Virus record (IMG/VR): IMGVR_UViG_3300037307_000543
Coordinates: 3,138 to 67,137 of that record
Reading direction: 5' to 3' (one strand)
Length of the DNA stretch: 64,000 bases
DNA from: a virus
The position numbers and the translations under genes were made by a program. This document shows, one piece after another, positions 1 to 64,000 of this stretch; position 1 is the first letter of the stretch; each line of letters opens with the position of its first letter. Under the pieces are notes generated by a model. The model did not search any database. It saw nothing but the letters and a program-made list of their open reading frames with translations, and was not told where the DNA came from.

Positions 1-643
1 TTCTCCAAAAGCCAACCGTACTTTTCTCAATGAAGTAGTCCTCCAGGTCATCACCGAAAGCCTCCTCATAAGTATAGTAAACGGCCTTTGAAGCAAAAAA
101 GACAGACTTGGCCCCTAAAATAGCCTGCCTTGACCAGTCGAGGTCTACGTCGAGAAAGCTGTCTTCGATACGATAGATATAAGGAATCCTCTTTTGAAAA
201 AGTAACGCCCTGATATGCCGCTTCTTGTCCTCACTGAAAGACGAGAGATCGGAGCTGAGAATAATGAGTTTGGATAAAACAAGTATCCCCACAGAAAACG
301 TCTCCGACCTTACGAGCTTGAAATCAAAACCAGCATCACCAGCAAGCTTTATAAGCGTCTTCGGAATCCTCGCGCTTGAGATCCAACGCACAGAATCAAC
401 AAGCTTCTCTTCAGGCATAAACGGCACTACGTCTTTTGGGATCTCTTTCTCTTCTCTCGCTACAGTCACGCCATACAGTTCGTTCAATGTGGGGGCCGGA
501 TTTGCAAAAGGAAGTGAGCTAACAATCTTTGCCCAGCCCTTTCTTTCATAGCTTCTCGCCACTTCCAAAGTAACTCTTCTTGGTTTAACACCAAACTTCG
601 ACCGCAGCTCTCGGCTTTCAAATACGATATCTACTTCTTCCAC
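1..643 (-). CDS. Hypothetical protein, runs off the window edge (possibly glycosyltransferase-like)
   Basis: Not in the ORF track. Manual translation from GTG at 643 (VEEVDIVFESRELRSKFG...) is open to base 1, with a GAAGGTGA Shine-Dalgarno-like sequence and a promoter upstream. The product guess is weak. Confidence 0.55.
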   Translation of the reverse strand, partial: MEEVDIVFESRELRSKFGVKPRRVTLEVARSYERKGWAKIVSSLPFANPAPTLNELYGVTVAREEKEIPKDVVPFMPEEKLVDSVRWISSARIPKTLIKLAGDAGFDFKLVRSETFSVGILVLSKLIILSSDLSSFSEDKKRHIRALLFQKRIPYIYRIEDSFLDVDLDWSRQAILGAKSVFFASKAVYYTYEEAFGDDLEDYFIEKSTVGFWR

Positions 644-669
644 GGTATCACCTTCTGATTTTTTCTGGG

Positions 670-698
670 AGGATAAGGCCAAACCTTCTTGAGGTCAA
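670..698 (-). promoter_or_regulatory. sigma70-type promoter
   Basis: TTGACC-17 bp-TATCCT on the minus strand, upstream of the 643 start. Confidence 0.55.
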
Positions 699-705
699 GA
701 ATTTT

Positions 706-736
706 CGGATGTGGAGTCAAAATGGCTCCACATCCG
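706..736. other. Intergenic hairpin
   Basis: CGGATGTGGAGTCA-AAA-TGGCTCCACATCCG inverted repeat. Confidence 0.55.
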
Positions 737-749
737 GGTTTGAGGAGAA

Positions 750-783
750 AAAGTCATGAAGCTAAAAATAGCTTCATGACTTT
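750..783. repeat. Dispersed palindrome copy 1 (may also act as a terminator)
   Basis: AAAGTCATGAAGCTA-AAAA-TAGCTTCATGACTTT just after the 786 stop; followed by a T-run on the minus strand. Confidence 0.85.
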
Positions 784-785
784 GG

Positions 786-1319
786 TTACGCGGACACCCA
801 GGTTATCGCAAGCTCAGTTGCGTTTGCCGGGAAGCCACGATAGAGCTTCCCAAGGATCAGGATCGCTGAAAAAGTGGCATTCCCACCGGCCGCAACTGCA
901 CGAAGGCTGATGTATCGCTGAATGACCGCGGCGTTTGAGCTTGTCACCACGCGAGCATAGGACTCGTCGAACACGTGGCCGAAGTCAAACTCCGCCATAT
1001 AGAGCCCTGCCGCGCTGATAGCTGCCAACGAGAAAGCAGCGTTGCTGTTCGCGTCGCCGTTCGAGTTGGTCAGAGCCGCATCGTCATCCCGAAGAGAAAG
1101 GGTCAGTGTGCCAGCCGTAAGTCCAGACACGTCTGCCACAATTACCCCTTTCGTGGGTTTGATGAATGAGCTGCTGGAATCAAGCCACGAATCAATGCTC
1201 GCACCAAGTTGGGCGGTGTTGTAGCTGTTGATCGTGCTGCCAGCAGTAAGAGTATTAGCAGGAATGAGCCGTCGAATGCTCAGACCGCTCAAGAGTTCAT
1301 GTCTTCCGTCCATTCCCAT
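786..1319 (-). CDS. Putative capsid decoration/minor head protein
   Basis: Small, beta-rich, Ala/Ser/Thr-rich ORF immediately downstream of the major capsid gene; call is by position only. Confidence 0.5.
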   Translation of the reverse strand: MGMDGRHELLSGLSIRRLIPANTLTAGSTINSYNTAQLGASIDSWLDSSSSFIKPTKGVIVADVSGLTAGTLTLSLRDDDAALTNSNGDANSNAAFSLAAISAAGLYMAEFDFGHVFDESYARVVTSSNAAVIQRYISLRAVAAGGNATFSAILILGKLYRGFPANATELAITWVSA

Positions 1320-1332
1320 CGTAACACCTCAC

Positions 1333-2667
1333 TTAGGACATATTCGGATCTGCGGTTGACTGGAGCACTACGAACGCCTTCTCCTGCTCGCAGATTCCAC
1401 CAACACGCGCCGAGGCGCGGAAAGCGGTCATGTTCTGCAAGAAGTAAACGTGTCGGCTCATTTCCACGGAGATCGTCTTGCGCTCTCCAATGAAATAATG
1501 TTTCCAGTCGCCAAGAATCACGTCGCCAGTCGTGCCGAGATCACTCGTGCGGTAGTCCGACATCACGATAGGAATGCCTGCGGCGAATCCGGCAACGCCT
1601 TCGCCAAAGTTATTGTACCCGTAACCTACGTCGATGACGGGTCGCCCGTTTTCGTCAACTTCCTTGCGGAGGTTGTTGAAAACCGCCTTCTTCATAAACC
1701 ACACCGCGTTCGCATCGAACATGGGCGGCAATAGACTGTGCATGTTGAGACAGTCGCGCCATCCTACCCGGTTCGCGCTGATGCGGTCACAGGTGATAAT
1801 GTTGGGAGTATTCAACAGGCCCAGCGGCTGTGAGCCGCCAAGACCGGTGATGAACGACTTGTCGGTGCCATACCAGTACGCTCCCTGGAAGAGCTGTACA
1901 AGCAAGTTGCCGATGTTGATCGCACTGTCAGCAAGAAGCTGATCAGTAATCGGGGTCGATGCAGAGACCTCGTAGCACTTCAGGGTAAGGAACTCGAACT
2001 CCGCCGTGGTGTTCGGCTTTACCCCGCCTTCAGAGGTCCACCGAAGCTCCACGTTACCGAAGAAGTTTTCGCTTCCCTGAGTAAGGTCCTGCTTGAGTTT
2101 AGGCCACTGAATCTCGTCAGTAGCCATAGGCCACACCTGAGCACGCGGCCATACGATGGTCCCCGGAGGAGCGAACTGGAGCATCGCATAGCGGATATCT
2201 TCAGGGACAAAGAGGCCCGCAGAGCTGTCGTCCGCCGACCGCATCGCGGTCGTCATGTCGGTGAGCGTATCCTTCGTGACAATCTGAACGCTATCGCCCT
2301 TTGTCACGAAACGGATTGTCTGACCAGAACGCGCCGCGCCGCGAAGTTTCGCCGCAAACTCGATCATCGGCTCCGAAGCGGTCTCGAAAAATCCTGACTG
2401 ACGCCGCAGCCCCTTCGTGCTGATGTTGTACATCCCAGCATTGACGATAGCTCCCTCGGGAAGCCGATACTGGTCCTCTCCAACCTGCTGGAGAGTACCG
2501 TCGTCAACGACCCCTTTGACACTATGAATCGTTTGAGGAACCGCCTTCTGAAGCTCGGTGATCTTGGTGTTGATGTCCTCAAGCATCCCTTTGGTCTTGA
2601 TCTCAACCTGATCACCGACCGTCTTAGCGAGCATTTCCTCGAACTTTTTCTTGGTAACCTCGTCCAT
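1333..2667 (-). CDS. HK97-fold major capsid protein with N-terminal delta (scaffold) domain
   Basis: AGLFVPEDI, WTSEGGVKP, QPLGLLN, ILGDWKHYFIGER, FRASARVGG motifs; about 130-aa N-terminal extension ending FVTK-G/IVTK-D. Confidence 0.93.
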   Translation of the reverse strand: MDEVTKKKFEEMLAKTVGDQVEIKTKGMLEDINTKITELQKAVPQTIHSVKGVVDDGTLQQVGEDQYRLPEGAIVNAGMYNISTKGLRRQSGFFETASEPMIEFAAKLRGAARSGQTIRFVTKGDSVQIVTKDTLTDMTTAMRSADDSSAGLFVPEDIRYAMLQFAPPGTIVWPRAQVWPMATDEIQWPKLKQDLTQGSENFFGNVELRWTSEGGVKPNTTAEFEFLTLKCYEVSASTPITDQLLADSAINIGNLLVQLFQGAYWYGTDKSFITGLGGSQPLGLLNTPNIITCDRISANRVGWRDCLNMHSLLPPMFDANAVWFMKKAVFNNLRKEVDENGRPVIDVGYGYNNFGEGVAGFAAGIPIVMSDYRTSDLGTTGDVILGDWKHYFIGERKTISVEMSRHVYFLQNMTAFRASARVGGICEQEKAFVVLQSTADPNMS

Positions 2668-2686
2668 TTTGTACCTCGCAACTATG

Positions 2687-4444
2687 TTATGGGCTCGAAG
2701 GCCCGATTTGGTCCAACTGCTCGATCAAGGGCCTTACTGCCTCAGAAGCAGCCTCAAAGCCCTTCTCGACCATGGGCTTAATGTCATCTTCGGTTAGGTC
2801 AGCAAGAAAACCGAGTCCTTTACCGTAGATGCCCTCATTCTTCTTATGCTCTATCCACTCGACGAGTTCATCGTCGGGAATTTCATCAAGGACTTCCTGA
2901 ACAAGCTGCACAGGACTCTTCTCGACGATCTCCCTCTTTTTCATCTGCTTCTTTACCCAGGTTTTGATCTGATCCGAATCCCACGAATCAGAATCAAACT
3001 CACAGGAAACAAGCTTCTGACAAGTAGTACAGAAGGCTCCATCGATACCCGTATATTCCTTAAACGTCAAATTTACGACGTTATGGTTGTCATGGTCTCC
3101 ATGATCCAGAAGGACAAAGTGCTTGTACGTTTCTTCTTCCTCTTCAGGCTCCTCCTCCTCTGTTTCCTCCGCTTCCTCTGGAGCTTGGCTCTTGAAAGGA
3201 CATTTCTCTTCCTGGCAAGCTTCGATTTCTTCAGGCGTCACTTCCTGATCACAATAAATGCAATATCGAAGCTCCTCTTCAGGTTCCTCTTCAGGTTCCT
3301 CTTCAGAAGCCATTTCATCAGAAATCTCCTCCGGCTCTTCTTCCTCCTCCGGAGCCTCCTCATCAATTTCTTCTTCACTAACTTCCTCTTCCGGAATCTC
3401 TTCTCCTTCGGGCTCCTCCTCGTATTCTTCTTCAGGAGCCTCTTCCTCGTACTCTTCCTCGGGAGCTTCCTCTTGTGGAGCTGTTCCGTTTGCCGCAGCT
3501 TCTCGCTGAGCAACAGAAGCCTCTCTCTGCGCCACAGCAGCCTCTCTTTGAGCTACTTCGACTTCCCTTTGGCGCAACCCTTCATCCGGTATTGCAGTCT
3601 CCATTGGTGCCTCCTCTGTAGCTGGCTGCTGCATCATTTCCATGAGTTGCTCTAAGTCCTGATCTCCAGTCTCCGGCGGAACTTCGCCCTCTGTTTCGGC
3701 CCCAGGTTCTTGAGAGTCAGGAACTGGAGGAACTTCGGGACCTCCAGCCACGTCTCCTTCAGCGACAGGAGTCTGAGAGACTCCTTCAGGGCCGCTCATC
3801 ATGGACATATCGGTCGGAGTATAATCGGTCATCCAGAGCGCATTCGGATCTTCTCCCTCTTCAAGCTTAATCGGAACACCTATATCGGCAGTATTCATCG
3901 TAGTTGTACGATTGATCCTACCCGTAAGCTGGCTTTCGATTGCCTTGATCTCAAGACCGGGATAGATTCCCTTTTTGGCTACAAGGTTGTGAACCCAAAG
4001 TATCTTGAGAAGACGATTCAGTGAGTCTTCGGTAACGGCAAGTTCAAACTGAGCGGCTTGATCACCGCTTCTCTTTCTCTGAACCTGAGCTTCTGCGGCC
4101 TCCGTAGCAATTGCTATTCCCTGAATCACCGATTGAGCAACGGTGTTGAGTTTTCCGATAAGCTCAAGTTTTCGCTCCTGATCGGTTTCCGCTTGAAGCT
4201 GATTTGCCGCATTGACGTAATCAATGATGATTTTCTTCGTGGCTTCTTTGCCTTGACTGTACCATTGGCTTGCAGCGGGCCAATACATCGCCCCCTGTTG
4301 AGCATTCGGCGTAGAGACGGTTGTCGCTACAGTTGACGGCTCGCCAGTAGGAGAGTTGGTTGTACTGTAAGGAATCCCAATGCCATAGCCGCTGTCTTTC
4401 GTTACGATTTTCTTAGCGGCTTTCTTCTTGGTTTTCTTCTTCAT
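2687..4444 (-). CDS. Highly acidic head-module protein (internal/scaffold-like)
   Basis: Long Glu/Pro low-complexity tract, QREAAVA repeats and a Cys4 module; lies between the protease and capsid genes. Confidence 0.6.
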   Translation of the reverse strand: MKKKTKKKAAKKIVTKDSGYGIGIPYSTTNSPTGEPSTVATTVSTPNAQQGAMYWPAASQWYSQGKEATKKIIIDYVNAANQLQAETDQERKLELIGKLNTVAQSVIQGIAIATEAAEAQVQRKRSGDQAAQFELAVTEDSLNRLLKILWVHNLVAKKGIYPGLEIKAIESQLTGRINRTTTMNTADIGVPIKLEEGEDPNALWMTDYTPTDMSMMSGPEGVSQTPVAEGDVAGGPEVPPVPDSQEPGAETEGEVPPETGDQDLEQLMEMMQQPATEEAPMETAIPDEGLRQREVEVAQREAAVAQREASVAQREAAANGTAPQEEAPEEEYEEEAPEEEYEEEPEGEEIPEEEVSEEEIDEEAPEEEEEPEEISDEMASEEEPEEEPEEELRYCIYCDQEVTPEEIEACQEEKCPFKSQAPEEAEETEEEEPEEEEETYKHFVLLDHGDHDNHNVVNLTFKEYTGIDGAFCTTCQKLVSCEFDSDSWDSDQIKTWVKKQMKKREIVEKSPVQLVQEVLDEIPDDELVEWIEHKKNEGIYGKGLGFLADLTEDDIKPMVEKGFEAASEAVRPLIEQLDQIGPSSP

Positions 4445-4782
4445 CGGGGTTCCTCCTCTTTGTTCTTCTTATCTTCCAATTCGGGTTCCCCTACAATCTT
4501 GTCCAAATACGTATATGGGCAATCCGGGTCTTGACACTGAGCGATCCTTTCTTCAGTAGCCTTTCTCTTGCATTTCGGACAAATACTTCCGATTTGCTCT
4601 TTGGAGAACAGGCCCGCGGACCTATCGTTCCCGGCGCTCATGTATCCAGAAGTCGTTGATGTGTCAATGGATTTTTCTTCAACATTAACAGAGTCGCCTT
4701 TCATCCATATTGGTGCGAACAGCCAAAAATCTGGAACCAACGAAACAAACGGTTTATCTTTTACAGCATCAGAAAAACTCAT
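4441..4782 (-). CDS. Small Cys4 zinc-ribbon-like protein
   Basis: Likely start at ATG 4782 (ATGA overlap with the upstream stop); CPKC...CQDPDCPY. Confidence 0.6.
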   Translation of the reverse strand: MSFSDAVKDKPFVSLVPDFWLFAPIWMKGDSVNVEEKSIDTSTTSGYMSAGNDRSAGLFSKEQIGSICPKCKRKATEERIAQCQDPDCPYTYLDKIVGEPELEDKKNKEEEPR

Positions 4783-7700
4783 AACTTTATTCCCCTTTCT
4801 GATAAAACAGAACACCATTCAGATTGGCTTGCTAACCGATAAATATCCCTTGAATTTTTTATGCCTTCAACAGCAAAGACCTCTTCTGCCGGTATTCCGT
4901 TAAAAATTTGGCCAAAAAGTCCAGGTAGCGTTATCAATTCAAATTCTGCAACTTCTCCGTTGTCTTCTTTAGTCGTAATTACTATTCTTTTTTGAATAAA
5001 TCCTTTCTGATTTTCAACCACCCTAACATAATCATCCGATAATTTCCCAAATTGGCCTTCAAGTTGTGGAAATCGAGACATTCCAAATTCACCATAATCA
5101 AAGTCTACTACTTTAACGTCGGAAATTATCCCACTACTTTTCGTATCAATCCCAGTCGAAGGATGTATATATCTGACCGAAAACTTCTTGCCCTTTAACT
5201 CTAAACCTGCTTTAACAAAATCGGCCTCTGTTTTCTTAAGGATTTGCCTTGCGCCTGGAGTATTGAGCAGGGTCAATGCGTGACCCCACTCGTGCATAAG
5301 GAGTTCTTTTGGTCCCCCCATAGAATCAATTACCTTTACGGCTTCTGGAAAATTATAATTAACCAAATTTATATTAAGGGTGTTTTTATGACCAATAAAC
5401 GCAATTTGATTTCCAAGCGCTGAATCAAGACTCCCTCCATAATCCACTTCGTCTCTTATCACGATTTTTACTGGGCCTGGACTTTCTAAATGGCCAAATT
5501 GCCTCATAAGGTCTTTTTGAAATCCCAATGGATTGTTTATATAATCTATCACTTTTGCTTTTTCCGGAAAACGCCTTCTATATGTTTTGATATTGAAATT
5601 CTTAATTTCATTAAATACTTTAATATCAAGAATAGATTGTGCAGTAGTGGTGGCATTTTTTCCAATTGCACTTCCAGACAGTACACCAATCGCAATTTTT
5701 TGGGCTTTTGATGTATTTCCTCCTGCTCTCGCGAATATATTCGAGTTCCTCAATATCTTATAGGCCCCAACAGATAAAGCTACTCCCCCAATAACGACCA
5801 CTCCCCCTACTATTTTCTTCGTCTTATCAGACATTATAACATCAGACGCAACACCTTCCTGTACGCTATTCTTGTCTCTGAATTTTCCATCCCGGTGTCT
5901 CGGGTGTTCAGATTCAACAAATTCCTCTTTAGACATTTCCTTCTTTACAATATCTTCTTCTCCAGGCCCATTTTTCACTAATTTAACTTGATTCCTCAAT
6001 GCGGAATAGACATCGTTCAAAACATCCAATACCGCCTCAAATCTCGTATGCCCAGGAAGAGCGTTTTCTATCGCGATCTTGCAAGCATCAGAGCAATCAA
6101 CCAAGTCGTCTATAAACACCTCGGCCATTGCGGTAGCGAGATCGTCAGCAGACGGAGCACGCCCCTGCAAAGGCTTCTCTTCTTCGTTCATCCCCTTTGT
6201 TATAAATTCAACAAATCCCTTCTTTGTTCCCTCCCTTATTTGTGCGTCGTACTCCCCGTACCACTCATCGTCCCCTCGTTTCGTTTCCTGCTTTTTGATT
6301 TCTTCCTGTAAAATTTTACCAGCTTCCGCTAGATTTTCTATGTCTTTTTTATGCTTTGGGTTTTTGATATATTCGACAAGGGCTTGAGCGGTCACTTGAT
6401 GAAGTTTCTTATCGTCCTTCATCAAATCTAAAAGTATTGCAGTCACTCTTGGATCATGAGCCTTAAAACCCCTTCTTGCAAATTCTTCTTGTAATGCTGC
6501 AAGCGCAAGGTTTGGAAGATATCTTTCTATAGTTGCCAAAAGAGATCTATAAAGCGGAACCGCTCCTTCCATTTCCCTACGAAGATGTTCGCCAACCAAC
6601 TTTGAAACAAGTCTCTCTTGAATATCCTGCTGGAATCCTTGTGCCGTATATGCTTCTGCTCTTCTTCTTTCTTTTTCCGCCAAAGCTCTTTCATACTTCG
6701 TCCATTCCGCGAGGTTTGGCTTTTCCTGCTTCTCCGCCTTTCCTTCCTCTTTCCGAAGAGCAGTCGATATCGCCTCTTTTTCTTTTTTCGATGACGTAAC
6801 TTCTTTCACGAAATTCATAATATCTTTGTGAAAATAAAACGCAGTTCCAGCAGCTCCCGTAGTAGCCCCAATTCCTGCCCAAGCCCTCACACTAAATGGG
6901 GGGATCACTTTCTCCATAAAGAAGTCTCCCAATGCTCCCCAATCGGAAGGAATTCGATCAGGTTTGTTCGGATCAAGTCTTCCGAGAGCCTTATCATACT
7001 CGTTTATTTCGTCTGGAGTATATGGAGTATAAATATAGTCTGGAATGATACCGTGCTTCCTCGTAAACTCTAAGTCTCCATTGCTTTTCCTTATTACAAT
7101 GCCATGACCCTCAAGCCAAGCGTTGGTTTTCGCCTCTATAGCTTTTGCAGTAACAAGTTTTTTGTTCTTCAACATCTCTGGAGTAACATCGTTCGAGATC
7201 TCAACCGCGTGTCTTTCCGCCTTCGTAATCGTATCCGCAAGGTCAGGCTTCAGAACGATTCGCCTTCCTCTCCATTCAAAAGGAAGCAATGGATCAGTAG
7301 ATTCCTTCGGAACAAGTTCAAGAATCTTCCTTTGTAGTTTTCCATCTTTGTTCCAATACGCTCTTTCCCACGCAGAAGTCAAAAGATCCTCAACCTGAAC
7401 TTTTCCGTTTCTTCCAACAAATACTATTCCAGTGTCTCCATCAAGAGAACCTTGCCTTGGCCTCCAATTCATCAAATCTTGTTTCACTTTGGTATTGACA
7501 AATGCCCCTTTACCAGGACCATAAATCGTTCCCTCAAGACCATATCCTCTCAATGTAGGCCCAAGACGATAGGCTCTTATTGCCTTTCCTCCAGTCTTTC
7601 CTTTCAGTTTCGCAACCGCACTTGCTATCCATCTATTAAGAAAATTAACCTGTTTCGCATCAATAGTGCCCCAACTCGTAAACGGACCAATTTTCGCAGA

Positions 7701-10700
7701 TTGAATCAGTTCCGCTGCAACAACCTCTCCCATCGCAAACTTGTTTATTGCGGAAAGCCGCCTCACTTGAGCAATTTCTCCAGTTCCCTTACCGCCACGT
7801 ATGATTTCTTTTGCCGCGGTTTTGGAAATATCTACGGCTCGAAAGAACTTATTGGGAATATATCTCGGTCTCTTCCAAAATATCGCGGCAAGAGTAGCCG
7901 CTCCAGCAAGAGTGGCGCCAGCAAGAAGGATCTTCGCAACCGCCCTATCTTCATCACTTACATTATCGCTTCTGTACTTTTTCCACGCGTCTGCAACGGC
8001 CTTATGTTTCTGGACTTCCTCATTAAACTTACTCAGACTCGCATCCATTATTCCATGAGCGTCTTTTGCGTTCACAGGAGATTGTTCTACAACTCCACTT
8101 GACGTTCTTGCTCTGTTGTAACTACTCCTAAGAGCATTCGCCATATCTTCCCGTTCTTTATCCATATACTTCACAGGATCGTCCATATAAAGAATCCAGT
8201 CCGGTTTTCCTAATCTGTAAGCATCTGCCCTGATCTTTTCTTTAACTTTCGCCTCGCTCATGCCCGGATTCTCGGCCTTGTACTTCTCTGTAAGTCTCTG
8301 CACAGCTTGAGGAGCTTTCTTGGGCATTCTCCCAGCCCCAGCACGAACTCCACCATGACTAGCGACAAACTTGGTTGCCCTTTTTGGAGCCGTTGTCGTT
8401 ACACCTGTGCCTGCCTTAACAAACTCTCCACCCCTCTCAGATCCCGCTGGAGCCCGAGGATGTTCGCGAGGATCAAATTCTTCCTTGGTCATCTCCTTGC
8501 CAACAAAATCAGCAAAGCCTTTCTCCAGCTTCTTTTTGGCCTCACTTCCTGCAACTACGGCTCCACCAACCGCGCCAGTTGCAATAACAGCCTTTGGAAG
8601 CGGACGCATTTTTTCAAGCTCTTCCGGTTTGATCCACTTATCAGAACCGGCGGGAAGCACTACGTCAGCAAATTTCTTGCTAGACAAAAGATCTTTAGGG
8701 TAGAGAAGGGCGCTTTCTTTTTTGAACTTGCCCCTAAACGCTTCTCCACCATAATTCTTGTACAATTCAGCAACCGTTCCGGCACAAATCACTCTATCGT
8801 CCTTCACAATGGCAGTAAAAAGAGAGCCTGTTATCGGGTCTGCCAATCTATCAACAACGAGATCTGGTCTTTCGCGAGCCATAGCCAGCGTCGTTGGTTG
8901 TTCTTGATCAAAAGTAAACCGAATTCCGCTCTGTTTCTCGTTTAGTGCATCTTCAATAATCCTCTCCCCCATTGCTTTCTTATCGCTCAGGCTCATTACC
9001 TCCTTTTTTGGTCTGAGAATAAGTGATATTGCGTCTGGTGTGGATCTTGGATAATCTTTGACTGAAAGAACCAGCCTGCCTTTCTCTCCTGACGTGGCTT
9101 GGGCAACCACAAACTTGCCCATGTGTTGACCAACAATCCCCCTACCAGCAAGAAAATCATCAAAGTCACTAACATATTTAGCTCTGTCTTTTACATCATT
9201 CCAAAAGAGTTTTTTCTGTTTATTCGTCTTAAATTTCAGATCCCCAACTCTATCCAATTCTCTACTCACAATTGTCTCAATTTTTTCTCCTTCATAACTC
9301 GTTAAGATTTCGTCGATATACTTCTTGTTCTCCATGTACTTCTTTATATTGAGATCGTTAACGACTACTCGCTTCCCTTCCTGTCCGAACATGTTCACAA
9401 AAAGATCTCTCGCTCTTTTGTGACGAACTCCCCCAGACATATAAGCCTCAACCATCTTTTTGTGCATATTTTGATCATACGTTCCAACAATCATGCTAGA
9501 ATGAGAATATGATCCCCCATTAACCGCCTTTGCAAAAACCTCTCTCAATCTCCGCCTCGCTGTCTCATCTCCTTTCGCAACGTGTTTGTACGTATCTCCA
9601 ATCAGATCTTCAATTCCATCATAAGGTCTGCTTCCCCAAATAAAAACATCCCCCGGTTGAGCTTGATTTCTCCAAGCAGCTTTGGCCTCCGGAGTCAGCC
9701 CATCCCACGGAACCATCTTTTTCGCCGCATCTGAATAGATAGTCTTTATTAGCCTTCCACCAACCCGTGCCGTAGCAAAAATCAATGGAGCAGAAGCTAT
9801 CCCTAAGCCAACAAGAGCTGTCTTTCCCTTATTCGCCCTTATCCACCGCACAACACCCTTCTTCTCTTCTTCACTCAGTTCTCTCGACTTACCCGGCTGA
9901 ACAACAGATGAACTCACAGTTCTGTATTTTACCGCCTTCGGCTTCTCCACCTCCTTCACCTTCTTTGGACTCATGCTCTGAGTAACAGACTTCGGTCCTA
10001 CCGTAGAAGGCTTCGCTGCTTCTCCCTTTGGACGAAACTTTCCATCGGCATGTCTGGGATGCTCCGCTTCCTCGAACTGCGCTTCGGTCATACCCTTCCC
10101 GATGAAAGCAGCAAAGCCTTTCTCTTCTACAAGATCCTTTATCTCATCGGTTATTTGTTGATACTGGTTGCTAAGATCCTTGTACTCTGGTATCTTATCG
10201 GCGCCTACTTCAACACCCTTCTCAAGCGCATCAGCAATAATATCAAGCGTGTCTGTAAGCGTTTGGACCTGATTTTCTGTATCAATCCCCTTTCGTCTTA
10301 TTCTGTCGGCCACTCCATACATCCCAGCCACAATCCAGTCCTTAAGTTTTTCCTTCGCGGCCTGAACCATGCCTTGACCGATCTGCGTTCTCGTCAGAAA
10401 GAGATAGCCAGCGGCGGCTCCGCCAAGCCTCAGTCCCCACTTCTTTGCCCACTCCGCCCATGAATCCTTGTCTTTCACCTGTTGAAGTGAAGACAAAATC
10501 TCTTGTTGGTTGCGAAGTATAGCATCCATCTGAGCTTGAGGAACGTTCACCGCGACGTTTGAGGTTCCGCCCATAGCGGTTATAGACGGTCCACCGGTCA
10601 ATGAGTGCCACAACTGAGGCCCATACTGAGAGGCATAAACAAGGCCCGCTCCCTTCGTCACGAAGCCGTAGAAGCTTTCTTCTTTCTCCTTTTCTTTGAT

Positions 10701-11294
10701 CCACTCTTTAACGATCATCTCAATTTTGCTCTTGTTGCCCTTCGCGTCAAACATCTTGATCACGACACCAGCAACCTGATTCCCTTTGTTCAAGTTATCG
10801 ACAAGCGCCCTTCTATTGGAGGGAATCGCAAGAGCAGAGATCTCGACAAGCTCCACTTCGTGATAGAGCTTCTTCACTCTTCTCCCGTTGGCGGTCTTGA
10901 GAGCGTCTGAAGGAATCTTGTTCAGGCTTGGATTCTCTTCGACCACCACGGGAACAAATCCGGCGGAGAACCCCCTGAGACAGCCTTCATGAAAAAGCGT
11001 CAGAAGCTCGTCGCCAGTCTGAGTATTGGCAAGCTGGAACTTGGCCCATATCCCGTCGTCTCTGAACTGCATATCAACACACTTTCCAATGGGCCTGGAT
11101 TTGTGCTGATGAGCTTCGATGAAGACAGGATAGGACATGTAGACCCCGATGTGCTTCTCGAACGCTCCAGGCATAACGATTTCGCCGTCCCTATCGACTT
11201 CAGGACGGGAGACGTACCCGGAGACCGTTCTTTGTTCAAGGTCTACGTCGGGAAGAAAATCATCTTCCCATTTGAAAGGTTTGGTAGTGAACAA
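4779..11294 (-). CDS. HK97-family prohead protease fused to a roughly 2000-aa multi-module extension
   Basis: N-terminal VSGYVS..VDRDGE, AHQH..PIGK, LRGFSAGF, ELVEISAL (His/Ser/Glu of the U35/S78 protease); downstream permuted papain-like motifs and HEWGH. Confidence 0.88.
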   Translation of the reverse strand: MFTTKPFKWEDDFLPDVDLEQRTVSGYVSRPEVDRDGEIVMPGAFEKHIGVYMSYPVFIEAHQHKSRPIGKCVDMQFRDDGIWAKFQLANTQTGDELLTLFHEGCLRGFSAGFVPVVVEENPSLNKIPSDALKTANGRRVKKLYHEVELVEISALAIPSNRRALVDNLNKGNQVAGVVIKMFDAKGNKSKIEMIVKEWIKEKEKEESFYGFVTKGAGLVYASQYGPQLWHSLTGGPSITAMGGTSNVAVNVPQAQMDAILRNQQEILSSLQQVKDKDSWAEWAKKWGLRLGGAAAGYLFLTRTQIGQGMVQAAKEKLKDWIVAGMYGVADRIRRKGIDTENQVQTLTDTLDIIADALEKGVEVGADKIPEYKDLSNQYQQITDEIKDLVEEKGFAAFIGKGMTEAQFEEAEHPRHADGKFRPKGEAAKPSTVGPKSVTQSMSPKKVKEVEKPKAVKYRTVSSSVVQPGKSRELSEEEKKGVVRWIRANKGKTALVGLGIASAPLIFATARVGGRLIKTIYSDAAKKMVPWDGLTPEAKAAWRNQAQPGDVFIWGSRPYDGIEDLIGDTYKHVAKGDETARRRLREVFAKAVNGGSYSHSSMIVGTYDQNMHKKMVEAYMSGGVRHKRARDLFVNMFGQEGKRVVVNDLNIKKYMENKKYIDEILTSYEGEKIETIVSRELDRVGDLKFKTNKQKKLFWNDVKDRAKYVSDFDDFLAGRGIVGQHMGKFVVAQATSGEKGRLVLSVKDYPRSTPDAISLILRPKKEVMSLSDKKAMGERIIEDALNEKQSGIRFTFDQEQPTTLAMARERPDLVVDRLADPITGSLFTAIVKDDRVICAGTVAELYKNYGGEAFRGKFKKESALLYPKDLLSSKKFADVVLPAGSDKWIKPEELEKMRPLPKAVIATGAVGGAVVAGSEAKKKLEKGFADFVGKEMTKEEFDPREHPRAPAGSERGGEFVKAGTGVTTTAPKRATKFVASHGGVRAGAGRMPKKAPQAVQRLTEKYKAENPGMSEAKVKEKIRADAYRLGKPDWILYMDDPVKYMDKEREDMANALRSSYNRARTSSGVVEQSPVNAKDAHGIMDASLSKFNEEVQKHKAVADAWKKYRSDNVSDEDRAVAKILLAGATLAGAATLAAIFWKRPRYIPNKFFRAVDISKTAAKEIIRGGKGTGEIAQVRRLSAINKFAMGEVVAAELIQSAKIGPFTSWGTIDAKQVNFLNRWIASAVAKLKGKTGGKAIRAYRLGPTLRGYGLEGTIYGPGKGAFVNTKVKQDLMNWRPRQGSLDGDTGIVFVGRNGKVQVEDLLTSAWERAYWNKDGKLQRKILELVPKESTDPLLPFEWRGRRIVLKPDLADTITKAERHAVEISNDVTPEMLKNKKLVTAKAIEAKTNAWLEGHGIVIRKSNGDLEFTRKHGIIPDYIYTPYTPDEINEYDKALGRLDPNKPDRIPSDWGALGDFFMEKVIPPFSVRAWAGIGATTGAAGTAFYFHKDIMNFVKEVTSSKKEKEAISTALRKEEGKAEKQEKPNLAEWTKYERALAEKERRRAEAYTAQGFQQDIQERLVSKLVGEHLRREMEGAVPLYRSLLATIERYLPNLALAALQEEFARRGFKAHDPRVTAILLDLMKDDKKLHQVTAQALVEYIKNPKHKKDIENLAEAGKILQEEIKKQETKRGDDEWYGEYDAQIREGTKKGFVEFITKGMNEEEKPLQGRAPSADDLATAMAEVFIDDLVDCSDACKIAIENALPGHTRFEAVLDVLNDVYSALRNQVKLVKNGPGEEDIVKKEMSKEEFVESEHPRHRDGKFRDKNSVQEGVASDVIMSDKTKKIVGGVVVIGGVALSVGAYKILRNSNIFARAGGNTSKAQKIAIGVLSGSAIGKNATTTAQSILDIKVFNEIKNFNIKTYRRRFPEKAKVIDYINNPLGFQKDLMRQFGHLESPGPVKIVIRDEVDYGGSLDSALGNQIAFIGHKNTLNINLVNYNFPEAVKVIDSMGGPKELLMHEWGHALTLLNTPGARQILKKTEADFVKAGLELKGKKFSVRYIHPSTGIDTKSSGIISDVKVVDFDYGEFGMSRFPQLEGQFGKLSDDYVRVVENQKGFIQKRIVITTKEDNGEVAEFELITLPGLFGQIFNGIPAEEVFAVEGIKNSRDIYRLASQSEWCSVLSERGIKL

Positions 11295-12323
11295 TTAATC
11301 CGAACTCCACTTAAGACCAGATCTAAGATATCTTGCGAGTTCTGCCGCCCTTGTAAGCTCCTCTTTCAAAACCTTATCCTTTATTGGTCTCTTCAGTCTG
11401 TCTTCAAGAATATCCAATGATTTTGATGTATTCAAAAGATCCTTTCTTTTTTGAAGAGGAAGAAGACCCGTTTTGCCCATATTCTTCACCCTTTGAGAAA
11501 GCATCAAAGCCATATCCTTTACGGCAGGACCTGCGGCTTTCTGGATGATTTGAGAAGAGGAAAGACGTTTTTTCCTCCATTGAGTGGGATCAAAATAAGA
11601 AATGTCCCGCTCTGAATCTCTCTTGGCCTTCCTCGGACTATTCTGTTTGGAAAACAACAAGTCACGAGCCTCTCGTTCCGCTTTTACAATCTCTGTTGGA
11701 ATACGTTCTTGATCCAGCGCCTCTCCAAGGCCATGATAAGACGCAACATCATCGTGCAACTTTTTCATTTTTTTTGCAGCCTTTGTATACCCCCTGGAGA
11801 TGGTAAAGCCTCCTTTCTCAACAATCATCGAATCGTCAAGTTCCTTGTATCGTTGACGCAGTTTCCGACTAATAACGTCAGAAATAGACCCAACCCTTTT
11901 TTCCTTTTCTGGAGAGAGTCCGAAACTGGAAAGCGGATTATTAAATTGAGAAAACTTGTCACCAAGAGTTTCTTTCATTCTGTCAACCGCGCTGATGATA
12001 ATCCGCTTGTCCTTGGGAGAGGTTTTTTTGTATTGTTTCAAAAACTCTCCTGCACCAGAAAGAGGAGAAGCGCTCGCTCTTTTCGCCTCTTGCAAAACCT
12101 CTTTGATCGCTCGTGGAGCTTTCTCAACAATCATCGAATCGTCAAGTTCTTTGGCCTCAATTCCCCACTCCTGCCCTCGCTCGGCCAGCACCTCATCCAG
12201 AGTCTTCCTGGCAGGCTCAACGGAGAATTCCTTTTCAATCAGTTCTTCAGGCTCCATGTTCTTGCACGTTCCGCCCTGAAGATCCATCGTCACAAAGCTT
12301 GCTTTTCCTCTTTTGTCAGACAT
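11295..12323 (-). CDS. Basic head-module protein with two KELDDSMIVEK repeats
   Basis: Likely start at ATG 12323 (AGGAGG upstream); 29-bp identical DNA repeat at 11815-11843 and 12121-12149. Confidence 0.7.
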   Translation of the reverse strand: MSDKRGKASFVTMDLQGGTCKNMEPEELIEKEFSVEPARKTLDEVLAERGQEWGIEAKELDDSMIVEKAPRAIKEVLQEAKRASASPLSGAGEFLKQYKKTSPKDKRIIISAVDRMKETLGDKFSQFNNPLSSFGLSPEKEKRVGSISDVISRKLRQRYKELDDSMIVEKGGFTISRGYTKAAKKMKKLHDDVASYHGLGEALDQERIPTEIVKAEREARDLLFSKQNSPRKAKRDSERDISYFDPTQWRKKRLSSSQIIQKAAGPAVKDMALMLSQRVKNMGKTGLLPLQKRKDLLNTSKSLDILEDRLKRPIKDKVLKEELTRAAELARYLRSGLKWSSD

Positions 12324-12334
12324 TGGAAGCCCTC

Positions 12335-14740
12335 CTAAGATTTCTCCGCCAGGACCGGTCTTCTCACGCACCGACAGTTCGGATGAAGCGTTGCCGATTC
12401 TTTGTACACCTTTCCGGTTCGATAATCCTTCAAAATGGTCCCGTGATTCGCTCTACAATTCTTCTCCGGATTTGAGTCATTACATACCCGCTCATCAAGC
12501 GCAGTCCACAAGACCGCTTTCTCGACAACGATTCTTCCCGCGTCCTTGTTTACTTTCTCAAACGACGCATCAGATCCCACATCCAATGCGCCGGAAAGCT
12601 CAGTTCGAGCAATCATAGACGCCCGCGCGGACCCCATATCAGCAAATTTCTCGCGAATGAGGTCCGCGACATCTTCTACATCCATGCCTTCCTTGAGCCC
12701 CGTCTTAATGATCTTCGTGATGGTTTTCTTAATCGTCCTACTTCTCAGCGTTGCCGACTGGTCGAGAAATCTACCGGCAGCATTGTATGTGGCCTCGTCC
12801 GGAGAAATGCCAAGCATTCCGCCAAGACCTTTCTCCACCAATCTCAGCCCGAAATTAAATCCAATGTCAACCGCCTTCATGATAAACAGACGAGACGATT
12901 CTTTATATTCGTATTCAAACTCATTCAAATCAAAGACTTCATCAGGTTCCTTAGTAACAATACCATTCGCGTTTTTCTTGACAATTTCTGATATCTGTAG
13001 TCCTTTGCCAACGAGAAACTTCTCAGCGACGGGTTTATAGATATTTTCAATAGCCTCAATCGCAGGAAGCATCTCTTCATAGCATTTGTAAACCACTCTC
13101 TCGTCTTCAGGCAGAATCTCTTCAATATATTCATCAATCCCTCTCGTAATAAGCTTCATCAATCCATCTTGAGAAGAAAGCTTTCCAAGATTCTGTGTTG
13201 CAGTCTGGATAGTTGGATTTGCTCGCATAAAAGCGGTCAGTCCTCCACGATTGCCACGAGCCGCATTGATAAGCGTAGAGAGATTGGGCGAGTTTCCCCT
13301 CATGGATTCTTTCAAGAGCCCCATAAGGTCGCCCTCCGGCCTCCCTCCAGTCATTCCAAACTGTCCTTGAAGCGCTGGGGCGCCTCCGCCCATCATGCCA
13401 CCTTGTGCGGCCATAGATGCACCGGCAGCAGCCGCAATGCTTTCATCCCATACCTTGTCCGCCTCTGAGTTGATTCCTCGAATCGGCTGTCCATTCATCC
13501 AAGGAACGTAGCACAGCGGAGAATCGAACGGCTTTTGGCCCCTTCTCAAGCGTATTTCATTGATTGTGGTCAATCCCATAGTCAATTCGCCCTGGTTTTT
13601 AGCAAGTTCCCATTCGTCATCTTTCGGATGAGCCGACTCATAGGTAAAAATAAGGCTCTTCGTGCTCTTAAACTGAGATCTGAGCTGAAGATTTATGCTT
13701 CCGGCAAGCACCTTCAATCGAGGAAGAACCGAATGGTCCACAAAGGTCTTCTCGGCCGCAATATCGGACGCCTTAGATGAAGCCCCCATAAGCCCAAGCA
13801 TAACCTCTGGAACCCCATACGCGGCCAAGATATTATCTTTGGTCCATTCACTCAAAGCCATGAACTCAAAGTCCTTCGCGGACATTCCCACTTGCTCGAT
13901 CTTTGCTTCTCCGGTAAGGACCGCGGGCTTAAACTGTCGCCCTGGCCCGCGATGTTTTGCGTTCCACCCTTCCGAAAGCCGTTCGGCTTGAGCCTTTGGA
14001 ATGGGGTGAGCAGGAACAATCACGAAATCCGGCCTTGCGTTATTCTGAAAAAAATCCTTCTCATAGACCTGAAGATAGAGATCCAAATCAGTGACGTGCG
14101 CCAGGGCTTGAATGGGGGTAAAGGGAAGCACCGGATTCATCGGATTCGGATAGTGGAAATAGACAACATCTTCGTACGGATACTCTCTTCTAAGCTGCTT
14201 CTGATAAGGAGATGCGAACACGAACTTATCAATGAGCCGATCAGTAGAGTTTCCCATCATGATCGTTACCAATTCATTCGGATTCATCAAATAAAGCTCT
14301 CTCGGGGCACCGATTGCATCTCTGATGATAAGCCAAAAAGCACATCCACACAGATCAAGATACATCTGCGTAGCTGCGAAAAACTGCTCTCCGTCAAAGT
14401 ACTTATTTGGCCTTCTCAGAAGCTCCAGGAGGGGGTGATGAAGAATTCGGTCAAACTCTTCATCGTTCGGCTGGCCAACCTCTTTGTACAGATAGAAGGG
14501 AACAGAGGCTACTTTGTTTTTGATCAGATTCACACAGGGATAAACCCAAGTACGATACTTGAGAAGTGCCTGTTGAGCATTAACTGTAGGGTTCAGAGTT
14601 CCAGGATTGGCATTGGAAACAGTAGAAAGCGTTCTCGAATTAAGCTCTTCCCACCCTTTTATTACCACGACGCCTGGATACTCATCAAAAAAATCTCGGT
14701 CTTTGGAAAAGGCGCTTCTCAGGCGATCAAGGAATCCCAT
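12335..14740 (-). CDS. HK97-family portal protein fused to a MuF/SPP1-gp7-like head morphogenesis domain
   Basis: Portal motifs VYPCVNLIKNKVASVP, DVVYFHYPNP, KDFEFMAL, ILAAYGVP; C-terminal ARTELSGA, WTALDERVC, HPNCRC. Confidence 0.9.
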   Translation of the reverse strand: MGFLDRLRSAFSKDRDFFDEYPGVVVIKGWEELNSRTLSTVSNANPGTLNPTVNAQQALLKYRTWVYPCVNLIKNKVASVPFYLYKEVGQPNDEEFDRILHHPLLELLRRPNKYFDGEQFFAATQMYLDLCGCAFWLIIRDAIGAPRELYLMNPNELVTIMMGNSTDRLIDKFVFASPYQKQLRREYPYEDVVYFHYPNPMNPVLPFTPIQALAHVTDLDLYLQVYEKDFFQNNARPDFVIVPAHPIPKAQAERLSEGWNAKHRGPGRQFKPAVLTGEAKIEQVGMSAKDFEFMALSEWTKDNILAAYGVPEVMLGLMGASSKASDIAAEKTFVDHSVLPRLKVLAGSINLQLRSQFKSTKSLIFTYESAHPKDDEWELAKNQGELTMGLTTINEIRLRRGQKPFDSPLCYVPWMNGQPIRGINSEADKVWDESIAAAAGASMAAQGGMMGGGAPALQGQFGMTGGRPEGDLMGLLKESMRGNSPNLSTLINAARGNRGGLTAFMRANPTIQTATQNLGKLSSQDGLMKLITRGIDEYIEEILPEDERVVYKCYEEMLPAIEAIENIYKPVAEKFLVGKGLQISEIVKKNANGIVTKEPDEVFDLNEFEYEYKESSRLFIMKAVDIGFNFGLRLVEKGLGGMLGISPDEATYNAAGRFLDQSATLRSRTIKKTITKIIKTGLKEGMDVEDVADLIREKFADMGSARASMIARTELSGALDVGSDASFEKVNKDAGRIVVEKAVLWTALDERVCNDSNPEKNCRANHGTILKDYRTGKVYKESATLHPNCRCVRRPVLAEKS

Positions 14741-15240
14741 TACTTGTTCCCAAACTCGTCTTTAAGAATCTTCTCAAGGTTGTCATTGTCGTCATCAAGC
14801 TTAAAAGCTGCCTTCTGGAGCAACTCTTCACGCTTCTTGTTCTTTTCGACAATCTTCGTCATCCATGAATCCTGACGAACCAAGCTATTCACAATCTTCT
14901 CTCTAAACGAAGAAAACCCAACAGCAAGATGCCCCACTTCCTCGTCTGGAGGGAGTACTTCGGGCTCTTTCGGACCAAAATCTTCTTCATGAGACACGAC
15001 AGTTTCTCCTTTAATCGTTTTCTCAGACGTTTTCTCGCCCTCTTCGGTGAGTTCGGTCACTACGATGTCTTGAATCTCTTTACAGTGAACAATGACCCCT
15101 CCGGATGGAGTATCGAACGACTCCACTCCGGATTTAGACTCCCGTATCCGTGCTAGAGCGGCTTCGACTTCGCTTTGCTCGCTCATCAGCAAGGACACGG
15201 GAGTATGATTCACGTACTTGAAGGTGAGTCTAAAACTCAC
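14740..15240 (-). CDS. Hypothetical head-module protein
   Basis: Translationally coupled to the portal gene; contains IVEK. Confidence 0.65.
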   Translation of the reverse strand: MSFRLTFKYVNHTPVSLLMSEQSEVEAALARIRESKSGVESFDTPSGGVIVHCKEIQDIVVTELTEEGEKTSEKTIKGETVVSHEEDFGPKEPEVLPPDEEVGHLAVGFSSFREKIVNSLVRQDSWMTKIVEKNKKREELLQKAAFKLDDDNDNLEKILKDEFGNK

Positions 15241-16437
15241 TTACTTCTTGACCTTTCCTTTTGGAACTCTCACGACCGAGGAGCACTTGAAGACGAAATC
15301 CTCTTCGTCAGCACCTTTCTCCTTACGAGTTGCTCTATAGACACCATAGCCGCCAGCGCCAAGAGCAGGAACCGCAGCAATGGCAAGACTCTTCTTGGGA
15401 TTATCCTTAATCCACTGAATTGCGGCTTCAGTTGCAGTTGGAGTGATCTTCCCAAACTGCTTCGAGAGTGCGCGACGAGTCTTGTAGGCAGGGATTCTCC
15501 CACTCTCTCTGCCCCTCAGCCACTCGGACTTCTTCGGAGCAGCGGCCTGAGCATCGCTGATTTCTCGGCTTTTGGTCCCGTAAATGTCGCCCGCAGCGGC
15601 CTTCTCAACGAAATCGGCAAAGCCTTTCTCCTTCCGTCTACTCAAAGCATAGACTCCGCCGCCGATAAGACCAGCCGCACCAAGCCCAGCCGCGCCCGTT
15701 CTGTACGGATGAGCAGCAGCATAACGACCAACAGCTTTTCCGCCTTCGGCCACTTTGCTCGCCGCAGCACGCACCTTCGGCTCGACATAACCCCGTGCCT
15801 TTTGGTACGCGCTTACAATACCCTCTTTGGCCTCACGAGTTTTTCTGCCGACAGGAGTCTCGCCAGGAGTCACTTTGACATCCCCGCCCTCCATCGAAAA
15901 TGTCCGACGAGTAAGATCCTCCTTGACAGGATTCTTCATCTTTTCGACCAAGAGGCTGTCATCAACCTCTTTTGCGACCATCCACTTCGAGTCAGACTCG
16001 CGAAGAGCAAGATGATCCGCTACCGACTTCTCGATAGTGTCGAACGAGCCGTCGATATCGTAGCGAGAAAACGAGTTCTGATCAACCACGAAGCCCTTCT
16101 CAACCATCTGGTTGTAGGACTCCCAACCCTTCTCGATCTCGTTTTTCTCTCCACCGAGATTCTGTGCGTCGGAAACGTAGGTTGCCTCAATGTCCTTTTT
16201 CGCCTCACCAGCTACTTCGGACAGATCATCCGCCATTGTGGTGCCGGGACCACCGGGCTTGTTCTCTCCCGGCTTGATGTTCGCACCACTTCTGTCAACT
16301 CCGGCAGAATCAACTCCGGCAGAATCAGTCACGTCCCGACCAGGATCAGCGGGAAGCGTATCCTCTGCATGACCATCGCCCTTGAAGACACTGAATTCCT
16401 CAAGGAACCCCTTCTGTACCAAGAATTCGTTGCTCAT
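15241..16437 (-). CDS. Head-module polyprotein-like protein with repeated (V/I)EK-G motifs and glycine-rich hydrophobic segments
   Basis: LVQKG, IEKG, MVEKG, KEVDDSLLVEK, EKGFADFVEKA; GAAGLGAAGLIGGG and AVPALGAGGYG segments. Confidence 0.7.
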   Translation of the reverse strand: MSNEFLVQKGFLEEFSVFKGDGHAEDTLPADPGRDVTDSAGVDSAGVDRSGANIKPGENKPGGPGTTMADDLSEVAGEAKKDIEATYVSDAQNLGGEKNEIEKGWESYNQMVEKGFVVDQNSFSRYDIDGSFDTIEKSVADHLALRESDSKWMVAKEVDDSLLVEKMKNPVKEDLTRRTFSMEGGDVKVTPGETPVGRKTREAKEGIVSAYQKARGYVEPKVRAAASKVAEGGKAVGRYAAAHPYRTGAAGLGAAGLIGGGVYALSRRKEKGFADFVEKAAAGDIYGTKSREISDAQAAAPKKSEWLRGRESGRIPAYKTRRALSKQFGKITPTATEAAIQWIKDNPKKSLAIAAVPALGAGGYGVYRATRKEKGADEEDFVFKCSSVVRVPKGKVKK

Positions 16438-16526
16438 TGTCTTTACCTCGCTTTTTCCTTCAAGCAGCCTCTATCGGACCCTCTCCTGAAGTCTCATGCC
16501 TGCCTTAACGGCCCAGCACGATGTTC

Positions 16527-18812
16527 CTAATTCTTCTTTCTCGATCTTTTGCCCATAGCTTCAATTCCGCCATAGTAATAAAGCTTCTTCAAGCCCTTTC
16601 CCACTGGATATTCGTCGTCATCTCCACTCAAACCATAATACAGACCCGCTCCACCAAGAAGAGCCGCACCGCCAAGACCATATTTCATGCCCCTAGAAAG
16701 ATCCTCTTGCGGCTTAGTAGCTTTAGGCAAACTCGGCTTAACCACCGAAGGCGGCTCAAAACGTTCCGCAGAACGAGACGGCGAGGGCGCTGACCTAACA
16801 GGAGAAGTCGGCTTATTCGCCTCTCTCAACTTTCTCGCGTGTTCCGATTGGCGAAAAGCAATCTCTTCTGCTTCATCAAAAACTCCACCGCGGCCTACCC
16901 GAGTTCCCGCCGCACCAGTGCCGGTAACGGCTTCGGCCCCAACAGGAATCTTTGGTTTTCTAGGCTTAAAAATATTCGTCACTTTTCTCAATGCTTGAGG
17001 CCACTTCTCAACAAGTTCATTGGCTACTGTTTCATAACGCGAAACACCCTTAATCATAATAAAGTCTTCACCTTCTATCGGCCTAATGAAGTTTGCCGCT
17101 TCATTCCGAACATATACCTTCCTGTGACCAACAGATCCGGCCCGCTCTCTAGTTCCAGCCGCTCGTTTATAAAGCTCCTGTACCGGTTCCCACTCTCGCG
17201 CTTCCTTTAAGCTCTTTTTATCTACCTTTTTGATGTTAAGTCGCTTTAGCCCTCTCCCACCTAAACCTCCCAAAAGAGCCCCGCTTGCTCCACCCGCCAA
17301 CGCTCCTCCAATAGCCCGAACAGCTTTTCTATCCTGTTCCTTTGTCGAAACATATCCACCGGCTCCTCCCAAGGCGGCCCCTACTCCAGCACCAATTAAG
17401 GCTCCTTTGATCCCCTTTTCCACTATTATAGAATCATCAAGTTCTTTCGCCTTCGTCGGCTTCAGATTCAACTTCGCGTTTCCGTGTCCGGTAGCAGTCT
17501 CCAATATATTCCTCTTAGCAAGAGCGATCCTCTTCGTCTTTGCCTCTGGCATATACGCTTTTTCCTTTTTCTTGTTCTGCTCTTTTATCGCAGCCTTCGG
17601 GGCTCCTTTCGCAGCTCCTTTGGTAAGACCCGTAGCAATTGTTTCAAATCCTATACCCCCCGAGGCCGAGCCTCTCCCGGCTTCCCCAAGGGAACTTCTT
17701 ACTACCTCAAATAGGATTCCTTTCTCTACGATCAAGGAATCATCAAGCTCTTTGACTACAAATTCCTTCTTCTTCAAATACGGCTGTCGCCCCTTTTTAT
17801 ATGCAGCAAGCGCATCGTCAAGTTTCTTTCTATACGCTGCAAGCTCTTCAATATTCGGTTTAGGAATCCTTTTTCCTGACTCATAAAGAGAATCAGCTAT
17901 CAGTTCTTTCGCCGTTTTATCAAAAATTCCTTTTTCTACAATGAGAGAGTCATCGAGTTCTTTAACAACCTGAAGTTTTCTATTCAAGGCCGCTTCTGCC
18001 GCATCATTCGCTCTCCTCATCTTCTCAACATTGGTCAAGGTCCTTTTAATGTTAGCCAATCTTTTAGAGCTATCGTCAAGAGTGGCATTAATCTCTCTCA
18101 TATGAGCAGCATAGCGATCAGCATAGTTAACGACTTCCTTTGCTAAATTAGCCTGTGCCCTTCCGGCACTTGAAATTACCGATCCAGCGCCTCCCACTGA
18201 TGCTCCCAAAGATCCGCCTATAAGAGCGCCCATTGCGGCCCTTTTCAAACGATGTTCTTTTTGTTTCGCGGTAGCCGCTGCGGTTCCAGCCCCACCAACA
18301 GCACCAATTCCGGCACCAATCGATGCAGCTTTTACAGCTCCTTTCTCGACGATGAGAGAGTCATCGAGTTCTTTGGCAACAGCCGCATCTCTCTCCAAAT
18401 ACTTCTTCCCAAGATGTCCAGCCGCGATGCCGCCTCCAACCATGAGTCCATATTTGCCCAATTTTTTCCAATTGATAGGTTTATGTCCAAGGGCGCGTTC
18501 ATAATGTTCTACTGAAGCCTTTGACACGAAGCTTTCTCCTAAAGTGGATTCAGAAACTCGTGTCCCTAAACTAGAATCATTCTCCCCCTTTACTTCAAAA
18601 CCATCCTCTCCTATATCCTTATATACAGGACGCACCCCAAGATCATCCGCGACCTCCTGAAGGCGCGCTTCAAGACTCGTCTCTCTCTTCGCTGGATCGC
18701 GAGTCGAACCTTCGAGAATAGACTCTTTATCAAACTCTTGAACAACAAGTGAAGGCTTCTGATCTACCTTCACCTCGTCCATTACGGCAAATGTGCTTTT
18801 TTCTCGCGGCAT
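16527..18812 (-). CDS. Head-module polyprotein with four KELDDS(L/I)IVEKG repeats and glycine-zipper segments
   Basis: Repeats at about 17413-17447, 17718-17753, 17928-17963 and 18339-18374. Confidence 0.75.
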   Translation of the reverse strand: MPREKSTFAVMDEVKVDQKPSLVVQEFDKESILEGSTRDPAKRETSLEARLQEVADDLGVRPVYKDIGEDGFEVKGENDSSLGTRVSESTLGESFVSKASVEHYERALGHKPINWKKLGKYGLMVGGGIAAGHLGKKYLERDAAVAKELDDSLIVEKGAVKAASIGAGIGAVGGAGTAAATAKQKEHRLKRAAMGALIGGSLGASVGGAGSVISSAGRAQANLAKEVVNYADRYAAHMREINATLDDSSKRLANIKRTLTNVEKMRRANDAAEAALNRKLQVVKELDDSLIVEKGIFDKTAKELIADSLYESGKRIPKPNIEELAAYRKKLDDALAAYKKGRQPYLKKKEFVVKELDDSLIVEKGILFEVVRSSLGEAGRGSASGGIGFETIATGLTKGAAKGAPKAAIKEQNKKKEKAYMPEAKTKRIALAKRNILETATGHGNAKLNLKPTKAKELDDSIIVEKGIKGALIGAGVGAALGGAGGYVSTKEQDRKAVRAIGGALAGGASGALLGGLGGRGLKRLNIKKVDKKSLKEAREWEPVQELYKRAAGTRERAGSVGHRKVYVRNEAANFIRPIEGEDFIMIKGVSRYETVANELVEKWPQALRKVTNIFKPRKPKIPVGAEAVTGTGAAGTRVGRGGVFDEAEEIAFRQSEHARKLREANKPTSPVRSAPSPSRSAERFEPPSVVKPSLPKATKPQEDLSRGMKYGLGGAALLGGAGLYYGLSGDDDEYPVGKGLKKLYYYGGIEAMGKRSRKKN

Positions 18813-18866
18813 AGGACTACCTCTAAGGTAGCCCCTTATAGGAAGGATCGAATCAGGTCAAGTGTT

Positions 18867-19160
18867 TTATTCTACGACTTCGACCGGTGTGCCAAGAGTT
18901 TCAGAAACTACTTCTTCAGTGGCCTGCTTCACGGTCTTCTCTATGAACTCATCGAAGGCGAGAAGCTCATCAAGCAACTCTTCTGTTGCGTCTTCTGGCG
19001 CTTTCTTAATCACTGAATACGCAGAAGCAAAGGCTCGTCCTTCGTCTTGATGCTTCTTGTAAGCGCTATTCCAAACATGAACCCACATTCGAGCTTTTTT
19101 TGCTGGAAGTTTCTGGACATTCTCCGGAAGAGAGGAAATATCATCAGGGTTATATGGCAT
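18867..19160 (-). CDS. ChaB-family protein
   Basis: MPYNPDDISSLPENVQKLP..ARMWVHVWNSAY..DEGRAFASAYSVIK fits the ChaB pattern. Confidence 0.8.
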   Translation of the reverse strand: MPYNPDDISSLPENVQKLPAKKARMWVHVWNSAYKKHQDEGRAFASAYSVIKKAPEDATEELLDELLAFDEFIEKTVKQATEEVVSETLGTPVEVVE

Positions 19161-20025
19161 CTGAGTTTCTCCTTCTTATGTTTTTAGCCCTTCCTCTAAA
19201 GTTTTCTTTCTTTATAGCGTCTTCAAAATACATGCCTCTAGCAATTCTATTCCGCAAGGTGCTATAGCTAAACCCAAAAAATCTTGCCCATTGTGCCAAG
19301 GTTTTCTTCATTCCATTGTATTCAATCCAGACATTATCTTTAGCATCATTAACTCCAAATATAGTATCAACGTCCTTAAAACTTCTTTTATCAATAGCTA
19401 TATCAAATGGAACTCCTATATTAATTCTATACCAAAGATTATGATATTTAATTCCATAAAACTCTGCCCACTGTGACAAAGTTCTCTTTTCTCCATTATG
19501 ATCTACAACAATATTTCTTCTAGTATTATTGCACTGAATTTTCCTATCTACAAATCTTACATTAGTAGGTTCATAGTTTCCATCATTATTTATTCTATCT
19601 ATAGTTAATCCTTTAGTATATCCAATAGAAATAGCATCCTCAATAAAGCTCTCTATTGTTTTCCATCGTTCACAAACTATTATACCCCTAGCGCCGTAAT
19701 CTCTATAATGATAATTATCACTATTAAAACATCTATTCATCATATTGTTCCACATTGGATATAATTCGTGATAAGAAAGGCCATGTTTTATCTTATTGTC
19801 TTTTCTTTTAGATACTTCTAATTTATAACATCCACATGACTTGGTACTTCCAGAAGTCAATTTACTAGGAATAACTTCTACTATGTTTCCACATTCACAA
19901 ATACACTTCACATAACTCACATTCCATCCATTTTTACGTTTCTTATATAAGAATTCAACAGGAATCAATCTTCCATATTTCTTATTCAATTCTATTTTAG
20001 ATTTTCTAATAGATTTGTAACTCAT
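19150..20025 (-). CDS. Free-standing HNH-family homing-endonuclease-like protein (paralog 1)
   Basis: YGRL, CICECG, KSCGC, YGARGIIVCERW, TIDRINNDGNYEPTN; visibly AT-rich. Confidence 0.8.
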   Translation of the reverse strand: MSYKSIRKSKIELNKKYGRLIPVEFLYKKRKNGWNVSYVKCICECGNIVEVIPSKLTSGSTKSCGCYKLEVSKRKDNKIKHGLSYHELYPMWNNMMNRCFNSDNYHYRDYGARGIIVCERWKTIESFIEDAISIGYTKGLTIDRINNDGNYEPTNVRFVDRKIQCNNTRRNIVVDHNGEKRTLSQWAEFYGIKYHNLWYRINIGVPFDIAIDKRSFKDVDTIFGVNDAKDNVWIEYNGMKKTLAQWARFFGFSYSTLRNRIARGMYFEDAIKKENFRGRAKNIRRRNSDAI

Positions 20026-20029
20026 GCTC

Positions 20030-20308
20030 TTAACCTCCCTTGTGTTTCTTTATTCTCCGAAATATAGTAGCTTTAGATACGTTTAACTCTTTTGCTATCT
20101 GGTCTGAAGTATAACCTTTCTCATATAGGTTTAATATTTCGTCAGTATTATCTTGTTTTACTTTGCTTACATCATAATCGAGATATCTCGTTAAATACCA
20201 TTTAACTGTTTGTTGGTGCATGTTGAAATGATTGCCTATTTTACGCAAACTCCATCCTTTTTGATGCAAGTTTTTCATTTCATCAACTGTTTTTATCGAA
20301 ATATTCAC
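20030..20308 (-). CDS. Tandem helix-turn-helix protein
   Basis: GWSLRKIGNHFNMHQQTV and GYTSDQIAKELNVSKATIFRRI. Confidence 0.75.
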   Translation of the reverse strand: MNISIKTVDEMKNLHQKGWSLRKIGNHFNMHQQTVKWYLTRYLDYDVSKVKQDNTDEILNLYEKGYTSDQIAKELNVSKATIFRRIKKHKGG

Positions 20309-20688
20309 TGAACTCTTCCAGAAACAAAATCTGCATTGTAAACGACAATGAATTCATCATGTCCATCAGGAACGGCCAACTCAACTCTCCCGTCTCCTTG
20401 AGACATAAGTTCTTCACGAGAAAAAGTCATCGATCCGAAGCGTGTTCTAGCAAGCATAGCGAGAATGACTTGACGATAGGCCGCAGCCTGGCCATCACTA
20501 ACAGAAGAATTCAATTGGCTTCTCAGAAAGCGGGCAAAAGCGATATCGGCCGAATCACCAAGCTCAGAAGAAAGGGTGCTGATCATGCCCACGAATACAC
20601 GAAGCAAAAGAAGACGCTCCTCGGGTGGGCGCTTCATAAGCTCCTGAGTCACTCCAGCAATTTCTACCATTTCCTTCGGAAGTACCAT
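20305..20688 (-). CDS. Hypothetical protein
   Basis: ORF coupled to its neighbours. Confidence 0.6.
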   Translation of the reverse strand: MVLPKEMVEIAGVTQELMKRPPEERLLLLRVFVGMISTLSSELGDSADIAFARFLRSQLNSSVSDGQAAAYRQVILAMLARTRFGSMTFSREELMSQGDGRVELAVPDGHDEFIVVYNADFVSGRVQ

Positions 20689-20700
20689 TTACTAATCTTT

Positions 20701-21768
20701 CTACAAGATAGCCAGCTCTGGCATATCATAAAACGCCAACGCCAATGCGTCTGCCCCGTCCGGAGATTCTCCAAGTTCTTTCTTGATCGTAAGTTTATCC
20801 ACTATCCTATAAAGCCCCCCATCTGAACTCGGTTTGAACTTAGTGTACGCAACCTGTTTAGCAAGCCTTTTATCGCTCGGCAATGAAATCATTCCTTCTC
20901 TGAACCGCTCCTGAAGGACAAAATACATCTCGGCACGTTGGTTAAGACATCTCAGCGAAGGATTTCTCGGACGCTCGTTAAAGGCTACACGAGTAAGGGT
21001 TACTTCTCGATCCATTTCAATTTCTTCTAACCTGGAAGCTATAGCTACACCAAGCCCTCCGGTTCTATCCAGCACGCACTCCTCTACTCCATACTCCTCA
21101 AATGCTCTGCACATAAGACCAACAACTTCCATCGGATCTCTATTAGGGTGCCACTGAACGTCAACCACATGAGGACCATGCCTGATCACAAAACAAGACG
21201 CGTCTCCGGCTCCAGTCCCAAAATCCGCTCCCATAACGACTTTGGTATCATCCATGAGAAGCTCTGGAAAGTCATTAAGAAAAATCGGCTCACATGTCCT
21301 TCCCCTGCGCTCAAGTGGATCTTCCTCATCCCATTCCTCTTCGCTATCTAAAAGCTCGTTAGGATTGATGCCATCGAATTTTCCAGAGCTTGTGTCATCG
21401 TCAAACTCAAGATCTTTGATACTGATCTTATCAACTATCATTGGCTCCGCTTCTTCAGCAGTTAGCGGAGCGTACTTCTTGTTGATCTCTTCCGCATCAT
21501 AGTACGAAAAATCCGAAGCCTTCTTAAGTTCTTCCTTAATTACATCAATATCCCACTCTGGAGCGGAGAAATCCTCACACGCGGCACGCATGAGATCAAT
21601 CGTTTCGTTAATAAGCTCTTTCTTTTTCTTAAAAAGAATCTTGGATTTCTCGGCGCTGTAAAGCTGATCAGCGATTGTTCTCAGTCTGGGAGCCTGCTCG
21701 GCATCGTAGGAAATCTTTGAAAGGAACAACAGAACAAGCTGAGTAAAGGTAAGTGGCTTATCAGACAA
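20701..21768 (-). CDS. terL: Terminase large subunit, stand-alone nuclease (RNase H-like) domain with N-terminal extension
   Basis: VMGADFGTGAGDASCFVIRHG, VLDRTGGLGVAIASRL, NQRAEMYF, IKKELGESPDGADALALAF. Confidence 0.88.
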   Translation of the reverse strand: MSDKPLTFTQLVLLFLSKISYDAEQAPRLRTIADQLYSAEKSKILFKKKKELINETIDLMRAACEDFSAPEWDIDVIKEELKKASDFSYYDAEEINKKYAPLTAEEAEPMIVDKISIKDLEFDDDTSSGKFDGINPNELLDSEEEWDEEDPLERRGRTCEPIFLNDFPELLMDDTKVVMGADFGTGAGDASCFVIRHGPHVVDVQWHPNRDPMEVVGLMCRAFEEYGVEECVLDRTGGLGVAIASRLEEIEMDREVTLTRVAFNERPRNPSLRCLNQRAEMYFVLQERFREGMISLPSDKRLAKQVAYTKFKPSSDGGLYRIVDKLTIKKELGESPDGADALALAFYDMPELAIL

Positions 21769-22335
21769 TTATTGAGCCTCGAACAGAGAAATCACTCGCA
21801 CCTTGCGATTCGTTCCACAATGAAGGCCAATCGTGCCTCTCAGTTTCCAGTCCGCTTTCCTGAAGATAGGAACGATCAGATCAAGCCACACGAGAAAACC
21901 TCCAGGCTTACAAACCGCGCGAGCTTCTCTTAGCACAATTCTCTTGTTTGGCAAGGGATAACCGTACTTCTCCGCATCAGCTTTCGAGTACGGCGGATCA
22001 GCAATAATGAGATCAAACGAATCGGGCGCAAAATACTCAGAAAGACTCTCTGCACAACCAACGAAATCTGGACGAAGGTCAAGATTAATATCAAACGTAA
22101 CTTCATCTTTCTCCTTCTCAACTACTCCGCTGAATAAGTGCAAAACAGATTCTGCTTTGGGAAACAGCGCTCTGATTCGTTTCAAATATGATGGAGGATA
22201 TTCTCCATGGAAATCATATTTGCGTTTATAGTAATTCCCCACCCACCAGTAGCCAGCAATAACTCCTTTATCATCAATTAAGCATTTTGGGTAATTCGGA
22301 AAAGTCTTACAATAATTATTGATATCAATCATCAA
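21769..22335 (-). CDS. Orphan amino-(N6A/N4C) DNA methyltransferase
   Basis: VLHLFSG SAM-binding motif and DLIIADPPY. Confidence 0.75.
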   Translation of the reverse strand: MMIDINNYCKTFPNYPKCLIDDKGVIAGYWWVGNYYKRKYDFHGEYPPSYLKRIRALFPKAESVLHLFSGVVEKEKDEVTFDINLDLRPDFVGCAESLSEYFAPDSFDLIIADPPYSKADAEKYGYPLPNKRIVLREARAVCKPGGFLVWLDLIVPIFRKADWKLRGTIGLHCGTNRKVRVISLFEAQ

Positions 22336-22583
22336 TGACTCCCGAGAATATTCTTGCTCACGAACATTGAAATGTGCCCGCAGCTAGGGCATACGCGAAA
22401 AAAGACCGACTTGCTTTCAACATCCGCAAGCACATCAAAGTCGTACGTCTTCTCGAATACCTCATGAAGAATGTTTCTCCGCTCAGTAACGAGCTTCCTG
22501 AACTCCACAACCGGGATCAGCACTCCATAGTTGTAGAGATCGACTCCTTCGTTGATCTCGCCGCTACAGCACGGACATTTCAT
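22332..22583 (-). CDS. Small zinc-ribbon protein
   Basis: CPCC...CPSCG. Confidence 0.55.
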   Translation of the reverse strand: MKCPCCSGEINEGVDLYNYGVLIPVVEFRKLVTERRNILHEVFEKTYDFDVLADVESKSVFFRVCPSCGHISMFVSKNILGSH

Positions 22584-22586
22584 CTC

Positions 22587-22790
22587 TCATTCTCCAGGAT
22601 GCGGTTCATAGGGGTCAAGCCGCCCGCCCATTTTCTCCAATAACTCAAGTTTCCTTCTCTCGATGTCTCGTTCAATATTAATTTGTTCCAGTTCTCTAGC
22701 GCTCCACCTCTCGTACTCTTCCGGACACAGGCCCTTCAGAAGATGGAGTAATATTCTCTCTATCCTGCTCAACCTTTCTCTATCGTTCAT
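22587..22790 (-). CDS. Hypothetical protein
   Basis: ORF with a GAGG ribosome-binding site. Confidence 0.55.
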   Translation of the reverse strand: MNDRERLSRIERILLHLLKGLCPEEYERWSARELEQINIERDIERRKLELLEKMGGRLDPYEPHPGE

Positions 22791-22803
22791 GATTTCCTCT
22801 TTT

Positions 22804-22835
22804 AGGTCATGAAGCTAAAAATAGCTTCATGACCT
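22804..22835. repeat. Dispersed palindrome copy 2
   Basis: AGGTCATGAAGCTA-AAAA-TAGCTTCATGACCT. Confidence 0.85.
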
Positions 22836-23000
22836 TCCAAAATTGGCCCGCCAGCAATTCCAACCTGAATAACCGTCCTCTGTAGCGAGTCTGGTGCGTC
22901 CTTGGTTGTTCCCTTCTGCAAACCAGCAGCGGGCCGTATTGTAGATTTTTTCATAGGTCTCAATCGCTTCATTTAATATACCTATTAAAGATATAGAAAC

Positions 23001-23681
23001 CTATTTCATATCTGAAGAATATAAAAATATCTGCTTATGTCTAACTTGTTTACTATTTCTAAAAATTTCAGCCATCTCGCTTATAGAGCGCCCCTTTCTA
23101 AAATGATACGATATTATACAACCAGATACTCCAAAAAATTTTGCCCAATCCTTAAGAATCATGCTGTTCCCTTCATGCTCTATCCAAAAATTGGTTCTTC
23201 TGTTTCTGGCCTGTTCTTTTGAAGTCGCCCATTTGCAATTTCCTGGAGAGTAATATCCGTTGTTATCTATTCTTTCTATCGACATTCCTTTTGGACATGG
23301 CCCCATGTCCTCATAAAAATTTTCAAATGACTTAAGCCAACGATCACAGACCTTAATGCCCCTTGCACCATAGTGACCATAGTATTTGCTATTTTCATTA
23401 TAACATCTCTTGATCATAGAAGACCACACATTATATTCTTTAGTAGTTAAGTTATCTCTAGCATGACCGTGTTTATAATTGACTTTTGCACAAATTTTAG
23501 ACGCAATCTCTTTATGCAAGCACCCACAGCTTTGCGTATAGCCAGCTACCAAATTTCCTCCATAAACAACCTTTTCCGTGCCACAAACACACTTGCACAA
23601 CCAACGACCAGATCCGCTATAAGAAAGAACTAGCAATCTTCCAAATCTTTTACCATTTAAGTCAATGAGTTTTGCCATCAA
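23001..23681 (-). CDS. HNH-family homing-endonuclease-like protein (paralog 2)
   Basis: FGRLLV, CKCVCG, SCGC, YGARGIKVCDRW, SIERIDNNGYYSPGNCKWAT. Confidence 0.8.
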   Translation of the reverse strand: MMAKLIDLNGKRFGRLLVLSYSGSGRWLCKCVCGTEKVVYGGNLVAGYTQSCGCLHKEIASKICAKVNYKHGHARDNLTTKEYNVWSSMIKRCYNENSKYYGHYGARGIKVCDRWLKSFENFYEDMGPCPKGMSIERIDNNGYYSPGNCKWATSKEQARNRRTNFWIEHEGNSMILKDWAKFFGVSGCIISYHFRKGRSISEMAEIFRNSKQVRHKQIFLYSSDMK

Positions 23682-24358
23682 TATCCTCTATCTTCATTCA
23701 TTTCGGTACTGACTCGTCCATTTTGCCATATTCCCTCATACAAATCATTTTCTATACCAGACAAATAGAAGAAGGCAACAGAAGCTATTCTTGCTCTTCT
23801 CTCAATAAAAACTGGCACAGAAGACGCGTTCGACAATCCAAAAGTAAGAATTCCAGAAAAATTTGGATGAACACTGCTCGTTATTAAATTTAAGCCACAT
23901 CTAAAAAGAGTTGTTCTTGAAGACACAAAGGCCCTTATCATAGAGGGAATGCTCAACACCTCAACAGTGGTAACTAAAAAATATTTCATAGGAAATATCG
24001 CATATCCAACTTTTCCATCTTCAGTCTGCATTAAATCGCACTTCCTAATTTCAGGAGTCCTCCTCTTCTCAATTCCAATCAGAGCAGGAACAATAAAACC
24101 TTGTTGAGCTATCTGATTTCGATCCAAAGATGGATTCAAAATCTTGGTAACGGTGGGAAATGGTTCATAACACTCATCAAGCCTCAGATCAAAGCTTCCA
24201 CCCTCTATGAAGTCCACATCAGGAGCATCGACAAGATTTCCATCATTGTCATAGATCCCAACAAGCGGCTTGAGAGACTCGATTCCCTTTTCGTCTCTAA
24301 TAATTACTCCATCGCGGATATAGCTTCTGATCTGATCGCTGGTAAGGCTAGTCATCAC
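23678..24358 (-). CDS. dcd: dCTP deaminase (trimeric dUTPase/dCTP deaminase fold)
   Basis: GSFDLRL, LVTTVEVLSIP, SSRTTLFRCGL, VHPNFSGILTFGLSN, RIASVAF. Confidence 0.8.
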   Translation of the reverse strand: MMTSLTSDQIRSYIRDGVIIRDEKGIESLKPLVGIYDNDGNLVDAPDVDFIEGGSFDLRLDECYEPFPTVTKILNPSLDRNQIAQQGFIVPALIGIEKRRTPEIRKCDLMQTEDGKVGYAIFPMKYFLVTTVEVLSIPSMIRAFVSSRTTLFRCGLNLITSSVHPNFSGILTFGLSNASSVPVFIERRARIASVAFFYLSGIENDLYEGIWQNGRVSTEMNEDRGY

Positions 24359-24528
24359 AAAATCTCCTCATCCAAATCAGCCTCATCGTGAATCCTCCTC
24401 ATCATGATACCCACAACCCCAACAGACGCAGAAAGAGTAAGAATCGCGGCAGTTAGTTTCTTTGCGTCATCATTATTAAATATGAATCTATCAAGATACG
24501 CCATATAAGCCTCAAATGATTCATCCAT
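24355..24528 (-). CDS. Small hypothetical protein (57 aa)
   Basis: Manual translation MDESFEAYMAYLDRF...; AGGAG ribosome-binding site; overlaps the dcd start. Confidence 0.5.
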   Translation of the reverse strand: MDESFEAYMAYLDRFIFNNDDAKKLTAAILTLSASVGVVGIMMRRIHDEADLDEEIL

Positions 24529-24625
24529 TTTCTCTCCTTTTAGTTTGGGCGGGCCGAAGCCCGCCCTTCCAGAGAAGCGTAAAACCCGGTGTAAAATAAG
24601 TGCCCTTTATAGCAAGGGGACTGTT

Positions 24626-25276
24626 CTATAGTCCTTCACCATTCCACTTTACCCGTTTACTGTTCCGAAAGATCTCGACTATCTCATCGAAAGAGTGGCC
24701 TTTTTTGAGATGATAGCAAACAGAACTTATATTCACTTGAAAAAGCCTTACCCAATCTTCAAGAATCATTTTCTTTCCACCATAGGAAAACCAATGATTT
24801 CTTCTCGTGTTTCGATTTTGCTCATAATTGGTTGCCCATTTGCAATTTCCTGGGGAGTAATATCCGTTGTTATCTATTCTTTCTATCGACATTTCTTTTG
24901 GACGTGGCCCCATATCTTCGTAGAAGTTTTCAAATGACTTAAGCCAATGATCGCAAACCTTGATGCCTCTTGCACCGTAAATACGATATTTATTATTGTT
25001 CTTATTATAACATCGGTCTTTTATTCCTACATAAGTGCTATATTCCCTACTCTTATAAAGTCCATGTTTAATTCTTATAGGAGACTTGTTTTCTGCTTTT
25101 AAGCAACCACACGACTTGGTTTCTCCTCTTATAAGCTGATCGCGACGAACAATTGTCATGCCCCCGCAATCACACTTGCAAACCCAAAACGAATGGCCAC
25201 GTTTGTTACTACCGCGATACGATAGAACAATTAAGCGACCAAATCTCTTTTCGACCAAATCAATCAATCTTGACAT
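24626..25276 (-). CDS. HNH-family homing-endonuclease-like protein (paralog 3)
   Basis: Same motif set as paralog 2; shares a 143-bp near-identical DNA block with it. Confidence 0.8.
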   Translation of the reverse strand: MSRLIDLVEKRFGRLIVLSYRGSNKRGHSFWVCKCDCGGMTIVRRDQLIRGETKSCGCLKAENKSPIRIKHGLYKSREYSTYVGIKDRCYNKNNNKYRIYGARGIKVCDHWLKSFENFYEDMGPRPKEMSIERIDNNGYYSPGNCKWATNYEQNRNTRRNHWFSYGGKKMILEDWVRLFQVNISSVCYHLKKGHSFDEIVEIFRNSKRVKWNGEGL

Positions 25277-25327
25277 ATCATTTTTTATCTAGGAGGACAG
25301 ACTCACTCCATCCTCCTCGATACCTCA

Positions 25328-27073
25328 TCAGAACTCCACCAGCACCGAGCCCTGCAAGCCAAAGATGGTTGACAGATCTCTATTCGGATCTATCCTCACT
25401 CCTTCACCCTGGCCCGTAGAAAGCGGATTCGGAATCGTGTTGAGAGTAGAGAGATCCTGAAACGCGTGTTTGAACCATTGCCCAGGCTTCCACCATTCCA
25501 TCCTCATTCCGAACGTAAGCGCCTCCAAAAGCTTCCACTGAAGACCACAGCCGATGGAGTTACCAAGAAAGTTATCGGCTACGACTGGAGCAATTGTCGG
25601 CGCAGAAGAAATCCCGCCCCCATACTGGCCCCATATCGTAGAGTTATTGGAAGCCCTTCTCGAATAGAGAAACGTACCAAAAAGGTTCAAGTTCGACGCT
25701 ATGGCATAATCCAATCTGATCCCAAGCCCAAGATAATCATAAAAGACTGGATAACCAGAAGCGTTATAGCTGTTGTTTCCCGTACCAAAAAACGGTAAAA
25801 CAAAGGCATAAGGATCTACCGCCTGCCATCTGTTGCCAGAAACGGTGTAAAGCTGAAACTTATCATCTACCGGCCTTCCCGTAGAAGTTCCCGTAGCGGC
25901 CGCGAAGTTAAGGGTTCCGTTCGACGTTTGATGCCCAGAAGAGTAAAAGTGAACAAGTGTCGTCTTCAACGGCCCCGCTATCGTCCCCATTTCAACCATC
26001 CACGCGAGAGGTGTACCCGAAATCTGCCTCCCTCCCGTGCGAACAACCGAAATCTTCTGATAGCCAAATTCTCCGTTGAAAAAGAACCCGCCCCTCATGT
26101 ACTTGAGATACGCAGAGAGAGTATGGAAAAAGATGTCACTGTGAATTGGAAAATTCTGTAAATCGGTTCCGTCGCTTCCAGCCCCGCCAGAAATAACTCC
26201 CTCACTAAGCATGGCAAAAGCCGCACCGTTCACATCATCACGCAGGGTCCACGTCGTGAACGGTGTTGCATGTACTCCTCTCCATGCTTGACTGCGAGCA
26301 AGAAACCCAATATCGGCAGACCCATCTCTGTAAATAAGGCCAGCGTACACGTCAAGCTGCTTCTGCTCGGTCCTATCAAATGTAGAAGCAACGGTTAACG
26401 GAGTCCTATCCTTATTCCTTGTATCACCGCGAGAGGAAAATTCTCCCGTATCGGAGAGTACGACAGCAGTCAAAAAGGAAAGAGGACCATAGGGAACCAC
26501 AAGCCGCACAAAATCTGCCCTGTAGTCTCCAATGGTCCATCCAAGGCCGAACTGAAAAGGTGTTCGCCCAATAGAAATCTTCCCCCACGGAATATCCGCA
26601 TCTACCCAGAGCGACCTGACCCCAGGAACCGCGATAGCATTCTCAGGTTCAAGAGTGCGAGAAGAAAGGCGAATATAGCCAGCATACGGCTGTGTATTAA
26701 GCCAGTTGCTACCGCCCACATACTGCCCATTAAGGTCTCCAGAAAAGCCAACTTCGCTATTGACCCTCACGGCCTGATTCACAATAAATTTTGGCCACAA
26801 GACAAGGCGTTGAATCCAAAAAGATCCGTCACTTCCTTTGGAACTCAATCCTTCCGTAAGGAGCACGCCATTAACCGGCCCAGGGAAGCCTATCGTAGTT
26901 TGACCGCTCCCAATCGAACTTTGGGCTGTATCAATATTCCCAAAGAGACTGTTTTTCCCAATTTGGGAAAAGTAAACGTATTTGTTCTCGTATATAACGG
27001 GAACATCGAAAGAAAACGCCATTGCACTTGTCGTCACACAAAGCGCAAGAAACAGAAACAGAAGCTTTTTCAT
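25328..27073 (-). CDS. Outer-membrane beta-barrel (porin-like) protein
   Basis: Sec signal peptide MKKLLFLFLALCVTTSAMA, alternating hydrophobic strands rich in aromatic residues and Gly, C-terminal ...GSVLVEF. Confidence 0.75.
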   Translation of the reverse strand: MKKLLFLFLALCVTTSAMAFSFDVPVIYENKYVYFSQIGKNSLFGNIDTAQSSIGSGQTTIGFPGPVNGVLLTEGLSSKGSDGSFWIQRLVLWPKFIVNQAVRVNSEVGFSGDLNGQYVGGSNWLNTQPYAGYIRLSSRTLEPENAIAVPGVRSLWVDADIPWGKISIGRTPFQFGLGWTIGDYRADFVRLVVPYGPLSFLTAVVLSDTGEFSSRGDTRNKDRTPLTVASTFDRTEQKQLDVYAGLIYRDGSADIGFLARSQAWRGVHATPFTTWTLRDDVNGAAFAMLSEGVISGGAGSDGTDLQNFPIHSDIFFHTLSAYLKYMRGGFFFNGEFGYQKISVVRTGGRQISGTPLAWMVEMGTIAGPLKTTLVHFYSSGHQTSNGTLNFAAATGTSTGRPVDDKFQLYTVSGNRWQAVDPYAFVLPFFGTGNNSYNASGYPVFYDYLGLGIRLDYAIASNLNLFGTFLYSRRASNNSTIWGQYGGGISSAPTIAPVVADNFLGNSIGCGLQWKLLEALTFGMRMEWWKPGQWFKHAFQDLSTLNTIPNPLSTGQGEGVRIDPNRDLSTIFGLQGSVLVEF

Positions 27074-27145
27074 CTATTCCTCCTTAAAAACACACACTAC
27101 CTTTTTCTCAGAAGGCTGCTGGAGCGAGCGTTCATTGATTTTGGC

Positions 27146-27230
27146 CTGAAGCTTTACAATTGCCTTTGAGCCTCTCAACACCTAAAGGTGAAAGATTCCG
27201 GACTTGATTATGCCGCCACATAATCAACCT
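27146..27230 (-). ncRNA. IS200/IS605 right end; 3' part of the omega-RNA plus predicted guide
   Basis: GGAATC-TTTCACCTTTAGGTG-TTGAGAGGC-TCAA matches the typical tnpB right-end layout, ending at 27166. Guide would be AGGCAATTGTAAAGCTTCAG (27165-27146). The 5' boundary is unknown. Confidence 0.65.
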
Positions 27231-28266
27231 CGTGGATCGCTCCGATCCCGACAACGAGAGTGTTGACAGCAGCGTTGATGTCTCTGTCATGTAGAGTTCC
27301 ACACTCTGAACACTTCCATTGTCTTACCGACAAGCCCGCCAATCCTGAAGGACCAGTTAAGGCACCACAAGACGAACAGGTCTTGGTGGAATTATTGCTA
27401 TCAACTTCAACATATTTCCTACGACAAGAACTGCACTTATAGGAAAGCATTCGTTGAAGTTGATAGTGGCCCGAAGAGGCCACCGATTTACCAAATCTCT
27501 TAGAAATGGCTTTTATATTATCTCTACTAAAAACAATTATGGAATTCTCTGAAACTAATCGCCTACTTAATTTGTGATTACGATCCTTCCTCTTGTTAGC
27601 TATCCTTTCATTAATTCTAGCGGTCAATTTTTTATTCTTTCCTCGCTGAGCCTGTCCTAACCTTTTAATTCTCTTCTCAAGTTCCTTCGGGTGTTTTATC
27701 TTCTCCCCCGTTGAAAGAGTTATAAGATGTTTGAATCCTGGATCTATCCCAACAGCCCCATTACCCACTATTGGAATCTCGTTAGGATTAGTGTCAATTA
27801 CCAAACATAGATACCATCCAGAAGCCTTTTTAACAATTCTACCATTCTTGATTTTGCCACCTAGCAAAGTCTGTTTATGAAACCGAGTCTTGCCAACTCC
27901 AGGAATAGAAATGTGGTTATTTGTTGGCGGCCTAAACGGATCGGGAAAATAAATACTATTAAGCTTGTTTCTCTGTCCTTTAAGCCTTGGACTTTTGGTT
28001 CTTTTCTTAAAACAATTAATCCAAGCCAGATAAGCTTGAGACAGAACACCTTGTAAAACATGGCTAGGTATAGCAAGTTTTTTACTATGGTTTGCAAGCA
28101 GATTTTGAAAGTCTTTGGGAGAATGATAAATCTTGTTTTGAGCATCTAACTCTATTTTTCTAATGGCCCAATTCCAAACACCCGTAAGGTTCCATAGCCA
28201 CTCATTAAGTTGAGTTTCTTGTTTACGAGTCAGTCTTAATTTTAATTGTCTCTGAATCATTGGCAT
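27208..28266 (-). mobile_element. tnpB: TnpB-family RNA-guided protein (IS200/IS605-type, no tnpA seen) with atypical RuvC-II
   Basis: QLKLRLTRKQ, VGIDPG (RuvC-I), STKTCSSCG and WKCSECG zinc finger, HDRDINAA (RuvC-III); RuvC-II reads IIVFSRDN instead of IviEdL. Confidence 0.88.
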
Positions 28267-28275
28267 TCTCTTTCA

Positions 28276-28359
28276 CAGAGCATAGAGGAAGCAAGGTCTC
28301 GTAAAAAATACGTTGCTTGTCAGTTCTGCTTCATAAAGTCTTGCTTCCTCTATGCTCTG
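28276..28359. repeat. Perfect 20-bp inverted repeat upstream of tnpB
   Basis: CAGAGCATAGAGGAAGCAAG (28276-28295) and CTTGCTTCCTCTATGCTCTG (28340-28359), 44-nt loop. Confidence 0.85.
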
Positions 28360-28407
28360 GTCTCTATCCCTTTACCACAACCAGTTGCAGGTGTCAAGAA
28401 AAATCGA

Positions 28408-28797
28408 CTACACTTGCTTCTCGATAGCGTCCATGAGCTTCCTAATGTTCTCCATAAGGGGAGACATAAGCCCAACCTCTTCGTTGATCTCGATGAACTT
28501 TTTCATCTTCTCCCACTTACCATCAGAGGAAGAAATGTAAATAGGAGTTCCTACAGGCGGCATTACATCCTTCAGAGACGCGACTTTCGGCTTCTTCTTT
28601 TTGATAATCCTCGCCAGCTCTCCTTTCATCTTGCTCGTAGCCTTTATCAAAGCTGCATCGGCCTCCTTTCTCCTTTTGTACCACCCTTTCATGTACTTGG
28701 ATCTGAACTTCTTCTTGCAATCGGGATCTCCACATTGCTTCTGAAGCTCATTGGGTGTATGAAACACCTTTCTGCAAATCTCACATATTTTTTTCAT
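28408..28797 (-). CDS. Zinc-ribbon/coiled-coil hypothetical protein
   Basis: CEIC...CGDPDC at the N-terminus. Confidence 0.65.
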   Translation of the reverse strand: MKKICEICRKVFHTPNELQKQCGDPDCKKKFRSKYMKGWYKRRKEADAALIKATSKMKGELARIIKKKKPKVASLKDVMPPVGTPIYISSSDGKWEKMKKFIEINEEVGLMSPLMENIRKLMDAIEKQV

Positions 28798-28982
28798 TCC
28801 TGTTCCTCCCTTTCTGGATCGTAAAGTCCTTTCTCGAAAAGTTCGTCGATTGTTTCTCTCATGATAAACACCCTACTTCCGATTTTGAGGTGTTTAATCT
28901 CCCCACGAGAGGTTCTTTGCCTCCACCAAGACACACTCATCCTGGTTTCCATTGCCGCTTCCGGTACGGTAAGAAGCTCCAT
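28794..28982 (-). CDS. Excisionase/AlpA-like helix-turn-helix protein
   Basis: LLTVPEAAMETRMSVSWWRQRTSRGEIKHLKIGSRVFI. Confidence 0.75.
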   Translation of the reverse strand: MELLTVPEAAMETRMSVSWWRQRTSRGEIKHLKIGSRVFIMRETIDELFEKGLYDPEREEQE

Positions 28983-29004
28983 ATCGCTCCTCCTTTAGTA
29001 CCGA

Positions 29005-29034
29005 AATATACCACCATCGAGTATCATGTGTCAA
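29005..29034 (-). promoter_or_regulatory. sigma70-type promoter
   Basis: T-tract then TTGACA-18 bp-TATATT with an extended TG. Confidence 0.65.
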
Positions 29035-29069
29035 GAAAAAAATTCTGAAAATTCAAGGGCTGTACAAGC

Positions 29070-29100
29070 GAAAGGGAGCCCATGCCCAGGACTCCCTTTC
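29070..29100 (-). terminator. Probable intrinsic terminator downstream of the structured RNA
   Basis: GAAAGGGAG...CTCCCTTTC stem with A/T-rich flanks. Confidence 0.55.
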
Positions 29101-29149
29101 TTTTATAGCTTACTAGCTTTTCAAGAGCTGCTGCTATTTTTTGTAGTCC

Positions 29150-29390
29150 GCCATCAGTCCTTCTCGACCGTGGTTAAATAACACTTGCTCTGCCATTGAG
29201 CTACGTCGGCATAGGTTCGGAGCCGACGACCGGATTTGAACCGGCAACCAGTGCTTGGTCTCGAAGTGTCCGACTTAGGACGGATAACGATAAAGCTGAG
29301 GGCTCAACACGATAACGACCAAGAAAATCGCCTTTCTGGTTTACAATAATACGAGAAAGGCTTGATCACGATAACGAAGACACTGAGCCC
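29150..29390 (-). ncRNA. Structured RNA with a circularly permuted tRNA-like domain (29254-29181)
   Basis: T arm GCCGG-TTCAAAT-CCGGT and acceptor 3' strand CGTCGGC come before an 11-nt loop, then acceptor 5' strand GCCGACG and D arm GCTC-AATGGCA-GAGC; GCACT/AGTGT close the stem. No anticodon loop. Outer boundaries are approximate. Confidence 0.75.
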
Positions 29391-30151
29391 TATCTTCCGT
29401 TATGAATGTAGCTGAAGATCTCCTTCCCTACTTCCTCTTTGATTACTTCAGCCGTGTTCGCCCGCATACGCGCCTTCTTCACGGCCTCGATCAGTTCACC
29501 AATCCTGCGAAGCATCTCCTGACGCCTGCGAGGAAAGACCTTCCCGGTCCATACAGCCTGCACGGTGCGCCCAATCGGCCGGTCCTCGGTCCATTCCTTG
29601 ATCTGAGCCGGATGCTTATCGGTAGGCTCCACCATGACCTTGTGAAGGTGGACCTTCTCGGTCTTGTGCCTGATAATAGGATCTCGCGCGCGGAACACGC
29701 CATCGCCCTTATCCTTGTCAGCATCCCATACGACTCCACCTTCGACTACGGGAATGTTCTCATACACCGTCTTCCACTTGTCAAGCCAGTTCTCCAGCGT
29801 CAAGAGAAGCGTGGCGGGAAGCTTTGCAATGAGAATCGTACCGTCTTCCAGCACGATATCGGCCATAGCCTGTTGATTGGTCGTTTCCTTCTGAGCCAGG
29901 GCGTCAAGAAAGCGGATGGCCTCCTTCGAGAACGCATCGAGATCCTGATCCACCGTTGCCGATACTTCGACAGACTCGTATCCCTGCGGCTCTTCGTTCT
30001 TTCGACTTTCGTCGAACATCTCAAGCCGCTTGACCGCACCGTCATACCGGTGAGTCTGTTTGGTAAAAAAGGCAATAGTGTCTGCCTGAGCCTTCTGAGC
30101 AGTAGCCTGAAGGTCGGCAATCACCGCCAGCACTTCATGGAGTTGTGACAT
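29390..30151 (-). CDS. Helical hypothetical protein directly upstream of the structured RNA
   Basis: 253-aa ORF with a GGAGG ribosome-binding site; its stop abuts the first RNA stem. Confidence 0.75.
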   Translation of the reverse strand: MSQLHEVLAVIADLQATAQKAQADTIAFFTKQTHRYDGAVKRLEMFDESRKNEEPQGYESVEVSATVDQDLDAFSKEAIRFLDALAQKETTNQQAMADIVLEDGTILIAKLPATLLLTLENWLDKWKTVYENIPVVEGGVVWDADKDKGDGVFRARDPIIRHKTEKVHLHKVMVEPTDKHPAQIKEWTEDRPIGRTVQAVWTGKVFPRRRQEMLRRIGELIEAVKKARMRANTAEVIKEEVGKEIFSYIHNGR

Positions 30152-30362
30152 TGTTTTCCTCCTTTATGAATCCGATCTTCGATTCACCGTCTATTGGGAT
30201 CAATCTTTTTTCATTAAACCATCGCGCGTCGAAAGGCTCTCCCTCGTTATTGAGCGTTTCCGGAATCAGCGCGTATTCGCAAAAACCATAGATCCATTCT
30301 ATCTTTCCAACAACAATCCCGGAAAAACCGGAGATCTTATCTTTCATCCTTTTGCCAAGCAT
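30135..30362 (-). CDS. Hypothetical phage protein
   Basis: LGKRMKDKISGFSGIV pattern; ribosome-binding site and promoter upstream. Confidence 0.65.
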   Translation of the reverse strand: MLGKRMKDKISGFSGIVVGKIEWIYGFCEYALIPETLNNEGEPFDARWFNEKRLIPIDGESKIGFIKEENNVTTP

Positions 30363-30458
30363 GATTTCCTTTCTTTTTTTGGCCGGGAGCTAGCACTTCT
30401 CCCGGCCAAATCCGCAACCCCAGTCTCAACAAGAGACCTCACGAAAAGGAGTAAATTA

Positions 30459-30487
30459 TATATACCCTATCCGGTCTCACATGTCAA
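30459..30487 (-). promoter_or_regulatory. sigma70-type promoter
   Basis: TTGACA-17 bp-TATATA(TAAT); a GC-rich 5'-UTR hairpin follows at about 30378-30410. Confidence 0.65.
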
Positions 30488-31118
30488 GAAGAAAATTCAA
30501 CGATTCTTCGGCCAACCAAGAAGAGCGAGAAGCAGGGCTCCAAATATGCAAATCAGAAGCAGCATTGTAGAGATCATTTCTCTCTCCTAAAAACAATCAG
30601 CCAGAAAAACAACCCCAATCCCAAGCAAGAAAATTATCGCGCAGATTATGGAAAAGAAGATAAGAAACTTCGGAGAGCGCCATCTTCTCTCTGGAGAAGC
30701 TTCGTCTTCCCACACAACCTCGGTTTCAGCCTCTTCAATGATCTCTTTCTCGTCCATCCTATTCTATCCTCGCTGTGTTGTTTGCCGACTCATATCGAAG
30801 GTCATCAACCTTCTCCCATGGTTCCACGCCTTCCGGCTTTGTCAAGCACCAATAGCACACTTCAGCGTCCACCGGGCATTCCAAAATCCCAATTATGAAA
30901 TCCTTAACGATCATTCTTCACCTCTTTCCAACAAAGCTATTTTATTCTGAAGAATAACAACCATCGCTTTTAAACACCCGATACGCTCACGCCTGGAACA
31001 CCAAAGCTCAAGCTCTTTGTCCGCTTCGTCGATAATGCAAGAAAATCGGAACATTCTCTCCGGGTCTAAGTCAACCATGCTCTTTCTCCTGTGCCTAGTT
31101 ACTTGTATGGTAAGGTGT

Positions 31119-31319
31119 TCATTGCTCCATCAACCTCCGCACCTCCTCTATCAAACAACCCAATAGTTGCGCGCCCTTACTCTGAGTTATCTGCTCAGAA
31201 CTCAAGGCAAGCTTTACGAGAAACTGCAAATCGGCTACATGAATCAGCCGAATTTTAGGTAGGAGCAAAAGAGATGTCCCTTCTTGCAGCTTCAAAAAGT
31301 TACTCATCGTTAGATCCAT
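31119..31319 (-). CDS. Hypothetical protein
   Basis: ORF track; GAGGTGA ribosome-binding site. Confidence 0.5.
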   Translation of the reverse strand: MDLTMSNFLKLQEGTSLLLLPKIRLIHVADLQFLVKLALSSEQITQSKGAQLLGCLIEEVRRLMEQ

Positions 31320-31320
31320 C

Positions 31321-31884
31321 TCACCACCTCAATATTCGTTCGTCGTCATGAATGGGCTCAAAGAAGACCGGTATCACGTATCGTGCAGCGTGAAGCCTTC
31401 CCTCCGCAATACCGTAAGCCGGACTGAGCACGTTGCCTGTGATAGCCAATCTGTCACCTTGCAGAATGTAGAACTCCAAAGAATTGCCTAGGCAGGGAAG
31501 GGTGAACAACACCCGAAAAACCCCTTGTTGCGGCCCTTTGCTTCTCGTCTCATAACGCTCGCCTAATCTTGTCCAGCCAAACAAATTCTTGTAGTAGATA
31601 GGGCTAGTGATCTCTTCTTCGGTTAAGAGTTCGATCAGCGCCCACTCCTCCTCGCCACACTTCCATGCCGTGTTCATCAGGTTGAGCTTTGACTCCCAAT
31701 CAAGCAGCCGCCACCCATTAATGAAGCTTATAACATCGGTTACAACGACCTCAATGGGAATCGGCAATTTGAGAAGTTCTCCATTCCCAATCCACGAGTC
31801 TATGCAATGATTATAGAGGTCTTGACCGCTGATGGGCTTGCCAAGCTCGATAGTTCTCTTCCTCTCATTGAAATAGACTCCCAT
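31321..31884 (-). CDS. Hypothetical protein
   Basis: ORF track; GGAGGTGG ribosome-binding site. Confidence 0.65.
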   Translation of the reverse strand: MGVYFNERKRTIELGKPISGQDLYNHCIDSWIGNGELLKLPIPIEVVVTDVISFINGWRLLDWESKLNLMNTAWKCGEEEWALIELLTEEEITSPIYYKNLFGWTRLGERYETRSKGPQQGVFRVLFTLPCLGNSLEFYILQGDRLAITGNVLSPAYGIAEGRLHAARYVIPVFFEPIHDDERILRW

Positions 31885-32437
31885 CTACCACCTCCACAGT
31901 AGTCCGATTATGGACACAAGCAATGCACCCATCAGAAGCCCAAGGCTTGCATCAAGTTGTATGTCCATCACAATTCAAACCTCCGAAAGAGGATGCGTCT
32001 GTACTCGGCAAAGCGGCAAAAGGTGGGATGTCCAAGCTCTATAGAACTCATCAAGCGACACGCGTTGAACAGTTCATAACTCCAAACGATCATTCCCCAG
32101 TTCTCGTAATGAATTCGACAGAAATAAGGACATGGAGGGCAGTCTTCTGGTCCTTGCCACTCCTCCCGTTTGGGATCAGGCTCGTACCCAGTTATAGGCT
32201 CAAATTTGCGAGAAAGCAGTTCGCTCCTGATAAGTTCCTTTGTCTGTCGAGAGGTCGGCAGTTCGCAACGCACTACGGGAGAGTCCTGCATAGGCCCACG
32301 TGCTCCTTTCCTTATCTCATGAGCCCTAACAAGCGAAAGCATGTCAAACAGCCACTTTTTGCCGCCATCGACCGCCACGGCAGAACAAGCTGGACATAAT
32401 TTGTCCTTTCCCATATCGGTGCCGCAGATCTTGCAAA

Positions 32438-32692
32438 TCATTTCTTCCTCGTCAAGCCTCCTATCAGAGACACCACCGCTACGATAATCGTCAACAAGCT
32501 CGACAATCGGTTCAGCCACAGATCCCACGCGATCACCTCTGTAGGAGTCACGATCCAGTCTCCAGGATACTCCACCAGACCCTTAGAGAAGTTCAAAATA
32601 GCCTTATCTTGCCATGCGCGAACCCACTCGTAGTCGTGATAGAAGACCCCTACACCTATTCCGATGCTTATGAACAAGAGTGCGTGCCACAT
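32438..32692 (-). CDS. Small membrane protein
   Basis: Hydrophobic termini. Confidence 0.45.
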   Translation of the reverse strand: MWHALLFISIGIGVGVFYHDYEWVRAWQDKAILNFSKGLVEYPGDWIVTPTEVIAWDLWLNRLSSLLTIIVAVVSLIGGLTRKK

Positions 32693-32701
32693 AGAACCCC
32701 T

Positions 32702-33025
32702 CTATCTCGGCTTTCTATTATCCTCCTCCTGCTTCGACCAGCCATAAATCATGGCAAGCAGAAAAGGCAAGGGCCACAAAAGCCCTAATATCGCCGTGTT
32801 CCTAGCGTCTATCTCAGAATAACCAAGCTGCAACAAGACCCATTGTAAAAACAACGGACTCAAAATCCACAGCGTTGTCACAATGAAAACCCACCACCCA
32901 GCCAGAAAGTATTTCATGTCTCCTCCCTGTGCGGTTCTACGTAAAGCCGAACGACTCGCGTCGGCTTGCTTGTAGAAGCAATAAGCAATTTCATTTGAAC
33001 AGCGTTCTCTGAGAGTCGTATCCAC
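32702..33025 (-). CDS. Small membrane protein (start uncertain)
   Basis: Two hydrophobic segments; likely starts at MKYFLAG after GGGAGGAG. Confidence 0.5.
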   Translation of the reverse strand: MDTTLRERCSNEIAYCFYKQADASRSALRRTAQGGDMKYFLAGWWVFIVTTLWILSPLFLQWVLLQLGYSEIDARNTAILGLLWPLPFLLAMIYGWSKQEEDNRKPR

Positions 33026-33118
33026 TTACCACCAGCAAGAACCAACCTGGATAGGTCTGGAAGAGTGAACCAGCCTTTACGAAGGGGTTTATCTACTTTG
33101 AGCATAGGACTTTTCATT

Positions 33119-33478
33119 TCAGTATTCCACCTCTACCGCTCCAAAATCCACACACAGGAACTCTCTACCCTCCCCCTTATAAGGAAAGCGTTCAATCCAT
33201 GTTCCCGCCGACTCACCTGACGCAACCTGCAAAGTCTCTCTATCGTCATGATCGTGATGCGGACGATAGACGTGACGCTCAAAGCGAATTTTTTTGTCAA
33301 TGTCAATAATGATCTCGAACTCTGTGCCTCCATTTCTGACAAAGGCCAAAAGCAGACCAGCCTTTCTATTTACTCCCCTTTGAAAAATCTCCAAGGTATA
33401 TTCCTCATCGGAAACGCGAACTCCATCAATACAAACCTTACTACCTAAATCTGTCTCCTGAACGTGCGTAAGTTTCAC
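33119..33478 (-). CDS. Hypothetical protein
   Basis: ORF track; coupled to its neighbours. Confidence 0.6.
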   Translation of the reverse strand: MKLTHVQETDLGSKVCIDGVRVSDEEYTLEIFQRGVNRKAGLLLAFVRNGGTEFEIIIDIDKKIRFERHVYRPHHDHDDRETLQVASGESAGTWIERFPYKGEGREFLCVDFGAVEVEY

Positions 33479-33711
33479 TTCGTCTCCTCCATTAAACGGT
33501 CTGCAACATTATCGGCGTCACACGGAGGATCGACACGAGCGTGATACCAGTGCGTAATCAAACAGTCGTCTCGATGTCCGGATAAGAAAACGAGTCGCTC
33601 CGGGTTCCACCCGGCTCGCTTACACTCTCCTTGAGCGTGGTAAAACACGTCATAGCCCCAAACAGTCTCGTTCGGCTCCGGCAATGCGTCAGTCACTCTA
33701 ATCCAGATCAT
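33475..33711 (-). CDS. DUF551-like small phage protein
   Basis: WIRVTDALPEPNETV...ITHW pattern. Confidence 0.55.
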   Translation of the reverse strand: MIWIRVTDALPEPNETVWGYDVFYHAQGECKRAGWNPERLVFLSGHRDDCLITHWYHARVDPPCDADNVADRLMEETK

Positions 33712-33865
33712 TTTAGTTTCTCCAATCTGACTTTTGATTCCTTAATTTCCCTTTAGCAGTGCACTCTGCATCGCAAAAGCGACGCCTTTTGAAAGCGGCA
33801 AGAGGCTCCGTATAACAGAGACGCTATTCATAAACGGGTTGGCCATTTTCTGATCCTTCACGCAC

Positions 33866-33894
33866 AAGATACAATATCCATTCTCAAGTGTCAA
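33866..33894 (-). promoter_or_regulatory. sigma70-type promoter
   Basis: T-tract then TTGACA-17 bp-TATCTT. Confidence 0.65.
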
Positions 33895-33914
33895 GAAAAA
33901 AGATTGAAGTTATA

Positions 33915-33952
33915 GAAGAAGAAAGCCTGACGCTTTCGTGGAGCGTCAGGCT
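33915..33952 (-). terminator. Rho-independent terminator
   Basis: AGCCTGACGCT-7 nt-AGCGTCAGGCT followed by TTCTTCTT on the minus strand. Confidence 0.75.
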
Positions 33953-34019
33953 CTAAGGAAGGAGTTTTAGCAAGGGCAACATCTCACAATCGAAAGTGTC
34001 TTATAACGAAGACGGTTTG

Positions 34020-35006
34020 TCAAGAAGGAAATTCTGCATCCGGATACTTCTTAATAAAGTCCGACACCTCTGAATTCGGCACATACACCTTCTCTCCATT
34101 AACCTCAAGCACCACATACCTTCCTTTCCAATTCGCCGGAACGGTTAAAGCGTTCTCTACGCTCCACCCGCTCCTTAACCTACTGACAATCAGCTCATAG
34201 TTTAATCCTGTCTTCTTCGCCCACCACTTCATAGAGGCTGTCTTTCCGTTATGAGTTATCGTCTTTGCACTTCTAGGAATATAAGGCTTCGTTAGCGCTT
34301 TTTCCACAGTCCATCCGTTCCTTATTCTGGAGCGCAGCGCTTCCGGATGTATTCCTACCTTCTTTGCCCAACTCCCTATTGGGGCCGTTTCTCCCTTATA
34401 TGTAATTGTCTCTGTTGGCATCCTTTCTTGACAAAGACGGAACAATTTATCTTCCGGCCAATTCCTGTTTAATCTATAATAAATAACATAAGGTGAAATT
34501 CCTACAAGCTCGGCAACAAGAGAAACCGGAAGAAGTTTTCCATTATACTCAACTAACCTGTTAGTTCTTTTATTTCGACATTGCTCTTTCTGGGTGGCCC
34601 ATCTGCAATTGCCAGGCTCATAATCTCCGTCATTATCAATCCTCTCTATCGCATATCCTTCCGGTCTTGGCCCCATATCTTCGCAAAATGCCTCAAATGA
34701 TTTTTTCCATCTATCGCACATCTTTATTCCACGACCGCCATAGTTTTTGTAAGCTCTATTGCCCTTGCTATAACAGCGTTGTTTTATTCCTTTCCATATA
34801 GACCAGAGAGGCCCCTTTTTCTCTTCCATCATTTTCCTTTTTTTTGAGTTGTAGCATGTTCTACATGACTTGATTCCACTCTTAAGGGCAAGACGAGTTA
34901 CTTCAATTTCTTTTCCACAAGAGCATTTACACAGATAGGTTGTTTCTTCAAGTCGCCTTAACACCTTTAGCGAGCCTACTGTAGTCCCTTCGTATGTTTT
35001 GACCAT
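34020..35006 (-). CDS. HNH-family homing-endonuclease-like protein (paralog 4) with three C-terminal DNA-binding repeats
   Basis: YGGRGIKMCDRW, IERIDNDGDYEPGNCRWAT; repeated ITY/HxG...W...G...LRSRI..GWTVE.AL units. Confidence 0.8.
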   Translation of the reverse strand: MVKTYEGTTVGSLKVLRRLEETTYLCKCSCGKEIEVTRLALKSGIKSCRTCYNSKKRKMMEEKKGPLWSIWKGIKQRCYSKGNRAYKNYGGRGIKMCDRWKKSFEAFCEDMGPRPEGYAIERIDNDGDYEPGNCRWATQKEQCRNKRTNRLVEYNGKLLPVSLVAELVGISPYVIYYRLNRNWPEDKLFRLCQERMPTETITYKGETAPIGSWAKKVGIHPEALRSRIRNGWTVEKALTKPYIPRSAKTITHNGKTASMKWWAKKTGLNYELIVSRLRSGWSVENALTVPANWKGRYVVLEVNGEKVYVPNSEVSDFIKKYPDAEFPS

Positions 35007-35169
35007 AATAATTATTCAATACAGTATGTTGTTTCAGGTGTCAAGAATAAAATTTCCTAGTATAAAAATTTCTCGACGTGGGTACGACCAATTGGCATAC
35101 CCCCCTTTCGCGCCACACCCACGGGATTAAAAGAAAAACCCCCCCTTCCTTAACAATATCAATCGAGAT

Positions 35170-35195
35170 TCATGAAGCTATTTTTAGCTTCATGA
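35170..35195. repeat. Dispersed palindrome copy 3
   Basis: TCATGAAGCTA-TTTT-TAGCTTCATGA. Confidence 0.85.
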
Positions 35196-35301
35196 TATCC
35201 TCAATGATATTGCGGCTTGTACAAAAATATGCCCGCAGGATTTCTCCCTGCAGGCTCCCATTGGGAAATGTTAGATTTGGTTCACTCCAGAGAGTAGCAC
35301 G

Positions 35302-35676
35302 TCACTTGAGCCTTGTCCAGTCTGCTCTCTTTACGCTCTCCCTCTGCTTCCTGTCTAGCTCTTTGATTCTTTCCTTGCGTAGCCTTTGTTTCTCGTCATC
35401 TGTTTTCAACCTGGACGAGGTGGGCCGAGAGGGACAAAGCTCTCCTTCTTGCTCTTCAGCTCTTTCCTTATCAACCTTGTCATCCATTGCCCAAGATTCT
35501 CTACGTAAGGAAACATTTTCCTGATCTCCTCTTTCTCTTCCTCGCTCAGCTCCGCAAGGGTCTCCATCTATAATTCTCCTTCTACAATACGCGCTCACAG
35601 ATTTGTGCTCCTGGAAGGCTTTGAGCCTTACTTGTTCATATTCCTCCACGCTCATAACTACGCTTATGATCTTCAT
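35302..35676 (-). CDS. Hypothetical protein (possible ribbon-helix-helix N-terminus)
   Basis: KIISVVMSVEEYEQVRLKAFQEHKSVSAYCRR. Confidence 0.45.
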   Translation of the reverse strand: MKIISVVMSVEEYEQVRLKAFQEHKSVSAYCRRRIIDGDPCGAERGRERGDQENVSLRRESWAMDDKVDKERAEEQEGELCPSRPTSSRLKTDDEKQRLRKERIKELDRKQRESVKRADWTRLK

Positions 35677-36012
35677 AACTTCATAATAATCTATCCCTGG
35701 AGAGAAGTCAAGCTGTACAAAGTGAAGCTCCCCGAGCTGCCACTGGAGAGCTTCGTTTGTATTGGGCGTTGCACCCTGTGGTGGGACTGAAGATGTTGGG
35801 TAGGTTTTGTTTTGGGTAGGGCGGCGGGAGGCACTTCCTCCCCTTTTTTTACCGCAGGGCTATCCTACTCTATACTCCTTTTCCCAACAATAGTTTTGTT
35901 TTGTGTTTTAGCTATCTCTATCCAGTAGCTCATTATATAGCCTACCTTCTCAAACTCCTTTGCTAGATAGGTTCATCACATTAACAAATACTTAGTACTC
36001 ATTAAGGATTTA

Positions 36013-36267
36013 TTAAGTTGATTTCCTAACCGGCGGGATCTGAGGAGTTTTCTTTTCCTCATAACACCACGCGCTCACCGGCCCGCGCTCTCGCTCCGTT
36101 ATGTTCGCAATTTGAACATCAGCTCCAACAGTATCCAAGAAAGCACGCACCGCTTCTATCCACTCTGGATTTAGCCCCGAAATAGATTTCAACTCATTAA
36201 GAATTTGTGACTTCAAGAGTCGAGCGTTTGAGGCTGCTTTGAAACAGTCAGAGCTAATATGATACAT
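36013..36267 (-). CDS. Hypothetical protein
   Basis: ORF track; GGAGAG ribosome-binding site. Confidence 0.55.
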   Translation of the reverse strand: MYHISSDCFKAASNARLLKSQILNELKSISGLNPEWIEAVRAFLDTVGADVQIANITERERGPVSAWCYEEKKTPQIPPVRKST

Positions 36268-37288
36268 GCCTCTCTCCTTTCATTTCCTCCAACGCTTCAT
36301 TCTTTCAACTCCACAATCGCCGGATTGACTACTTCTTCTTCTTCACTCGCTCCATAGCGTGCCATTTCCTGAGTTCCTCTCCATGAATCCATGCTTGAGA
36401 AAGGATACCCACCGCCATCACATACATGAATCCAGTTATTCCTTCAGTGTCCGCATCATGTGATGCCTGTTTCGCTATGTCCTTCAGCTCTTCTCCCTTG
36501 TTTATCCTTTCTTCCATAAGGTTCGCCCACCGTGCTGCATAGCTGAAGCACGCATAGCCATACGGATCTTGGTTGTTTCTTAGTCCTTCTTCCCAATCCT
36601 TTTTTCCTCAATAATAGAAAATTTTTCAATCATTTTCCTTCCCTTTTCTCCAGTACAGGACTCGTCGTCTTAACAAATACTTAATTCTTGTTAAGTGTGG
36701 CTTAATCTTCTTCTTTTCCCAAGACAACTACTCTTCCGCTTCTATATGGCTGTAGTGATCGTCCCCACATAGTTGGTTCCAAATGGATAATGATCGTATC
36801 TCATTATCTTCCACCATTCCCACCAGTGGACCGCGTACCCTTCTGTGGCATACCTTTTTATTTCCGCCCCCATCCTCATTTCAGGAGCAGCTTCACACAC
36901 ATAATAAATGAGACTTTTAATCATCTTCTCTGTTTCCTGATTTCCTGCTCTATGTCTCTTTCATCCCTTTTCTGTATTTCCTTCAGCAGCTTCTCGACTT
37001 CCTGCTCGTGCTTTACACAGAGGTGATAGCTGCACCCTGTTGAAATTCCACATACCTCGCAAATCCTTTCTTCAGGAAATATTCTCAAAATTTCCTGTCC
37101 ACAGAATCATCTCTTTATCGGTCATCTCTTCTCTCCTGTTCTCAGCTCATACATTGCGCTGGTAGATAGCTCTTCAGTTTGTCTGTGATTCTTGAGAGCT
37201 GTTCTGATCCAGTCCAACATCTCAGTCTCTTTCAGATTCGTTTTCATCCATTCCCATAGCTCCTCATCTATCACAACAGGCAATATTT

Positions 37289-37516
37289 TCATTTGTACAC
37301 CACCCTTGCGTATTTCGTTCCCGTTACCCTTTTTACCTTTTCTATTTTTCCAAGAGCTTCCTCAAGATCGTTGATAAACAAGTCAGTCACTTTGAGCCCT
37401 TTGCTGAAATTGATTAACGATGCCTTACCTATCCCTATGGCTTTGCCAAATACACCCCAGGACATATCGTTTTTCAGATCCATCATTTTCTTTCTCAACT
37501 CATCATACTTATCCAT
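37289..37516 (-). CDS. XRE/Cro-like helix-turn-helix protein
   Basis: MSWGVFGKAIGIGKASLINFSKG; AGGAGG ribosome-binding site. Confidence 0.6.
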   Translation of the reverse strand: MDKYDELRKKMMDLKNDMSWGVFGKAIGIGKASLINFSKGLKVTDLFINDLEEALGKIEKVKRVTGTKYARVVYK

Positions 37517-37527
37517 TTGCTTCCTCC

Positions 37528-38130
37528 TTATACATATCCTTCCAGCTTTGCTTTCTTCATAAACTCAGCAAATATCTCTTTCGGTGTTGCATCTTCCCAT
37601 TCGGTCTTTATTTCTTGACCGATAAACATACCTACTCTCTCTTTCAGTTTTTCCATTCTCTCCTTGTTGTTTCTTCCTTCCATATCAAAGTCTCTTGCTT
37701 TGTTCATTGCTCCTTCATGTTTGCCACGCGCCTTGAAGAAGAGAATTCTCATTGTGTGTTGGAGAAGATTCTGGAATATCCTGATCAGTTTATCCATCTC
37801 CTTCACATATCCTTCAGCATCATACTCGCTTTCCCTTTCCGTAAGCCTTCTCTTTGAATTGTAAAGCAACTTCAACTGACTCTTTATTCCTTGGTCCAGT
37901 CTCCAGTCAGCTTTGTACTCGGTGCCGCGAGCAAGCATCGTCCTGTCAAACCAGTACAGGTCATAGATCGCATTGATAGCCTTATGAACATCATCAGACA
38001 GTGAGTTCATTTTGTCGAAGTTCTTCGACTTGAACGCGTTAGCGAACGCCTTCTGTACGCTTGGGATCTTCTCTACAACCTCAAGCGTCTTCTCCGCGTA
38101 CACCACTGGAGATGGTGGAAGATGTATCAT
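37528..38130 (-). CDS. Helical hypothetical protein
   Basis: 200-aa ORF with a ribosome-binding site. Confidence 0.65.
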   Translation of the reverse strand: MIHLPPSPVVYAEKTLEVVEKIPSVQKAFANAFKSKNFDKMNSLSDDVHKAINAIYDLYWFDRTMLARGTEYKADWRLDQGIKSQLKLLYNSKRRLTERESEYDAEGYVKEMDKLIRIFQNLLQHTMRILFFKARGKHEGAMNKARDFDMEGRNNKERMEKLKERVGMFIGQEIKTEWEDATPKEIFAEFMKKAKLEGYV

Positions 38131-38515
38131 ATCTCCAATCCTCTTGCGTGGTTGTTATAAGATTCACTTGTCTCCATTGGTCAGCCTTTGCTTGAGCTTC
38201 TTCGTCGCTTTTCGCCCAGAAGTATCCAGAGTCTTTCGTGAACTCATCTTCTGAGTTATGATCTTCAGTGGGAATTATTCTTTCAGGAGAAAGGCTGAAC
38301 GGATTTGCTGAAGGCCACCCAAAGTCGATATGGTAAAATATCCAGCCTTCTTGAACTTTGGCGATGATGCGCTGAAGGTTTTCGTTGTCATCTTTTTTCA
38401 CCCCAAGGTCGGCTCCATACATCCCTTTGAGAAGCTTGGAATACTTCAACGCTTCGGGGCGCTTGAAGAACTTTGCGTAGACGTAGCCACTCTCTTTATC
38501 ATAAACTTGCCACAT
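38081..38515 (-). CDS. Hypothetical protein
   Basis: ORF track; AGGAGGAG ribosome-binding site. Confidence 0.55.
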   Translation of the reverse strand: MWQVYDKESGYVYAKFFKRPEALKYSKLLKGMYGADLGVKKDDNENLQRIIAKVQEGWIFYHIDFGWPSANPFSLSPERIIPTEDHNSEDEFTKDSGYFWAKSDEEAQAKADQWRQVNLITTTQEDWRYDTSSTISSGVRGEDA

Positions 38516-38688
38516 TTACTCTCCTCCTTTTGGTTTACCTAATACAGCCGCCCACTCATCGGGATCAAGGTCAGTTTTGAAGTTCTTGTTTTCCTCTTCC
38601 TCGTACTCGAAGCACACCGGGCATAGACCATAGAAACGATCCCATTCTTTTTTGCTGATTTCCGTCTCGCAATTTCGGCACCTTAATA

Positions 38689-38910
38689 TCATTGGATTTT
38701 TTCGTTCATGAAGCTATTTTTAGCTTCATGATCTAACCACTCCAGGACCAAGCTTCTCAACTCTTGCTGACATTTCGGGCATAGCCGAAAATAGTACCCG
38801 TCCATAGACTGCCGCTCTTCGACCTTCAGGGAGATGCTTCGCAGATGGTCTCGTGCTCCGCATCTAATACACTCCTTTGTGTCAAGCCTATGGACGGGTA
38901 AATCGGTCAT
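38689..38910 (-). CDS. Small zinc-finger protein containing palindrome copy 4
   Basis: CIRCG...CPKC. Confidence 0.6.
   Translation of the reverse strand: MTDLPVHRLDTKECIRCGARDHLRSISLKVEERQSMDGYYFRLCPKCQQELRSLVLEWLDHEAKNSFMNEKIQ
38706..38731. repeat. Dispersed palindrome copy 4 (intragenic)
   Basis: TCATGAAGCTA-TTTT-TAGCTTCATGA, encoding HEAKNSFM on the minus strand. Confidence 0.85.
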
Positions 38911-39200
38911 GCGTTCATGCCTGCTTTCAGCGGGCTTGATACACGGAAAGAGATCGCCTTGCGAGCAGGCACTTGATGCACCTTCCCATCGATAGGACTC
39001 TTGAGAGTCCTACCCTTGCGCTGTTTCACCTTGAAGTCTCCAAGCCCTCTGAACTGTACGTCACCGCCTGCTTTGAGCACGTCAATGGCGGTATCCAGAA
39101 ACAGATTCACCACACCCTTGATATCGGCTTTGGAGAATCCTTCCGACTTGGAATATACCATCTCGATCAAATCGCCGGTTGCTACTTTTTTCGCAGCCAT
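38907..39200 (-). CDS. hup: HU/IHF-family DNA-binding protein
   Basis: VQFRGLGDFKVKQRKGRTLKSP...VPARKAISFRVS; start at ATG 39200 after GGAGGG. Confidence 0.88.
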   Translation of the reverse strand: MAAKKVATGDLIEMVYSKSEGFSKADIKGVVNLFLDTAIDVLKAGGDVQFRGLGDFKVKQRKGRTLKSPIDGKVHQVPARKAISFRVSSPLKAGMNA

Positions 39201-39267
39201 GTTTCCCTCCAGAAGATATTGAAATTTGAACACTCTCCGGATAACATAAGTAAAATCAGAATGCAAG

Positions 39268-39891
39268 TTATTTTTTTCTGAAAATCCAAAACACAGACCC
39301 CCACTTCCTCGCGTGAAGCTGGTGCTTATGTCTCATCGTTGGTCTATTGTTCACCGATATCACAAAGAGCTTATCGATAGGATCGAACTTAACTTCTCTT
39401 GCCCATTCTAAAATATCGTGTTCGATCCAGTGTTGTTTTCCGCTCGATATGAAGTTCTGACATTTTACGATAAACAGTCCTTTTTCTACCAACACCCATC
39501 GAATCTTATATATTCCATTCAAATAAGCCTCATAAATCGCTTTCTCTCCACAAACCGATTCAAGATTATACTGCCGTTCGATCATGTCGGTTCTCTTCGC
39601 CGTTGAGCTGTTCCCGTACGGTGGATCGAAGACAACGCAATCAAACGACTCTCTCCGAAAAGGGAGAGCCTCGTAGTCGGCCTGGAGGTCAAGGAAGGGG
39701 AAAGGATAGCGGTCCATCCGTACGACCGTGTACGGACCTGTCACGCGTTTCCAGAAGACGCCCTTAGAATAGGTAGCATCCAAGATGATCGCGTCAGCCG
39801 GAACATAGAACTCTATGATCTCCCTGAACGCGTCCGGTTGATCGAGATACTCATGGTTCGCTCCACAGAGCATTGTAGAGTAGAGAGTCAC
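39268..39891 (-). CDS. Orphan amino-DNA methyltransferase
   Basis: ILDATYSKG and FDCVVFDPPY. Confidence 0.75.
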   Translation of the reverse strand: MTLYSTMLCGANHEYLDQPDAFREIIEFYVPADAIILDATYSKGVFWKRVTGPYTVVRMDRYPFPFLDLQADYEALPFRRESFDCVVFDPPYGNSSTAKRTDMIERQYNLESVCGEKAIYEAYLNGIYKIRWVLVEKGLFIVKCQNFISSGKQHWIEHDILEWAREVKFDPIDKLFVISVNNRPTMRHKHQLHARKWGSVFWIFRKK

Positions 39892-40169
39892 TCAACCACA
39901 TCCTTCGCATAAACATCAATATCATCGTTTCTTGGTATCATAACAACTCTCTTCTCTCTCATTTGAATAGTCGCTATCGCCCCCCATAGCCCAGTCGCCT
40001 TGTTAATTGTTTCCCACCCTTTTCCATTCCAAAAGGCAACTTCATTGTCTTTGAAAATACGGTATGACCGGACCGTTTCTTTCCTTTTCAGTGCGATCTC
40101 TTTCAAGCACGCCATACAGAGATCGATTCTCTCAGAAAATTCTGTGCCACAAAGCTTGCAAACAGGCAT
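39888..40169 (-). CDS. Small zinc-binding hypothetical protein
   Basis: CKLCG...CMAC. Confidence 0.55.
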   Translation of the reverse strand: MPVCKLCGTEFSERIDLCMACLKEIALKRKETVRSYRIFKDNEVAFWNGKGWETINKATGLWGAIATIQMREKRVVMIPRNDDIDVYAKDVVE

Positions 40170-40573
40170 TACAACATCCCCCTCCGCAAAAGCAACTCTC
40201 TTCTGATCTCAAGATAGTGACTGAGAGGAATGGCAATCCAAGTCTCTTGTTTGCCCAACGTCCCTCTCTTAAACACTACCGCAGGCTCACAGCCGTACTC
40301 TGTATTCTCTGTAGCCTGAGCAAGAGCTTTCCACATGTTGATGCTCTTCATGTTCTTGCATTCAATGGAAAGCCCAACCTTCGCTCTGCCCGTTGAGGAA
40401 AGCTTTATATCTACCCCAGTCTCGCACCCTACGGGAGTTCTGATCTCGTCCTCAGTAAGCTCAAACGCATCTTTGACAAGCTCCATCACTCGCTTCTGAA
40501 AGCTTCTCCCTTTCTGAATCCTGCTTCTCACGTTTGCTGCCATAGTCATCCTCCGACAACCAACCTGTATCAA
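40169..40573 (-). CDS. PD-(D/E)xK Holliday-junction resolvase-like nuclease
   Basis: KGRSFQKRV, GVDI, SIECKN, PAVVFKR. Confidence 0.78.
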   Translation of the reverse strand: MIQVGCRRMTMAANVRSRIQKGRSFQKRVMELVKDAFELTEDEIRTPVGCETGVDIKLSSTGRAKVGLSIECKNMKSINMWKALAQATENTEYGCEPAVVFKRGTLGKQETWIAIPLSHYLEIRRELLLRRGML

Positions 40574-41072
40574 GGCTTAGTTCAAGCTTCTCGCGATGGT
40601 CATGAAAATCAATGAAGTCCATTCCAGCTATCGCCTTCAGAATAGAGGCAGAAAATCTCCTGGTAGAGATCACTTTGAACTTCTTACCCATTGCTCGAAA
40701 CGCTTCAAGAATACAGTCAAAGTCGCCATCTCCAGTCACGATGATAGCAAGATCATAATATGGATTGTTCAGGCAGATATCTCTGAGCATAACCATATCG
40801 AGATTTGACTTGTGAAACATGTCTCCGTTTTCCAGTTTCACTTCCTTCACTGGCTTAGAGACAATCTGATAGCCGAAATCAACGAGACGAGCAAAGAACG
40901 CTTTCTTCTCAGAAGTATCATCTTTGTACGATCCGATATAATAAGCTGCTCTTTCCAGGTCTCCAAATTGTTTACAAAACTTCAAAAGCTTTTCAAAGTC
41001 GAGTCTCCATCCGAGATCGTCCTTCTGAAGATAAAACAAGTTGTCACCATCAATGTAGAGATGAACAATCAT
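40461..41072 (-). CDS. NYN/LabA (PIN-like) domain ribonuclease
   Basis: LYIDGDNL, KSNLDMVM..D, IVTGDGDF, GKKFKVIS. Confidence 0.82.
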   Translation of the reverse strand: MIVHLYIDGDNLFYLQKDDLGWRLDFEKLLKFCKQFGDLERAAYYIGSYKDDTSEKKAFFARLVDFGYQIVSKPVKEVKLENGDMFHKSNLDMVMLRDICLNNPYYDLAIIVTGDGDFDCILEAFRAMGKKFKVISTRRFSASILKAIAGMDFIDFHDHREKLELSLDTGWLSEDDYGSKREKQDSEREKLSEASDGACQRCV

Positions 41073-41099
41073 TCTTCTTTCCTTTCTTTGTTAGCCAAT

Positions 41100-42095
41100 T
41101 CATTCTTTTGATCCTGTGGAAAGCTTCCTAATGTCCTCTGCGCTTACTACTTCTTTCCCTAGCTGCGCCTTCTTCAAGATGTTGCGAAGGAATATCCCTT
41201 TCGCAATCGCCGCCGCAATGCTCTCATCGTCTATGAGCTGATATTCAGAGGTCTTCGGAAACTCGCCATAAATCCTCGCCACAACCCACGGACTTCCCGG
41301 CCCATGTCTCCTGAGCTGTTGATTGATCCAAGCCATTGAGCAGAGCCCTGGATATGGTTCGGGTTCGATAGCGCAGTACTTTCCCTCTTTATCAACGCCA
41401 ATGTTTGGAGACTCGTATGAGCTGATCTTGATAATGTGGTATCCGGGTACGGCTCTCGTATGAGTCTCGTGGAAATAAGTATTCGGTTCAATCGGATTCC
41501 CAATGAGCAACACCTTGTTGTCTTTTGAAGTAAGAAGCCCTTCAGCAGAATCATAGATCGACTTCGGAATACCGCAAGCTTCATCGAATACCACAAGCAT
41601 ATTGCCCGCATGGATACCTTGAAACGCTTGCTCTTCGTCAGTCGTAAACCCGATTGCATAGTGTTCAGGATCATCGGGATCTCTTACCTTCATTGTCTTC
41701 AGACACTCACCCGCTCTCGCTACATTCTGCCTTAGCCTTATGTGAAGCTTCTCAATCGCTGACCAAAGAATCTCTTTTACCTGTCGGCCCGTAGGTGCAG
41801 TCGTAACGACGCGAGAACCGGGAAAACAGGTAAAATACCAGAGAACAAGTGCGGCAGTGCCGTAAGATTTCCCTACGCCATGCCCGCTTCTGACAGTCGT
41901 GCGCTGGTTCGCAGCAACCGCCCTCATAAATTCCCGTTGTCTCTCCCACGTGCTGAGACCAAGAAATCTCTTAGACCACACATCGGGAAATCTCTGGTAA
42001 AGCGCCATTAGGTCTTGAACGAATCCGTGTTCTTCCCATATCTGGTTCTCTATCTCATATGGATCCTTGATCTTTTTTGCTTCAGAAAACGACAT
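41100..42095 (-). CDS. terL: Terminase large subunit, stand-alone ATPase domain
   Basis: WERQRE, VRSGHGVGKS (Walker A), VTTAPTGRQV, VVFDEACGI (Walker B), LLIGNP, ARIYGEFP; start at 42095 (TAATG coupling). Confidence 0.9.
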   Translation of the reverse strand: MSFSEAKKIKDPYEIENQIWEEHGFVQDLMALYQRFPDVWSKRFLGLSTWERQREFMRAVAANQRTTVRSGHGVGKSYGTAALVLWYFTCFPGSRVVTTAPTGRQVKEILWSAIEKLHIRLRQNVARAGECLKTMKVRDPDDPEHYAIGFTTDEEQAFQGIHAGNMLVVFDEACGIPKSIYDSAEGLLTSKDNKVLLIGNPIEPNTYFHETHTRAVPGYHIIKISSYESPNIGVDKEGKYCAIEPEPYPGLCSMAWINQQLRRHGPGSPWVVARIYGEFPKTSEYQLIDDESIAAAIAKGIFLRNILKKAQLGKEVVSAEDIRKLSTGSKE

Positions 42096-42262
42096 TAATG
42101 ATGCCCCACGTGCCATTTACCACAAAGACCGCATTTCCAAGCTTTGAGCCTAGTTGGTCTTCTGCAATCCGGCGCTTTCTTTAATTCTTCAATCCATTCT
42201 TCCGCTTTCTCTTTTGTTTTGAATGGTTTTTTCCTGTAACATGAAAGCAATCCACCAGCCAT
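42095..42262 (-). CDS. Small zinc-finger protein (55 aa)
   Basis: Manual translation MAGGLLSCYRKKPF...AWKCGLCGKWHVGHH; coupled on both sides. Confidence 0.6.
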   Translation of the reverse strand: MAGGLLSCYRKKPFKTKEKAEEWIEELKKAPDCRRPTRLKAWKCGLCGKWHVGHH

Positions 42263-44166
42263 TACACCTCCAATGAAGTAATCCCATTCTCGTACTTCAC
42301 AACGATCAGATCGTCTACCATACTCGGGTCTACATCCACATGTGACACGAGATAAAGCGGTTTCTGATCAAAATGCTCTCTCAACAATCCTAACACATCG
42401 GACACGCCCTGGCTATCTAAACCATTAAAGGGCTCGTCGAGAATGAGAAGATTGATCTCTTTTTCGCTCTGGATCAGCTTCATTTCCCCAAGAGCGAGAG
42501 ACACGGCAAGATTGACACGCGCCTTCTCTCCACCCGAAAGACCTCTATAGTTGTCCGCTCCACCTCTTTTGGATGCAGAGAGACCGAACCTCTCACGATA
42601 TTCTCCTGACTTGAGCTTGACAACAGTATGAAACTCGGCCTTGAGCATACCATCACTGATCATGTCGAGGTATTTCTTGATCTTCGAGTTGAGTACAGGA
42701 GTAATGGTCTCCAAGAGAAAGCTCTGAATCCCTTGAACACCAAATCCCTCCTGCCAAAAGCGAGCAGGCACAAGGCACTCATCACATGCTTTCAGCTTTC
42801 CTTCCGCTTCTTCTACTGCCCTTTCAAGCTCCTCAAGTTCCGCCTCATAAGCCTTTATCCTCTCGGTGTATGGGCTGGCAGATAACTTGAGTCTAGTCAG
42901 CTCAGCCTTTTGATCTTTCATCTTTGACTCAAGGCGATTCATTGCTCTTTCTTTTTCCTCATCTTCTCGCGAAGAAAGTTCTACGAAAAGCTTCTGACGC
43001 TCCTCGTTTCCCTTCAATATGGCTTCCTCAAATGCTTTTATGTTATCAGAAGCCTCTGATAATTCGACCTGTTTCTTTTCGTTCTCTACCAAAAAAGATT
43101 GGAGTTCTACCTCGCTTATTCTTAAACGATTTTCAAGTTGTTTTCTGTGATCAGAAAGACCTTTCTTGGTAATTATACTTCCACATTCAGAACACCTTGT
43201 TCCTATAAGGCTCTCCATATCATCAAGTTTCCCACGAATATTTCTAACTTCTCTCTGACATTGAGCAATAATCAAATCAAACCGAGCAACCTTCTTGCCC
43301 AATTCCTCAGACTCTCTCTTGTAATGTCTAAGATATGCCTCGTGATCGATAATAGACCTTTTAATCTTGGCGATTCTGTGAGCTATCATCTCGTTACCCG
43401 TTCGTTTCCCTGCTTCCGCACGATAAGGGACAATAATAGCTTCGGCTTCCTTGATCTCTCTCTCAAGTTTATCAATAGAGTCTGCTTTTTCCCTTTGCCA
43501 TTCGGCCTCGTCTGTTATTGCCAAATCCTTTACGTGCAGCATCATTTCTTTCTTTTCGATAACAGAATCAATCGATCCTTGCAAATTTATTTTCTGGCTC
43601 TCGTAGAGCGTCACCTCACTCTTAGCGTTTTGATAGCAATAAGAGATCCAACCAATATCAAGAAACTTCTCCAAGAAAAACTCTTTAAGGATCTTGTCGG
43701 TCAGATACCCAAACGGAATAACGCCTTCTTGTGGAAAATAAACAGAACGGCTGAACGTATCATAGTCCATGCCAAGAAGGTTCTGAACCATATCATTGCC
43801 TGTAGCGATATTTCTGCCGGACAACTCAATGGTGTCGTCTTTGTCTGATCCCTTTAACTTTGCATAAATCTTGAGAGTAGATGTTCCATTATCTCTCTTT
43901 CGAGTTATCTCATGAATAAATTCGTCATCCTCAATGTTCACAATTACCGCACATGGCTTTTCTGGTTTGTATTGGCCTCTCGCGGTCCTGTCATAGAGGC
44001 ACCACGTCAGCGCCTCAAAGATCGTAGATTTCCCTGCCCCATTGCTTTGGGAGCCTCCATCAAGGTTTTTGCCAACGACGGCATGAACTCCCGGCTTATC
44101 GAGCGCCAGGAAAAGAGCCTCGGCCTTGTAGAATCCTTGAAGATGTACACTGTTGATGTTGATCAT
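42262..44166 (-). CDS. sbcC: SbcC/Rad50/gp46-like ATPase
   Basis: NGAGKST, coiled coil with CSEC hook, LSGGEK, LILDEP. Confidence 0.9.
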   Translation of the reverse strand: MININSVHLQGFYKAEALFLALDKPGVHAVVGKNLDGGSQSNGAGKSTIFEALTWCLYDRTARGQYKPEKPCAVIVNIEDDEFIHEITRKRDNGTSTLKIYAKLKGSDKDDTIELSGRNIATGNDMVQNLLGMDYDTFSRSVYFPQEGVIPFGYLTDKILKEFFLEKFLDIGWISYCYQNAKSEVTLYESQKINLQGSIDSVIEKKEMMLHVKDLAITDEAEWQREKADSIDKLEREIKEAEAIIVPYRAEAGKRTGNEMIAHRIAKIKRSIIDHEAYLRHYKRESEELGKKVARFDLIIAQCQREVRNIRGKLDDMESLIGTRCSECGSIITKKGLSDHRKQLENRLRISEVELQSFLVENEKKQVELSEASDNIKAFEEAILKGNEERQKLFVELSSREDEEKERAMNRLESKMKDQKAELTRLKLSASPYTERIKAYEAELEELERAVEEAEGKLKACDECLVPARFWQEGFGVQGIQSFLLETITPVLNSKIKKYLDMISDGMLKAEFHTVVKLKSGEYRERFGLSASKRGGADNYRGLSGGEKARVNLAVSLALGEMKLIQSEKEINLLILDEPFNGLDSQGVSDVLGLLREHFDQKPLYLVSHVDVDPSMVDDLIVVKYENGITSLEV

Positions 44167-45176
44167 TATTCTCGTTCCTCGTAATACCGTATGCCGTCAG
44201 CCTTCATCTCTTGTCGCTCTCTATAATCACAATAAGAAGAGATAATATCCGCGGGCTTCATTGCCACATTCACTTCCATTCTCGGTTGTTGAGTTGCGGA
44301 CTCTTCATCTTCAACGACAAACCGGATCTTCCAAGACGAATCAAGCTTCTTCTTTATGGCTTTCATCTCTCCTTCGTTCTTCACATGAACACGGTAGAAG
44401 TTCTTATTACTCAGATCAGAGTCAAAGAACCTTTTGGCGTCTTCGATTACTACAAAACACGGGGCATCAATTTGATGATGCAAGAAATTATATTCCTCCT
44501 TTTTGTCATATATCCAATATCCTTTGCTACTCTTTCCTGCATCAGAAAACGAATGTTGGTGTGGAGAGCCCAAGGAGACCCAATTGTTCCAAACGGCTCT
44601 GATGTGAAAGTCTCCAAGAAACGCCATTGGAGGCTGAACTCCATCTTGCAGGCTTACGCTATTTGGCAGCGGCACAAAGCCAGCCTTGGCAAGCAGCTCG
44701 TCTGCAAGAAAATGGCCGATGATAATTCCGTCCCCTTCTCTGTACTCAGAAAGCAAACCAGCAACCTTCTCTTTTTCCATGTGAGGTATCAAAAAGTACT
44801 TCTCGCCATTAAAGGTACACGGTCCTGGAGTCATGATCTCTGACATGTAATCAACAAACACATCCAAAGCACTGTACTTCCTAGAACCAACGCTATAGTC
44901 ATGTTGACCAGGAATGGCAAGAAATGAATTAACTGGAATAGCGGCAGCTCTGAAGACATCCATCACATAGTAAACGTGCTCAGGTTTAAGCCGAGAGCCG
45001 TCATGAAAAAAGTCACCACAGAAGATAACCGTATCTCCCTCTTCATAGGCTCCAAGAATCTCTTTGAGAACTTTTAGGCCATCCATGAAGCGCGTGTTCA
45101 GGCCAGTCTCCGGGTCTATCGAAGAGAACTCTTGCCAATCATGGAGATGAAGATCGCTAAATATGATAGACTTCAT
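44166..45176 (-). CDS. sbcD: SbcD/Mre11/gp47-like metallophosphoesterase nuclease
   Basis: IFSDLH, FCGDFFH, IPGQHD, IIGH, LGDFH; start at ATG 45176. Confidence 0.88.
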   Translation of the reverse strand: MKSIIFSDLHLHDWQEFSSIDPETGLNTRFMDGLKVLKEILGAYEEGDTVIFCGDFFHDGSRLKPEHVYYVMDVFRAAAIPVNSFLAIPGQHDYSVGSRKYSALDVFVDYMSEIMTPGPCTFNGEKYFLIPHMEKEKVAGLLSEYREGDGIIIGHFLADELLAKAGFVPLPNSVSLQDGVQPPMAFLGDFHIRAVWNNWVSLGSPHQHSFSDAGKSSKGYWIYDKKEEYNFLHHQIDAPCFVVIEDAKRFFDSDLSNKNFYRVHVKNEGEMKAIKKKLDSSWKIRFVVEDEESATQQPRMEVNVAMKPADIISSYCDYRERQEMKADGIRYYEERE

Positions 45177-45180
45177 TTTT

Positions 45181-45543
45181 CTATTTCTCGCACTTTCTGC
45201 AAACAAATGGAAAAGCGTGCTCAAAAATGTTTCCACTTGGCAGCGGAAAGTGAAGATCCTTGTAGTGAAGCACGCTATAAGTACGAAAGCACGGCTCACC
45301 ACACTTCGAGCATTTTTCAATAACGAGGGTAGCTCCTATCGTGACTACTGGATCTTCTTTTATCTTCTCCCATGTAGTAATCTCATGCTGCAATTGATGC
45401 AGGGTCACGGAACAACATACGTAATAAGTTCCATCTTCCTTGGTTATATAAGTATCGTCCCCATAAAAGGATGCTCTAGCCCTCTCGCCATTATCAAGCT
45501 CGAACTTCCCTTTCATCACTTCAAATTTTTTGGCCATTCCCAT
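45181..45543 (-). CDS. Hypothetical protein
   Basis: ORF track; Cys pairs. Confidence 0.55.
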   Translation of the reverse strand: MGMAKKFEVMKGKFELDNGERARASFYGDDTYITKEDGTYYVCCSVTLHQLQHEITTWEKIKEDPVVTIGATLVIEKCSKCGEPCFRTYSVLHYKDLHFPLPSGNIFEHAFPFVCRKCEK

Positions 45544-45553
45544 ATCCTCCTAA

Positions 45554-45856
45554 TCAAAAAAACGCATACGGATCAAGTCCTTCTCTTTTTGCATCATAAT
45601 AGCCACACATACCGCTATAATGACCCTCAAGAACGGTACTAGTCCTCGACGCAAACATCTTCATTTCCCAATATGCTTCTTCTTCTCGTTCTCCTTCCAG
45701 AGCCCACCTTCCGCCATGGAGACAAGTAAACACTACATCATGACATCCCAAAATGCTGTCTCCTACCTCTGGATATTTCCACTTACTGAGAAAACCATTA
45801 TCAATAAGATAATCTCTTCCTCCATAATAGCCGCACCTGATCCTTTTCATCTCCAT
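45554..45856 (-). CDS. Hypothetical protein
   Basis: ORF track. Confidence 0.55.
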   Translation of the reverse strand: MEMKRIRCGYYGGRDYLIDNGFLSKWKYPEVGDSILGCHDVVFTCLHGGRWALEGEREEEAYWEMKMFASRTSTVLEGHYSGMCGYYDAKREGLDPYAFF

Positions 45857-46530
45857 ACCTTTTCGGATACGTTCTTCTTCAAATACTTAGCTGGATTTCC
45901 CACCACCACAATCTCTGAATCTACGTCTTTCGTCACTACGGCTCCTGCGCCAACAAGCGATCTTCTGCCAAGCCGAATGCCAGGAAGGATAATGGCCCCA
46001 GAGCCCACATAACACTTCTCCTCTATCACGGCATTTCCAGAGATATTCACCCCAGGAGAAATGGTAGAAAAGTCCCCTATCTTAACGTCATGGCCAAGAG
46101 TACATGACAAATTCACAAAAACAAAATCTCCAATTTCTATTCCAGTAGTAAATATTGATCCTGGTGAAATAATGCAGCCTTTTCCTATATTCACATCAAA
46201 CTGAAAAATAGAAGGATCAATTAATGCTGGCGTATAAATCATTTCTTCAATCTCTGATAATTTGTTTCTTACACTTTCTTTAGCATCCGGATCTGCCAAA
46301 GCAACAATGACACTAGTCTTATTACCTGTCTTCTCGAATCTGTCTTTTATGAAATCGATATTGCCAAGACATTTGAAGTTTTCATATATTGTTTCTCCAG
46401 CAGGAATCTTGTCATCAATTACTCCAATCACATTACAGCCACGCAATCGATAAAAAGTCTGAAGCACCTCTTTGCCGATGCCTCCACCTCCATACACAAC
46501 AAAATCACTCCAAGCTTCAACTACTCTCAT
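45847..46530 (-). CDS. PglD/NeuD-family hexapeptide-repeat sugar acetyltransferase
   Basis: VVYGGGGIGKEV, VIVALAD, GHDVKIGDFSTISPGVNISG, GAGAVVTKDV, VVVGNPAK. Confidence 0.85.
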   Translation of the reverse strand: MRVVEAWSDFVVYGGGGIGKEVLQTFYRLRGCNVIGVIDDKIPAGETIYENFKCLGNIDFIKDRFEKTGNKTSVIVALADPDAKESVRNKLSEIEEMIYTPALIDPSIFQFDVNIGKGCIISPGSIFTTGIEIGDFVFVNLSCTLGHDVKIGDFSTISPGVNISGNAVIEEKCYVGSGAIILPGIRLGRRSLVGAGAVVTKDVDSEIVVVGNPAKYLKKNVSEKVWR

Positions 46531-47665
46531 TTTCTTCGCTCTCTTTGACGAGGAACAGCTCTTCTTCGATCTCTCCCATAAGCTCAGGATTCTCAAGAAA
46601 GGCACGAGTCATGCCGTTAATCCCTCGCCCTACCCTATCTCCCTTCCATAACCACCAGCCGCTCTTCTCGTAATCCACTCGCTCATCGTATTTGTGAAAC
46701 TCTCTATCAATCAGCAGTTGAGCAAACGTGGCTTCCTGAAAGATTCCTCTCTCGTCGAACATGAGATAGAAGCTTCCTCTGCGAAAAGGAGGAGCTAGTT
46801 TGTTTTTGTTTATCGTAAACGAACAAATAAGCCCTACTGGATCTGGACTATGCTGGTCTATCGAAGGATCTTTATCGGAAGGGATCTTCGCGCCGGAACT
46901 CAGTTTAATGCGAAGAGAAAACATGAAATTCTTCGCATTTCCTCCTGGAGAATATTGGGGGTCTCCAAACGTTACTCCGGGCTTTTCTCTCATTTGGTTT
47001 ACAATGATCAATGTGGCGTTTGAAGTGGTGACTTCGCTACAGAAGCGCGGAAACATGCGCGACATGGCAAGCGACTTGTCCATTTTGTCCCTCATGTTTC
47101 CCGCCTCATAGTCTCCATCGACTGCCCCCGGATCAGTGGCCGCAAGGCTATCAAGAGAAATAAGGATCGGAATCTCTCGGCTAATCGCACGAATTTTCTT
47201 GAAGCTTTTGGAGGCTAGGTTAAAAAATTCCTCCAGGTTAAAATCCCTCGGATCTTTACCTGTTTCGTCATAACGCTGTATAAAGCGAAGACGGCTCGGA
47301 TCAATACCAACTTCCAACATTCTCCGCTCTTCGTGGCTATGTTCACTATCACCGAGAAAAACGACTCCGCTTGGCTGCATGTTTAAGAATTCCCGGATGA
47401 TATGGTCAAGGAGAACAGACTTGCCCCCGGACTCAGGCCCCCATATCTCGACAGCCTTACCGTGAGGTATGCCGCCTTTTGTCCCCGGCCTGAACCCCGC
47501 AATGGCATAATCGAGGCTTACCGCGCCCGTAGGAATCCAGAAGGGGATATCTGCCCACCGCTCTTCTTCAAGTTTTCGATATTCTTTCGTTCCCAATGCT
47601 TCATCGAGATCAAGTTCGTTCGATGGTTGTTCGTTCTCGTACTCCGCCTTCTTCTTTCTCGACAT
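46517..47665 (-). CDS. recA: RecA/UvsX-family recombinase
   Basis: IPTGAVSLDYAI, EIWGPESGGKS, LDSLAA, IVNQMR, PGG, NKLAPPFR. Confidence 0.9.
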   Translation of the reverse strand: MSRKKKAEYENEQPSNELDLDEALGTKEYRKLEEERWADIPFWIPTGAVSLDYAIAGFRPGTKGGIPHGKAVEIWGPESGGKSVLLDHIIREFLNMQPSGVVFLGDSEHSHEERRMLEVGIDPSRLRFIQRYDETGKDPRDFNLEEFFNLASKSFKKIRAISREIPILISLDSLAATDPGAVDGDYEAGNMRDKMDKSLAMSRMFPRFCSEVTTSNATLIIVNQMREKPGVTFGDPQYSPGGNAKNFMFSLRIKLSSGAKIPSDKDPSIDQHSPDPVGLICSFTINKNKLAPPFRRGSFYLMFDERGIFQEATFAQLLIDREFHKYDERVDYEKSGWWLWKGDRVGRGINGMTRAFLENPELMGEIEEELFLVKESEENESS

Positions 47666-47787
47666 GACATTCCTCCGCGAGAATTTTCTCACACTCTTTC
47701 ACAACCAGCTCATCAATGGCAAAACCGTATTGCCACATAATAAGATCAAAATCGTGTCTTTCCTCGAATGACATGAATCCTCTAAAA

Positions 47788-47819
47788 GGGTCATGAAGCT
47801 ATTTTTAGCTTCATGACCC
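47788..47819. repeat. Dispersed palindrome copy 5
   Basis: GGGTCATGAAGCTA-TTTT-TAGCTTCATGACCC, 10 bp past the SSB stop. Confidence 0.85.
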
Positions 47820-47829
47820 CGGGGGCAAG

Positions 47830-48711
47830 CTACGCGTGATTCAGAGCCTTTTTCAGCTCATCCTTCTTCTTCCCGCCGGGAAGTGCCTTCACCGAGGAGC
47901 CGCCGCTGATTGAAATAGTATGAGCGAAGTCATACAGAAAATCGGGAATCGTTGCCTGATGCTTGTCAATCAGCTCCATGAGATCCTGATTGGAAAACGG
48001 AAGCTGATCATCGTTCATCGAGCGAGGGAGAAATTCCTTGATGTCTGGCCAAGAATCGACATTGCGAAATTCCTCCGGGATTGGATACGGCTTCAGAAGC
48101 GGCTTAGCATCCCAATAGAACTTGTTGGTCGGCTTACCGCTAATGAGAATGTTGTGTCCTGTATCCCAATCAAGAAGTTGATCAGGCCCGAAGTTGTCTC
48201 GGTCCTTGAGCCACTCATTGAAAGACTGAACGAGCATCCCAGGCACTTTGATGATCTTGAGAGCCGGAAGCGATCCGAAATCCGGTGGCTTCTTTTCGCC
48301 CTCGTCCTTTGTGTACTTGACCAGCAGGGCTCTGACCAGACCATACGTCCGAAGCTTGATTCCGCCCTTTCCTTCCTTGTCTCCGGCGATAATCTCGCTT
48401 TTGCGGCTCAGTTTGCCCATGGTGATGCCCCAATTGATCGCGTTGCAGATAATGCACTCGTCTCCATAGAGAGTCTTCGGACACGGAACCGAGTACGAGT
48501 AGCCCTCATCAGTTTCAGGAAGCACCGAACGGTGCTCCCCAAGAGGAACCATCCAGTCGGGAGAGGAACACGGCAAAAGTCTGATCTCGTATTCTCCGCG
48601 CCAACGCATTGAAAGCAAAAGGTTTTGCGCCGGATCGTACGTCCGCATAGCCTGATCGACTACCGCTGTGCGTTCCTCCACCCACGAAAAGTCGAATATA
48701 GGCTCGCTCAT
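47830..48711 (-). CDS. T4 gp32-like single-stranded DNA-binding protein
   Basis: YEIRLLP, EH..., CPKTLYGDECIIC, DWDTGHNI; sits among recombination genes. Confidence 0.7.
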   Translation of the reverse strand: MSEPIFDFSWVEERTAVVDQAMRTYDPAQNLLLSMRWRGEYEIRLLPCSSPDWMVPLGEHRSVLPETDEGYSYSVPCPKTLYGDECIICNAINWGITMGKLSRKSEIIAGDKEGKGGIKLRTYGLVRALLVKYTKDEGEKKPPDFGSLPALKIIKVPGMLVQSFNEWLKDRDNFGPDQLLDWDTGHNILISGKPTNKFYWDAKPLLKPYPIPEEFRNVDSWPDIKEFLPRSMNDDQLPFSNQDLMELIDKHQATIPDFLYDFAHTISISGGSSVKALPGGKKKDELKKALNHA

Positions 48712-48968
48712 TATTTGCCACCTTTCTCACTTTTTGACTTAGAAGCTCCCTTTCTGCCTCGTTTGGAGATTTTGATATCTTCCTCGGCTTCGACTTTTGT
48801 AGAAGCAAGGGCAGCCTCAATATCGTCCCAGAAAAACTTGTAGACCCCGCCGAGACGATAATGAGCAACTTGCTTGCTGCGCGCCCTGGCCTGCCACCAT
48901 GCCTTAGATAGACCCGTTCTCTCCGCCACTTCTCCAGCGCTCAAAAGATTTTCAAGAAAACCGGACAT
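48711..48968 (-). CDS. Excisionase-like helix-turn-helix protein
   Basis: LLSAGEVAERTGLSKAWW...VAHYRLGG. Confidence 0.72.
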   Translation of the reverse strand: MSGFLENLLSAGEVAERTGLSKAWWQARARSKQVAHYRLGGVYKFFWDDIEAALASTKVEAEEDIKISKRGRKGASKSKSEKGGK

Positions 48969-48977
48969 TTTTTCCTC

Positions 48978-49472
48978 CTATAGTCCTGGTTTGAGATTGC
49001 GCTCGCGCTCTATTTCAGCCTTCAGAAGTTTTAACATGTCTGCTCTCTGTTTGAGCGATTCAAAGTCGATTTGAAGCTGGTTTACAAGCGATTGCGCTAC
49101 GATATGGTTGGCCGTTTGTAAAATTACCTGTCCGTCATTTTGGACAAGCGCTTCCAAGTCCTGCACCGTCGCTGTCTTGCTGTTCCCGATTACCACCCCC
49201 GTTCCTTTGAACTCCATGTGAGTCTGAGCTTTGACGACCTTCAGATCGAGGTATTCTTTGGCCTCTTTCTCTTTTGCATGGCGCAACAGAGTTCCCACGT
49301 ACTGAAGCATCGCTGGTTGTACCTGTACTTCCTCGTCAAGATTTGCCTTGTTGATCACGAACTTCCGTGCTCTTTCTTGGGCATCGATAATCGCTCCTTC
49401 TTCAAGAGACTCGAAAAGATCTCCCAAGGAATCATTGTAGAGTTCAAAAATGCCCTCTAGGCGCTCACTCAT
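48978..49472 (-). CDS. UvsY-like recombination mediator (putative)
   Basis: Helical protein INKANLDEEVQVQPA...LKQRADML next to SSB and RecA. Confidence 0.55.
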   Translation of the reverse strand: MSERLEGIFELYNDSLGDLFESLEEGAIIDAQERARKFVINKANLDEEVQVQPAMLQYVGTLLRHAKEKEAKEYLDLKVVKAQTHMEFKGTGVVIGNSKTATVQDLEALVQNDGQVILQTANHIVAQSLVNQLQIDFESLKQRADMLKLLKAEIERERNLKPGL

Positions 49473-49821
49473 TTTCTTCTTCCTCCGTCTCCTCAACCTC
49501 TTCGGGCAGCTCGCCCAAACCAGGGATCATGACCTCGGATTCCAATTCCATAAGCCACGCCTGAGTCGAATCGTTCAGATGATAGACCTGATTCATCAAC
49601 TCGTTAGTTAGGTTAAGAACCTGAAATACACGATTCGAGAACTCGAACGAAAGATTTTTCATCGCAGAACTTCGGAACTGTCCGAGTCGGTCTTGAACCC
49701 GCCCGAGCATCATGCAGATTTCCATGTTACGCTGCTGAACGATCTTTCGCGCGTGGAGTACAAGATCGAACTCCTCATCGGCAACAACTTGATTCCCCTC
49801 TTCAGTTTTCTTCTTCACCAT
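49465..49821 (-). CDS. Hypothetical helical protein
   Basis: Likely start MVKKKTEE at 49821. Confidence 0.55.
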   Translation of the reverse strand: MVKKKTEEGNQVVADEEFDLVLHARKIVQQRNMEICMMLGRVQDRLGQFRSSAMKNLSFEFSNRVFQVLNLTNELMNQVYHLNDSTQAWLMELESEVMIPGLGELPEEVEETEEEENE

Positions 49822-52800
49822 CTTCTGTCTCCTCGTAGATTTTTTGCAAGTATGCCATTGCGGCATCGTACGCCTTTTGGTTATTGGCAGCCCCTTCTCT
49901 GAGAAGCGCTGCGGGATGTATGCAGTAAACAACCGGAACGATCTCTCCATTAACCGATTCGGGATATGCCCGCGCCTGCTCAGCCAGAAGCCGAATCCCG
50001 CCTTCCTGCTTCCTGAAAAAGAAAAGCGGAGTATTGCCAAGCGCGAGAATGATGCGCGGCTTCAACAAAGCAATCTCCTGAGACAGATATCCAAAGCACT
50101 CGGTGAGCAGCGGCCTCGGAAGTTTATTATCCTTCGGACGACACTTGTAAACGTTTGTCACAAACCACTTGCTGCGATCAAGTCCAATTGCCTTCAGACT
50201 GTTCTCAAGATAAACACCTGCCTTTCCTACAAATGGTCTTCCCTGATCTACTTCCTGCTCTCCGGGAGCCTCTCCGATAATCATGATCTGAGGATCTTGG
50301 CTAAACTCAAATGGAACCGGAGTTTCGTATGCCTTGTACAGATCACATTTTTGACACTTCGATATGGTATTTGCCAACTCCAAAAGCTCCAGTTCGTTAC
50401 AAGACATCCCGAATTCTGGTTTTACCTCCGGCAAGAACACCCCTGGAAGCATAGTCATGAGAAGGGTATTACGCTCAGACTCGGAATACACTTCTTCGCC
50501 GGAATAGACCTTTTCCCAAATGGCGGGATCTTGAGTCCCATCATTGATCTTGTCGATATGGCCCAAAGCATGATAGGTGCTCACGTTGAGATTCCGAAAA
50601 CACCCAGCGGCTATCAGCGCCCCAAGAACCTTTTTATTAACCGTCCTTTTCGGGACTCTGATTCTGAAATCTTCGAGAGATCTAAACTTTCGTTGCTCTC
50701 TTGCCTCCAAGATTGCGTCAACTGCGGCTTTGCCGACCGCTTTGATGCTATCCAATCCCACAAGGAGTTTTTCATCATATATGCGAAAGCCACCGAGCGA
50801 AGTGTTAATTTCTGGGAGCGTGATTTCGATACCGAGTCTATGAGACTCCACCAGAAAGCTCGCCCTTTTACCTTCATCGGGAGTACACGCATACAGTGCA
50901 GCCAAATATTCCATCGGGTAATGAAGCTTAAGCCACATTTGCCTGACTGCGAGTTCTGTGTATGCAACTGCATGAGATCGGTTGAACGAGTAGCGAGAAA
51001 AGTTTGCCAAATCGCTAAAGAGCCTCTCTGCGATGGAGTTAGGCATGTCAGAAGTTTTTTCACAGCCTCGGACGAATCTTTCACGGTCTTTCTCAAATTC
51101 TTCCTTCCCTTTGCTCTTGGCGATAACTCGCCGCATTTGATCCGCGGCGGGCATGTCATATCCCGCTACCCACCGAGCAATCTGCATGATCTGTTCCTGA
51201 TAGATGATAACACCGAAAGTTTCATCGCCTATGCCCTTAAGATATGACGCGTAAGGCTTAAGGCTAATTCGTCCACCCCTTGTAAGAGTGTTGATATAGC
51301 GCACCACATAGTCAGCCATCATTCCGGAATCCATTGGCCCCGGTCTCCCAAGAGCATTGATGTCAGCAAGAGTATTGAATGACGTTATTGGATGGAGCTT
51401 CTTGCAAAGGTCCGTCATTGCGCGAGTCTCAAACTGAAACGTTCCGACAGTGTGTCCCTCGCCAAAGGCGCGGCACACTTCCTCAGATCTGACATCAACC
51501 GTATTCCAGTCTATGTCTATCCCGTGACGCTCTTTGATAAATCTTCTCGCTTCAGCAACGATATCGAGCGAGCGCAGGCCCAGCACATCAAGCTTCACCC
51601 AGCCGAGATATTCCACATCGGACATTTCCCAGTTCACGCACCAGTCGTCGCCACGCTTTTCCAGCACCGCATATTCAGAGATCTCGTCGCTGCTGACCAC
51701 GATACCGGCTGCATGTTTTCCTGTCTGGCGGAGGGTTCCTATGACTCCTCTTGCGTAGTCAACTATTTGAGCTGCATTCTTGATGTCTTTTACCTTGAAC
51801 GCAAGCCTCTGCCAGTCTCCTTCAGTCTCCACAGATTCAACGCTCTTGGTCAGCTCCTTAGACTTCCAGTAATCGACTTTGAAGTACCGAGCTACGTCAG
51901 TAATGGCCGACCGAGGCTTCAGTTCGGAAAACGTATTGATGTTCGCAACACGCTCCTCACCGTATCGCGTTCTTAGGTACTCTAAAGCCTCGTGCCGTCG
52001 CGATTGAGGAAAATCAAGATCGATGTCGGGATAATCGGTACGTTCAGGATTCAAAAAGCGCTCAAAGAGCAGATCGTTCTCAAGCGGGTCAATTTGGGTA
52101 ATTCCAAGTAGGAAACACACCAATGACCCGCTTGAGCTTCCCCTCCCCGGAGACAGTTCCATACCCATACCCCGAGCCCACTCAACCAAATCATAAACCA
52201 GAAGGAAGTAGTCACTAAACGCCTTCTTTGCAATAACATCAAGCTCGTGTACCATTTGGTCTCGATACTGCATTATTTGTCCGGGAGTAGGGAATTTCTT
52301 TTTTTCCAGATATCTTTTCAGGCTTTCGGTAGCGATATCGGTTAAAACGCTATGAGATTCTCCTTTCCCAATCCGAGGAAGAACGATATTTCTTTTTTCC
52401 AGATAATACTCGATCTTATCAGCGATTACATCTGTCATTTCAAGCGCCTTTTCCCATGTTTCCGTTGGAAGATAATCAAGAGTATCTCCGCATTTGAAAA
52501 CCATTTCATAGTTCTGAGCGAGATGAAGTCCACGAAGATCGAATTCCAGTTTGCCTCCCGTGTTAAGACTTAGAAGAAAATCGTGATAACGAGAATCTCC
52601 TTCGTTCACATAATGAACGTCGTTGGTAACAACCAGTGGCAATCCGGTTTTACTTGCCAACTCATACGCCTTAAGATTTGTCCCTTGCTGGCCTGGAAGT
52701 GGAACAGGCATGAGTTCGAGATAGACATCACGCTCCGGGCTATGGAGAACATCGAGAAGGTTCTCAATGTTGGGATGATTAAGTAACCCGTGCATACAAG

Positions 52801-53185
52801 CGGTTCCGATAACCACATCAGAAAGAGTCGCCAGGAGAGACGGATCAACTCTCGGACGATAATAGAAGTTGCGGTGAGCTTCATTCATAACGCGAATCAG
52901 ACTCTTCCATCCTTTTTCATTCTTCGCGAGGATCACCACGTGATAAACCGACTCTCCTTTCGTGCGTTCGGACGCGTCGTCCACCATGTACGCCTCTACT
53001 CCCAGAATCGGCTTAATGTTGTGTTCTTTACACGCTTTCGCAAACCTCACGTGGCCGGAGATTGATCCATGATCCGTAATGGCAAGAGCCTTAAACCCCC
53101 TTTCAGCCGCAGCCGCAGCAAGAGCCTCCGGAGAGGCAAGACCATCCAAGAGAGAATAAATACTATGAACATGAAGATGAACCAT
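49802..53185 (-). CDS. dnaE: DNA polymerase III alpha (PHP + Pol C core) fused to a C-terminal family-4 uracil-DNA glycosylase
   Basis: HLHVHSIYSLLDG, ITDHG, TNDVHY, PGRGSSSGSL, PDIDLDF, KLDVLGL, FNRSHA; then CQKC, IGEAPG.QE, PFVGKAG, NVYKCRP, HPAALLR. Confidence 0.93.
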   Translation of the reverse strand: MVHLHVHSIYSLLDGLASPEALAAAAAERGFKALAITDHGSISGHVRFAKACKEHNIKPILGVEAYMVDDASERTKGESVYHVVILAKNEKGWKSLIRVMNEAHRNFYYRPRVDPSLLATLSDVVIGTACMHGLLNHPNIENLLDVLHSPERDVYLELMPVPLPGQQGTNLKAYELASKTGLPLVVTNDVHYVNEGDSRYHDFLLSLNTGGKLEFDLRGLHLAQNYEMVFKCGDTLDYLPTETWEKALEMTDVIADKIEYYLEKRNIVLPRIGKGESHSVLTDIATESLKRYLEKKKFPTPGQIMQYRDQMVHELDVIAKKAFSDYFLLVYDLVEWARGMGMELSPGRGSSSGSLVCFLLGITQIDPLENDLLFERFLNPERTDYPDIDLDFPQSRRHEALEYLRTRYGEERVANINTFSELKPRSAITDVARYFKVDYWKSKELTKSVESVETEGDWQRLAFKVKDIKNAAQIVDYARGVIGTLRQTGKHAAGIVVSSDEISEYAVLEKRGDDWCVNWEMSDVEYLGWVKLDVLGLRSLDIVAEARRFIKERHGIDIDWNTVDVRSEEVCRAFGEGHTVGTFQFETRAMTDLCKKLHPITSFNTLADINALGRPGPMDSGMMADYVVRYINTLTRGGRISLKPYASYLKGIGDETFGVIIYQEQIMQIARWVAGYDMPAADQMRRVIAKSKGKEEFEKDRERFVRGCEKTSDMPNSIAERLFSDLANFSRYSFNRSHAVAYTELAVRQMWLKLHYPMEYLAALYACTPDEGKRASFLVESHRLGIEITLPEINTSLGGFRIYDEKLLVGLDSIKAVGKAAVDAILEAREQRKFRSLEDFRIRVPKRTVNKKVLGALIAAGCFRNLNVSTYHALGHIDKINDGTQDPAIWEKVYSGEEVYSESERNTLLMTMLPGVFLPEVKPEFGMSCNELELLELANTISKCQKCDLYKAYETPVPFEFSQDPQIMIIGEAPGEQEVDQGRPFVGKAGVYLENSLKAIGLDRSKWFVTNVYKCRPKDNKLPRPLLTECFGYLSQEIALLKPRIILALGNTPLFFFRKQEGGIRLLAEQARAYPESVNGEIVPVVYCIHPAALLREGAANNQKAYDAAMAYLQKIYEETEDGEEEN

Positions 53186-53203
53186 CGAGTTTTCCTTATA
53201 GGA

Positions 53204-54118
53204 TCAGCCTATACCCAATCTATAGCGCCTGTCAAGTTTATTCTTCACAGCACCGACCATTTTCTTCAAAATCTCGAATTTGTTATTTGTTTCAGCCGAT
53301 TGCTCTTTTTGATCCGCTGGATCTCCTTCTACAAGCGGAACAATTAAGATAGAATCGAAATACGAATCAAGAGCATAATAAAGCTCAACCGCTTTATCTG
53401 TTGCGTCTGAATCGAACATTATCCGTATATCTTTGACTCCATCCAACATCCGAAGCTGTGAATCTGTCAACTCCTTCCCAAATATCGCAACGGTATTAAT
53501 TCCCTGACTCGAAAGAATCATTCGATCAAATGGTCCTTCAACAATCGTAACTGGACTATCAGAGTCCATATCATCATAGCCATATAGAAAGTCTCTTGTA
53601 TTGACCCCTGGAGGATTCTTGTAGCGGAGAGGCGCGTCATCGAGAATCGTTCGAGCTTGAAAGGATACAACTTTTTTTTGGTAGAAAATGGGAATGATGA
53701 TCCGATGCGAGTACGGAGGGATAAGGGTAAAGTAGAGCTTGTAGCGATCAATCATCCAGTCGTCTATTCCCCGCGCGAGCAGATACGACTTAGCGCCTCG
53801 TATCCAGCCGGTATCCGCTGGCAGCTTGACTTCTTCCAGCGGCTTCTCGAAGACAGGTTTGGATACGGTAAAGTCGAGAGCGCCATGCACCAGCCCATAC
53901 GCCTCGTTAATGGGAACACCGAGAAGCTCGGCAACAACCCGCACCCAGTCGCCTTTCTCTCCGCACTTGAAACAGTGGAAAACCGGCTTCTCGACCGAGA
54001 TGCAGAAATGGCGTTTGCCTTTGCCACAATACGGGCAATCGAGCGTGACGTTGGTCTCGTCATACCAGTCATATACGATCCCGTTGTCATCGAGGAATGA
54101 CGCGACATCAAACGCCAC
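53204..54118 (-). CDS. dnaG: DNA primase (zinc finger + TOPRIM)
   Basis: CPYC...HCFKCG, IIIPI, IVEGPFD, MFDSD; likely GTG start at 54118 after AAGGAG. Confidence 0.85.
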   Translation of the reverse strand: MAFDVASFLDDNGIVYDWYDETNVTLDCPYCGKGKRHFCISVEKPVFHCFKCGEKGDWVRVVAELLGVPINEAYGLVHGALDFTVSKPVFEKPLEEVKLPADTGWIRGAKSYLLARGIDDWMIDRYKLYFTLIPPYSHRIIIPIFYQKKVVSFQARTILDDAPLRYKNPPGVNTRDFLYGYDDMDSDSPVTIVEGPFDRMILSSQGINTVAIFGKELTDSQLRMLDGVKDIRIMFDSDATDKAVELYYALDSYFDSILIVPLVEGDPADQKEQSAETNNKFEILKKMVGAVKNKLDRRYRLGIG

Positions 54119-54314
54119 TTGAAAGCTCCTTTGGCAGAGCCATAGAGATGATTGACAGCCCGATACGCTGTCTATCGGATAGAGCGTATTTGCTTTTGCC
54201 CACGCCATAAATGGGAGTGAGAGCTTGTCGGCACGCAATCCACAATGCGCTCAGTTCTTCCACATCTCCTTCAATCACATACTTGCTTCCACCATTTTTT
54301 CTCGTTATCTTCAT
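54108..54314 (-). CDS. Hypothetical protein
   Basis: GGAGG ribosome-binding site. Confidence 0.5.
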   Translation of the reverse strand: MKITRKNGGSKYVIEGDVEELSALWIACRQALTPIYGVGKSKYALSDRQRIGLSIISMALPKELSSGV

Positions 54315-54326
54315 TTTGTCCTCCTT

Positions 54327-55652
54327 TCAGTCAGGAAAAAAGTCGAACATGCGTCCTGTTTCGTAATCATGGTTCAACATAAATCTTTTGCCTACTCTTC
54401 CGTATCTATTAAACTCTGGTTTGCAGATTATATCATTTTTGCTGTCGTCGCGCAAGTTCTTTTTTACTGACTTTTTAGTAAGAATAACGAAAAGGTCAGC
54501 AGTAAATACCTTGGAGATGTCTTCACTCACCGCTTCTGCGCCTACATCGTCTTTGATAAATGCGCTTCTATTGAGTTGAGTTGCGGTAATGACTGAACAG
54601 CCCGCTTGTTCTGCAAGAGCGCGAAGCTCAACCGTATTACGCCCAATGCGATGACGGAATTCTTCGTTCTTCTGCGGAGCGCCCATGAGGTCTACGTAAT
54701 CGACAATCACGCTGTCCACACGGCGTCCTTTACGGAGACTTTGATTAATATCGTACATAATTGTGGATGTATTGAGGCTATATGGAGAGACTTGAAAAAA
54801 TTCGATTGGATTGTACTTACCGTACTGCTCTGCTATCCTGTCCATAGTTGCACGAGCGATATTAGATCCGTTTGCCTTCAAGTCGAATGTGGATATCCCG
54901 GTAAGCGCGGATATAGCCCGCATGGATAGATACTTTACGCTCACTTCCAGGCTATAATAGTTTACATTAAATCCACGAAGCATCTGTCCTAGTCCAATGT
55001 TCAAAAGGAGAGTTGTTTTTCCGAGTTTTGGAGAAGCAGCAAAAATGGCAAGATTACCTACTGGCAGTCCGCCGCCGACGAGTATTTCATCAAGGCGTGA
55101 TTCTATATCGTCGTCACTTCCTCTTACGCACAGCGGAATAACTCGTAGGCTTTTGTTTTCTTCCTCGTTGATTTCAAGATTGAATACTTCTGGATGTGTA
55201 CGCCTAAAGGTCGCTATCTCTTCCACTTCTCGATAGGTCTTATATATCTCTTTGAGCTTACCGTCTTGGAGAAGAGAAAGGCATTTTTCTTGAGCCTTAA
55301 AAAGAAGAGCCGTCTCCACATGGTTCTCTACACGCACAATCACGTTGTCAATGATTGACTCAAGCAGCCTTGAATCACCATTGAGAAACGGTTCGATAAA
55401 TGCGATAGCTTTTTCTTTTATCTTATCGGGTGTTTTTATATCCAGCTTCAATTCGCTGATCACATTCATAAATGTGGGAACGGCATTCTTGCGCTTGTCT
55501 AACCGAGATACCGCTTTATAAGCAGCAATCACATCGGGAAAATTGAGAAAGTCTTTTGTTATATTGTTAATTGCATATTCTCTAAAACCAGGATCATGAA
55601 TTAAGGCAACTACGAACTGTTTCTCGAACTCGTGCTCATACGTTTCCGCCAT
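54327..55652 (-). CDS. DnaB/gp41-like replicative helicase
   Basis: AASPKLGKTT, YSLEVS, VIVDYVDLM, TATQLNR. Confidence 0.87.
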   Translation of the reverse strand: MAETYEHEFEKQFVVALIHDPGFREYAINNITKDFLNFPDVIAAYKAVSRLDKRKNAVPTFMNVISELKLDIKTPDKIKEKAIAFIEPFLNGDSRLLESIIDNVIVRVENHVETALLFKAQEKCLSLLQDGKLKEIYKTYREVEEIATFRRTHPEVFNLEINEEENKSLRVIPLCVRGSDDDIESRLDEILVGGGLPVGNLAIFAASPKLGKTTLLLNIGLGQMLRGFNVNYYSLEVSVKYLSMRAISALTGISTFDLKANGSNIARATMDRIAEQYGKYNPIEFFQVSPYSLNTSTIMYDINQSLRKGRRVDSVIVDYVDLMGAPQKNEEFRHRIGRNTVELRALAEQAGCSVITATQLNRSAFIKDDVGAEAVSEDISKVFTADLFVILTKKSVKKNLRDDSKNDIICKPEFNRYGRVGKRFMLNHDYETGRMFDFFPD

Positions 55653-55816
55653 ACCTTCCTCTCCTTCATAACTTTATCATAAGCATGCTCGGCTTGTTCA
55701 CGAGTCGTGTTTATGTTTTCGACTGCTTGAGTGAACATTATTGATCTGACCATAAGTTCACGACGAAGAACTGGATCTTTGAGAATCAATGGAATGTTCC
55801 ACCTTTTTCTTTTCAT
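55610..55816 (-). CDS. Hypothetical protein
   Basis: ORF track. Confidence 0.5.
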   Translation of the reverse strand: MKRKRWNIPLILKDPVLRRELMVRSIMFTQAVENINTTREQAEHAYDKVMKERKVWRKRMSTSSRNSS

Positions 55817-57684
55817 TGTGTTACCCTATTTAAGATTTCATCCATTAAGTGACCGACATTTCGTCTTACATCATGAGTGCTACTTAACACTTTATTTCTC
55901 TGGTGTCCAGCGAAATCTTCGCGAGGCTGTCTCACAAGCGGCTTTATATCTGGCTGAAAGTGAGCAAACTCCTGATAATCCTCTAGTGATCGCTTGCTTA
56001 TGAGATTGGTAAAAAGTACATGCTCTCCATGTTTCCAGACCTGAGCCTTTATCCACCAATCGTAGTAGGCATCAGATTCATCCGCCATCCTACGAGCTTT
56101 GGCAAGTATCTTTATCGACCGAGGACTCAATTTACGGTTTGAGTCAATACCAAACCAGTAAAGCACGCGACCAAGGAAAATCTGATTTCTTGATTCCTCG
56201 TCATAGAGACCATACTCAACGAAACAGTCCGGATCGAAGCCTGAGAACATGGTCTTATCCAAGGGGTCGTAGTCGAGATTCATCCACATACGGTACTGGA
56301 GATCACCAAGTCCTTTGCAACGCTCGCGAGCGACAATCGATTTCCAGTTCGGGTAGTCGATCTGGATGTGGGCAATCCGGAAGTATCTTTTGACCAGGGC
56401 AGTCTCTCCTTCCTCACGAAGGATCTTCTCGAACTTGTAATATCTCGGTATTCTCGCCGTCACAAACGGCTTCTTGAGAAGAGACGCGATTTTCCTTTCC
56501 AGCTCGGTTTTGTATTCAGCGGCTTCTGGAGCAGGGCTCAGGCGATTAGGACATGAAGCTATTTTTAGCTTCATGAACTTGTCCTCTTCCGGAGGCTTCT
56601 CTGCTGGCTTATCGTCATCATCCCATTCGTCGTCTCCTGGAAGGCTGACGAACCTTTTTGCGTTTTCATCGAGGGGCTTATAGAATCCTACCGGCCGTCG
56701 TCCTTTCATTTTCTCTTTGACGATCTCAAGCTCCTTCCTCAGTCTCTCGATATCACGGCAGCGATCTATCGAGTGGAAATAAAGCTCAGGCTCCTTCAGT
56801 TCCTTGATTCGGAAAAACTTGCTGAAGACTTCATCTTGGAGAAAATCGGCGGCGGAATCCCTGTCCACTGGGATGTTATCATTTTTCTCTTCAATACTTT
56901 CCTCATGGGGAACCAAACAATCCCCAGTGGGATTTTCTTCCCATGCAAAATGAGGCTCTGCGAATTTTGCATGTACACATCCTTCTTTCTTTCCTTCTTC
57001 TATATATAATATATTCTTCCTTACGGGGCCAACGTTGTCACCACTTGATATCGTTGGAGAATTTGGGCACTTTTTCTGGTTTTCTCTATAATTTCTCATG
57101 GTGTCAATTTTGACACCACTTGATATTGTTGATGAATTAGGATTTTCTTTGTGATTTAGCATGGTGTCAATATTGTCACCACTTGATATTGTTGGACTTT
57201 TGATAAGGTCCACCTCTGGAAAGAGTTTACCATAGCCCTCGGGATAATCCCAAGCACTATTTTCTGTAAATTCTCTAGTGGTTTTACGGAGATAGGAAAA
57301 CAAACCTATCCAATCAATGATAAAATTTCTTCGGTTGTTTGCCCTGGTAGGTCGATACAAGCAGGAAAAAACGTGGCCTTTCAATTCCTGGAGAACGGAC
57401 GAGACTTTCCTTTTGATTGTTCGCTCGGAAAACCCCCAAATATCTACAATAGTCTTGCCTGAAGGGTTGCACTGACCGGTTTTGAAATTGAAGAATTCGG
57501 CAAGGATGGAATAGAGGAATTGCTTTACTCCAGGTTTCAGGACTCCGTTCGGAATTGACCTGATGCACTTCTTTACAGCAGCTTTGTCGAGATTAAATGG
57601 AGAGTGATTGAACCTCTTATACTCAACTATGGTATCTTCCCATGACGTGTACGACACTTGTTTTCTCCGTGCAATTTCTTCCAC
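55813..57684 (-). CDS. Replication-initiator-like protein with N-terminal winged helix and internal repeats
   Basis: KQFLYSIL...QCNPSGKTI...SERTIKRKV resembles lambda-O-type helix-turn-helix domains; three S(P/S)TISSG repeats; lies upstream of the helicase. Confidence 0.6.
   Translation of the reverse strand: MEEIARRKQVSYTSWEDTIVEYKRFNHSPFNLDKAAVKKCIRSIPNGVLKPGVKQFLYSILAEFFNFKTGQCNPSGKTIVDIWGFSERTIKRKVSSVLQELKGHVFSCLYRPTRANNRRNFIIDWIGLFSYLRKTTREFTENSAWDYPEGYGKLFPEVDLIKSPTISSGDNIDTMLNHKENPNSSTISSGVKIDTMRNYRENQKKCPNSPTISSGDNVGPVRKNILYIEEGKKEGCVHAKFAEPHFAWEENPTGDCLVPHEESIEEKNDNIPVDRDSAADFLQDEVFSKFFRIKELKEPELYFHSIDRCRDIERLRKELEIVKEKMKGRRPVGFYKPLDENAKRFVSLPGDDEWDDDDKPAEKPPEEDKFMKLKIASCPNRLSPAPEAAEYKTELERKIASLLKKPFVTARIPRYYKFEKILREEGETALVKRYFRIAHIQIDYPNWKSIVARERCKGLGDLQYRMWMNLDYDPLDKTMFSGFDPDCFVEYGLYDEESRNQIFLGRVLYWFGIDSNRKLSPRSIKILAKARRMADESDAYYDWWIKAQVWKHGEHVLFTNLISKRSLEDYQEFAHFQPDIKPLVRQPREDFAGHQRNKVLSSTHDVRRNVGHLMDEILNRVTQ
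56552..56575. repeat. Dispersed palindrome copy 6 (intragenic)
   Basis: CATGAAGCTA-TTTT-TAGCTTCATG. Confidence 0.85.
57035..57196. repeat. Iteron-like direct repeats (candidate replication origin)
   Basis: CACCACTTGATAT(C/T)GTTG at 57039, 57114 and 57177; perfect palindrome GGTGTCAA-TT-TTGACACC at 57100-57117; AT-rich run near 57001. Confidence 0.7.
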
Positions 57685-57863
57685 TCCGCTTCATAACGTC
57701 AATAGGACATGGTAGTACAGCCAAAACTACAAGAAAGTCAAGAAAAATTTTGTATGAAGAAAATTTAATGGGGAAGCGTATTGCACGGAGGACGCCTCCC
57801 CATCGCAGGGGGTTATGAAGTGTCTCAATAGTGCTCAAAATGTCTCTAAATGTCAAGAAAAAA

Positions 57864-59282
57864 CTAAACCGATTCCCAAAAAGATTCAGCGAGTAGCTTT
57901 TCCATTGTAATTTTCTCTACATCGAAAGCCTCGTCCCGCCTGCAAAGAGACATCCGGTCCTCACTATGAGACCACAGGAGATCGTGACTCATGTCAAAGA
58001 AATCGAAGATCACCGTCTTGTCCTTCTTCTCAACCTTGGTGATCCCACGGCCGTACTTCTGGTAACTTTGAATGGCTGACTTGTAACCAGAAGCAACGAT
58101 TACTGATTCCAAATACGGTATGTCTATACCTTCATTGAAAATGCGTGTTGAGATAAGTGCCCCTATGTCTCCAGCCTGAAGCCGTAAAATGGCATCTGCC
58201 CTCTTTTTTGACGATGCGGAACCGGATACATATTCAACCGGAATACGGTCCCCAATGTGATTCATAATGTTTTTGCCATGATCGAGCTTCTCGACAAGTA
58301 TGAGGCTTGGCATACCTTTTCGGTACATTCGTGAGGCTATGAGAGCAATAGCCATATTGCGTTCCTCGTGGTTCACTACACCATTTTCGTATATCATGTT
58401 CCAGTCTTCGCCCCATATTTGGTCAGCGATCTCCACGAAATAAATCTTCGGCTTCGCTATCCTCCCGACATCGACCAGTTCCTTCATGCGAACTTCGTAA
58501 ATCAGTGGTCCTGTTATGGCCATTGATGCGAGCTTATTCTCTTTTCCAGATATGAGAGCCGTTGCAGAGAGTCCCAGACGGTATCTTGCAGACTTCAAAT
58601 GGTAAGCAACCTTCTGATACGTCTCTGAGGCTCGGTGGACCTCATCGAAAATCACAAACTCGCGGGATTCGAGAAAGTCAATTGCCGCGTCTGGATTGGA
58701 TGAAAGTGCTCGCCCCAGACTTTGGATCGTGGCAACCGTAACCCTTGAGGGACTCCAGGTTCCCTCTCCTATCACTCCTGGATCGATGTGGGCCTTCTCC
58801 TGGTACTCTCTGACCGTCTGGTGGAGGAGATCCTTGGTGTGGACGACAAAAAGCGTAGGGACGGCTAAGATTTGCGTACAGGCGATCCCTATGACGGTCT
58901 TACCTGACCGCGTGGAGAGCTTGCATATCCCTCGCTTGTACTTGAACAAAGCCTCTATGGACTTGTGCTGATGATCGCGAAGCTCTACGGTAAGATGCGG
59001 CTCTTTGAATTCGATAGAGGTTTTCTCATCTCGACGGTCCCCAATCTTGTACTCGATATTCTCTTTCTTCAATTTTTTGATGATCTCAGGAAGAAGACCT
59101 GTTGCGAAAGACTGATAGCGAGCGCTAAAAAAGCTCTTCTTCCCGTCCCACCGTCCTTGTTTGTATGCGAGTGAATACCGAGCCCCCTTGGTAAAAAATG
59201 TCAAATGGTCGGCAATCACTCGCACCTCATCCCTTGGTCCTCTTACGTAAGACCACACGTTGTCGAACGCGATTTCGATCAT
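57864..59282 (-). CDS. Superfamily-2 (UvsW-like) helicase
   Basis: LRDHQ, STRSGKT, FDEVH, GLSAT, NEGIDIP, QKYGRG. Confidence 0.88.
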   Translation of the reverse strand: MIEIAFDNVWSYVRGPRDEVRVIADHLTFFTKGARYSLAYKQGRWDGKKSFFSARYQSFATGLLPEIIKKLKKENIEYKIGDRRDEKTSIEFKEPHLTVELRDHQHKSIEALFKYKRGICKLSTRSGKTVIGIACTQILAVPTLFVVHTKDLLHQTVREYQEKAHIDPGVIGEGTWSPSRVTVATIQSLGRALSSNPDAAIDFLESREFVIFDEVHRASETYQKVAYHLKSARYRLGLSATALISGKENKLASMAITGPLIYEVRMKELVDVGRIAKPKIYFVEIADQIWGEDWNMIYENGVVNHEERNMAIALIASRMYRKGMPSLILVEKLDHGKNIMNHIGDRIPVEYVSGSASSKKRADAILRLQAGDIGALISTRIFNEGIDIPYLESVIVASGYKSAIQSYQKYGRGITKVEKKDKTVIFDFFDMSHDLLWSHSEDRMSLCRRDEAFDVEKITMEKLLAESFWESV

Positions 59283-59902
59283 TCACTTTTCTCCATTGGA
59301 AACGGATAAATCTCGATACTGTTTCCGATATTGAGATTAATGTTATGTCGAAGAGACTTGTGAAAAATAATCGATCTCGTGATCACCTCGTGCGTAAACT
59401 CAGGAGCGATGTCCAAAAGAGCTTCCACAGCCTTGAAGAGTGCATCACCCTCTGGTTTACCCATATGAGCGTTTGCAAAGTAGGTAAGCCAGCTAAAGAG
59501 CAATCTGTGTATTCCGGCTACTCTGAGCGCCGTTGCTGCACTCAGCATTTTCCCAAAGGCATATCCCTCGAAAGGAACCTTTTTGTCGATAAGGTCAATG
59601 ATGACCCGAGCAGCGAGAATAGCTCCTGGAAGATCTTCTTCTGAAATACGGACAGAGGTAGTAGGATTTTCGTTCATGGAGATCAGTTTTTTTCCGAATT
59701 CCCGATAGCCTTCCATAGCTGTCTCGATCACCAAATCTGCCAGCTTCTTGATCACGTCAGGATTTGCGAAGAACATCGCTATTTGAAGATCGTTGACAGG
59801 TTTGAGAAACATACCTCCACATTCCTTGTTGAGGCTGCACTTCTCACATCCGAACCTCTCACACATCTCCTCCATCTTTTCTCTCAAATCATTGATATCC
59901 AT
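59279..59902 (-). CDS. Hypothetical protein
   Basis: Start at ATG 59902 after AAAGGAG. Confidence 0.6.
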   Translation of the reverse strand: MDINDLREKMEEMCERFGCEKCSLNKECGGMFLKPVNDLQIAMFFANPDVIKKLADLVIETAMEGYREFGKKLISMNENPTTSVRISEEDLPGAILAARVIIDLIDKKVPFEGYAFGKMLSAATALRVAGIHRLLFSWLTYFANAHMGKPEGDALFKAVEALLDIAPEFTHEVITRSIIFHKSLRHNINLNIGNSIEIYPFPMEKSE

Positions 59903-59918
59903 ATTTCTTTCTCCTTTG

Positions 59919-59952
59919 TTCGACCTGAAGCTATTTTTAGCTTCAGGTCGAA
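59919..59952. repeat. Dispersed palindrome copy 7 (symmetric variant)
   Basis: TTCGACCTGAAGCTA-TTTT-TAGCTTCAGGTCGAA. Confidence 0.85.
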
Positions 59953-59961
59953 GTTGGTCGA

Positions 59962-61251
59962 TCAAGCGTGTTTCGCCATTGCCTGCTTGATGCGAGCCTC
60001 AAGCCACACATGGAACTTCTTGTCATGGCCGTCGAAGTTCCCTTCGGCTCCATACTTCTCCTTCATGAAGTCGAGCCACTTTTCTTCCACTTCAGAAAGC
60101 GCCTTCGCTACCGGCCCGAGGACAATTACGGGACCGTGGATGTTAAAGAGCTTCGTGTAGAGCTGCTCAAGATCCAACTCTCCCTTAAGGACCAACTTGT
60201 GGCTCTCAGGATCTCGCTCCTTAACATACTTCATCCAGCCGTCCACTTGACTCCAAATCGTCCCGACGCGAGCCTTGTCTCCGAGCTTCTTGATCTGCTC
60301 CTCAAGCAGGCGCGGAGCGTATCGCTTCACGTACTCGTATTGTTTCTGCTGAGCAACAGACACACCCGCCAGACCAGCCTTCCTCGACAGAGCGCCACCT
60401 CCCTTGGTTATCTTCGGGACCTCTTTCTTGGGAGCTTCGCCCTTGCCCTCTTTCTTGGGAGCTTCGCCCTTGCCCTCTTTCTTGATAATGGCCCTCGTCT
60501 CGGAGATTTTCGCCAACCTCTTTTCTTTCTCCTCTTTGTCGATTTTCTTCAACTCCTCGGGCCGCATCTTGGCGATGTATTCGAGCCTCTGGAGATCGGT
60601 CAGATGCCGACGCTCGACATTGAGATTCATGATATAGTCCGAAATCTCGTCGGGGGAGAGATCCAGAACCCGGATCTTGTCTTCCGGGATCGGCATCTTG
60701 AGTTCAGTCATGATGTCGAACCGGGTATGACCGTCGATGATTCGACCATCGGGCAAGACCTCGATGGTTCCGAGAAGCCCCTTTTTCTTGATGGACTTTT
60801 TGAGGCTCTGATACTGCTCGGAGTTGGGCCTTACCATTATGGCCTTAATCTCTGGATCGATATACGGCTGTTTGTTGGCAGGTACCGCTGGAGCCGGGTT
60901 TGCAACCCTTTTCGGTGGCACCTTTCCTGCTTTCTTCTTCTGCATTTCTTCCTCCTCTTTGTCCATGTCTGGAAGCGATTTAGCTGCTTCCATGACCTTG
61001 TGTACGATCCCGTTCACAAGGTCGCTCTTTTCAGAGCCTTCAATCTCGGCAATCTTGCCAAGGCTGGAAAGCTGCTGAGCATTAAGCTCAAGCAGCTCCT
61101 CCCGAAATGCTCCTTCGTCTTGGTCATGCACCTCCATAAATCGGTACTTGAGACCACCGAAGGACTTCACTCCCAACAGGGCATGATCCATTTCCCTCCT
61201 CCTTTTGACTTCCATGCTCGAACCATACGGATATTCTCGCATGGAAGTCAA
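59962..61251 (-). CDS. ParB/Srx-domain protein
   Basis: QYQSLKKSIKKKGLLGTI..IIDGHTR...LNVERRHLT; duplicated KKEGKGEAP; true start may be 61215. Confidence 0.78.
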   Translation of the reverse strand: MTSMREYPYGSSMEVKRRREMDHALLGVKSFGGLKYRFMEVHDQDEGAFREELLELNAQQLSSLGKIAEIEGSEKSDLVNGIVHKVMEAAKSLPDMDKEEEEMQKKKAGKVPPKRVANPAPAVPANKQPYIDPEIKAIMVRPNSEQYQSLKKSIKKKGLLGTIEVLPDGRIIDGHTRFDIMTELKMPIPEDKIRVLDLSPDEISDYIMNLNVERRHLTDLQRLEYIAKMRPEELKKIDKEEKEKRLAKISETRAIIKKEGKGEAPKKEGKGEAPKKEVPKITKGGGALSRKAGLAGVSVAQQKQYEYVKRYAPRLLEEQIKKLGDKARVGTIWSQVDGWMKYVKERDPESHKLVLKGELDLEQLYTKLFNIHGPVIVLGPVAKALSEVEEKWLDFMKEKYGAEGNFDGHDKKFHVWLEARIKQAMAKHA

Positions 61252-61266
61252 GGAATATTTGTTGAT

Positions 61267-61470
61267 TTATCCTGATTTTTTTACCCACTCGATCTTTCGA
61301 CCCGTGAGTTTCTCCCAGCGCACAGCTGTCTGCCCACAAAGGCGATAGTACCGCTTTGCGCGCCGGTCATTACCGATCTTTGCTGCAAAGTCTCCTCTCT
61401 TTTTCAGTTTCAGAAGAAGATTCCACAGCGTCTCGTCGCTACACAGTTGAATGACTTCCGCTTTTGTCAT
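61267..61470 (-). CDS. Hypothetical protein
   Basis: AAGGAG ribosome-binding site. Confidence 0.55.
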   Translation of the reverse strand: MTKAEVIQLCSDETLWNLLLKLKKRGDFAAKIGNDRRAKRYYRLCGQTAVRWEKLTGRKIEWVKKSG

Positions 61471-61726
61471 GAAACTCCTTTCCGAGAATGAAGAGAAATC
61501 CCTCTTCAGTCTCTTCTACGGTTCCGATAACCTGAGACCGACTGCCTCCGTTAGAGCCGCCTGTAGCGCACACAAGGAACCTGTCCTTTCCACATTCATC
61601 CACATATCCTCTTACGCTTACTCCAGCGTTCCATCCTCGAATGTGGGCATATATGCCGCTTTTGGGGGTTCCTTGACGCGTTGCTTCTCCTCGACTTCCC
61701 TTAATGTTTGCATAAAATCTTGACAT
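61439..61726 (-). CDS. Hypothetical phage protein
   Basis: MSRFYANIKGSRGEATRQG; AGGAG ribosome-binding site. Confidence 0.6.
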   Translation of the reverse strand: MSRFYANIKGSRGEATRQGTPKSGIYAHIRGWNAGVSVRGYVDECGKDRFLVCATGGSNGGSRSQVIGTVEETEEGFLFILGKEFHDKSGSHSTV

Positions 61727-61737
61727 TCATTCTCCTT

Positions 61738-62046
61738 TCAGGAAATGTCTACACCGAGCTTTACCAGACCAAGATCCAGCAATGTTCGGTTCTTGACTCT
61801 TCCCTTTTTCATGACCTCTTTCAAGGTCTCTCCCGGTACGGGAACAGTTACGGAGATATCCCCGAACCCTACCGTAAGACGAGTAAGCCCGCCTTTATCG
61901 GGAAGGATTTCCTCCATCTCCGCTCGCATTTCATCAATCGTTTTCGGTTTTGCCACTTCAGACGGCTTGCGTCTTACTACGGCCTTCTTGTCAGTAGACT
62001 GGCGGGATTTCTTCATCGTACCTCCTCGATCCTGTAAAGGGGACAA
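61738..62046 (-). CDS. Hypothetical protein
   Basis: Likely start MKKSRQ after GAGGAGG. Confidence 0.55.
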   Translation of the reverse strand: MSPLQDRGGTMKKSRQSTDKKAVVRRKPSEVAKPKTIDEMRAEMEEILPDKGGLTRLTVGFGDISVTVPVPGETLKEVMKKGRVKNRTLLDLGLVKLGVDIS

Positions 62047-62257
62047 CGCGTGTCCGTTTCGGCTTTACCGGTTCATCACAGTACCGGCACTTCTTGCAAG
62101 GATCATATTGAGATTGCACTACCTCCTCTTCCCCATAGTAACGCACACGGAGTAACTTGATGTCCGAGCGCGTTGTTTTGCATTGGGTGCGAGACATTCG
62201 GCATTTGAACGTCTCGCACCAGATTGAGTTCTGTTCAAGCCACTGTTCAGGAGTCAT
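61991..62257 (-). CDS. Cys-rich hypothetical protein
   Basis: ORF track. Confidence 0.5.
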   Translation of the reverse strand: MTPEQWLEQNSIWCETFKCRMSRTQCKTTRSDIKLLRVRYYGEEEVVQSQYDPCKKCRYCDEPVKPKRTRVVPFTGSRRYDEEIPPVY

Positions 62258-62490
62258 AGCCCACTCGTTTTTGAAGAAACTTCATCAGTTATTTCAAGTG
62301 TATCCCAGCTATGGCCACATTCTTCGCACCACACCTTGTAAGAATAAAGCGGGCTTATTGTAACTTTCTCCCAACGCCCGCCGCCTGAATGTTTTTTGTG
62401 CCTCATGGGAACCATCACGATCTTTACTCCCGATAAGGCTATGCTTCCACATTCTGGACACAACATTAGAAGTACTCTCCTTTCGCCCAT
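62254..62490 (-). CDS. Zinc-ribbon protein
   Basis: CPECG...CEECG. Confidence 0.55.
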   Translation of the reverse strand: MGERRVLLMLCPECGSIALSGVKIVMVPMRHKKHSGGGRWEKVTISPLYSYKVWCEECGHSWDTLEITDEVSSKTSGL

Positions 62491-63212
62491 TGAATGAGCC
62501 CATTGAGGGCTCGATTGCGCTCGTAAGCGCCTACCAAGCTCAGATTCTTGTGCAGCTCGGTGTTCGCTCCATGAAAGCCATATAGCGTAGGCTCGTACGT
62601 GGGATCTTCGCCTTCCTTTCCCTCATACACGAGTTCGCAGAAAGCTGCAAATTTGGAAGGTGGAAGAACTCTGTCGTGCATAGCTGCAAAGATCATCTCC
62701 CGAAGTACGTACTTGTTCAGTTCGTAATTGTGGAGATCTTCGTGCCACTCCTGGAATTCTCCGAGATAGCCCTGGAGTTTGATGATTGCTCCATCCATGA
62801 GGAACACCAGCTCGGCTGTAGTAAGCCTTCCAGTGTGTTTGCGCTTGATAACGACACCATCGGAGCTGAACGCGAGATTGTCACAGACAAAAACACGCGT
62901 TCCAGCCATAAGACCAATGCACATAGACTTGTCCATAGCGTTCCTAATCCCGACGGCCCACGTCATGTCTTCGTTACCACGCTGAGCAATATCCCATGCT
63001 CCAAACATCTTCATCCCATTTTCAGAAATAGAATAGCGTTTGTTTATGGGCACGAGATCAGCTCGGTGAAGACTGTCCTGGACCACATCGATAACGTCGG
63101 CGTGATGGACAGGGTTCCATGTTTTCGTCCGTGGCACTTCCGGCAAACTCCGAATCATTTCCTCATTTGCGAGATGTGTGCCGCAATGGGCAATAAGATT
63201 AGCTTTTTTCAT
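62466..63212 (-). CDS. DUF932-like phage/plasmid protein
   Basis: IRNAMDKSMCIGLMAGTRVFVCDNLAF, KRKHT. Confidence 0.75.
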   Translation of the reverse strand: MKKANLIAHCGTHLANEEMIRSLPEVPRTKTWNPVHHADVIDVVQDSLHRADLVPINKRYSISENGMKMFGAWDIAQRGNEDMTWAVGIRNAMDKSMCIGLMAGTRVFVCDNLAFSSDGVVIKRKHTGRLTTAELVFLMDGAIIKLQGYLGEFQEWHEDLHNYELNKYVLREMIFAAMHDRVLPPSKFAAFCELVYEGKEGEDPTYEPTLYGFHGANTELHKNLSLVGAYERNRALNGLIQWAKGEYF

Positions 63213-63513
63213 GCTTCTTTCTCCTCTCTTGGCCTTCGTTGGCTTTCAGGAAATCTTCCAAGTGAAGCCCCTCCACAATCTTGGCTACCGTTACCATTTT
63301 GCCGTTAGGTAGTTGAATATACTTCTCCCACTGTTTGCAGTTCGCGTATTCAATGGCTTTGATGCACAAAGGAATGAACACCAGTGAAACAGGCGGATAA
63401 TGGTTTGCCTGAAGGTGCCACTGAAGAGCGCTCTGCAACCGAAGATTGCAAAAACCTACCTCTTCCGCCATTGACTGAGCCGATTGTTTACCCATTCTTT
63501 TTCTCCCTCCCAT
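63199..63513 (-). CDS. Hypothetical protein
   Basis: ORF track. Confidence 0.55.
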   Translation of the reverse strand: MGGRKRMGKQSAQSMAEEVGFCNLRLQSALQWHLQANHYPPVSLVFIPLCIKAIEYANCKQWEKYIQLPNGKMVTVAKIVEGLHLEDFLKANEGQERRKKHEKS

Positions 63514-63533
63514 TCTTTTTGTGGTGAGATCAC

Positions 63534-63962
63534 CTCCAGCTCCTGCTCTTACTTCCGCTCCAGCTCTTGCTCCAGCTCCTGCTACGGCTCTTGCTCCAGC
63601 TCCTGCTCTTGCTCAAGCTCTCGCTCCAGCTCCCGCTCCTGCTCTCGCTCCAGCTCCCGCTCCTGCTCCAGCTCCAGCTCCAGCTCCTGCTCTTGCTCAA
63701 GCTCTCGCTCCAGCTCCCGCTCCTGCTCCAGCTCCAGCTCCAGCTCCTGCTCTTGCTAAAGCTCTAGCTCCAGCTCCCGCTCCTGCTCCAGCTCCAGCTC
63801 CAGCTCCTGCTCTTGCTCAAGCTCCAGTTCTTGCTCCCGCTACGGCTCCTGCTCCAGCTCCTGCTCCAGCTCCCGCTTCCGCTCCTGCTACAGCTCCAGC
63901 TCCTGCTACGGCTCTTGCTCCAGCTCCTGCTCCAGCTCCTGCTCCTGCTCAAGCTCTCGCTT
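63534..63962. repeat. Degenerate 6-bp tandem array (GCT-CCA/CCT/CTT...)
   Basis: About 70 hexamers; the minus frame encodes Ser-X repeats (SRSWSGS). Confidence 0.9.
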
Positions 63963-64000
63963 CGCGGTAACTCAAATATTTTGGTACAAATGGTCATATG

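What the first reader, a model, noticed from the sequence alone, without database searches (positions are those of the whole stretch)
750..59952. Seven dispersed copies of a 20-bp-core palindrome with symmetric variation
Seen: TGAAGCTA-(T4 or A4)-TAGCTTCA at 750, 22804, 35170, 38706, 47788, 56552 and 59919. The outer arms differ between copies but often stay complementary (AAAG/CTTT, AGG/CCT, GGG/CCC), and copy 7 changes both arms together (CCTGAAG/CTTCAGG). At least two copies are inside ORFs, several lie within about 10 bp of stop codons, and both orientations occur. Inference: symmetry itself is selected. Options are a dispersed centromere for the ParB-like protein (copy 7 follows its stop; phage N15 has dispersed partition sites), an operator, a packaging or processing signal, or a REP-like hairpin.
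Basis: partly seen in the sequence, partly recalled or inferred. Interest (0 to 1): 0.7.

Follow-up and report, generated by a model that had tools for sequence, protein, structure and literature searches.

The report
Dispersed phage palindrome, likely ParB-type docking site
Seven identical copies of one palindrome are scattered through an uncultured phage genome, and they most likely serve as docking sites for a phage DNA-binding protein (a ParB/KorB-like protein is the best candidate), while several also form RNA hairpins at gene boundaries; this kind of repeat is already known in phages, but its job has rarely been shown.

Summary
There are seven exact copies of TGAAGCTA-W4-TAGCTTCA, against none expected by chance, and the 67.9-kb virus record holds no degenerate copies. 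Six copies have at least 10-bp arms (five have TCATGAAGCTA). The outer arms vary but stay complementary.

Five copies lie outside real coding sequence, although only about 9% of the window is non-ORF. One copy (c6) is translated inside the initiator-like gene, where TGA has become TGT.

The key new result concerns related phages. All share a UDG-PolIII-alpha, DnaB, DnaG, RecA and SbcCD module. At least five carry their own multi-copy palindrome "dialect"; three more show a single palindrome. Some slots are shared: before recA in five of five, and near the parB-like gene in six of six. In some dialects the RNA hairpin is too weak to matter (-0.5 to -7 kcal/mol), so the conserved core is probably read as DNA.

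The phage encodes an orphan ParB-family protein, with an N-domain plus HTH that folds like pNOB8 ParB, KorB and Noc.

Best reading (about 0.45): KorB/parS-like binding sites, several of them embedded in longer hairpins that act at the transcript level. No ParA gene, phage RNA polymerase gene or matching CRISPR array was found. The binding protein and the function remain unproven. This scan has noted similar dispersed palindromes in other phages.

The parts
750..783 (.). Copy c1. It has 15-bp arms (AAAGTCATGAAGCTA) and a T4 centre on the sense strand. It begins 2 nt after the TAA stop of gene 786..1319, the last gene of the head block. It is followed by TTTTTCT, then a second hairpin, then a sigma70-like promoter (TTGACC-17-TATCCT at about 698).
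22804..22835 (.). Copy c2. It has 14-bp arms and a T4 centre on the sense strand. It lies 170 nt after the HNH gene 23001..23681 and 19 nt before the ATG at 22790, which opens the head/late gene block. An AAGAGGA ribosome-binding site follows directly.
35170..35195 (.). Copy c3. It has 11-bp arms and sits at the tip of a longer hairpin of about 26 bp with an internal loop (about 35153-35213, -30.5 kcal/mol). It lies in a 296-nt gap after the NikA/RHH-like gene 35302..35676, about 130 nt before the sigma70-like promoter of the HNH gene 34020..35006.
38706..38731 (.). Copy c4. It has 11-bp arms, and the arms extend to 24 nt at 79% complementarity. It lies in the last 13 codons of ORF 38689..38910, where it is read as HEAKNSFM. 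It is 17 nt before the ATG at 38692 of the next small ORF. An HU-like gene (38907..39266) lies just upstream.
47788..47819 (.). Copy c5. It has 14-bp arms followed by TTTTAG. It lies 10 nt after the TAG stop of the 293-aa gene 47830..48711 and 19 nt before an ATG that leads into the UvsX/RecA-like gene. Five related phages have a palindrome in this same slot.
56552..56575 (.). Copy c6. It has 10-bp arms and lies inside the 623-aa HTH initiator-like ORF 55813..57684, where it is translated as MKLKIAS. The flank reads TGT where the other copies have TGA, which keeps the frame open. It sits in the variable linker, about 450 bp after three iteron-like repeats.
59919..59952 (.). Copy c7. It has 15-bp arms with a double compensatory change (TTCGACC.../...GGTCGAA). 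It begins 10 nt after the stop of the parB-like gene and lies 21 nt before the ATG at 59902. An AAAGGAG ribosome-binding site follows.
59962..61251 (-). Candidate trans-acting factor (an inference, not shown). This is an orphan ParB-family protein, called as 417 aa from 61215. It has a ParB N-domain (DGHTR and NVERRHL motifs), a K/E-rich linker, an HTH domain and a C-terminal helical domain.

Best explanation
The invariant 20-26-bp core is a double-stranded DNA binding site for a dimeric, phage-encoded DNA-binding protein. The seven sites together form a genome-wide set, comparable to the 12 OB operators bound by KorB on plasmid RK2, to parS and NBS sites, or to the dispersed repressor sites of phiC31 and L5. 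The best candidate binder is the orphan ParB/KorB/Noc-like protein encoded next to copy 7. Because the sites are palindromes lying in transcribed DNA between co-directional genes, each also forms an RNA hairpin. At several positions this hairpin has been lengthened by copy-specific flank pairing (c1, c2, c3, c5, c7), or given a U-run (c1, c5), so that it also acts at a transcript boundary as a terminator, attenuator, or processing or stabilising hairpin. What is shown: the copies, their anatomy and positions; the lineage-specific dialects and shared slots in relatives; and the ParB fold of the neighbouring protein. What is inferred: that a protein binds the core, that this protein is the ParB-like one, and what binding achieves (a transcriptional roadblock or insulation at unit boundaries, or genome organisation).
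For: (1) All seven copies are identical over the 16 arm bases and the A4/T4 centre, and no degenerate copies exist. This is typical of parS/OB-type sites and not of terminators or RNase III sites.
(2) The centre is invariant in composition but occurs in both orientations relative to transcription. The relatives L007 and L008 show the same. This fits a symmetric DNA reader.
(3) Relatives with the same replication gene order carry different palindromes of the same kind, and at least five of them have several copies: L007/L048, L008-L011, L013/L047, L170 and L175. This is what co-evolution of a site with its reader would give.
(4) In L013, L175 and Rhizobium phage RHph_X66 the arms are only 7-8 bp, the flanks do not pair, and the RNA hairpin is worth only -0.5 to -7 kcal/mol. 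In L013, three of the four copies directly follow a canonical terminator. The core function therefore cannot depend on hairpin strength.
(5) Copies are embedded in coding sequence, with the frame adapted to them: c6 here (TGA changed to TGT), and copies inside the initiator-like ORF in L008 and L170 and inside a 1015-aa ORF in L011.
(6) The neighbouring 417-aa protein folds as a ParB N-domain (Z 9, rmsd 2.1 A). It also gives a two-domain N-plus-HTH match to pNOB8 ParB-N, KorB (8qa9), Noc and Spo0J.
(7) A palindrome lies within about 600 bp of the parB-like gene in six of six genomes with data; in L174 only that one copy is visible.
(8) L007 and L013 share both a GTTGG core and a VK-type recognition helix, whereas the other four proteins have an AQQ-type helix. 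This is weak evidence.
(9) For the added hairpin layer: 5 of 15 pairs covary, each copy's own flanks pair better than swapped flanks, c3 sits in a 26-bp stem, and U-runs follow c1 and c5.
Against: No binding has been shown, and the host is unknown. Copy-specific complementary flanks are not expected of a pure protein site, so a second layer or a mutational bias has to be invoked. The ParB-like protein lacks the GERRxR CTP box (it has DGHTR instead) and most resembles pNOB8 ParB-N, which in its own system reaches the centromere through an adaptor protein (from my own knowledge). This phage and L170, L174 and L175 have similar recognition helices but different palindromes. None of the strong sigma70-like promoters overlaps a copy, so a classical operator role at those promoters is excluded. 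Other DNA-binding proteins lie near copies and are equally untested: a NikA/RHH-like protein, an HU-like protein, an HTH_17 protein and the HTH initiator.
Confidence: 0.45

Rival explanations
1. The copies are purely RNA-level hairpins that punctuate long co-directional transcripts, acting as terminators or attenuators, as RNase III-type or phage NYN-RNase processing sites, or as 5'/3' stabilisers. On this view their sequence identity comes from concerted evolution or cassette-like spread, not from a DNA reader.
For: All copies lie in transcribed DNA. They form hairpins of -18 to -26 kcal/mol with z-scores of -4.5 to -9.8. Arm covariation and pairing between a copy's own flanks are both seen. 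Copy c3 has a 26-bp stem with an internal loop, like a T7 RNase III site. Copies c1 and c5 carry U-runs. Many copies in this phage, L007 and L008 end 0-4 nt before a ribosome-binding site. In L170, L007 and here (c1, c3) a copy lies after a stop codon and before a sigma70 promoter. A NYN ribonuclease gene is conserved in this phage, L007 and L008.
Against: All 20 bases, including the loop, are invariant, yet the loop flips between A4 and U4 in the RNA. Five of seven copies lack a U-run. The dialects in L013, L175 and RHph_X66 form negligible hairpins. L013 already has canonical terminators beside its copies. Copies in the middle of large ORFs are hard to reconcile with termination.
Confidence: 0.22
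2. The copies form a true dispersed partition centromere for a plasmid-prophage, like the four dispersed SopB sites of phage N15.
For: A ParB-fold protein with an HTH is encoded beside c7. The sites are dispersed and some lie in coding sequence. No integrase was seen.
Against: No ParA or Walker-type partner was found among the roughly 55 ORFs scanned (same calls). The record is about 71% complete, so absence is not proven. The CTP-box motif is absent. The gene content (own replisome, UvsX, SbcCD, several HNH genes) looks lytic.
Confidence: 0.07
3. The copies are single-stranded DNA or cruciform hairpin signals for replication or recombination. They could serve as extra origins, as primase or helicase loading sites, or as programmed SbcCD/UvsX entry points.
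For: Copy c6 lies about 450 bp from iteron-like repeats inside the initiator-like gene, and L008 and L170 also have a copy inside that gene. AT-only centres favour cruciform extrusion (from my own knowledge). The phage encodes DnaB, DnaG, PolIII-alpha, UvsX and SbcCD. Arm covariation is seen.
Against: There is no strand or orientation logic along the genome. The short-arm dialects cannot extrude. Copies are tightly placed at gene boundaries.
Confidence: 0.1
4. The copies are a small mobile or recombination-spread palindromic cassette of the REP/MITE or PeSL type.
For: The copies are identical and occur in both orientations. HNH homing-type genes lie next to c2 and c3, and a TnpB gene is present. 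Some copies sit before early promoters, as in T4-type PeSLs (PMC4122927).
Against: The same slots are filled in relatives that share only 41-46% PolIII identity and have unrelated palindrome sequences. No RAYT or TnpA gene and no target duplications were found. The repeated promoter family does not carry the palindrome. No multi-copy occurrence was found elsewhere.
Confidence: 0.05
5. The copies are promoters or start signals for an unrecognised phage RNA polymerase or sigma factor, with an N4-like hairpin-promoter logic.
For: The copies are phage-specific conserved sequences 12-35 nt upstream of start codons. In L013, three of the four copies lie between a canonical terminator and the next gene.
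Against: No RNA polymerase or sigma gene was found among the scanned ORFs. The elements are palindromic and their orientation is free. Some copies lie too close to the start codon or inside ORFs.
Confidence: 0.05

Closest known systems
KorB and its 12 OB operators (TTTAGCSGCTAAA) on IncP plasmid RK2; more broadly ParB-parS and Noc-NBS
   Same: All involve one short, near-invariant perfect palindrome repeated around a replicon of about 60 kb, at promoters, between genes and far from promoters. The protein here matches KorB, Noc and Spo0J over both domains.
   Different: No ParA/IncC partner or KorA was found. The CTP-box GERRxR is replaced by DGHTR. The sites are longer (20-34 bp), have a 4-nt AT centre and carry copy-specific complementary flanks. 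Binding is untested.
The 17-bp repeat of Cluster O mycobacteriophages (TGTTCGG-NNN-CCGAACA, more than 30 copies; PMC4351075)
   Same: Both have invariant inverted arms and a centre that is mostly TTT or AAA in either orientation relative to transcription. In both, copies are mostly intergenic with some inside genes. In both, the phage has a ParB-like domain protein, no ParA and no evident lysogeny. The function of the Cluster O repeat is unknown, and its authors predicted a dimeric DNA-binding protein.
   Different: The sequence and host are different. The arms are shorter (7 bp), there are many more copies, and no flank covariation has been reported.
Dispersed repressor sites of phiC31 and the stoperators of mycobacteriophage L5 (18-30 sites per genome; stated in PMC4557955)
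   Same: Many copies of one protein-binding site are spread over the whole phage genome, largely between genes, and act on transcription elongation or unit boundaries rather than only at promoters.
   Different: Those phages are temperate and have an identified repressor. L5 sites are asymmetric and their orientation matters. No repressor or integrase was found here.
Dispersed SopB centromere sites of phage N15
   Same: Palindromic ParB-family sites are scattered in a phage genome, some of them in functional regions.
   Different: N15 has a SopA partner and a plasmid-prophage lifestyle. Neither is shown here.
T7-type RNase III sites and T4-type PeSL terminator/promoter cassettes (PMC4122927, PMC2839356)
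   Same: Both are conserved hairpins between co-directional phage genes at transcript boundaries. Copy c3 has a two-stem shape, and c1 and c3 precede early promoters.
   Different: Those elements are not perfect invariant palindromes and have a fixed orientation. PeSLs include the promoter itself, whereas here the repeated promoter family is separate from the palindrome.

Membership tests
ParB-family protein with dispersed palindromic sites (parS / OB / NBS type) | A short, near-invariant perfect palindrome in several copies on the replicon | tested here: met
   There are 7 of 7 identical cores, with none expected by chance.
ParB-family protein with dispersed palindromic sites (parS / OB / NBS type) | A ParB N-domain plus HTH DNA-binding protein encoded on the same replicon | tested here: met
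   The AF2 model has pLDDT 81. The N-domain matches at Z 9 and rmsd 2.1 A. The two-domain match reaches pNOB8 ParB-N, KorB, Noc and Spo0J.
ParB-family protein with dispersed palindromic sites (parS / OB / NBS type) | A site close to the parB gene | tested here: met
   Copy c7 starts 10 nt after the stop codon. A palindrome lies within about 600 bp of the gene in six of six genomes with data.
ParB-family protein with dispersed palindromic sites (parS / OB / NBS type) | The CTP-binding box GERRxR in the N-domain | tested here: not met
   The aligned motif is DGHTR here, and DG(H/Y/F)(T/S)R or EGHTR in the homologs.
ParB-family protein with dispersed palindromic sites (parS / OB / NBS type) | Specific binding of the protein to the palindrome | not testable with these tools
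   This needs EMSA, DAP-seq or ChIP-seq.
Type I partition system (ParABS, N15 Sop type) | A ParA/SopA Walker ATPase partner | tested here: not met
   No such hit was found among about 55 ORFs scanned with PHROGs and Pfam, including the rest of the record. The record is only about 71% complete.
Intrinsic (Rho-independent) terminator | A stable hairpin directly followed by a U-run on the sense strand | tested here: not met
   Only c1 (UUUUUCU) and c5 (UUUUAG) have a U-run. The other five copies are followed by ribosome-binding sites or coding sequence.
RNase III processing site (T7 type) | An intercistronic stem of about 20 bp or more, usually with an internal loop | tested here: inconclusive
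   Copy c3 has about 26 bp with an internal loop. The others have 10-15 contiguous bp. Cleavage was not testable.
REP/RAYT or MITE-type mobile palindrome | A cognate transposase and presence/absence at orthologous sites | tested here: not met
   No RAYT or TnpA gene was found. Slots are conserved across divergent relatives. No multi-copy occurrence was found elsewhere.
Solitary CRISPR-repeat mimic (RNA anti-CRISPR, PMC10651486) | The same sequence occurs as the repeat of a CRISPR array | tested here: not met
   All hits in metagenome and GTDB genome scans are single copies, with no arrays. There is no fixed asymmetric handle and the orientation varies.
N4-type hairpin promoter | A phage RNA polymerase, and a hairpin at a fixed distance from the transcription start in one orientation | tested here: inconclusive
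   No RNA polymerase family hit was found. Orientation is not fixed. Transcription starts are unknown.
PeSL terminator/promoter cassette (T4-type phages) | A stem-loop immediately followed by a conserved early promoter, forming one repeated unit | tested here: not met
   The TTTTTCTTGACA promoter family (7-8 copies) does not carry the palindrome. Only c1 and c3 lie 60-130 nt upstream of such a promoter.

The most novel reading that the evidence does not exclude
A clade of uncultured, apparently lytic phages of about 70-100 kb uses an orphan, CTP-box-less ParB/KorB-like protein together with lineage-specific dispersed palindromes as a genome-wide control or insulation system. The same sites double as RNA hairpins at operon boundaries, and one lies inside the replication-initiator gene next to the origin iterons. 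This would be a KorB-like global circuit moved from plasmids into virulent phages, with protein and site co-evolving as 'dialects'.
Probability: 0.25. Interest if true: 0.6.

Novelty: new member of a known kind. Interest (0 to 1): 0.42.

Why it matters
Dispersed invariant palindromes are seen again and again in phage genomes. Examples include Cluster O mycobacteriophages, phiC31 and many windows of this scan. Their reader and purpose are mostly unknown. This case offers a tractable pairing: one site of known sequence, one nearby ParB-fold candidate, and at least five relatives with different multi-copy dialects in the same genomic slots. That pairing makes a specificity-swap experiment possible. 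If the pairing holds, it would show how ParB/KorB-type proteins are used outside partition, to organise or insulate transcription in virulent phages. It would also give portable, orthogonal protein/site pairs. If it fails, the copies are a clean example of sequence-homogenised boundary hairpins.

Tried and rejected
- Close relatives carrying the same palindrome: none found. IMG/VR gave 2 unrelated single hits. Metagenomes gave 32 single hits with no other similarity to the window. GTDB genomes gave scattered single hits of the 14-base core. I therefore rejected a host regulator box and a CRISPR-repeat mimic.
- The 623-aa ORF has no near-length homolog in the word-indexed search, but it does align to the L007 and L013 proteins.
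- The UvsX-based locus search found nothing. There is no nucleotide match in cultured phages and no ParB-like homolog in cultured phages.
- The genome search could not reach the metagenome records of L007 and L008. One tblastx script returned no answer. The phiC31 genome paper PMC148434 is not held, so the phiC31 details rest on PMC4557955 and my own knowledge.
- The mini-ORF idea (ATG...TGA, 7 codons inside the palindrome): rejected, because it is not conserved in the dialects of relatives.
- A G-U against A-C bias in flank mismatches, as a test of the sense RNA: the counts are balanced and uninformative.
- An ordered switch of centre orientation along the genome (five A4 copies, then two T4 copies): a similar run is seen in L007 but not in L008. 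I treat it as chance.
- Rfam and tRNA scans: no hits.
- An activator site at a fixed distance from promoters: rejected, because the distances vary from about 20 to 130 nt.

Full report
**Observation.** The pattern TGAAGCTA-W4-TAGCTTCA occurs exactly seven times in the window, with cores at 757, 22810, 35173, 38709, 47794, 56554 and 59926. Shuffles give 0.00 expected matches, and allowing up to three mismatches adds nothing. The window is bases 3138-67137 of a 67,871-bp IMG/VR virus record, estimated at about 71% complete, and the rest of the record holds no further copy. The arms extend to 15, 14, 11, 11, 14, 10 and 15 bp. Five copies share TCATGAAGCTA. Copy 6 departs at the outermost arm position. 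Copy 7 replaces GTCA/TGAC with GACC/GGTC on both sides.

Scored against the 15-4-15 hairpin, 5 of 15 pairs change on both sides. The covariation score is 0.203 against 0.074 in shuffles, and none of 500 shuffles reaches it. Each copy's own left and right flanks fold together better than swapped flanks do (mean -25.2 against -19.6 kcal/mol). Copy 3 sits at the tip of a stem of about 26 bp with an internal loop (-30.5 kcal/mol).

**Context in the window.** Essentially all genes run on the minus strand. Read along that strand, the window contains:
- a ParB-like gene, a UvsW-type helicase and a 623-aa HTH initiator-like gene;
- DnaB, DnaG and a UDG-PolIII-alpha fusion;
- a UvsX/RecA-like gene, SbcD and SbcC, a NYN ribonuclease and an HU-like gene;
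- a NikA/RHH-like gene, a cluster of small genes with strong sigma70-like promoters, TnpB and four HNH paralogs;
- a head block with portal, an S78 protease polyprotein and the major capsid protein.

No RNA polymerase, sigma factor, ParA or integrase was recognised.

The copies sit as follows:
- c7 lies 10 nt after the parB-like stop and 21 nt before the next ATG.
- c6 lies inside the initiator-like ORF and is translated as MKLKIAS. Its flank reads TGT where every other copy with that flank has TGA, which removes the stop codon.
- c5 lies 10 nt after a stop and 19 nt before the ATG that leads into uvsX, and is followed by TTTT.
- c4 lies in the last 13 codons of a small gene and 17 nt before the next ATG.
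- c3 lies in a 296-nt gap after the NikA-like gene and about 130 nt before a promoter.
- c2 lies 19 nt before the first gene of the head block.
- c1 lies 2 nt after the last stop of that block. It is followed by TTTTTCT, a second hairpin and a promoter.

Only 8.8% of the window lies outside long minus-strand ORFs, yet five copies lie outside real coding sequence (P about 1e-4). For c2 and c7, the longest-ORF model overlaps only because of upstream alternative starts. On the sense strand the centre reads A4 in five copies and U4 in c1 and c2.

**Relatives.** Nothing elsewhere carries this palindrome in several copies. The UDG-PolIII-alpha fusion, however, has relatives at 41-46% identity, and their contigs keep the same gene order. 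At least five relatives carry their own multi-copy palindrome family:
- L007/L048: TTTCTYAG-GTTGGTAA-WW-TTACCAAC-CTRAGAAA, six copies, arms up to 17 bp.
- L008 to L011: TAACTCCGGTCA-YR-TGACCGGAGTTA, seven copies on two contigs.
- L013/L047: GTTGGAAAAAYTTCCAAC, four copies.
- L014 and L012: one long palindrome each.

Relatives found through the ParB-like protein add more:
- L170: AAAGTGGTGACA-A-TGTCACCACTTT, three copies.
- L175: CTGTTACATGTAACAG, two copies.
- L174: TGTTGCTCAATTGAGCAACA, one copy visible.

The distantly related cultured Rhizobium phage RHph_X66 has TAAGTAAG-NN-CTTACTTA six or seven times, 12-64 nt upstream of start codons.

Three regularities stand out.
- The gap between a gene of about 300 aa and recA holds a palindrome in all five genomes where it can be seen. 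In this phage that copy is c5.
- A copy lies inside the initiator-like ORF in this phage, in L008 and in L170.
- A palindrome lies within about 600 bp of the parB-like gene in all six genomes with data.

Symmetric double changes recur within genomes: G>A with C>T in L008, C>T with G>A and CAG>AT in L007, and G>T with C>A twice in RHph_X66.

**DNA or RNA?** The hairpin reading has real support:
- covariation, own-flank pairing and the long c3 stem;
- U-runs after c1 and c5;
- frequent placement 0-4 nt before a ribosome-binding site;
- placement after stop codons and before sigma70 promoters in L170, L007 and here.

Several facts argue that the conserved core is read as duplex DNA by a symmetric protein:
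- The core is invariant down to the loop, yet the loop flips relative to transcription.
- In L013, L175 and RHph_X66 the arms are 7-8 bp with no flank pairing. Predicted RNA stabilities are only -6.7, -0.5 to -7.0 and -3.1 kcal/mol.
- In L013, three of the four copies sit immediately after a canonical GC-rich terminator with a T-run, so they are not needed as terminators there.
- Copies persist inside large ORFs.
- Every lineage has a private sequence in shared slots, which is the signature of a cis site co-evolving with a trans factor.

Symmetric flank variation could reflect a second, local function of the hairpin. It could also partly reflect hairpin-templated (quasipalindrome) mutation. 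That is an idea from established knowledge and was not tested here.

**Candidate reader.** The 429-aa ORF next to c7 is called as 417 aa.
- It has weak ParB hits in PHROGs and a sequence match to the pNOB8 ParB N-domain (5k5a, E 9e-4).
- About 15 full-length homologs exist among 1.8 billion representative proteins, and they gave an AlphaFold model with mean pLDDT 81.
- Residues 115-203 superpose on CTP-binding ParBs at Z about 9 and rmsd 2.1 A.
- Residues of about 100-370 match pNOB8 ParB-N (Z 8.6-8.9, 194-203 residues aligned), KorB (8qa9; Z 7.7, 172 aligned), Noc and Spo0J across the N-domain plus HTH.
- The CTP box is DGHTR rather than GERRxR.
- Homologs sit upstream of the helicase in L007, L013, L170 and L175.
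- The putative recognition helix is AQQ(K/A)(Q/R)(Y/F) in this phage, L170, L174 and L175, and xVK-type in L013 and L007. L013 and L007 also share the GTTGG core. That agreement is weak, and it is offset by the different palindromes among the AQQ group.

Other DNA-binding proteins near copies are untested alternatives: the NikA-like, HU-like and HTH_17 proteins and the initiator.

**Conclusion.** The most economical account has two layers. The invariant core is a KorB/parS-like protein docking site, with the ParB-like protein as the best candidate reader. At several loci the flanks lengthen the palindrome into a functional transcript-boundary hairpin. I used it as a lead and tested the ParB part here by fold and by gene neighbourhood.

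I put about 0.22 on a purely RNA role, about 0.1 on a replication or recombination hairpin, and less on an N15-type centromere, a mobile cassette or a phage-polymerase promoter.

**Comparison with known systems.** The closest are:
- KorB and its OB sites on RK2, and ParB-parS or Noc-NBS. These share the same protein architecture and the same site logic. The differences here are that no ParA or KorA was found, there is no CTP box, and the sites are longer with an AT centre.
- The 17-bp repeat of Cluster O mycobacteriophages. It has invariant arms, a TTT/AAA centre in either orientation, a ParB-like protein without ParA, and an unknown function (PMC4351075).
- The dispersed repressor sites of phiC31 and L5 (PMC4557955).
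- T7 RNase III sites and T4-type PeSL cassettes, for the hairpin layer (PMC4122927).

It is therefore a new member of a known, poorly understood kind. Its value lies in the set of dialects and the candidate reader, which make the question testable.

Noticed in passing
window 57005-57194: Three iteron-like repeats of about 52 nt, spaced 63-75 nt apart. Each contains a palindrome such as TGGTGTCAATTTTGACACCA. They lie inside the variable linker of the 623-aa HTH initiator-like gene, an arrangement like lambda O and its origin, so this is probably the replication origin. The palindrome resembles the dispersed palindrome of relative L170 (GTGGTGACA-A-TGTCACCAC).
   Followed up: partly
window 698, 28397, 29034, 30487, 33894, 34023, 35044, 35711, 57856 (minus strand): A family of strong sigma70-type promoters (tttttcTTGACA-N17-TAnnnT) with an AT-rich upstream element, several of them repeated over about 31 nt. 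They mark early units and show that the host uses a standard sigma70 consensus. None overlaps the palindrome.
   Followed up: partly
window 19150-20025, 23001-23681, 24626-25276, 34020-35006: Four paralogous HNH endonuclease genes (phrog_374 and phrog_3377; a 184-nt repeat is shared by three of them). They look like free-standing homing-type genes, and two of them neighbour c2 and c3.
   Followed up: partly
window 49802-53185: The DNA polymerase III alpha subunit is fused to a uracil-DNA glycosylase domain (PF03167). The fusion defines a small clade of uncultured phages at 41-46% identity.
   Followed up: partly
window 63442-63991: A long tandem array of 12- and 18-nt units (27 or more registers) inside coding sequence at the window's end, probably a low-complexity repeat protein.
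   Followed up: no
window 40461-41072: A NYN-domain ribonuclease gene (Pfam E 1e-20). It is conserved downstream of SbcC in relatives L007 and L008 and is a candidate processing enzyme if the hairpins are cut.
   Followed up: no
L049 (Rhizobium phage RHph_X66, MW960030.1) 1660, 3604, 5346, 24515, 29235, 38397, 41926: This cultured phage carries its own dispersed palindrome, TAAGTAAG-NN-CTTACTTA, 12-64 nt upstream of genes (PhoH, DnaB, SbcD, ThyX, rIIA). A symmetric G>T with C>A variant occurs twice. I found no description of it in the papers searched.
   Followed up: partly
L013 2120-2176, 9893-9967, 14928-14987: In this relative, three of the four palindrome copies sit 2-30 nt after a canonical GC-rich terminator with a T-run and 15-35 nt before helicase, PolIII and the recA-side gene. 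No sigma70-like promoter is visible in between.
   Followed up: partly
L172 (record bases 1-1416, beyond the window's low end): Nucleotide-sugar epimerase and aminotransferase genes follow the head block. Together with the hexapeptide acetyltransferase (window 45847-46605) and the dCTP-deaminase-like gene (23678-24358), they may point to sugar or DNA modification.
   Followed up: no

What the first reader, a model, noticed from the sequence alone, without database searches (positions are those of the whole stretch)
1333..19160. Head module built from polyproteins punctuated by a shared Lys-ending motif: a candidate protease-processed capsid cargo system
Seen: about 12 kb of non-canonical genes fill the space between ChaB and the capsid gene. 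Nearly all carry a hydrophobic-(V/I)-(E/T/G/Q)-K followed by G/A/D/S motif: KELDDSxIVEKG four times (761 aa), KELDDSMIVEK twice (343 aa), LVQKG/MVEKG/FVEKA (398 aa), FVTKG/FIGKG/FVGKE/FITKG (2171 aa), IVTKD/IVEKS/MVEKG (585 aa) and IVTKE (portal-MuF junction). The same motif (FVTK123-G, IVTK132-D) marks the end of the capsid delta domain. Established: the HK97 gp4 protease removes the delta domain by cutting after a Lys, and T4 gp21 and phiKZ gp175 cut many internal head proteins at a shared motif. Inference: these ORFs are packaged into proheads and cut into many peptides and enzymes for delivery at infection.
Basis: partly seen in the sequence, partly recalled or inferred. Interest (0 to 1): 0.9.

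Follow-up and report, generated by a model that had tools for sequence, protein, structure and literature searches.

The report
Lysine-tagged phage head cargo polyproteins
An uncultured phage marks its capsid protein, its head protease and about 13 kb of unusual head genes with one short lysine-ending tag; the tag most likely tells the HK97-type head protease where to cut, which would extend a trick known from T4 and giant phages to a different protease family.

Summary
The strict motif occurs 24 times in the head-module ORFs, against 1.5 expected from shuffling and 4 in 13.8 kaa of other ORFs.

The motif is also enriched in three related uncultured phages. It sits at conserved positions:
- an invariant Lys 12-14 residues before the capsid N-arm in 38 capsids;
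- invariant Lys residues at both ends of the protease domain;
- the joints between shuffled modules of the 2171-aa protein;
- the last residue of the ORF in relatives where the protease is a separate gene.

The protease is an S78 (HK97 gp4-type) domain at the N-terminus of the 2171-aa ORF. Its catalytic His and Ser align with those of HK97. Mature HK97 and T5 capsid proteins both start right after a Lys.

Best reading (about 0.6): these are prohead-protease cleavage sites that cut head-packaged polyproteins into basic glycine-zipper peptides and enzyme-like modules. One relative carries an Acb1 anti-CBASS module. The tag may also serve as a capsid address.

Cleavage, packaging and delivery are all inferred; nothing here measures them. 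I class it as a new variant of a known kind (T4/phiKZ-style processed internal proteins; polyvalent proteins). Unchecked notes from this scan describe similar Lys-tagged head polyproteins on other genomes.

The parts
18867..19160 (-). 97-aa ChaB-like ORF, upstream border of the module
   Evidence: Pfam ChaB E=1e-4, 23.2 bits, below the gathering score of 27. It has no strict motif.
16527..18812 (-). 761-aa polyprotein with four KELDDS(L/I)IVEK|G tags (K157, K294, K364, K466). Predicted pieces: one acidic N-terminal piece, then four basic (pI 9-10) pieces. Three of the basic pieces are glycine-zipper-rich.
   Evidence: No Pfam or PHROG hit. The homologue P0002 keeps the tags at about 32% identity over about a third of the protein. 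The copies differ by 3-7 synonymous codons.
15241..16437 (-). 398-aa polyprotein with sites K9, K114, K166 (KEVDDSLLVEK) and K279 (EKGFADFVEK|A). N-terminal pieces are acidic and C-terminal pieces are basic and hydrophobic.
   Evidence: Homologous to the L001 647-aa ORF (40% over the N-terminus), which repeats YNEGIVQK|GFQIEEK.
14740..15240 (-). 166-aa ORF of unknown role, conserved in L001
   Evidence: BLAST to the L001 178-aa ORF. It has only a loose site (KIVEK|N).
12335..14740 (-). 801-aa portal-MuF fusion. Candidate sites: VVIK28|G near the N-terminus, and FLVGK579|G and IVTK597|E in the portal-MuF linker.
   Evidence: Pfam Phage_portal residues 66-399 (194.8 bits). Phage_Mu_F residues 673-792 scores 29.5 bits, just under the gathering score of 29.6, and MuF/head-morphogenesis PHROGs support it. 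V595, T596 and K597 are invariant with L001.
11295..12371 (-). 358-aa (343 aa from the first ATG) polyprotein with KELDDSMIVEK at K84 and K186, plus IIQK278|A
   Evidence: L001 and L007 homologues carry KELDDSMIVEK|S and KELDDDLEVK|G.
4779..11294 (-). 2171-aa protease-polyprotein. Protease (about residues 6-214), block 215-400, module B 401-933, module C 934-1785, module D 1786-2171.
   Evidence: The modules are shuffled among 19 protease-fused related proteins from a library clustered at 50% identity.
10797..11234 (-). Peptidase_S78 (HK97 gp4-type prohead serine protease) domain, residues 21-166, with H62 and S110
   Evidence: Pfam PF04586, 35.9 bits against a gathering score of 21. H62 and S110 are invariant and align with HK97 gp4 H65 and S114.
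11277..11291 (-). FTTK5|P: candidate N-terminal propeptide site of the protease
   Evidence: Lys in 17 of 19 aligned sequences (the window plus 18 clade proteins) and Arg in the other 2. HK97 gp4 begins MPEIVK|T at the aligned place.
10650..10664 (-). FVTK214|G: junction at the C-terminal end of the protease domain
   Evidence: K214-G215 is invariant in alignment A3. In L001 the separate protease ORF ends a few residues further on, in ...LSALIGK-stop.
10092..10106 (-). FIGK400|G: junction before module B and its EHPR header
   Evidence: The L007 437-aa protease ORF aligns to residues 11-399 and ends ...GFIGSIEEK-stop.
8493..8507 (-). FVGK933|E: junction between module B and module C
   Evidence: BLAST blocks to relatives start at residues 917-930. 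Module B is absent from L001, L006 and L007.
6192..6206 (-). FITK1700|G: junction inside the end of module C
   Evidence: The L006 block starts at residue 1696. Strict motif.
5937..5951 (-). IVKK1785|E: junction before module D and its EHPR header
   Evidence: K lies 12 residues before the His of EHPR in 35 of 50 headers of the clade.
5280..5294 (-). HEWGH (residues 2001-2005) in module D
   Evidence: H, E and H are invariant in W, L006 and L008. The fold is not settled.
4441..4818 (-). 125-aa ORF with VEEK48|S, then DRSAGLF 16 residues later, then a zinc ribbon. It copies the capsid's cut-site-plus-N-arm layout.
   Evidence: In L001 and L008 the same domain is fused to the C-terminus of the module-C polyprotein, after VDMK|G or IYTK|S.
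2687..4444 (-). 585-aa very acidic (net -88) scaffold-position protein with a zinc ribbon. Sites K16 and K509 are invariant; K561 is not.
   Evidence: Alignment A7 of five orthologues. Charges. No Pfam or PHROG hit.
2272..2667 (-). Capsid delta (scaffolding) domain, residues 1-132, ending in IVTK132
   Evidence: K132 is invariant in 38 capsids, 12-14 residues before DDSSAGLFVPED. HK97 reads TFNK103|SLGSDADSAG.
1336..2271 (-). Predicted mature HK97-fold major capsid protein, residues 133-444
   Evidence: Pfam Phage_capsid residues 206-436, 124 bits. A profile of the family matches HK97-family capsids in the PDB.
786..1319 (-). 177-aa conserved ORF downstream of the capsid gene, without the motif (outside the finding's range)
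   Evidence: 47-61% identical in L001, L006 and L007. No strict site.

Best explanation
The tag is hydrophobic-(V/I)-x-Lys followed by a small or acidic residue. It is often extended to KELDDSxIVEK|G or K-G-(F/L)-S-x-(F/L)-h-x-K|E. I read it as the recognition and cutting site of the phage's own HK97-type (Peptidase_S78) prohead protease.

That protease is made as the N-terminal domain of a 2171-residue modular polyprotein.

Proposed sequence of events:
1. The portal-MuF fusion, the protease-polyprotein, three basic polyproteins (761, 398 and 358 aa) and an acidic 585-aa protein co-assemble with the capsid protein into the prohead.
2. The protease cuts itself free at K5 and K214.
3. It removes the capsid delta domain at K132.
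4. It trims the 585-aa protein at K16 and K509.
5. It separates the modules of the 2171-aa protein at K400, K933, K1700 and K1785.
6. It dices the three polyproteins into an acidic leader plus basic fragments of 70-300 residues, many of them glycine-zipper-rich.
7. The acidic pieces leave. The basic peptides and the enzyme-like modules stay with the DNA, and at least some enter the host.

The tag may also work as a capsid address.

Shown: the anatomy, enrichment, conservation and placement of the tag, and the protease family. Inferred: cutting, packaging, the fate of the fragments and delivery.
For: 1. Enrichment. The window has 24 strict sites against 1.5 +/- 1.2 in shuffles and 4 in 13.8 kaa of non-head ORFs. 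The pattern was defined on the window, yet it is also enriched in relatives: L001 14, L006 8 and L007 7, against about 1 expected. After any hydrophobic-hydrophobic-x-K core, the next residue is G/A/S/D/E in 62% of head cases and 28% of non-head cases, p=1.5e-12.

2. Selection on the peptide. The seven KELDDSxIVEK copies differ at 1-8 of 12 codons synonymously. P0002, the 761-aa homologue, comes from the same sample as the contig whose capsid is 79% identical. It keeps three tags at about 32% identity over about a third of the protein.

3. Capsid site. K132 is invariant in 38 capsids inside a variable stretch, 12-14 residues before the N-arm motif. HK97 is cut at K103/S104, five residues before DADSAG (PMC10275583). 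The PDB chain of mature T5 pb8 starts at A160, after K159, and the T5 protease is S78.

4. Protease. Pfam S78 above threshold. H62 and S110 align with HK97 H65 and S114. K5 and K214-G215 flank the domain and are conserved.

5. Joints.
- Homology blocks of the 2171-aa protein begin or end within about 30 residues of K400, K933, K1700 and K1785.
- Modules B and D come and go among 19 protease-fused proteins.
- 35 of 50 module headers have K|(E/A/K)M(S/T)xEEF.
- Separate protease ORFs of L001 and L007 end exactly on a tag Lys.

6. No HExxH occurs in the head ORFs of L001 or L007. S78 is therefore the only recognisable protease shared by all motif-bearing modules.

7. K16 and K509 of the 585-aa protein are invariant in five orthologues.

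8. Cargo character. L008 carries an Acb1 anti-CBASS domain right after its protease (29.9 bits against a gathering score of 27). In the three polyproteins the first predicted fragment or fragments are acidic and the later ones basic, pI about 10. T4 and SPN3US are the precedent for this pattern (PMC7411985).
Against: - No experimental datum exists for this phage or any relative.
- The pattern was defined after looking at the head region. The loose version is only about 2-fold enriched.
- P4 to P2 vary between lineages. Many clade polyproteins have 0-1 strict hits.
- Some strict hits lie inside the folded MuF domain.
- The capsid site of L001 is AVAK|S, which does not fit the strict pattern.
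- Conserved placement at joints and ends would also be expected of a docking peptide.
- The contig is incomplete, so virion composition cannot even be guessed from tail genes.
- The window's own modules have no significant enzyme-family match.
Confidence: 0.6

Rival explanations
1. The tag is mainly a capsid-address (docking) peptide. It would bind the inner capsid surface or the delta domain and so load the proteins into proheads. It would work like the C-terminal tail of the HK97 protease, the T4 capsid-targeting sequence or encapsulin cargo-loading peptides, without being the cut site itself.
For: - In alignment A6 the HK97 protease ends ...KSFPSNLGK, aligned with L001's ...KGLSALIGK. The same K-G-(F/L)-S-x-(F/L)-h-x-K unit recurs at module joints.
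- From memory (Duda et al. 2013, not readable here), the C-terminal part of HK97 gp4 is what gets it encapsidated.
- In HK97 the end of the delta domain forms a strand that adds to the P-domain sheet (PMC10275583). The low-confidence capsid model puts RFVT and QIVT in strands.
- Many copies per protein would give multivalent binding.
Against: - A pure address needs neither an invariant Lys with a small residue after it, nor a place exactly at the delta/N-arm boundary of the capsid protein, which needs no address.
- It does not explain ORFs that end on the Lys, or the N-terminal propeptide-like sites (K5 of the protease, K16 of the 585-aa protein).
- The two roles do not exclude each other, and the dual reading is part of the best explanation.
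Confidence: 0.15
2. The tags are cut, but by another protease: a module-encoded one (the HExxH domain or the papain-like lead in module B, as proposed for polyvalent proteins) or a host trypsin-like enzyme.
For: - Iyer et al. 2017 propose autoprocessing of polyvalent proteins by their own zincin domains (PMC5512222).
- Module D has an invariant HExxH.
- Module B has weak Peptidase_C92 leads.
Against: - L001 (whole head module) and L007 (from the C-terminal part of the portal gene to the capsid gene) keep the tags but have no HExxH and no module B or D.
- The capsid site matches the known S78 habit of cutting after Lys.
- The zincin fold of module D is not established (Z at most 5.2).
Confidence: 0.07
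3. The tags are neither cut nor docking sites. They would be structural or linker elements, for example short strands between modules, or a by-product of module shuffling.
For: - They sit at joints where recombination has exchanged modules.
- The neighbouring EHPR..GKF header is a widespread joint motif in giant proteins that mostly lack the upstream Lys.
Against: - The synonymous differences show that the peptide, not the DNA, is kept.
- The same tag occurs in proteins that are not modular: the capsid, the 585-aa protein and the protease N-terminus.
- The Lys is invariant while neighbouring residues vary.
Confidence: 0.05

Closest known systems
HK97 gp4 protease with the gp5 delta domain (Peptidase_S78), and T5 pb11 with pb8
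   Same: Same protease family, with the catalytic His and Ser aligned. Same capsid design: an N-terminal scaffolding domain removed just before the N-arm. In both model phages the mature capsid protein starts after a Lys (K103/S104 and K159/A160).
   Different: In HK97 the documented substrates, from my memory, are the capsid protein and the protease itself. Here the same tag is spread over about 13 kb of extra head genes. The protease is also fused to a 2000-residue modular protein instead of being a protein of about 225 aa.
T4 gp21 with internal proteins IPI-III and Alt; phiKZ gp175 and SPN3US gp245 with their ejection proteins
   Same: One prohead protease cuts many head proteins at a shared short motif. 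Propeptides are removed and basic internal proteins stay and are ejected (PMC7411985; PMC5694885 and PMC10052503).
   Different: Those proteases are the T4 gp21 type (S77) and cut after Glu (T4 L/I-x-E; the phiKZ and SPN3US motif is from memory). Here the protease is S78 and the residue is Lys. The substrates here are multi-site polyproteins rather than single proteins with one propeptide.
Polyvalent proteins of phages and conjugative elements (Iyer et al. 2017, PMC5512222)
   Same: Giant multi-module proteins encoded next to portal and MuF genes, predicted to be packaged and injected, with shuffled modules and often a C-terminal HExxH domain.
   Different: That paper proposes self-processing by the protein's own metallopeptidase. 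Its text search found 'prohead' once and 'HK97' not at all. It does not mention the HPR string either.
Adenovirus core-protein precursors cut by the adenovirus protease (from memory)
   Same: Basic DNA-associated peptides are released inside the capsid from precursors at a shared short motif.
   Different: An unrelated cysteine protease and an unrelated eukaryotic virus. It is an analogy only.

Membership tests
Peptidase_S78 (HK97 gp4-type prohead serine protease) | Profile match above the curated threshold | tested here: met
   PF04586, 35.9 bits against a gathering score of 21, residues 21-166 of the 2171-aa ORF.
Peptidase_S78 (HK97 gp4-type prohead serine protease) | Catalytic His and Ser conserved at the HK97 gp4 positions (H65, S114; that these are the catalytic residues is from memory) | tested here: met
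   H62 and S110 are invariant in alignments A3 and A6, and they align with HK97 H65 and S114 and with T5.
Peptidase_S78 (HK97 gp4-type prohead serine protease) | Encoded between the portal and major capsid genes | tested here: met
   Gene order is portal-MuF, 358-aa ORF, protease-polyprotein, 125-aa ORF, 585-aa ORF, capsid.
Peptidase_S78 (HK97 gp4-type prohead serine protease) | Removes the capsid delta domain by cutting before the N-arm | not testable with these tools
   Only the invariant K132 at the expected place is seen.
HK97-fold major capsid protein with an N-terminal delta domain | Phage_capsid profile match, plus an N-terminal extension of about 100-160 residues | tested here: met
   PF05065, 124 bits, residues 206-436, with about 130 residues ahead of the N-arm motif. 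The structural model is poor (pLDDT 57.6).
T4-type capsid-targeted internal proteins processed by gp21 | T4 gp21-type (S77) protease and cleavage after Glu in L/I-x-E | tested here: not met
   The protease is S78 and the conserved residue is Lys. This works like that system but is not a member.
T4-type capsid-targeted internal proteins processed by gp21 | Proteins present in virions and ejected into the host | not testable with these tools
   There is no isolate and no proteome.
Polyvalent proteins (Iyer et al. 2017) | Several distinct effector domains in one polypeptide | tested here: inconclusive
   The window's modules have no significant family match. The relative L008 has Acb1 above threshold. 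Modules are shuffled among 19 protease-fused proteins.
Polyvalent proteins (Iyer et al. 2017) | Zincin-like metallopeptidase domain | tested here: inconclusive
   HExxH is invariant in three sequences. Foldseek gave no match. VIA-align gave Z of 3.7-5.1 to several zincin-like proteins and YbeY (an HExxH metal hydrolase), below the noise level stated by the tool.
Polyvalent proteins (Iyer et al. 2017) | Encoded with portal and MuF head genes | tested here: met
   A portal-MuF fusion lies one gene upstream.

The most novel reading that the evidence does not exclude
The tag is a combined address-and-cut label. It would be copied from the protease's own C-terminal tail and from the end of the capsid delta domain. 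Any module placed behind such a tag would then be carried into an HK97-type prohead by the protease fusion and released there. This would let the clade swap counter-defence enzymes (Acb1 in one relative) and load dozens of basic glycine-zipper peptides per particle. It would be a plug-and-play cargo system for the commonest capsid type, distinct from the T4 and phiKZ system.
Probability: 0.3. Interest if true: 0.8.

Novelty: new variant of a known kind. Interest (0 to 1): 0.62.

Why it matters
Protease-processed, head-packaged proteins are well documented for T4-type and giant phages. Both use a gp21-type protease that cuts after glutamate. HK97-type capsids with S78 proteases are far more common in nature, but their proteases are regarded (from my memory of the literature) as acting mainly on the capsid protein and on themselves.

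If the reading holds:
- A whole clade of uncultured phages uses an S78 protease as carrier and cutter for large, rapidly changing cargo. At least 19 protease-polyprotein representatives exist in a library clustered at 50% identity.
- The Lys tag gives a simple rule for predicting mature virion components and injected effectors from sequence alone.
- The tag could be tried as a handle for loading foreign proteins into HK97-type shells.
- The glycine-zipper peptides and the widespread EHPR..GKF joint motif would become testable.

Tried and rejected
- **Complex prediction.** Protease residues 6-205 with residues 136-176 of the 761-aa ORF gave no verdict (score 0.00). This is neither support nor evidence against binding.
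- **Capsid model.** The AlphaFold model is too poor (pLDDT 57.6) to place the N-arm. Only the rough helix-strand-strand layout before K132 was noted.
- **Module D model.** pLDDT 61.3. Foldseek against the PDB gave nothing at E<=0.001. VIA-align gave Z at most 5.2, with several zincins and YbeY among unrelated rows. A zincin fold is not established.
- **Module B.** Atlas scores of 0.75-0.79 and Pfam Peptidase_C92 at E=0.14 are leads only.
- **Protease against the PDB.** No sequence match for the protease profile.
- **Searches for relatives.** The metagenome contig scan with the portal found two short contigs. The viral contig scan found one useful relative, L001. The phage collection has no capsid relative above 30% identity.
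- **Missing DNA.** No DNA could be fetched for the two contigs of the closest relative.
- **Covariation of the cut residue with protease lineage.** This could not be tested. More distant capsids (32-45% identical to the window's) also keep a Lys before the N-arm.
- **Papers.** Duda et al. 2013 and Huet et al. 2016 could not be read.
- **Rejected: the 585-aa ORF as the protease.** It has no protease match. The protease is the N-terminus of the 2171-aa ORF.
- **Rejected: recent duplication or a DNA-level repeat as the origin of the tags**.

Full report
**What is there**

The window is 64 kb of a 67,871-bp contig with no terminal overlap, so the genome is probably incomplete. Essentially all genes are on the minus strand.

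In the direction of transcription the head module reads as follows.

| Gene | Note |
|---|---|
| Terminase large-subunit fragment | PHROG match |
| HNH endonuclease | PHROG match |
| 97-aa ORF | ChaB-like, below Pfam's threshold |
| 761-, 398- and 166-aa ORFs | no family match |
| 801-aa portal-MuF fusion | Pfam and PHROG |
| 358-aa ORF | no family match |
| 2171-aa ORF | S78 protease at the N-terminus |
| 125-aa ORF | no family match |
| 585-aa ORF | very acidic |
| 444-aa capsid protein | HK97-type |
| 177-aa ORF | conserved in relatives |

The protease is the N-terminal domain of the 2171-aa ORF. Pfam Peptidase_S78 matches residues 21-166 at 35.9 bits, against a gathering score of 21. H62 and S110 are invariant and align with H65 and S114 of HK97 gp4. 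The database gene call for this protein starts at Met41 (P0115). That start would remove the conserved DRDGE stretch, so the true start lies upstream.

- *Window statistics.* The strict pattern [LIVMF][VI][ETGQ]K[GADSE] occurs 24 times in 5,906 residues of head ORFs. Shuffles give 1.5 +/- 1.2 (maximum 5 of 200). Other ORFs give 4 in 13,836 residues; Fisher p=1.4e-9.
- *Test on other genomes.* The pattern was chosen by looking at this region, so the fairer test is elsewhere. In three related uncultured phages the same fixed pattern gives 14, 8 and 7 hits in head ORFs, against about 1 expected, and 0-2 in the flanks. These are L001, L006 and L007, with portal 46-51% and capsid 57-64% identical to the window's.
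- *Residue after the Lys.* After any hydrophobic-hydrophobic-x-K core, the next residue is G/A/S/D/E in 62% of head cases against 28% of non-head cases, p=1.5e-12.
- *Selection on the peptide.* The seven KELDDSxIVEK copies differ from each other at 1-8 of 12 codons by synonymous changes. The peptide is under selection, not a DNA repeat.
- *Fast divergence around the tag.* P0002, the 761-aa homologue, comes from the same sample as the contig whose capsid is 79% identical. It is only about 32% identical over about a third of its length, yet keeps KELDDSLVVGKG, KELDDSLLVEK and KELSDSLIVEKG.

**Where the tags sit**

1. *Capsid.* In 38 capsid proteins at least 49% identical, K132 is invariant inside an otherwise variable stretch. 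It lies 12-14 residues before the conserved N-arm motif DDSSAGLFVPED and is followed by A/D/S/G/T. K123 lies in an insertion present only in some sequences.
   - HK97 gp5 reads TFNK103|SLGSDADSAG, and its cleavage site is K103/S104 (PMC10275583).
   - The deposited mature T5 capsid chain is residues 160-458 of the precursor. Residue 159 is Lys, and the T5 protease is S78.
   - So the two characterised S78 systems I could check end the scaffold domain on a Lys. More distant capsids (32-45% identical to the window's) also keep a Lys there.
2. *Protease.* K214-G215 is invariant just after the protease domain. A hydrophobic-hydrophobic-x-K lies within the first 5-30 residues in 17 of 19 aligned sequences, with Arg in the other two. 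HK97 gp4 itself begins MPEIVK|T.
3. *ORF ends.* In L001 the protease is a separate 252-aa gene that ends ...KGLSALIGK-stop. In L007 it is a 437-aa gene that aligns to residues 11-399 of the window's protein and ends ...GFIGSIEEK-stop, at the place of FIGK400|G.
4. *Module joints.*
   - BLAST blocks between the 2171-aa protein and its relatives begin or end within about 30 residues of K400, K933, K1700 and K1785.
   - Module B (401-933) occurs only in some relatives, and so does module D (1786-2171). 19 protease-fused proteins from a library clustered at 50% identity show many combinations.
   - Each module starts, directly after the tag Lys, with (E/G/A)M(S/T)KEEFxExEHPRxxDGKF.
   - In 35 of 50 such headers in the clade, Lys stands 12 residues before the His. 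V/I is two places and I/F/L three places before that Lys.
5. *Other orthologous sites.*
   - K16 and K509 of the 585-aa protein are invariant in five orthologues, although the N-terminal leader varies from 15 to 87 residues.
   - V595-T596-K597 in the portal-MuF linker is kept in L001.
   - The portal N-terminus has VVIK28|G, and L001 has IVQK|G nearby.

**Which protease**

L001 covers the whole head module, and L007 covers it from the C-terminal part of the portal gene to the capsid gene. Both carry the tags but have no HExxH anywhere in their head ORFs and lack modules B and D. The S78 enzyme is the only recognisable protease common to all tag-bearing genomes.

**What the products would be**

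Cutting at the tags gives, for the 761-, 398- and 358-aa proteins, acidic N-terminal pieces (pI 4-5) followed by basic pieces of 70-295 residues (pI 9-10). Several of the basic pieces have repeated GxxxGxxx(G/A/S) glycine-zipper patterns. The 585-aa protein carries a net charge of -88.

This pairing resembles the T4 and SPN3US picture of acidic material that leaves and basic material that stays (PMC7411985). It is an inference only.

The window's large modules have no significant family match.
- Module D has an invariant HExxH but no established fold.
- Module B has only weak Peptidase_C92 leads.
- A relative (L008, a 120-kb contig) carries an Acb1 anti-CBASS phosphoesterase domain directly after its protease, at 29.9 bits against a gathering score of 27. 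This is the best sign that the modules are counter-defence cargo.
- A more distant relative (L009, capsid 41% identical) has a plain module of portal, protease-scaffold and capsid, with no cargo genes. The expansion is therefore a trait of one clade.

**Address as well as cut?**

HK97 gp4 ends ...KSFPSNLGK, aligned with L001's ...KGLSALIGK. The same K-G-(F/L)-S-x-(F/L)-h-x-K unit precedes many module headers. From memory, the C-terminal part of HK97 gp4 is what brings it into proheads (Duda et al. 2013, which I could not read).

In HK97 the end of the delta domain forms a strand on the P-domain sheet (PMC10275583). The tags may therefore also dock to the capsid interior. I treat this as compatible with cutting. 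As an exclusive alternative I give it about 0.15.

**Comparison with known systems**

The logic matches T4 gp21 with the internal proteins and Alt, and phiKZ and SPN3US with their ejection proteins. Here, however, the protease family (S78, not the gp21 type) and the residue (Lys, not Glu) differ. The substrates are multi-site polyproteins, and the protease is fused to one of them.

It also fits the idea of head-packaged polyvalent proteins (PMC5512222). That paper proposes self-processing by the protein's own metallopeptidase. Text searches of it found no mention of HK97 and one of 'prohead'.

My literature searches found no description of this arrangement. The library is incomplete, so this is not proof of novelty.

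Unchecked notes of this scan describe similar Lys-tagged head polyproteins in other genomes. Those notes are leads, not support.

**Verdict**

A selected, head-restricted, Lys-ending tag at exactly the places where an S78 protease should act is well shown. Cutting, packaging and delivery remain inferred.
- Practical point: tryptic proteomics cannot see these ends, because trypsin also cuts after Lys. Other proteases, N-terminal labelling or intact-mass methods are needed.

Noticed in passing
window 10002-10136, 8403-8537, 5847-5981 (minus strand); also L001, L006, L007, L008: Each module starts with (W/F)-(D/E)-E-x-x-H-P-R-x-x-x-G-(K/R)-F. A profile of 13 such headers found 1187 proteins at E<=1e-3 among 1.84 billion representatives. 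Most are 1000-7300 aa long with 2-18 copies each (P0117: 7334 aa, 18 stretches). No Pfam model matched. This looks like a widespread, undescribed joint motif of giant phage or plasmid proteins.
   Followed up: partly
window 4441-4818 (minus strand); L001:14661-17396 C-terminus; L008:5474-8164 C-terminus; L006:7878-8210: The 125-aa protein and its homologues repeat the capsid's layout. A tag Lys (VEEK|S, VDMK|G, IYTK|S, LIDK|T) is followed, 10-21 residues later, by an N-arm-like DxSAGLF(VPE), then by a CxxC...CP zinc ribbon. The domain is a separate gene in two phages and the C-terminus of a polyprotein in two others. It may mimic the capsid N-arm.
   Followed up: partly
L008:1695-2300 (contig JBFOMV010000222.1 of GCA_040961035.1): A relative's 1459-aa protease fusion carries an Acb1 (anti-CBASS 2H phosphoesterase) domain right after the protease. 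Pfam PF23474 scores 29.9 bits against a gathering score of 27.
   Followed up: partly
window 10650-11294 (minus strand): The public gene call of the 2171-aa protein starts at Met41 (P0115, 2131 aa). That start would cut off the invariant D34-R35-D36-G37-E38 of the protease, so the real start is upstream, at or near the TTG at 11294.
   Followed up: yes
L011:3348-4022 (HK97 gp4): The HK97 protease itself begins MPEIVK|T and ends ...SFPSNLGK-stop. Both ends resemble the tag and align with the tags of this clade.
   Followed up: partly
window 19150-22335 (minus strand): A 355-aa ORF matches only the C-terminal part of large terminases (PHROG 2). An HNH endonuclease gene (291 aa) lies downstream of it, just ahead of the ChaB-like ORF. 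The terminase may be split or interrupted.
   Followed up: no
L003:463-1416 (genome bases 463-1416, beyond the window); L006 and L007 12000-21000; L008 12000-21300: Downstream of the capsid gene, relatives carry long runs of glycosyltransferase, methyltransferase and sugar-modifying genes. This genome has a nucleotide-sugar epimerase at the contig end. Virion glycosylation is possible.
   Followed up: no
window 2687-4444 (minus strand): The 585-aa protein at the scaffold position has a net charge of -88, a conserved helical N-terminal domain, a zinc ribbon (CIYCD...C...CPF) and a conserved C-terminal domain. In L008 the acidic stretch is replaced by LDENGNP(I/V)Q repeats.
   Followed up: partly

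Follow-up and report, generated by a model that had tools for sequence, protein, structure and literature searches.

A prohead protease gene in a freshwater phage contig that probably encodes a self-processing capsid-cargo polyprotein

One gene of a freshwater viral contig encodes a prohead protease fused to five further modules, two of them enzyme-like, and we consider it probable that its product is a self-processing capsid-cargo polyprotein. The module boundaries carry what appears to be the protease's own cutting site, so the protease probably loads its cargo into the capsid and then frees it. The window analysed comprises 64,000 nucleotides of a 67.9-kb contig (IMG/VR record IMGVR_UViG_3300037307_000543, positions 3,138 to 67,137). 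The gene lies on the minus strand at 4779..11294 and runs from a TTG start through 2171 codons without a stop, the stop codon being at 4779-4781. Since the alignment of homologues begins at about residue 12, the TTG start is taken to be correct; the database gene call P0002 has 2131 aa and is missing the protease N-terminus. The 2171-aa reading frame proposed from the sequence alone is thus a real, uninterrupted gene with a homologue-backed start.

The N-terminal part (aa 1-180; 10755..11294, minus strand) is, as judged by profile, residues and gene position, the HK97-type (S78) maturation protease of the phage, as had been proposed from the sequence. Peptidase_S78 matched aa 21-166 with 35.9 bits, above the Pfam cut-off of 21, and with 41.3 bits in a second profile search; nothing beyond S78 was found when the whole 2171-aa protein was compared with Pfam and PHROGs. 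In the alignment with HK97 gp4 (27% identity, E 8e-11), H62 and S110 correspond to gp4 H65 and S114, the catalytic residues of the HK97 protease, and both are invariant across six homologues. The order of genes is portal-MuF, 358-aa ORF, polyprotein ORF and capsid protein, which places the protease between those for the portal and the major capsid protein. Profile searches of the whole record for a second S78, ClpP or S49 protease gave none. Among cultivated phages only the protease domain was matched by tblastn (28-30% identity), and megablast gave no match. The domain ends at K180 (VVIK|MFD), which is invariant in homologues and is the predicted self-cut site. It is followed by a short spacer (aa 181-214; 10653..10754, minus strand), in which K196 and K214 (FYGFVTK|G) are candidate cut sites; in relatives an EHPR tag, described below, replaces the spacer at the junction of protease and module A. 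Module A itself (aa 215-400; 10095..10652, minus strand) is constant in all family members, contains a conserved Trp/Gly-rich amphipathic helix and ends at GFAAFIGK|G (K400). We infer that it may be the carrier or capsid-targeting part.

Module B (aa 401-933; 8496..10094, minus strand) consists of an EHPR tag (aa 411-420), a hydrophobic helix (aa 493-511) and a C92-like domain (aa 543-884) containing a helical insert of about 120 aa. By its predicted structure (pLDDT 73.8, pTM 0.74) the fold is permuted NlpC/P60 (YiiX/C92), with His before Cys, and the module is a predicted hydrolase, which bears out the assignment first made from its motifs. These motifs, QPGDVFIWG, SYSHSSMIVG and RVICAGTV, are located at aa 546, 595 and 834; GD548-549 is invariant, and H598, which precedes C837, is like the latter invariant in nine sequences. 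When the model was compared by VIA-align with 48,161 chains, the top match was YiiX (2if6; Z 9.4, rmsd 3.6, 150 aa), followed by 3kw0 (Z 8.6) and then by TseH and PLAAT4. At the sequence level Peptidase_C92 was the commonest sub-threshold Pfam match, in three of the nine module B members (E 0.005-0.13), and it stayed below the cut-off (12.8 bits versus 27 for the 2171-aa protein). Foldseek against the PDB gave nothing significant, 3kw0 ranking first at E 1.5; its local alignment is broken because of the helical insert. PDB sequence-profile searches with modules B, C and E returned no meaningful match. In the ESM-atlas feature search all scores for module B were below 0.85, and the C92 and NLPC_P60 entries among the named matches are leads only. 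With the YiiX/Peptidase_C92 and LRAT-type proteins (2if6, 3kw0; TseH 6v98; PLAAT4 7zot) module B shares the permuted papain-like core, the order in which His precedes Cys and the position of the Cys at the start of a helix, but it differs from the YiiX/C92 enzymes in its insert, its N-terminal hydrophobic helix and its tag. The permuted NlpC/P60 superfamily gains with it a divergent branch that bears an insert. In the relative P0014, module B stands alone.

Module C (aa 934-1700; 6195..8495, minus strand), the commonest variable module among relatives, carries an EHPR-type tag (EHPRAPAGSERGGEF) and a hydrophobic helix at aa 1122-1140, plus a further glycine-rich one; the ESM-atlas feature search gave nothing for it. 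Module D comprises only 85 aa (aa 1701-1785; 5940..6194, minus strand), has the borders GFVEFITK|G and EEDIVKK|E and is without an EHPR tag.

Module E (aa 1786-2171; 4782..5939, minus strand), which is always C-terminal in relatives, contains an EHPR tag (aa 1796-1805), a hydrophobic helix (aa 1827-1845) and a region that is probably a zincin-like metallopeptidase. The HExxH motif noticed in this last module is the HEWGH at aa 2001-2005 (nt 5280-5294). In the six sequences compared, H2001, E2002 and H2005 are invariant, together with H1935, the motif FGH and E2159/E2166. In the model the HExxH segment and the downstream Glu segments are both helical, and the two catalytic helices are separated by an inserted SH3/Tudor-like beta-barrel. 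About half of the 50 best VIA-align matches were zincins, with weak Z scores of 3.6-5.0, the structural matches of module E as a whole reaching at most Z 5.1, and Zn_peptidase was matched in Pfam at E 0.006 by one of the six members. Foldseek against the PDB, AFDB and the atlas gave nothing significant; matches in the AFDB clusters and the ESM atlas were confined to the beta-barrel insert, and no stand-alone relative of module E turned up in a word-based search. Of the metalloprotease proposed from the sequence, the HExxH and the C-terminal Glu hold in all six homologues, while structural agreement with the zincin fold is weak.

The three EHPR..G.F motifs pointed out in the sequence-only reading (at about 10036, 8420 and 5882) are found at nt 10035-10064, 8421-8465 and 5880-5909, and the motif has no other occurrence in the window. 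The hydrophobic helices that it described are likewise present, as strong 19-residue segments in modules B, C and E. Hydrophobic helices are unusual inside a DNA-filled capsid, a point that counts against packaged cargo. Outside the contig the tag occurs in 2-8 copies in large phage proteins bearing S78, DUF2213, MuF, ADP-ribosyltransferase (ART), RelA/SpoT, nucleotidyltransferase and LPD1 domains. EHPR..GxF is a widespread tag between the modules of phage "polyvalent" proteins; we found no description of the motif in either the MuF-toxin paper (PMC5576092) or the polyvalent-protein paper (PMC5512222). In about 20 relatives the protease and module A are kept, whereas any of modules B, C, D and E may be there, be missing or stand in another order, so that the suggestion of a constant N-terminus with swappable modules agrees with the module turnover observed.

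Between the modules a Lys-ending motif recurs, originally seen as a delimiter at about 10651, 10090, 8490 and 6189. The motif Lys lies within a few bases of each of these positions (aa 214, 400, 933 and 1700; nt 10653, 10095, 8496 and 6195), and a fifth delimiter, overlooked at that stage, is IVKK|EM at K1785. K196 and K1330 also fit the pattern, K1330 being inside module C. The delimiter is best read as a putative cleavage site of the protease itself, [FILVM][VI]xK|[GEDAM]. In the proteins of the head module this motif occurs 34 times in 5809 aa, versus 5.8 +/- 2.3 in shuffled sequences (z = 12.1), an enrichment that is partly post hoc, as the expression was written after the sites had been seen. 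In non-head proteins it remains at background, with 7 occurrences versus 6.8 expected; this control and the relatives lessen the post hoc concern without removing it. In relatives L001, L003 and L011 the motif is likewise found only in head genes. Among homologues that are 30-40% identical, neither K180 nor the P1 Lys of the A/B and B/C junctions varies. Moreover, the Lys sites persist in relatives without modules B and E (e.g. P0007), which leaves S78 as the sole constant protease. When the complex of the protease (aa 1-185) with the first linker (aa 380-430) was predicted, the score was 0.00 and the pLDDT of the partner about 33.

The enrichment spans seven head genes. In the major capsid protein (HK97 fold; 1333..2667, minus strand) the invariant TK123|G and IVTK132|D stand just before an HK97-like mature N-terminus, the invariant TK|(G/A) lying 15-25 residues upstream of the conserved SxDDSSAGLFVP. 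HK97 gp5 has TFNK103|S104LGSDADSAG at the same place, S104 being the mature N-terminus of the HK97 capsid protein. Because its Lys sites precede an HK97-like mature N-terminus, the capsid protein of the contig is an independent anchor for the cleavage motif. Upstream of the polyprotein gene (11295..18812, minus strand) lie the 358-aa ORF, with KELDDSMIVEK twice; the portal-MuF fusion, whose two parts are separated by a conserved FLVGK|G; a 166-aa ORF without the motif; a 398-aa ORF carrying it; and a glycine-zipper-rich 761-aa ORF with KELDDSxIVEKG four times. The 761-, 398- and 358-aa genes are filled with the Lys motif and with glycine-rich helices. Synonymous differences distinguish the seven KELDDSxIVEK copies, which argues for selection on the peptide. 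On the other side of the polyprotein gene, the small ORF that follows it encodes a Cys-rich protein of 125 aa that matched no family. The last 3 kb of the contig, which is about 71% complete, and the flanks in relatives encode only unknown small proteins and sugar-modifying enzymes.

Since the Lys motif is enriched in the head genes and present at the capsid maturation site, the data favour a self-processed polyprotein over an intact tethered carrier. Of the earlier idea that the protease carries the cargo modules, the fusion behind the protease stands, while the delimiter seems to be more than a linker. It could still be argued that the product is an intact giant virion "polyvalent protein", uncut at the Lys motifs, whose junctions are docking sites or flexible linkers and whose processing, if any, is left to its zincin or papain-like domains once it has been ejected. 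Uncleaved travel is indeed noted for some polyvalent proteins (N4 vRNAP, ArdC, TraC1), and metallopeptidase-driven autoprocessing has been proposed (Iyer et al., PMC5512222); in addition, many EHPR-tagged proteins have no upstream V-x-K motif. We nevertheless consider this unlikely: the motif is found both at the capsid maturation site and where the protease domain ends, it is retained where relatives have neither a zincin nor a papain-like module, and its enrichment reaches seven head genes.

For the self-processing polyprotein, the course of cleavage, packaging and ejection, as well as the targets, we infer as follows. The S78 protease and module A would be co-assembled into the procapsid, as is usual for prohead proteases, and modules B to E would be brought in with the protease at a fixed ratio. 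Inside the procapsid the protease would cut after Lys, at hydrophobic-(V/I)-x-K|(G/E/D/A/M). By this motif one would also expect the N-terminal scaffold domain of the capsid protein to be removed, MuF to be detached from the portal and the 761-, 398- and 358-aa glycine-zipper polyproteins to be cut. The protease would free itself at K180, the predicted cuts in the polyprotein being after K180, K214, K400, K933, K1700 and K1785. The expected products are B, a permuted NlpC/P60 (YiiX-type) cysteine hydrolase of about 59 kDa; C, of about 85 kDa; D, of 85 aa; and E, of about 43 kDa and probably a zincin. The freed B, C and E would start about 10 residues ahead of an exposed EHPR..GxF tag, and each would bear one Gly-rich hydrophobic helix. 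Being too big to leak from the shell, the freed modules would be retained with the DNA and ejected at infection, when their hydrophobic helices may lodge them in the host membrane. The two hydrolases may then attack either the peptidoglycan or lipid of the envelope or proteins of the host.

A broader generalisation can be put forward only tentatively. In this phage clade the prohead protease might serve as an address label for capsid cargo, with one Lys code ruling the whole head module (capsid trimming, the portal/MuF split and protease release) and more than 20 internal peptides and enzymes arising from four polyprotein genes. The EHPR..GxF left near the new N-termini could then be a cross-family "cargo tag" on the payloads that S78, DUF2213, MuF and portal proteins bear in many tailed phages.

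The function of the modules may also be seen differently, namely as structural. They would then be scaffold, inner-body or ejectosome-channel components for capsid assembly and a trans-envelope conduit, with enzyme folds that are vestigial or used for local digestion of the wall. A Gly-rich hydrophobic helix in each large module and the glycine-zipper-rich polyproteins next to the gene would suit such a role, NlpC/P60 enzymes are typically cell-wall hydrolases (cf. the TseH match), and T4- and phiKZ-like phages are known for processed ejection proteins. Yet a scaffold-type domain is already present in the N-terminal 123 aa of the capsid protein and an acidic protein of 585 aa is encoded separately, the turnover of the modules is high for an essential structural core, and the catalytic residues are invariant. 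We regard a structural role as rather improbable, while noting that it overlaps with the cargo polyprotein, from which it differs solely in the role after ejection; for the two enzyme folds, roles in envelope penetration (ejectosome) are no worse a fit than an effector or toxin role.

Less probable still is a polymorphic toxin of the MuF type, that is, head-borne toxins used by lysogens against competitors, each with an immunity gene. MuF-borne toxins are established (PMC5576092) and toxin-type ART and RelA/SpoT domains occur in EHPR-tagged relatives, but variable modules occupy internal positions here and not just the C-terminus, and the replication genes of the phage (DNA polymerase, helicases, UvsX, SbcCD) are of a lytic style.

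The integrity of the assembly was checked with homologues and Logan contigs, misassembly being the objection foreseen in the sequence-only reading. Independent metagenomic homologues are collinear with the gene (P0003, aa 2-1768; P0008, aa 16-1800; P0009, aa 12-1789), and the D-E junction is reproduced in the independent homologue P0015 (aa 1696-2171). The Logan contigs, which come from the probable source run, showed zero differences from the ORF where they cover it, with a 15-base contig break at 8607-8621. GC content is 0.37-0.40 at 4501-6000 and mostly 0.42-0.50 in the remaining ORF (another dip, 0.39, lies at 9001-9500), so the last module is indeed AT-richer. An assembly chimera, or separate genes joined by sequencing errors, might be suspected from the AT-richness of module E, the contig break and relative L003, in which the equivalent region forms two ORFs of 1015 and 869 aa, but with every junction recurring in independent metagenomes, no stop in the frame and identical Logan contigs we reject misassembly as extremely improbable.

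Among known systems, HK97 gp4 is a homologous protease, but it has 225 aa and no cargo, and in HK97 gp5 Lys103 immediately precedes S104, comparable to the TK|G of the capsid protein here. To our knowledge, no extended hydrophobic-V/I-x-K consensus has been described for gp4. The proteases gp21, gp175 and gp245 cut after Glu (L/I-x-E or A/S/G-x-E) and mostly remove N-terminal propeptides; they are separate proteins of the T4-type family, whereas here the cargo is fused to an HK97-type protease. In T4, phiKZ and SPN3US (e.g. PMC10052503) one prohead protease likewise acts on many head proteins at a short consensus and the products are retained and ejected; in contrast, the predicted P1 residue here is Lys and each chain would give several mature products. 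With the MuF polymorphic toxins (Jamet et al. 2017, PMC5576092), in which a conserved head-morphogenesis domain is joined to variable C-terminal domains, the phage shares a portal-MuF fusion, but the carrier here is the maturation protease and the modules are serial, not a single C-terminal toxin. In the literature we found no paper on a fusion of cargo to an N-terminal prohead protease. If enzymes are indeed fused behind the maturation protease and separated by its own site, this would be a simple, testable loading rule: the mature virion proteome of uncultured phages could be read from sequence, the wide spread of EHPR..GxF at module starts would be explained, and a cargo design for HK97-type capsid packaging would be at hand.

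There is also a resemblance to the polyvalent proteins (Iyer, Burroughs, Anand, de Souza, Aravind 2017, PMC5512222), a study in which head proteins with multi-domain cargo, including assemblin-like peptidases, were already published. These are likewise giant, encoded in head clusters and built of shuffled enzymatic modules, zincin metallopeptidases being frequent among them, and virion delivery with the DNA is predicted in both cases. The polyprotein combines S78, C92-like and zincin-like domains with three further modules, and so has the at least two disparate shuffled domains by which polyvalent proteins are recognised. Their signature domains (LPD1-39, MPTase-PolyVal, ART-PolyVal and others) are absent from the polyprotein (P0001) in Pfam searches up to E 1; such domains occur only in other EHPR-tagged proteins, which share ART-PolyVal, LPD1, RelA/SpoT and nucleotidyltransferase domains with the polyvalent proteins. 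In the latter, assemblin-like peptidases were reported at C-termini only (PMC5512222), whereas here an S78 protease is N-terminal, constant and followed by a constant module A, which extends the polyvalent-protein picture. A putative Lys cleavage code, moreover, ties the polyprotein to capsid maturation.

The polyprotein ORF (4779–11294, minus strand) comprises 2171 open codons from a TTG start, which directly abuts the stop of a 358-aa ORF. In the public gene call (P0002, 2131 aa) translation begins 40 codons downstream of the TTG, at Met41, which omits 11175–11294 (minus strand) and clips the conserved protease N-terminus; the TTG is the right start, because homologue alignments begin at about residue 12. 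The positions and motifs of the sequence-only reading were all reproduced, off by a few bases at most. A chimeric assembly of the ORF was ruled out by collinear independent homologues, and Logan contigs from the probable source run were identical to the window apart from one 15-base contig break.

The Pfam Peptidase_S78 match (aa 21–166) exceeded the cut-off, and the domain matched HK97 gp4 with an E-value of 8e-11. H62 and S110 are invariant in six homologues and align with H65 and S114, the catalytic residues of gp4. A profile search of the whole record found no second S78, ClpP or S49 protease. Judged by its sequence, the N-terminus of the polyprotein appears to be a working prohead protease.

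The peptide GFxxF(V/I)xK(G/E) does occur at the module borders, as had been proposed, but we prefer to interpret it as a cleavage site rather than a mere delimiter. It recurs in altered form, KELDDS(L/M/I)IVEK(G/A), in neighbouring proteins: four copies in a 761-aa ORF (16527–18812), two in the 358-aa ORF (11295–12371) and one variant in a 398-aa ORF (15241–16437; all minus strand), the last of which also contains EKGFADFVEK↓A (arrows mark predicted cuts). These copies vary at synonymous positions, so it is the peptide that is under selection. All forms share [FILVM][VI]xK and, directly after it, G, E, D, A or M. In head proteins it was found 34 times in 5809 residues against 5.8 ± 2.3 expected from composition-preserving shuffles (z = 12.1), an enrichment that is partly post hoc because the pattern was drawn up after the sites were seen; in non-head proteins there were 7 in 8491 residues against 6.8 expected. 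The same pattern is restricted to head genes in three related phage loci (L001, L003 and L011).

The strongest anchor for this interpretation is the capsid protein, in which an invariant T-K↓(G/A) lies 15–25 residues ahead of a conserved SxDDSSAGLFVP (sites RFVTK↓G and IVTK↓D in the window). HK97 gp5 aligns at this site (TFNK103↓S104LGSDADSAG), and S104, the mature N-terminus of gp5, agrees with our residue count. Among homologues of only 30–40% identity the P1 Lys never varies, either where the protease domain ends (K180, VVIK↓MFD) or at the A/B and B/C junctions. In the portal-MuF fusions of three phages F(F/L)VxK↓G is kept between the two parts. The Lys sites are retained in relatives without the papain-like and zincin modules, leaving S78 as the only constant candidate enzyme, and the peptide is best read as a predicted cleavage site of this protease.

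The fusion in the window (12335–14740, minus strand; Phage_portal aa 66–399, Mu_F aa 673–792) carries FLVGK↓G and GIVTK↓E between its parts and VVIK↓GWEE near its N-terminus; FLVGK↓G and VVIK↓GWEE are conserved in L001 and L003, and such fusions were also found in the phages encoding the proteins P0004 and P0006. In the 761-, 398- and 358-aa ORFs, which had no family match, KELDDSxIVEK(G/A) divides Gly/Ala-rich "glycine-zipper" stretches. These ORFs look like polyproteins too, and the stretches, once cut, may give small membrane-active peptides.

Cuts were predicted after K180, K214, K400, K933, K1700 and K1785, with further pattern matches at K196 and, inside module C, at K1330. The products would be the protease (aa 1–180, S78 domain), a short spacer (181–214), module A (215–400), constant in all relatives, B (401–933, permuted NlpC/P60), C (934–1700), D (1701–1785, 85 aa) and E (1786–2171, a probable zincin). 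The predicted starts of B, C and E lie about 10 residues ahead of the EHPR..G.F motif, and in every one of the three a single strong, Gly-rich hydrophobic segment follows 40–190 residues further along (aa 493–511, 1122–1140 and 1827–1845). Modules A, C and D had no match in Pfam searches over the whole protein, nor did C in PDB profile and ESM-atlas searches.

The family is rare: when 1.84 billion representatives were searched exhaustively with a profile, about 20 members emerged, each a metagenomic singleton cluster. All have the protease and module A at the N-terminus, and the remainder is variable, as the idea of a constant N-terminus with swappable modules had foreseen: A-B-C-D in P0003, P0008 and P0009, A-B-E in P0005, A-C in P0012, P0020 and P0007, A-C-D-E in P0015, A-E in P0032 and P0034, and an additional module ahead of B in P0006. 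In P0014 module B stands alone (409 aa), and E, where present, is always C-terminal. In the equivalent region of L003 (9923–15558) two ORFs overlap in different frames, one of 1015 aa (protease-A-E) and one of 869 aa. In L011 the polyprotein is followed by an additional ORF of 896 aa that contains Lys motifs. Between the protease gene and that of the acidic protein lies what looks like a cargo-gene hot spot.

In module B, G548-D549, H598, C837 and G839 are invariant in nine sequences. An AlphaFold2 model from their alignment (mean pLDDT 73.8, pTM 0.74) was compared with 48,161 PDB representatives, and the best matches were two permuted papain-like proteins, E. coli YiiX (2if6; Z 9.4, rmsd 3.6, 150 of 180 residues) and a B. 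cereus cysteine peptidase (3kw0; Z 8.6), followed by the T6SS effector TseH (Z 6.2), PLAAT4 (Z 5.4) and the MARTX RID domain (Z 4.8). The match covers model residues 64–405, on either side of a roughly 120-residue helical insert. Peptidase_C92 was the commonest sub-threshold Pfam match (three of nine members, best E 0.005), and a viral structure library also returned C92 and poxvirus G6R-like entries. The model thus confirms, at the level of the predicted fold, the His-before-Cys permuted NlpC/P60 assignment. Both peptidoglycan hydrolases and lipid acyltransferases or phospholipases are found among its relatives.

Six sequences of module E share FGH (H1935), HExxH (2001–2005) and a C-terminal SEWxSVxxE(R/K)G with two invariant Glu. 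In its model (pLDDT 78.5), HExxH and the C-terminal Glu lie on helices with a beta-barrel in between, which resembles SH3/Tudor-like domains in VIA. Of the 50 best VIA matches, about half were zincins (M1, anthrax lethal factor, YbeY, M30, M13, Wss1, PPEP, thermolysin), with Z of only 3.6–5.0; Foldseek searches were uninformative. The motif proposed for a metalloprotease is conserved, the fold matches are weak, and module E is probably, though by no means surely, a zincin. The sequence-only reading was right about a carrier with swappable modules and one permuted papain-like fold; as a whole it is partly supported.

The source is a freshwater-metagenome IMG/VR viral contig of 67,871 bp (CheckV completeness 71%) with all genes on the minus strand. 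In the downstream direction the order is 761-aa ORF, 398-aa ORF, 166-aa ORF, portal-MuF (801 aa), 358-aa ORF, polyprotein, 125-aa ORF, a very acidic 585-aa protein and the HK97-fold major capsid protein; replication genes (DNA polymerase, helicases, UvsX, SbcCD) lie upstream of the head module. Just upstream of this module GC falls sharply to 0.29–0.36 (19001–20000), over a 291-aa ORF (19150–20025). A 355-aa ORF (20701–22335, minus strand) matched only the C-terminal part of the large terminase (PHROG 2, profile positions 474–592), which may be split or very divergent. The 585-aa protein (2687–4444, minus strand), encoded immediately ahead of the capsid gene, is extremely acidic with long Glu/Pro runs, VAQREA coiled-coil repeats and Cys clusters, and the 125-aa ORF (4441–4818, minus strand) has a CxxC...CxxxxC pattern; neither had a family match, and both are possible scaffold or decoration proteins bearing zinc ribbons. 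On the contig end beyond the window (L014, G000:C1:1-3137), 3' of the capsid gene, are genes for sugar-modifying enzymes, here a nucleotide-sugar epimerase and an aminotransferase; in relatives (L011 flanks examined) they are methyltransferases, a sulfotransferase and a hexapeptide transferase. No tail genes were recognisable in either, and the sugar-modifying genes may reflect virion or DNA glycosylation.

A further 38 profile-search matches aligned to the linker only, with two to eight copies of [FW]xExEHPRx(3-8)GxF per protein. Among 37 tagged proteins scanned, Peptidase_S78 was found in 11, all within the polyprotein clade; others carry Peptidase_S78_2, DUF2213 or MuF. Among the payloads are ADP-ribosyltransferases, RelA/SpoT, nucleotidyltransferases, 2'-5' RNA ligase, pyrophosphatase, FtsK, topoisomerase IB, GNAT, SMODS and LPD1; P0044, for example, has an N-terminal DUF2213, the tag and an ADP-ribosyltransferase exotoxin domain. 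Outside the polyprotein clade the tag has no preceding V-x-K and so is independent of the cleavage code. By these alignments the EHPR tag is general; it could be a docking element, an ejection signal or something else.

We propose that the protease and module A would enter the procapsid, dragging B to E along, and that the protease would cleave the Lys sites inside. Small fragments would exit, and large folded modules would remain with the DNA and then be ejected; the hydrophobic helices would go into the host membrane, and the two putative hydrolases could attack the envelope or host proteins. Experimentally, the nearest parallel is with the ejection proteins of T4-, phiKZ- and SPN3US-type phages, which are processed by a protease (e.g. 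PMC10052503), and the nearest concept is that of polyvalent proteins, in which assemblin-like peptidases have been reported only at C-termini (Iyer et al., 2017, PMC5512222). In contrast to both, the HK97-type protease is here N-terminal, constant and covalently joined to its cargo, the predicted P1 residue is Lys, and a single chain is predicted to give several mature products.
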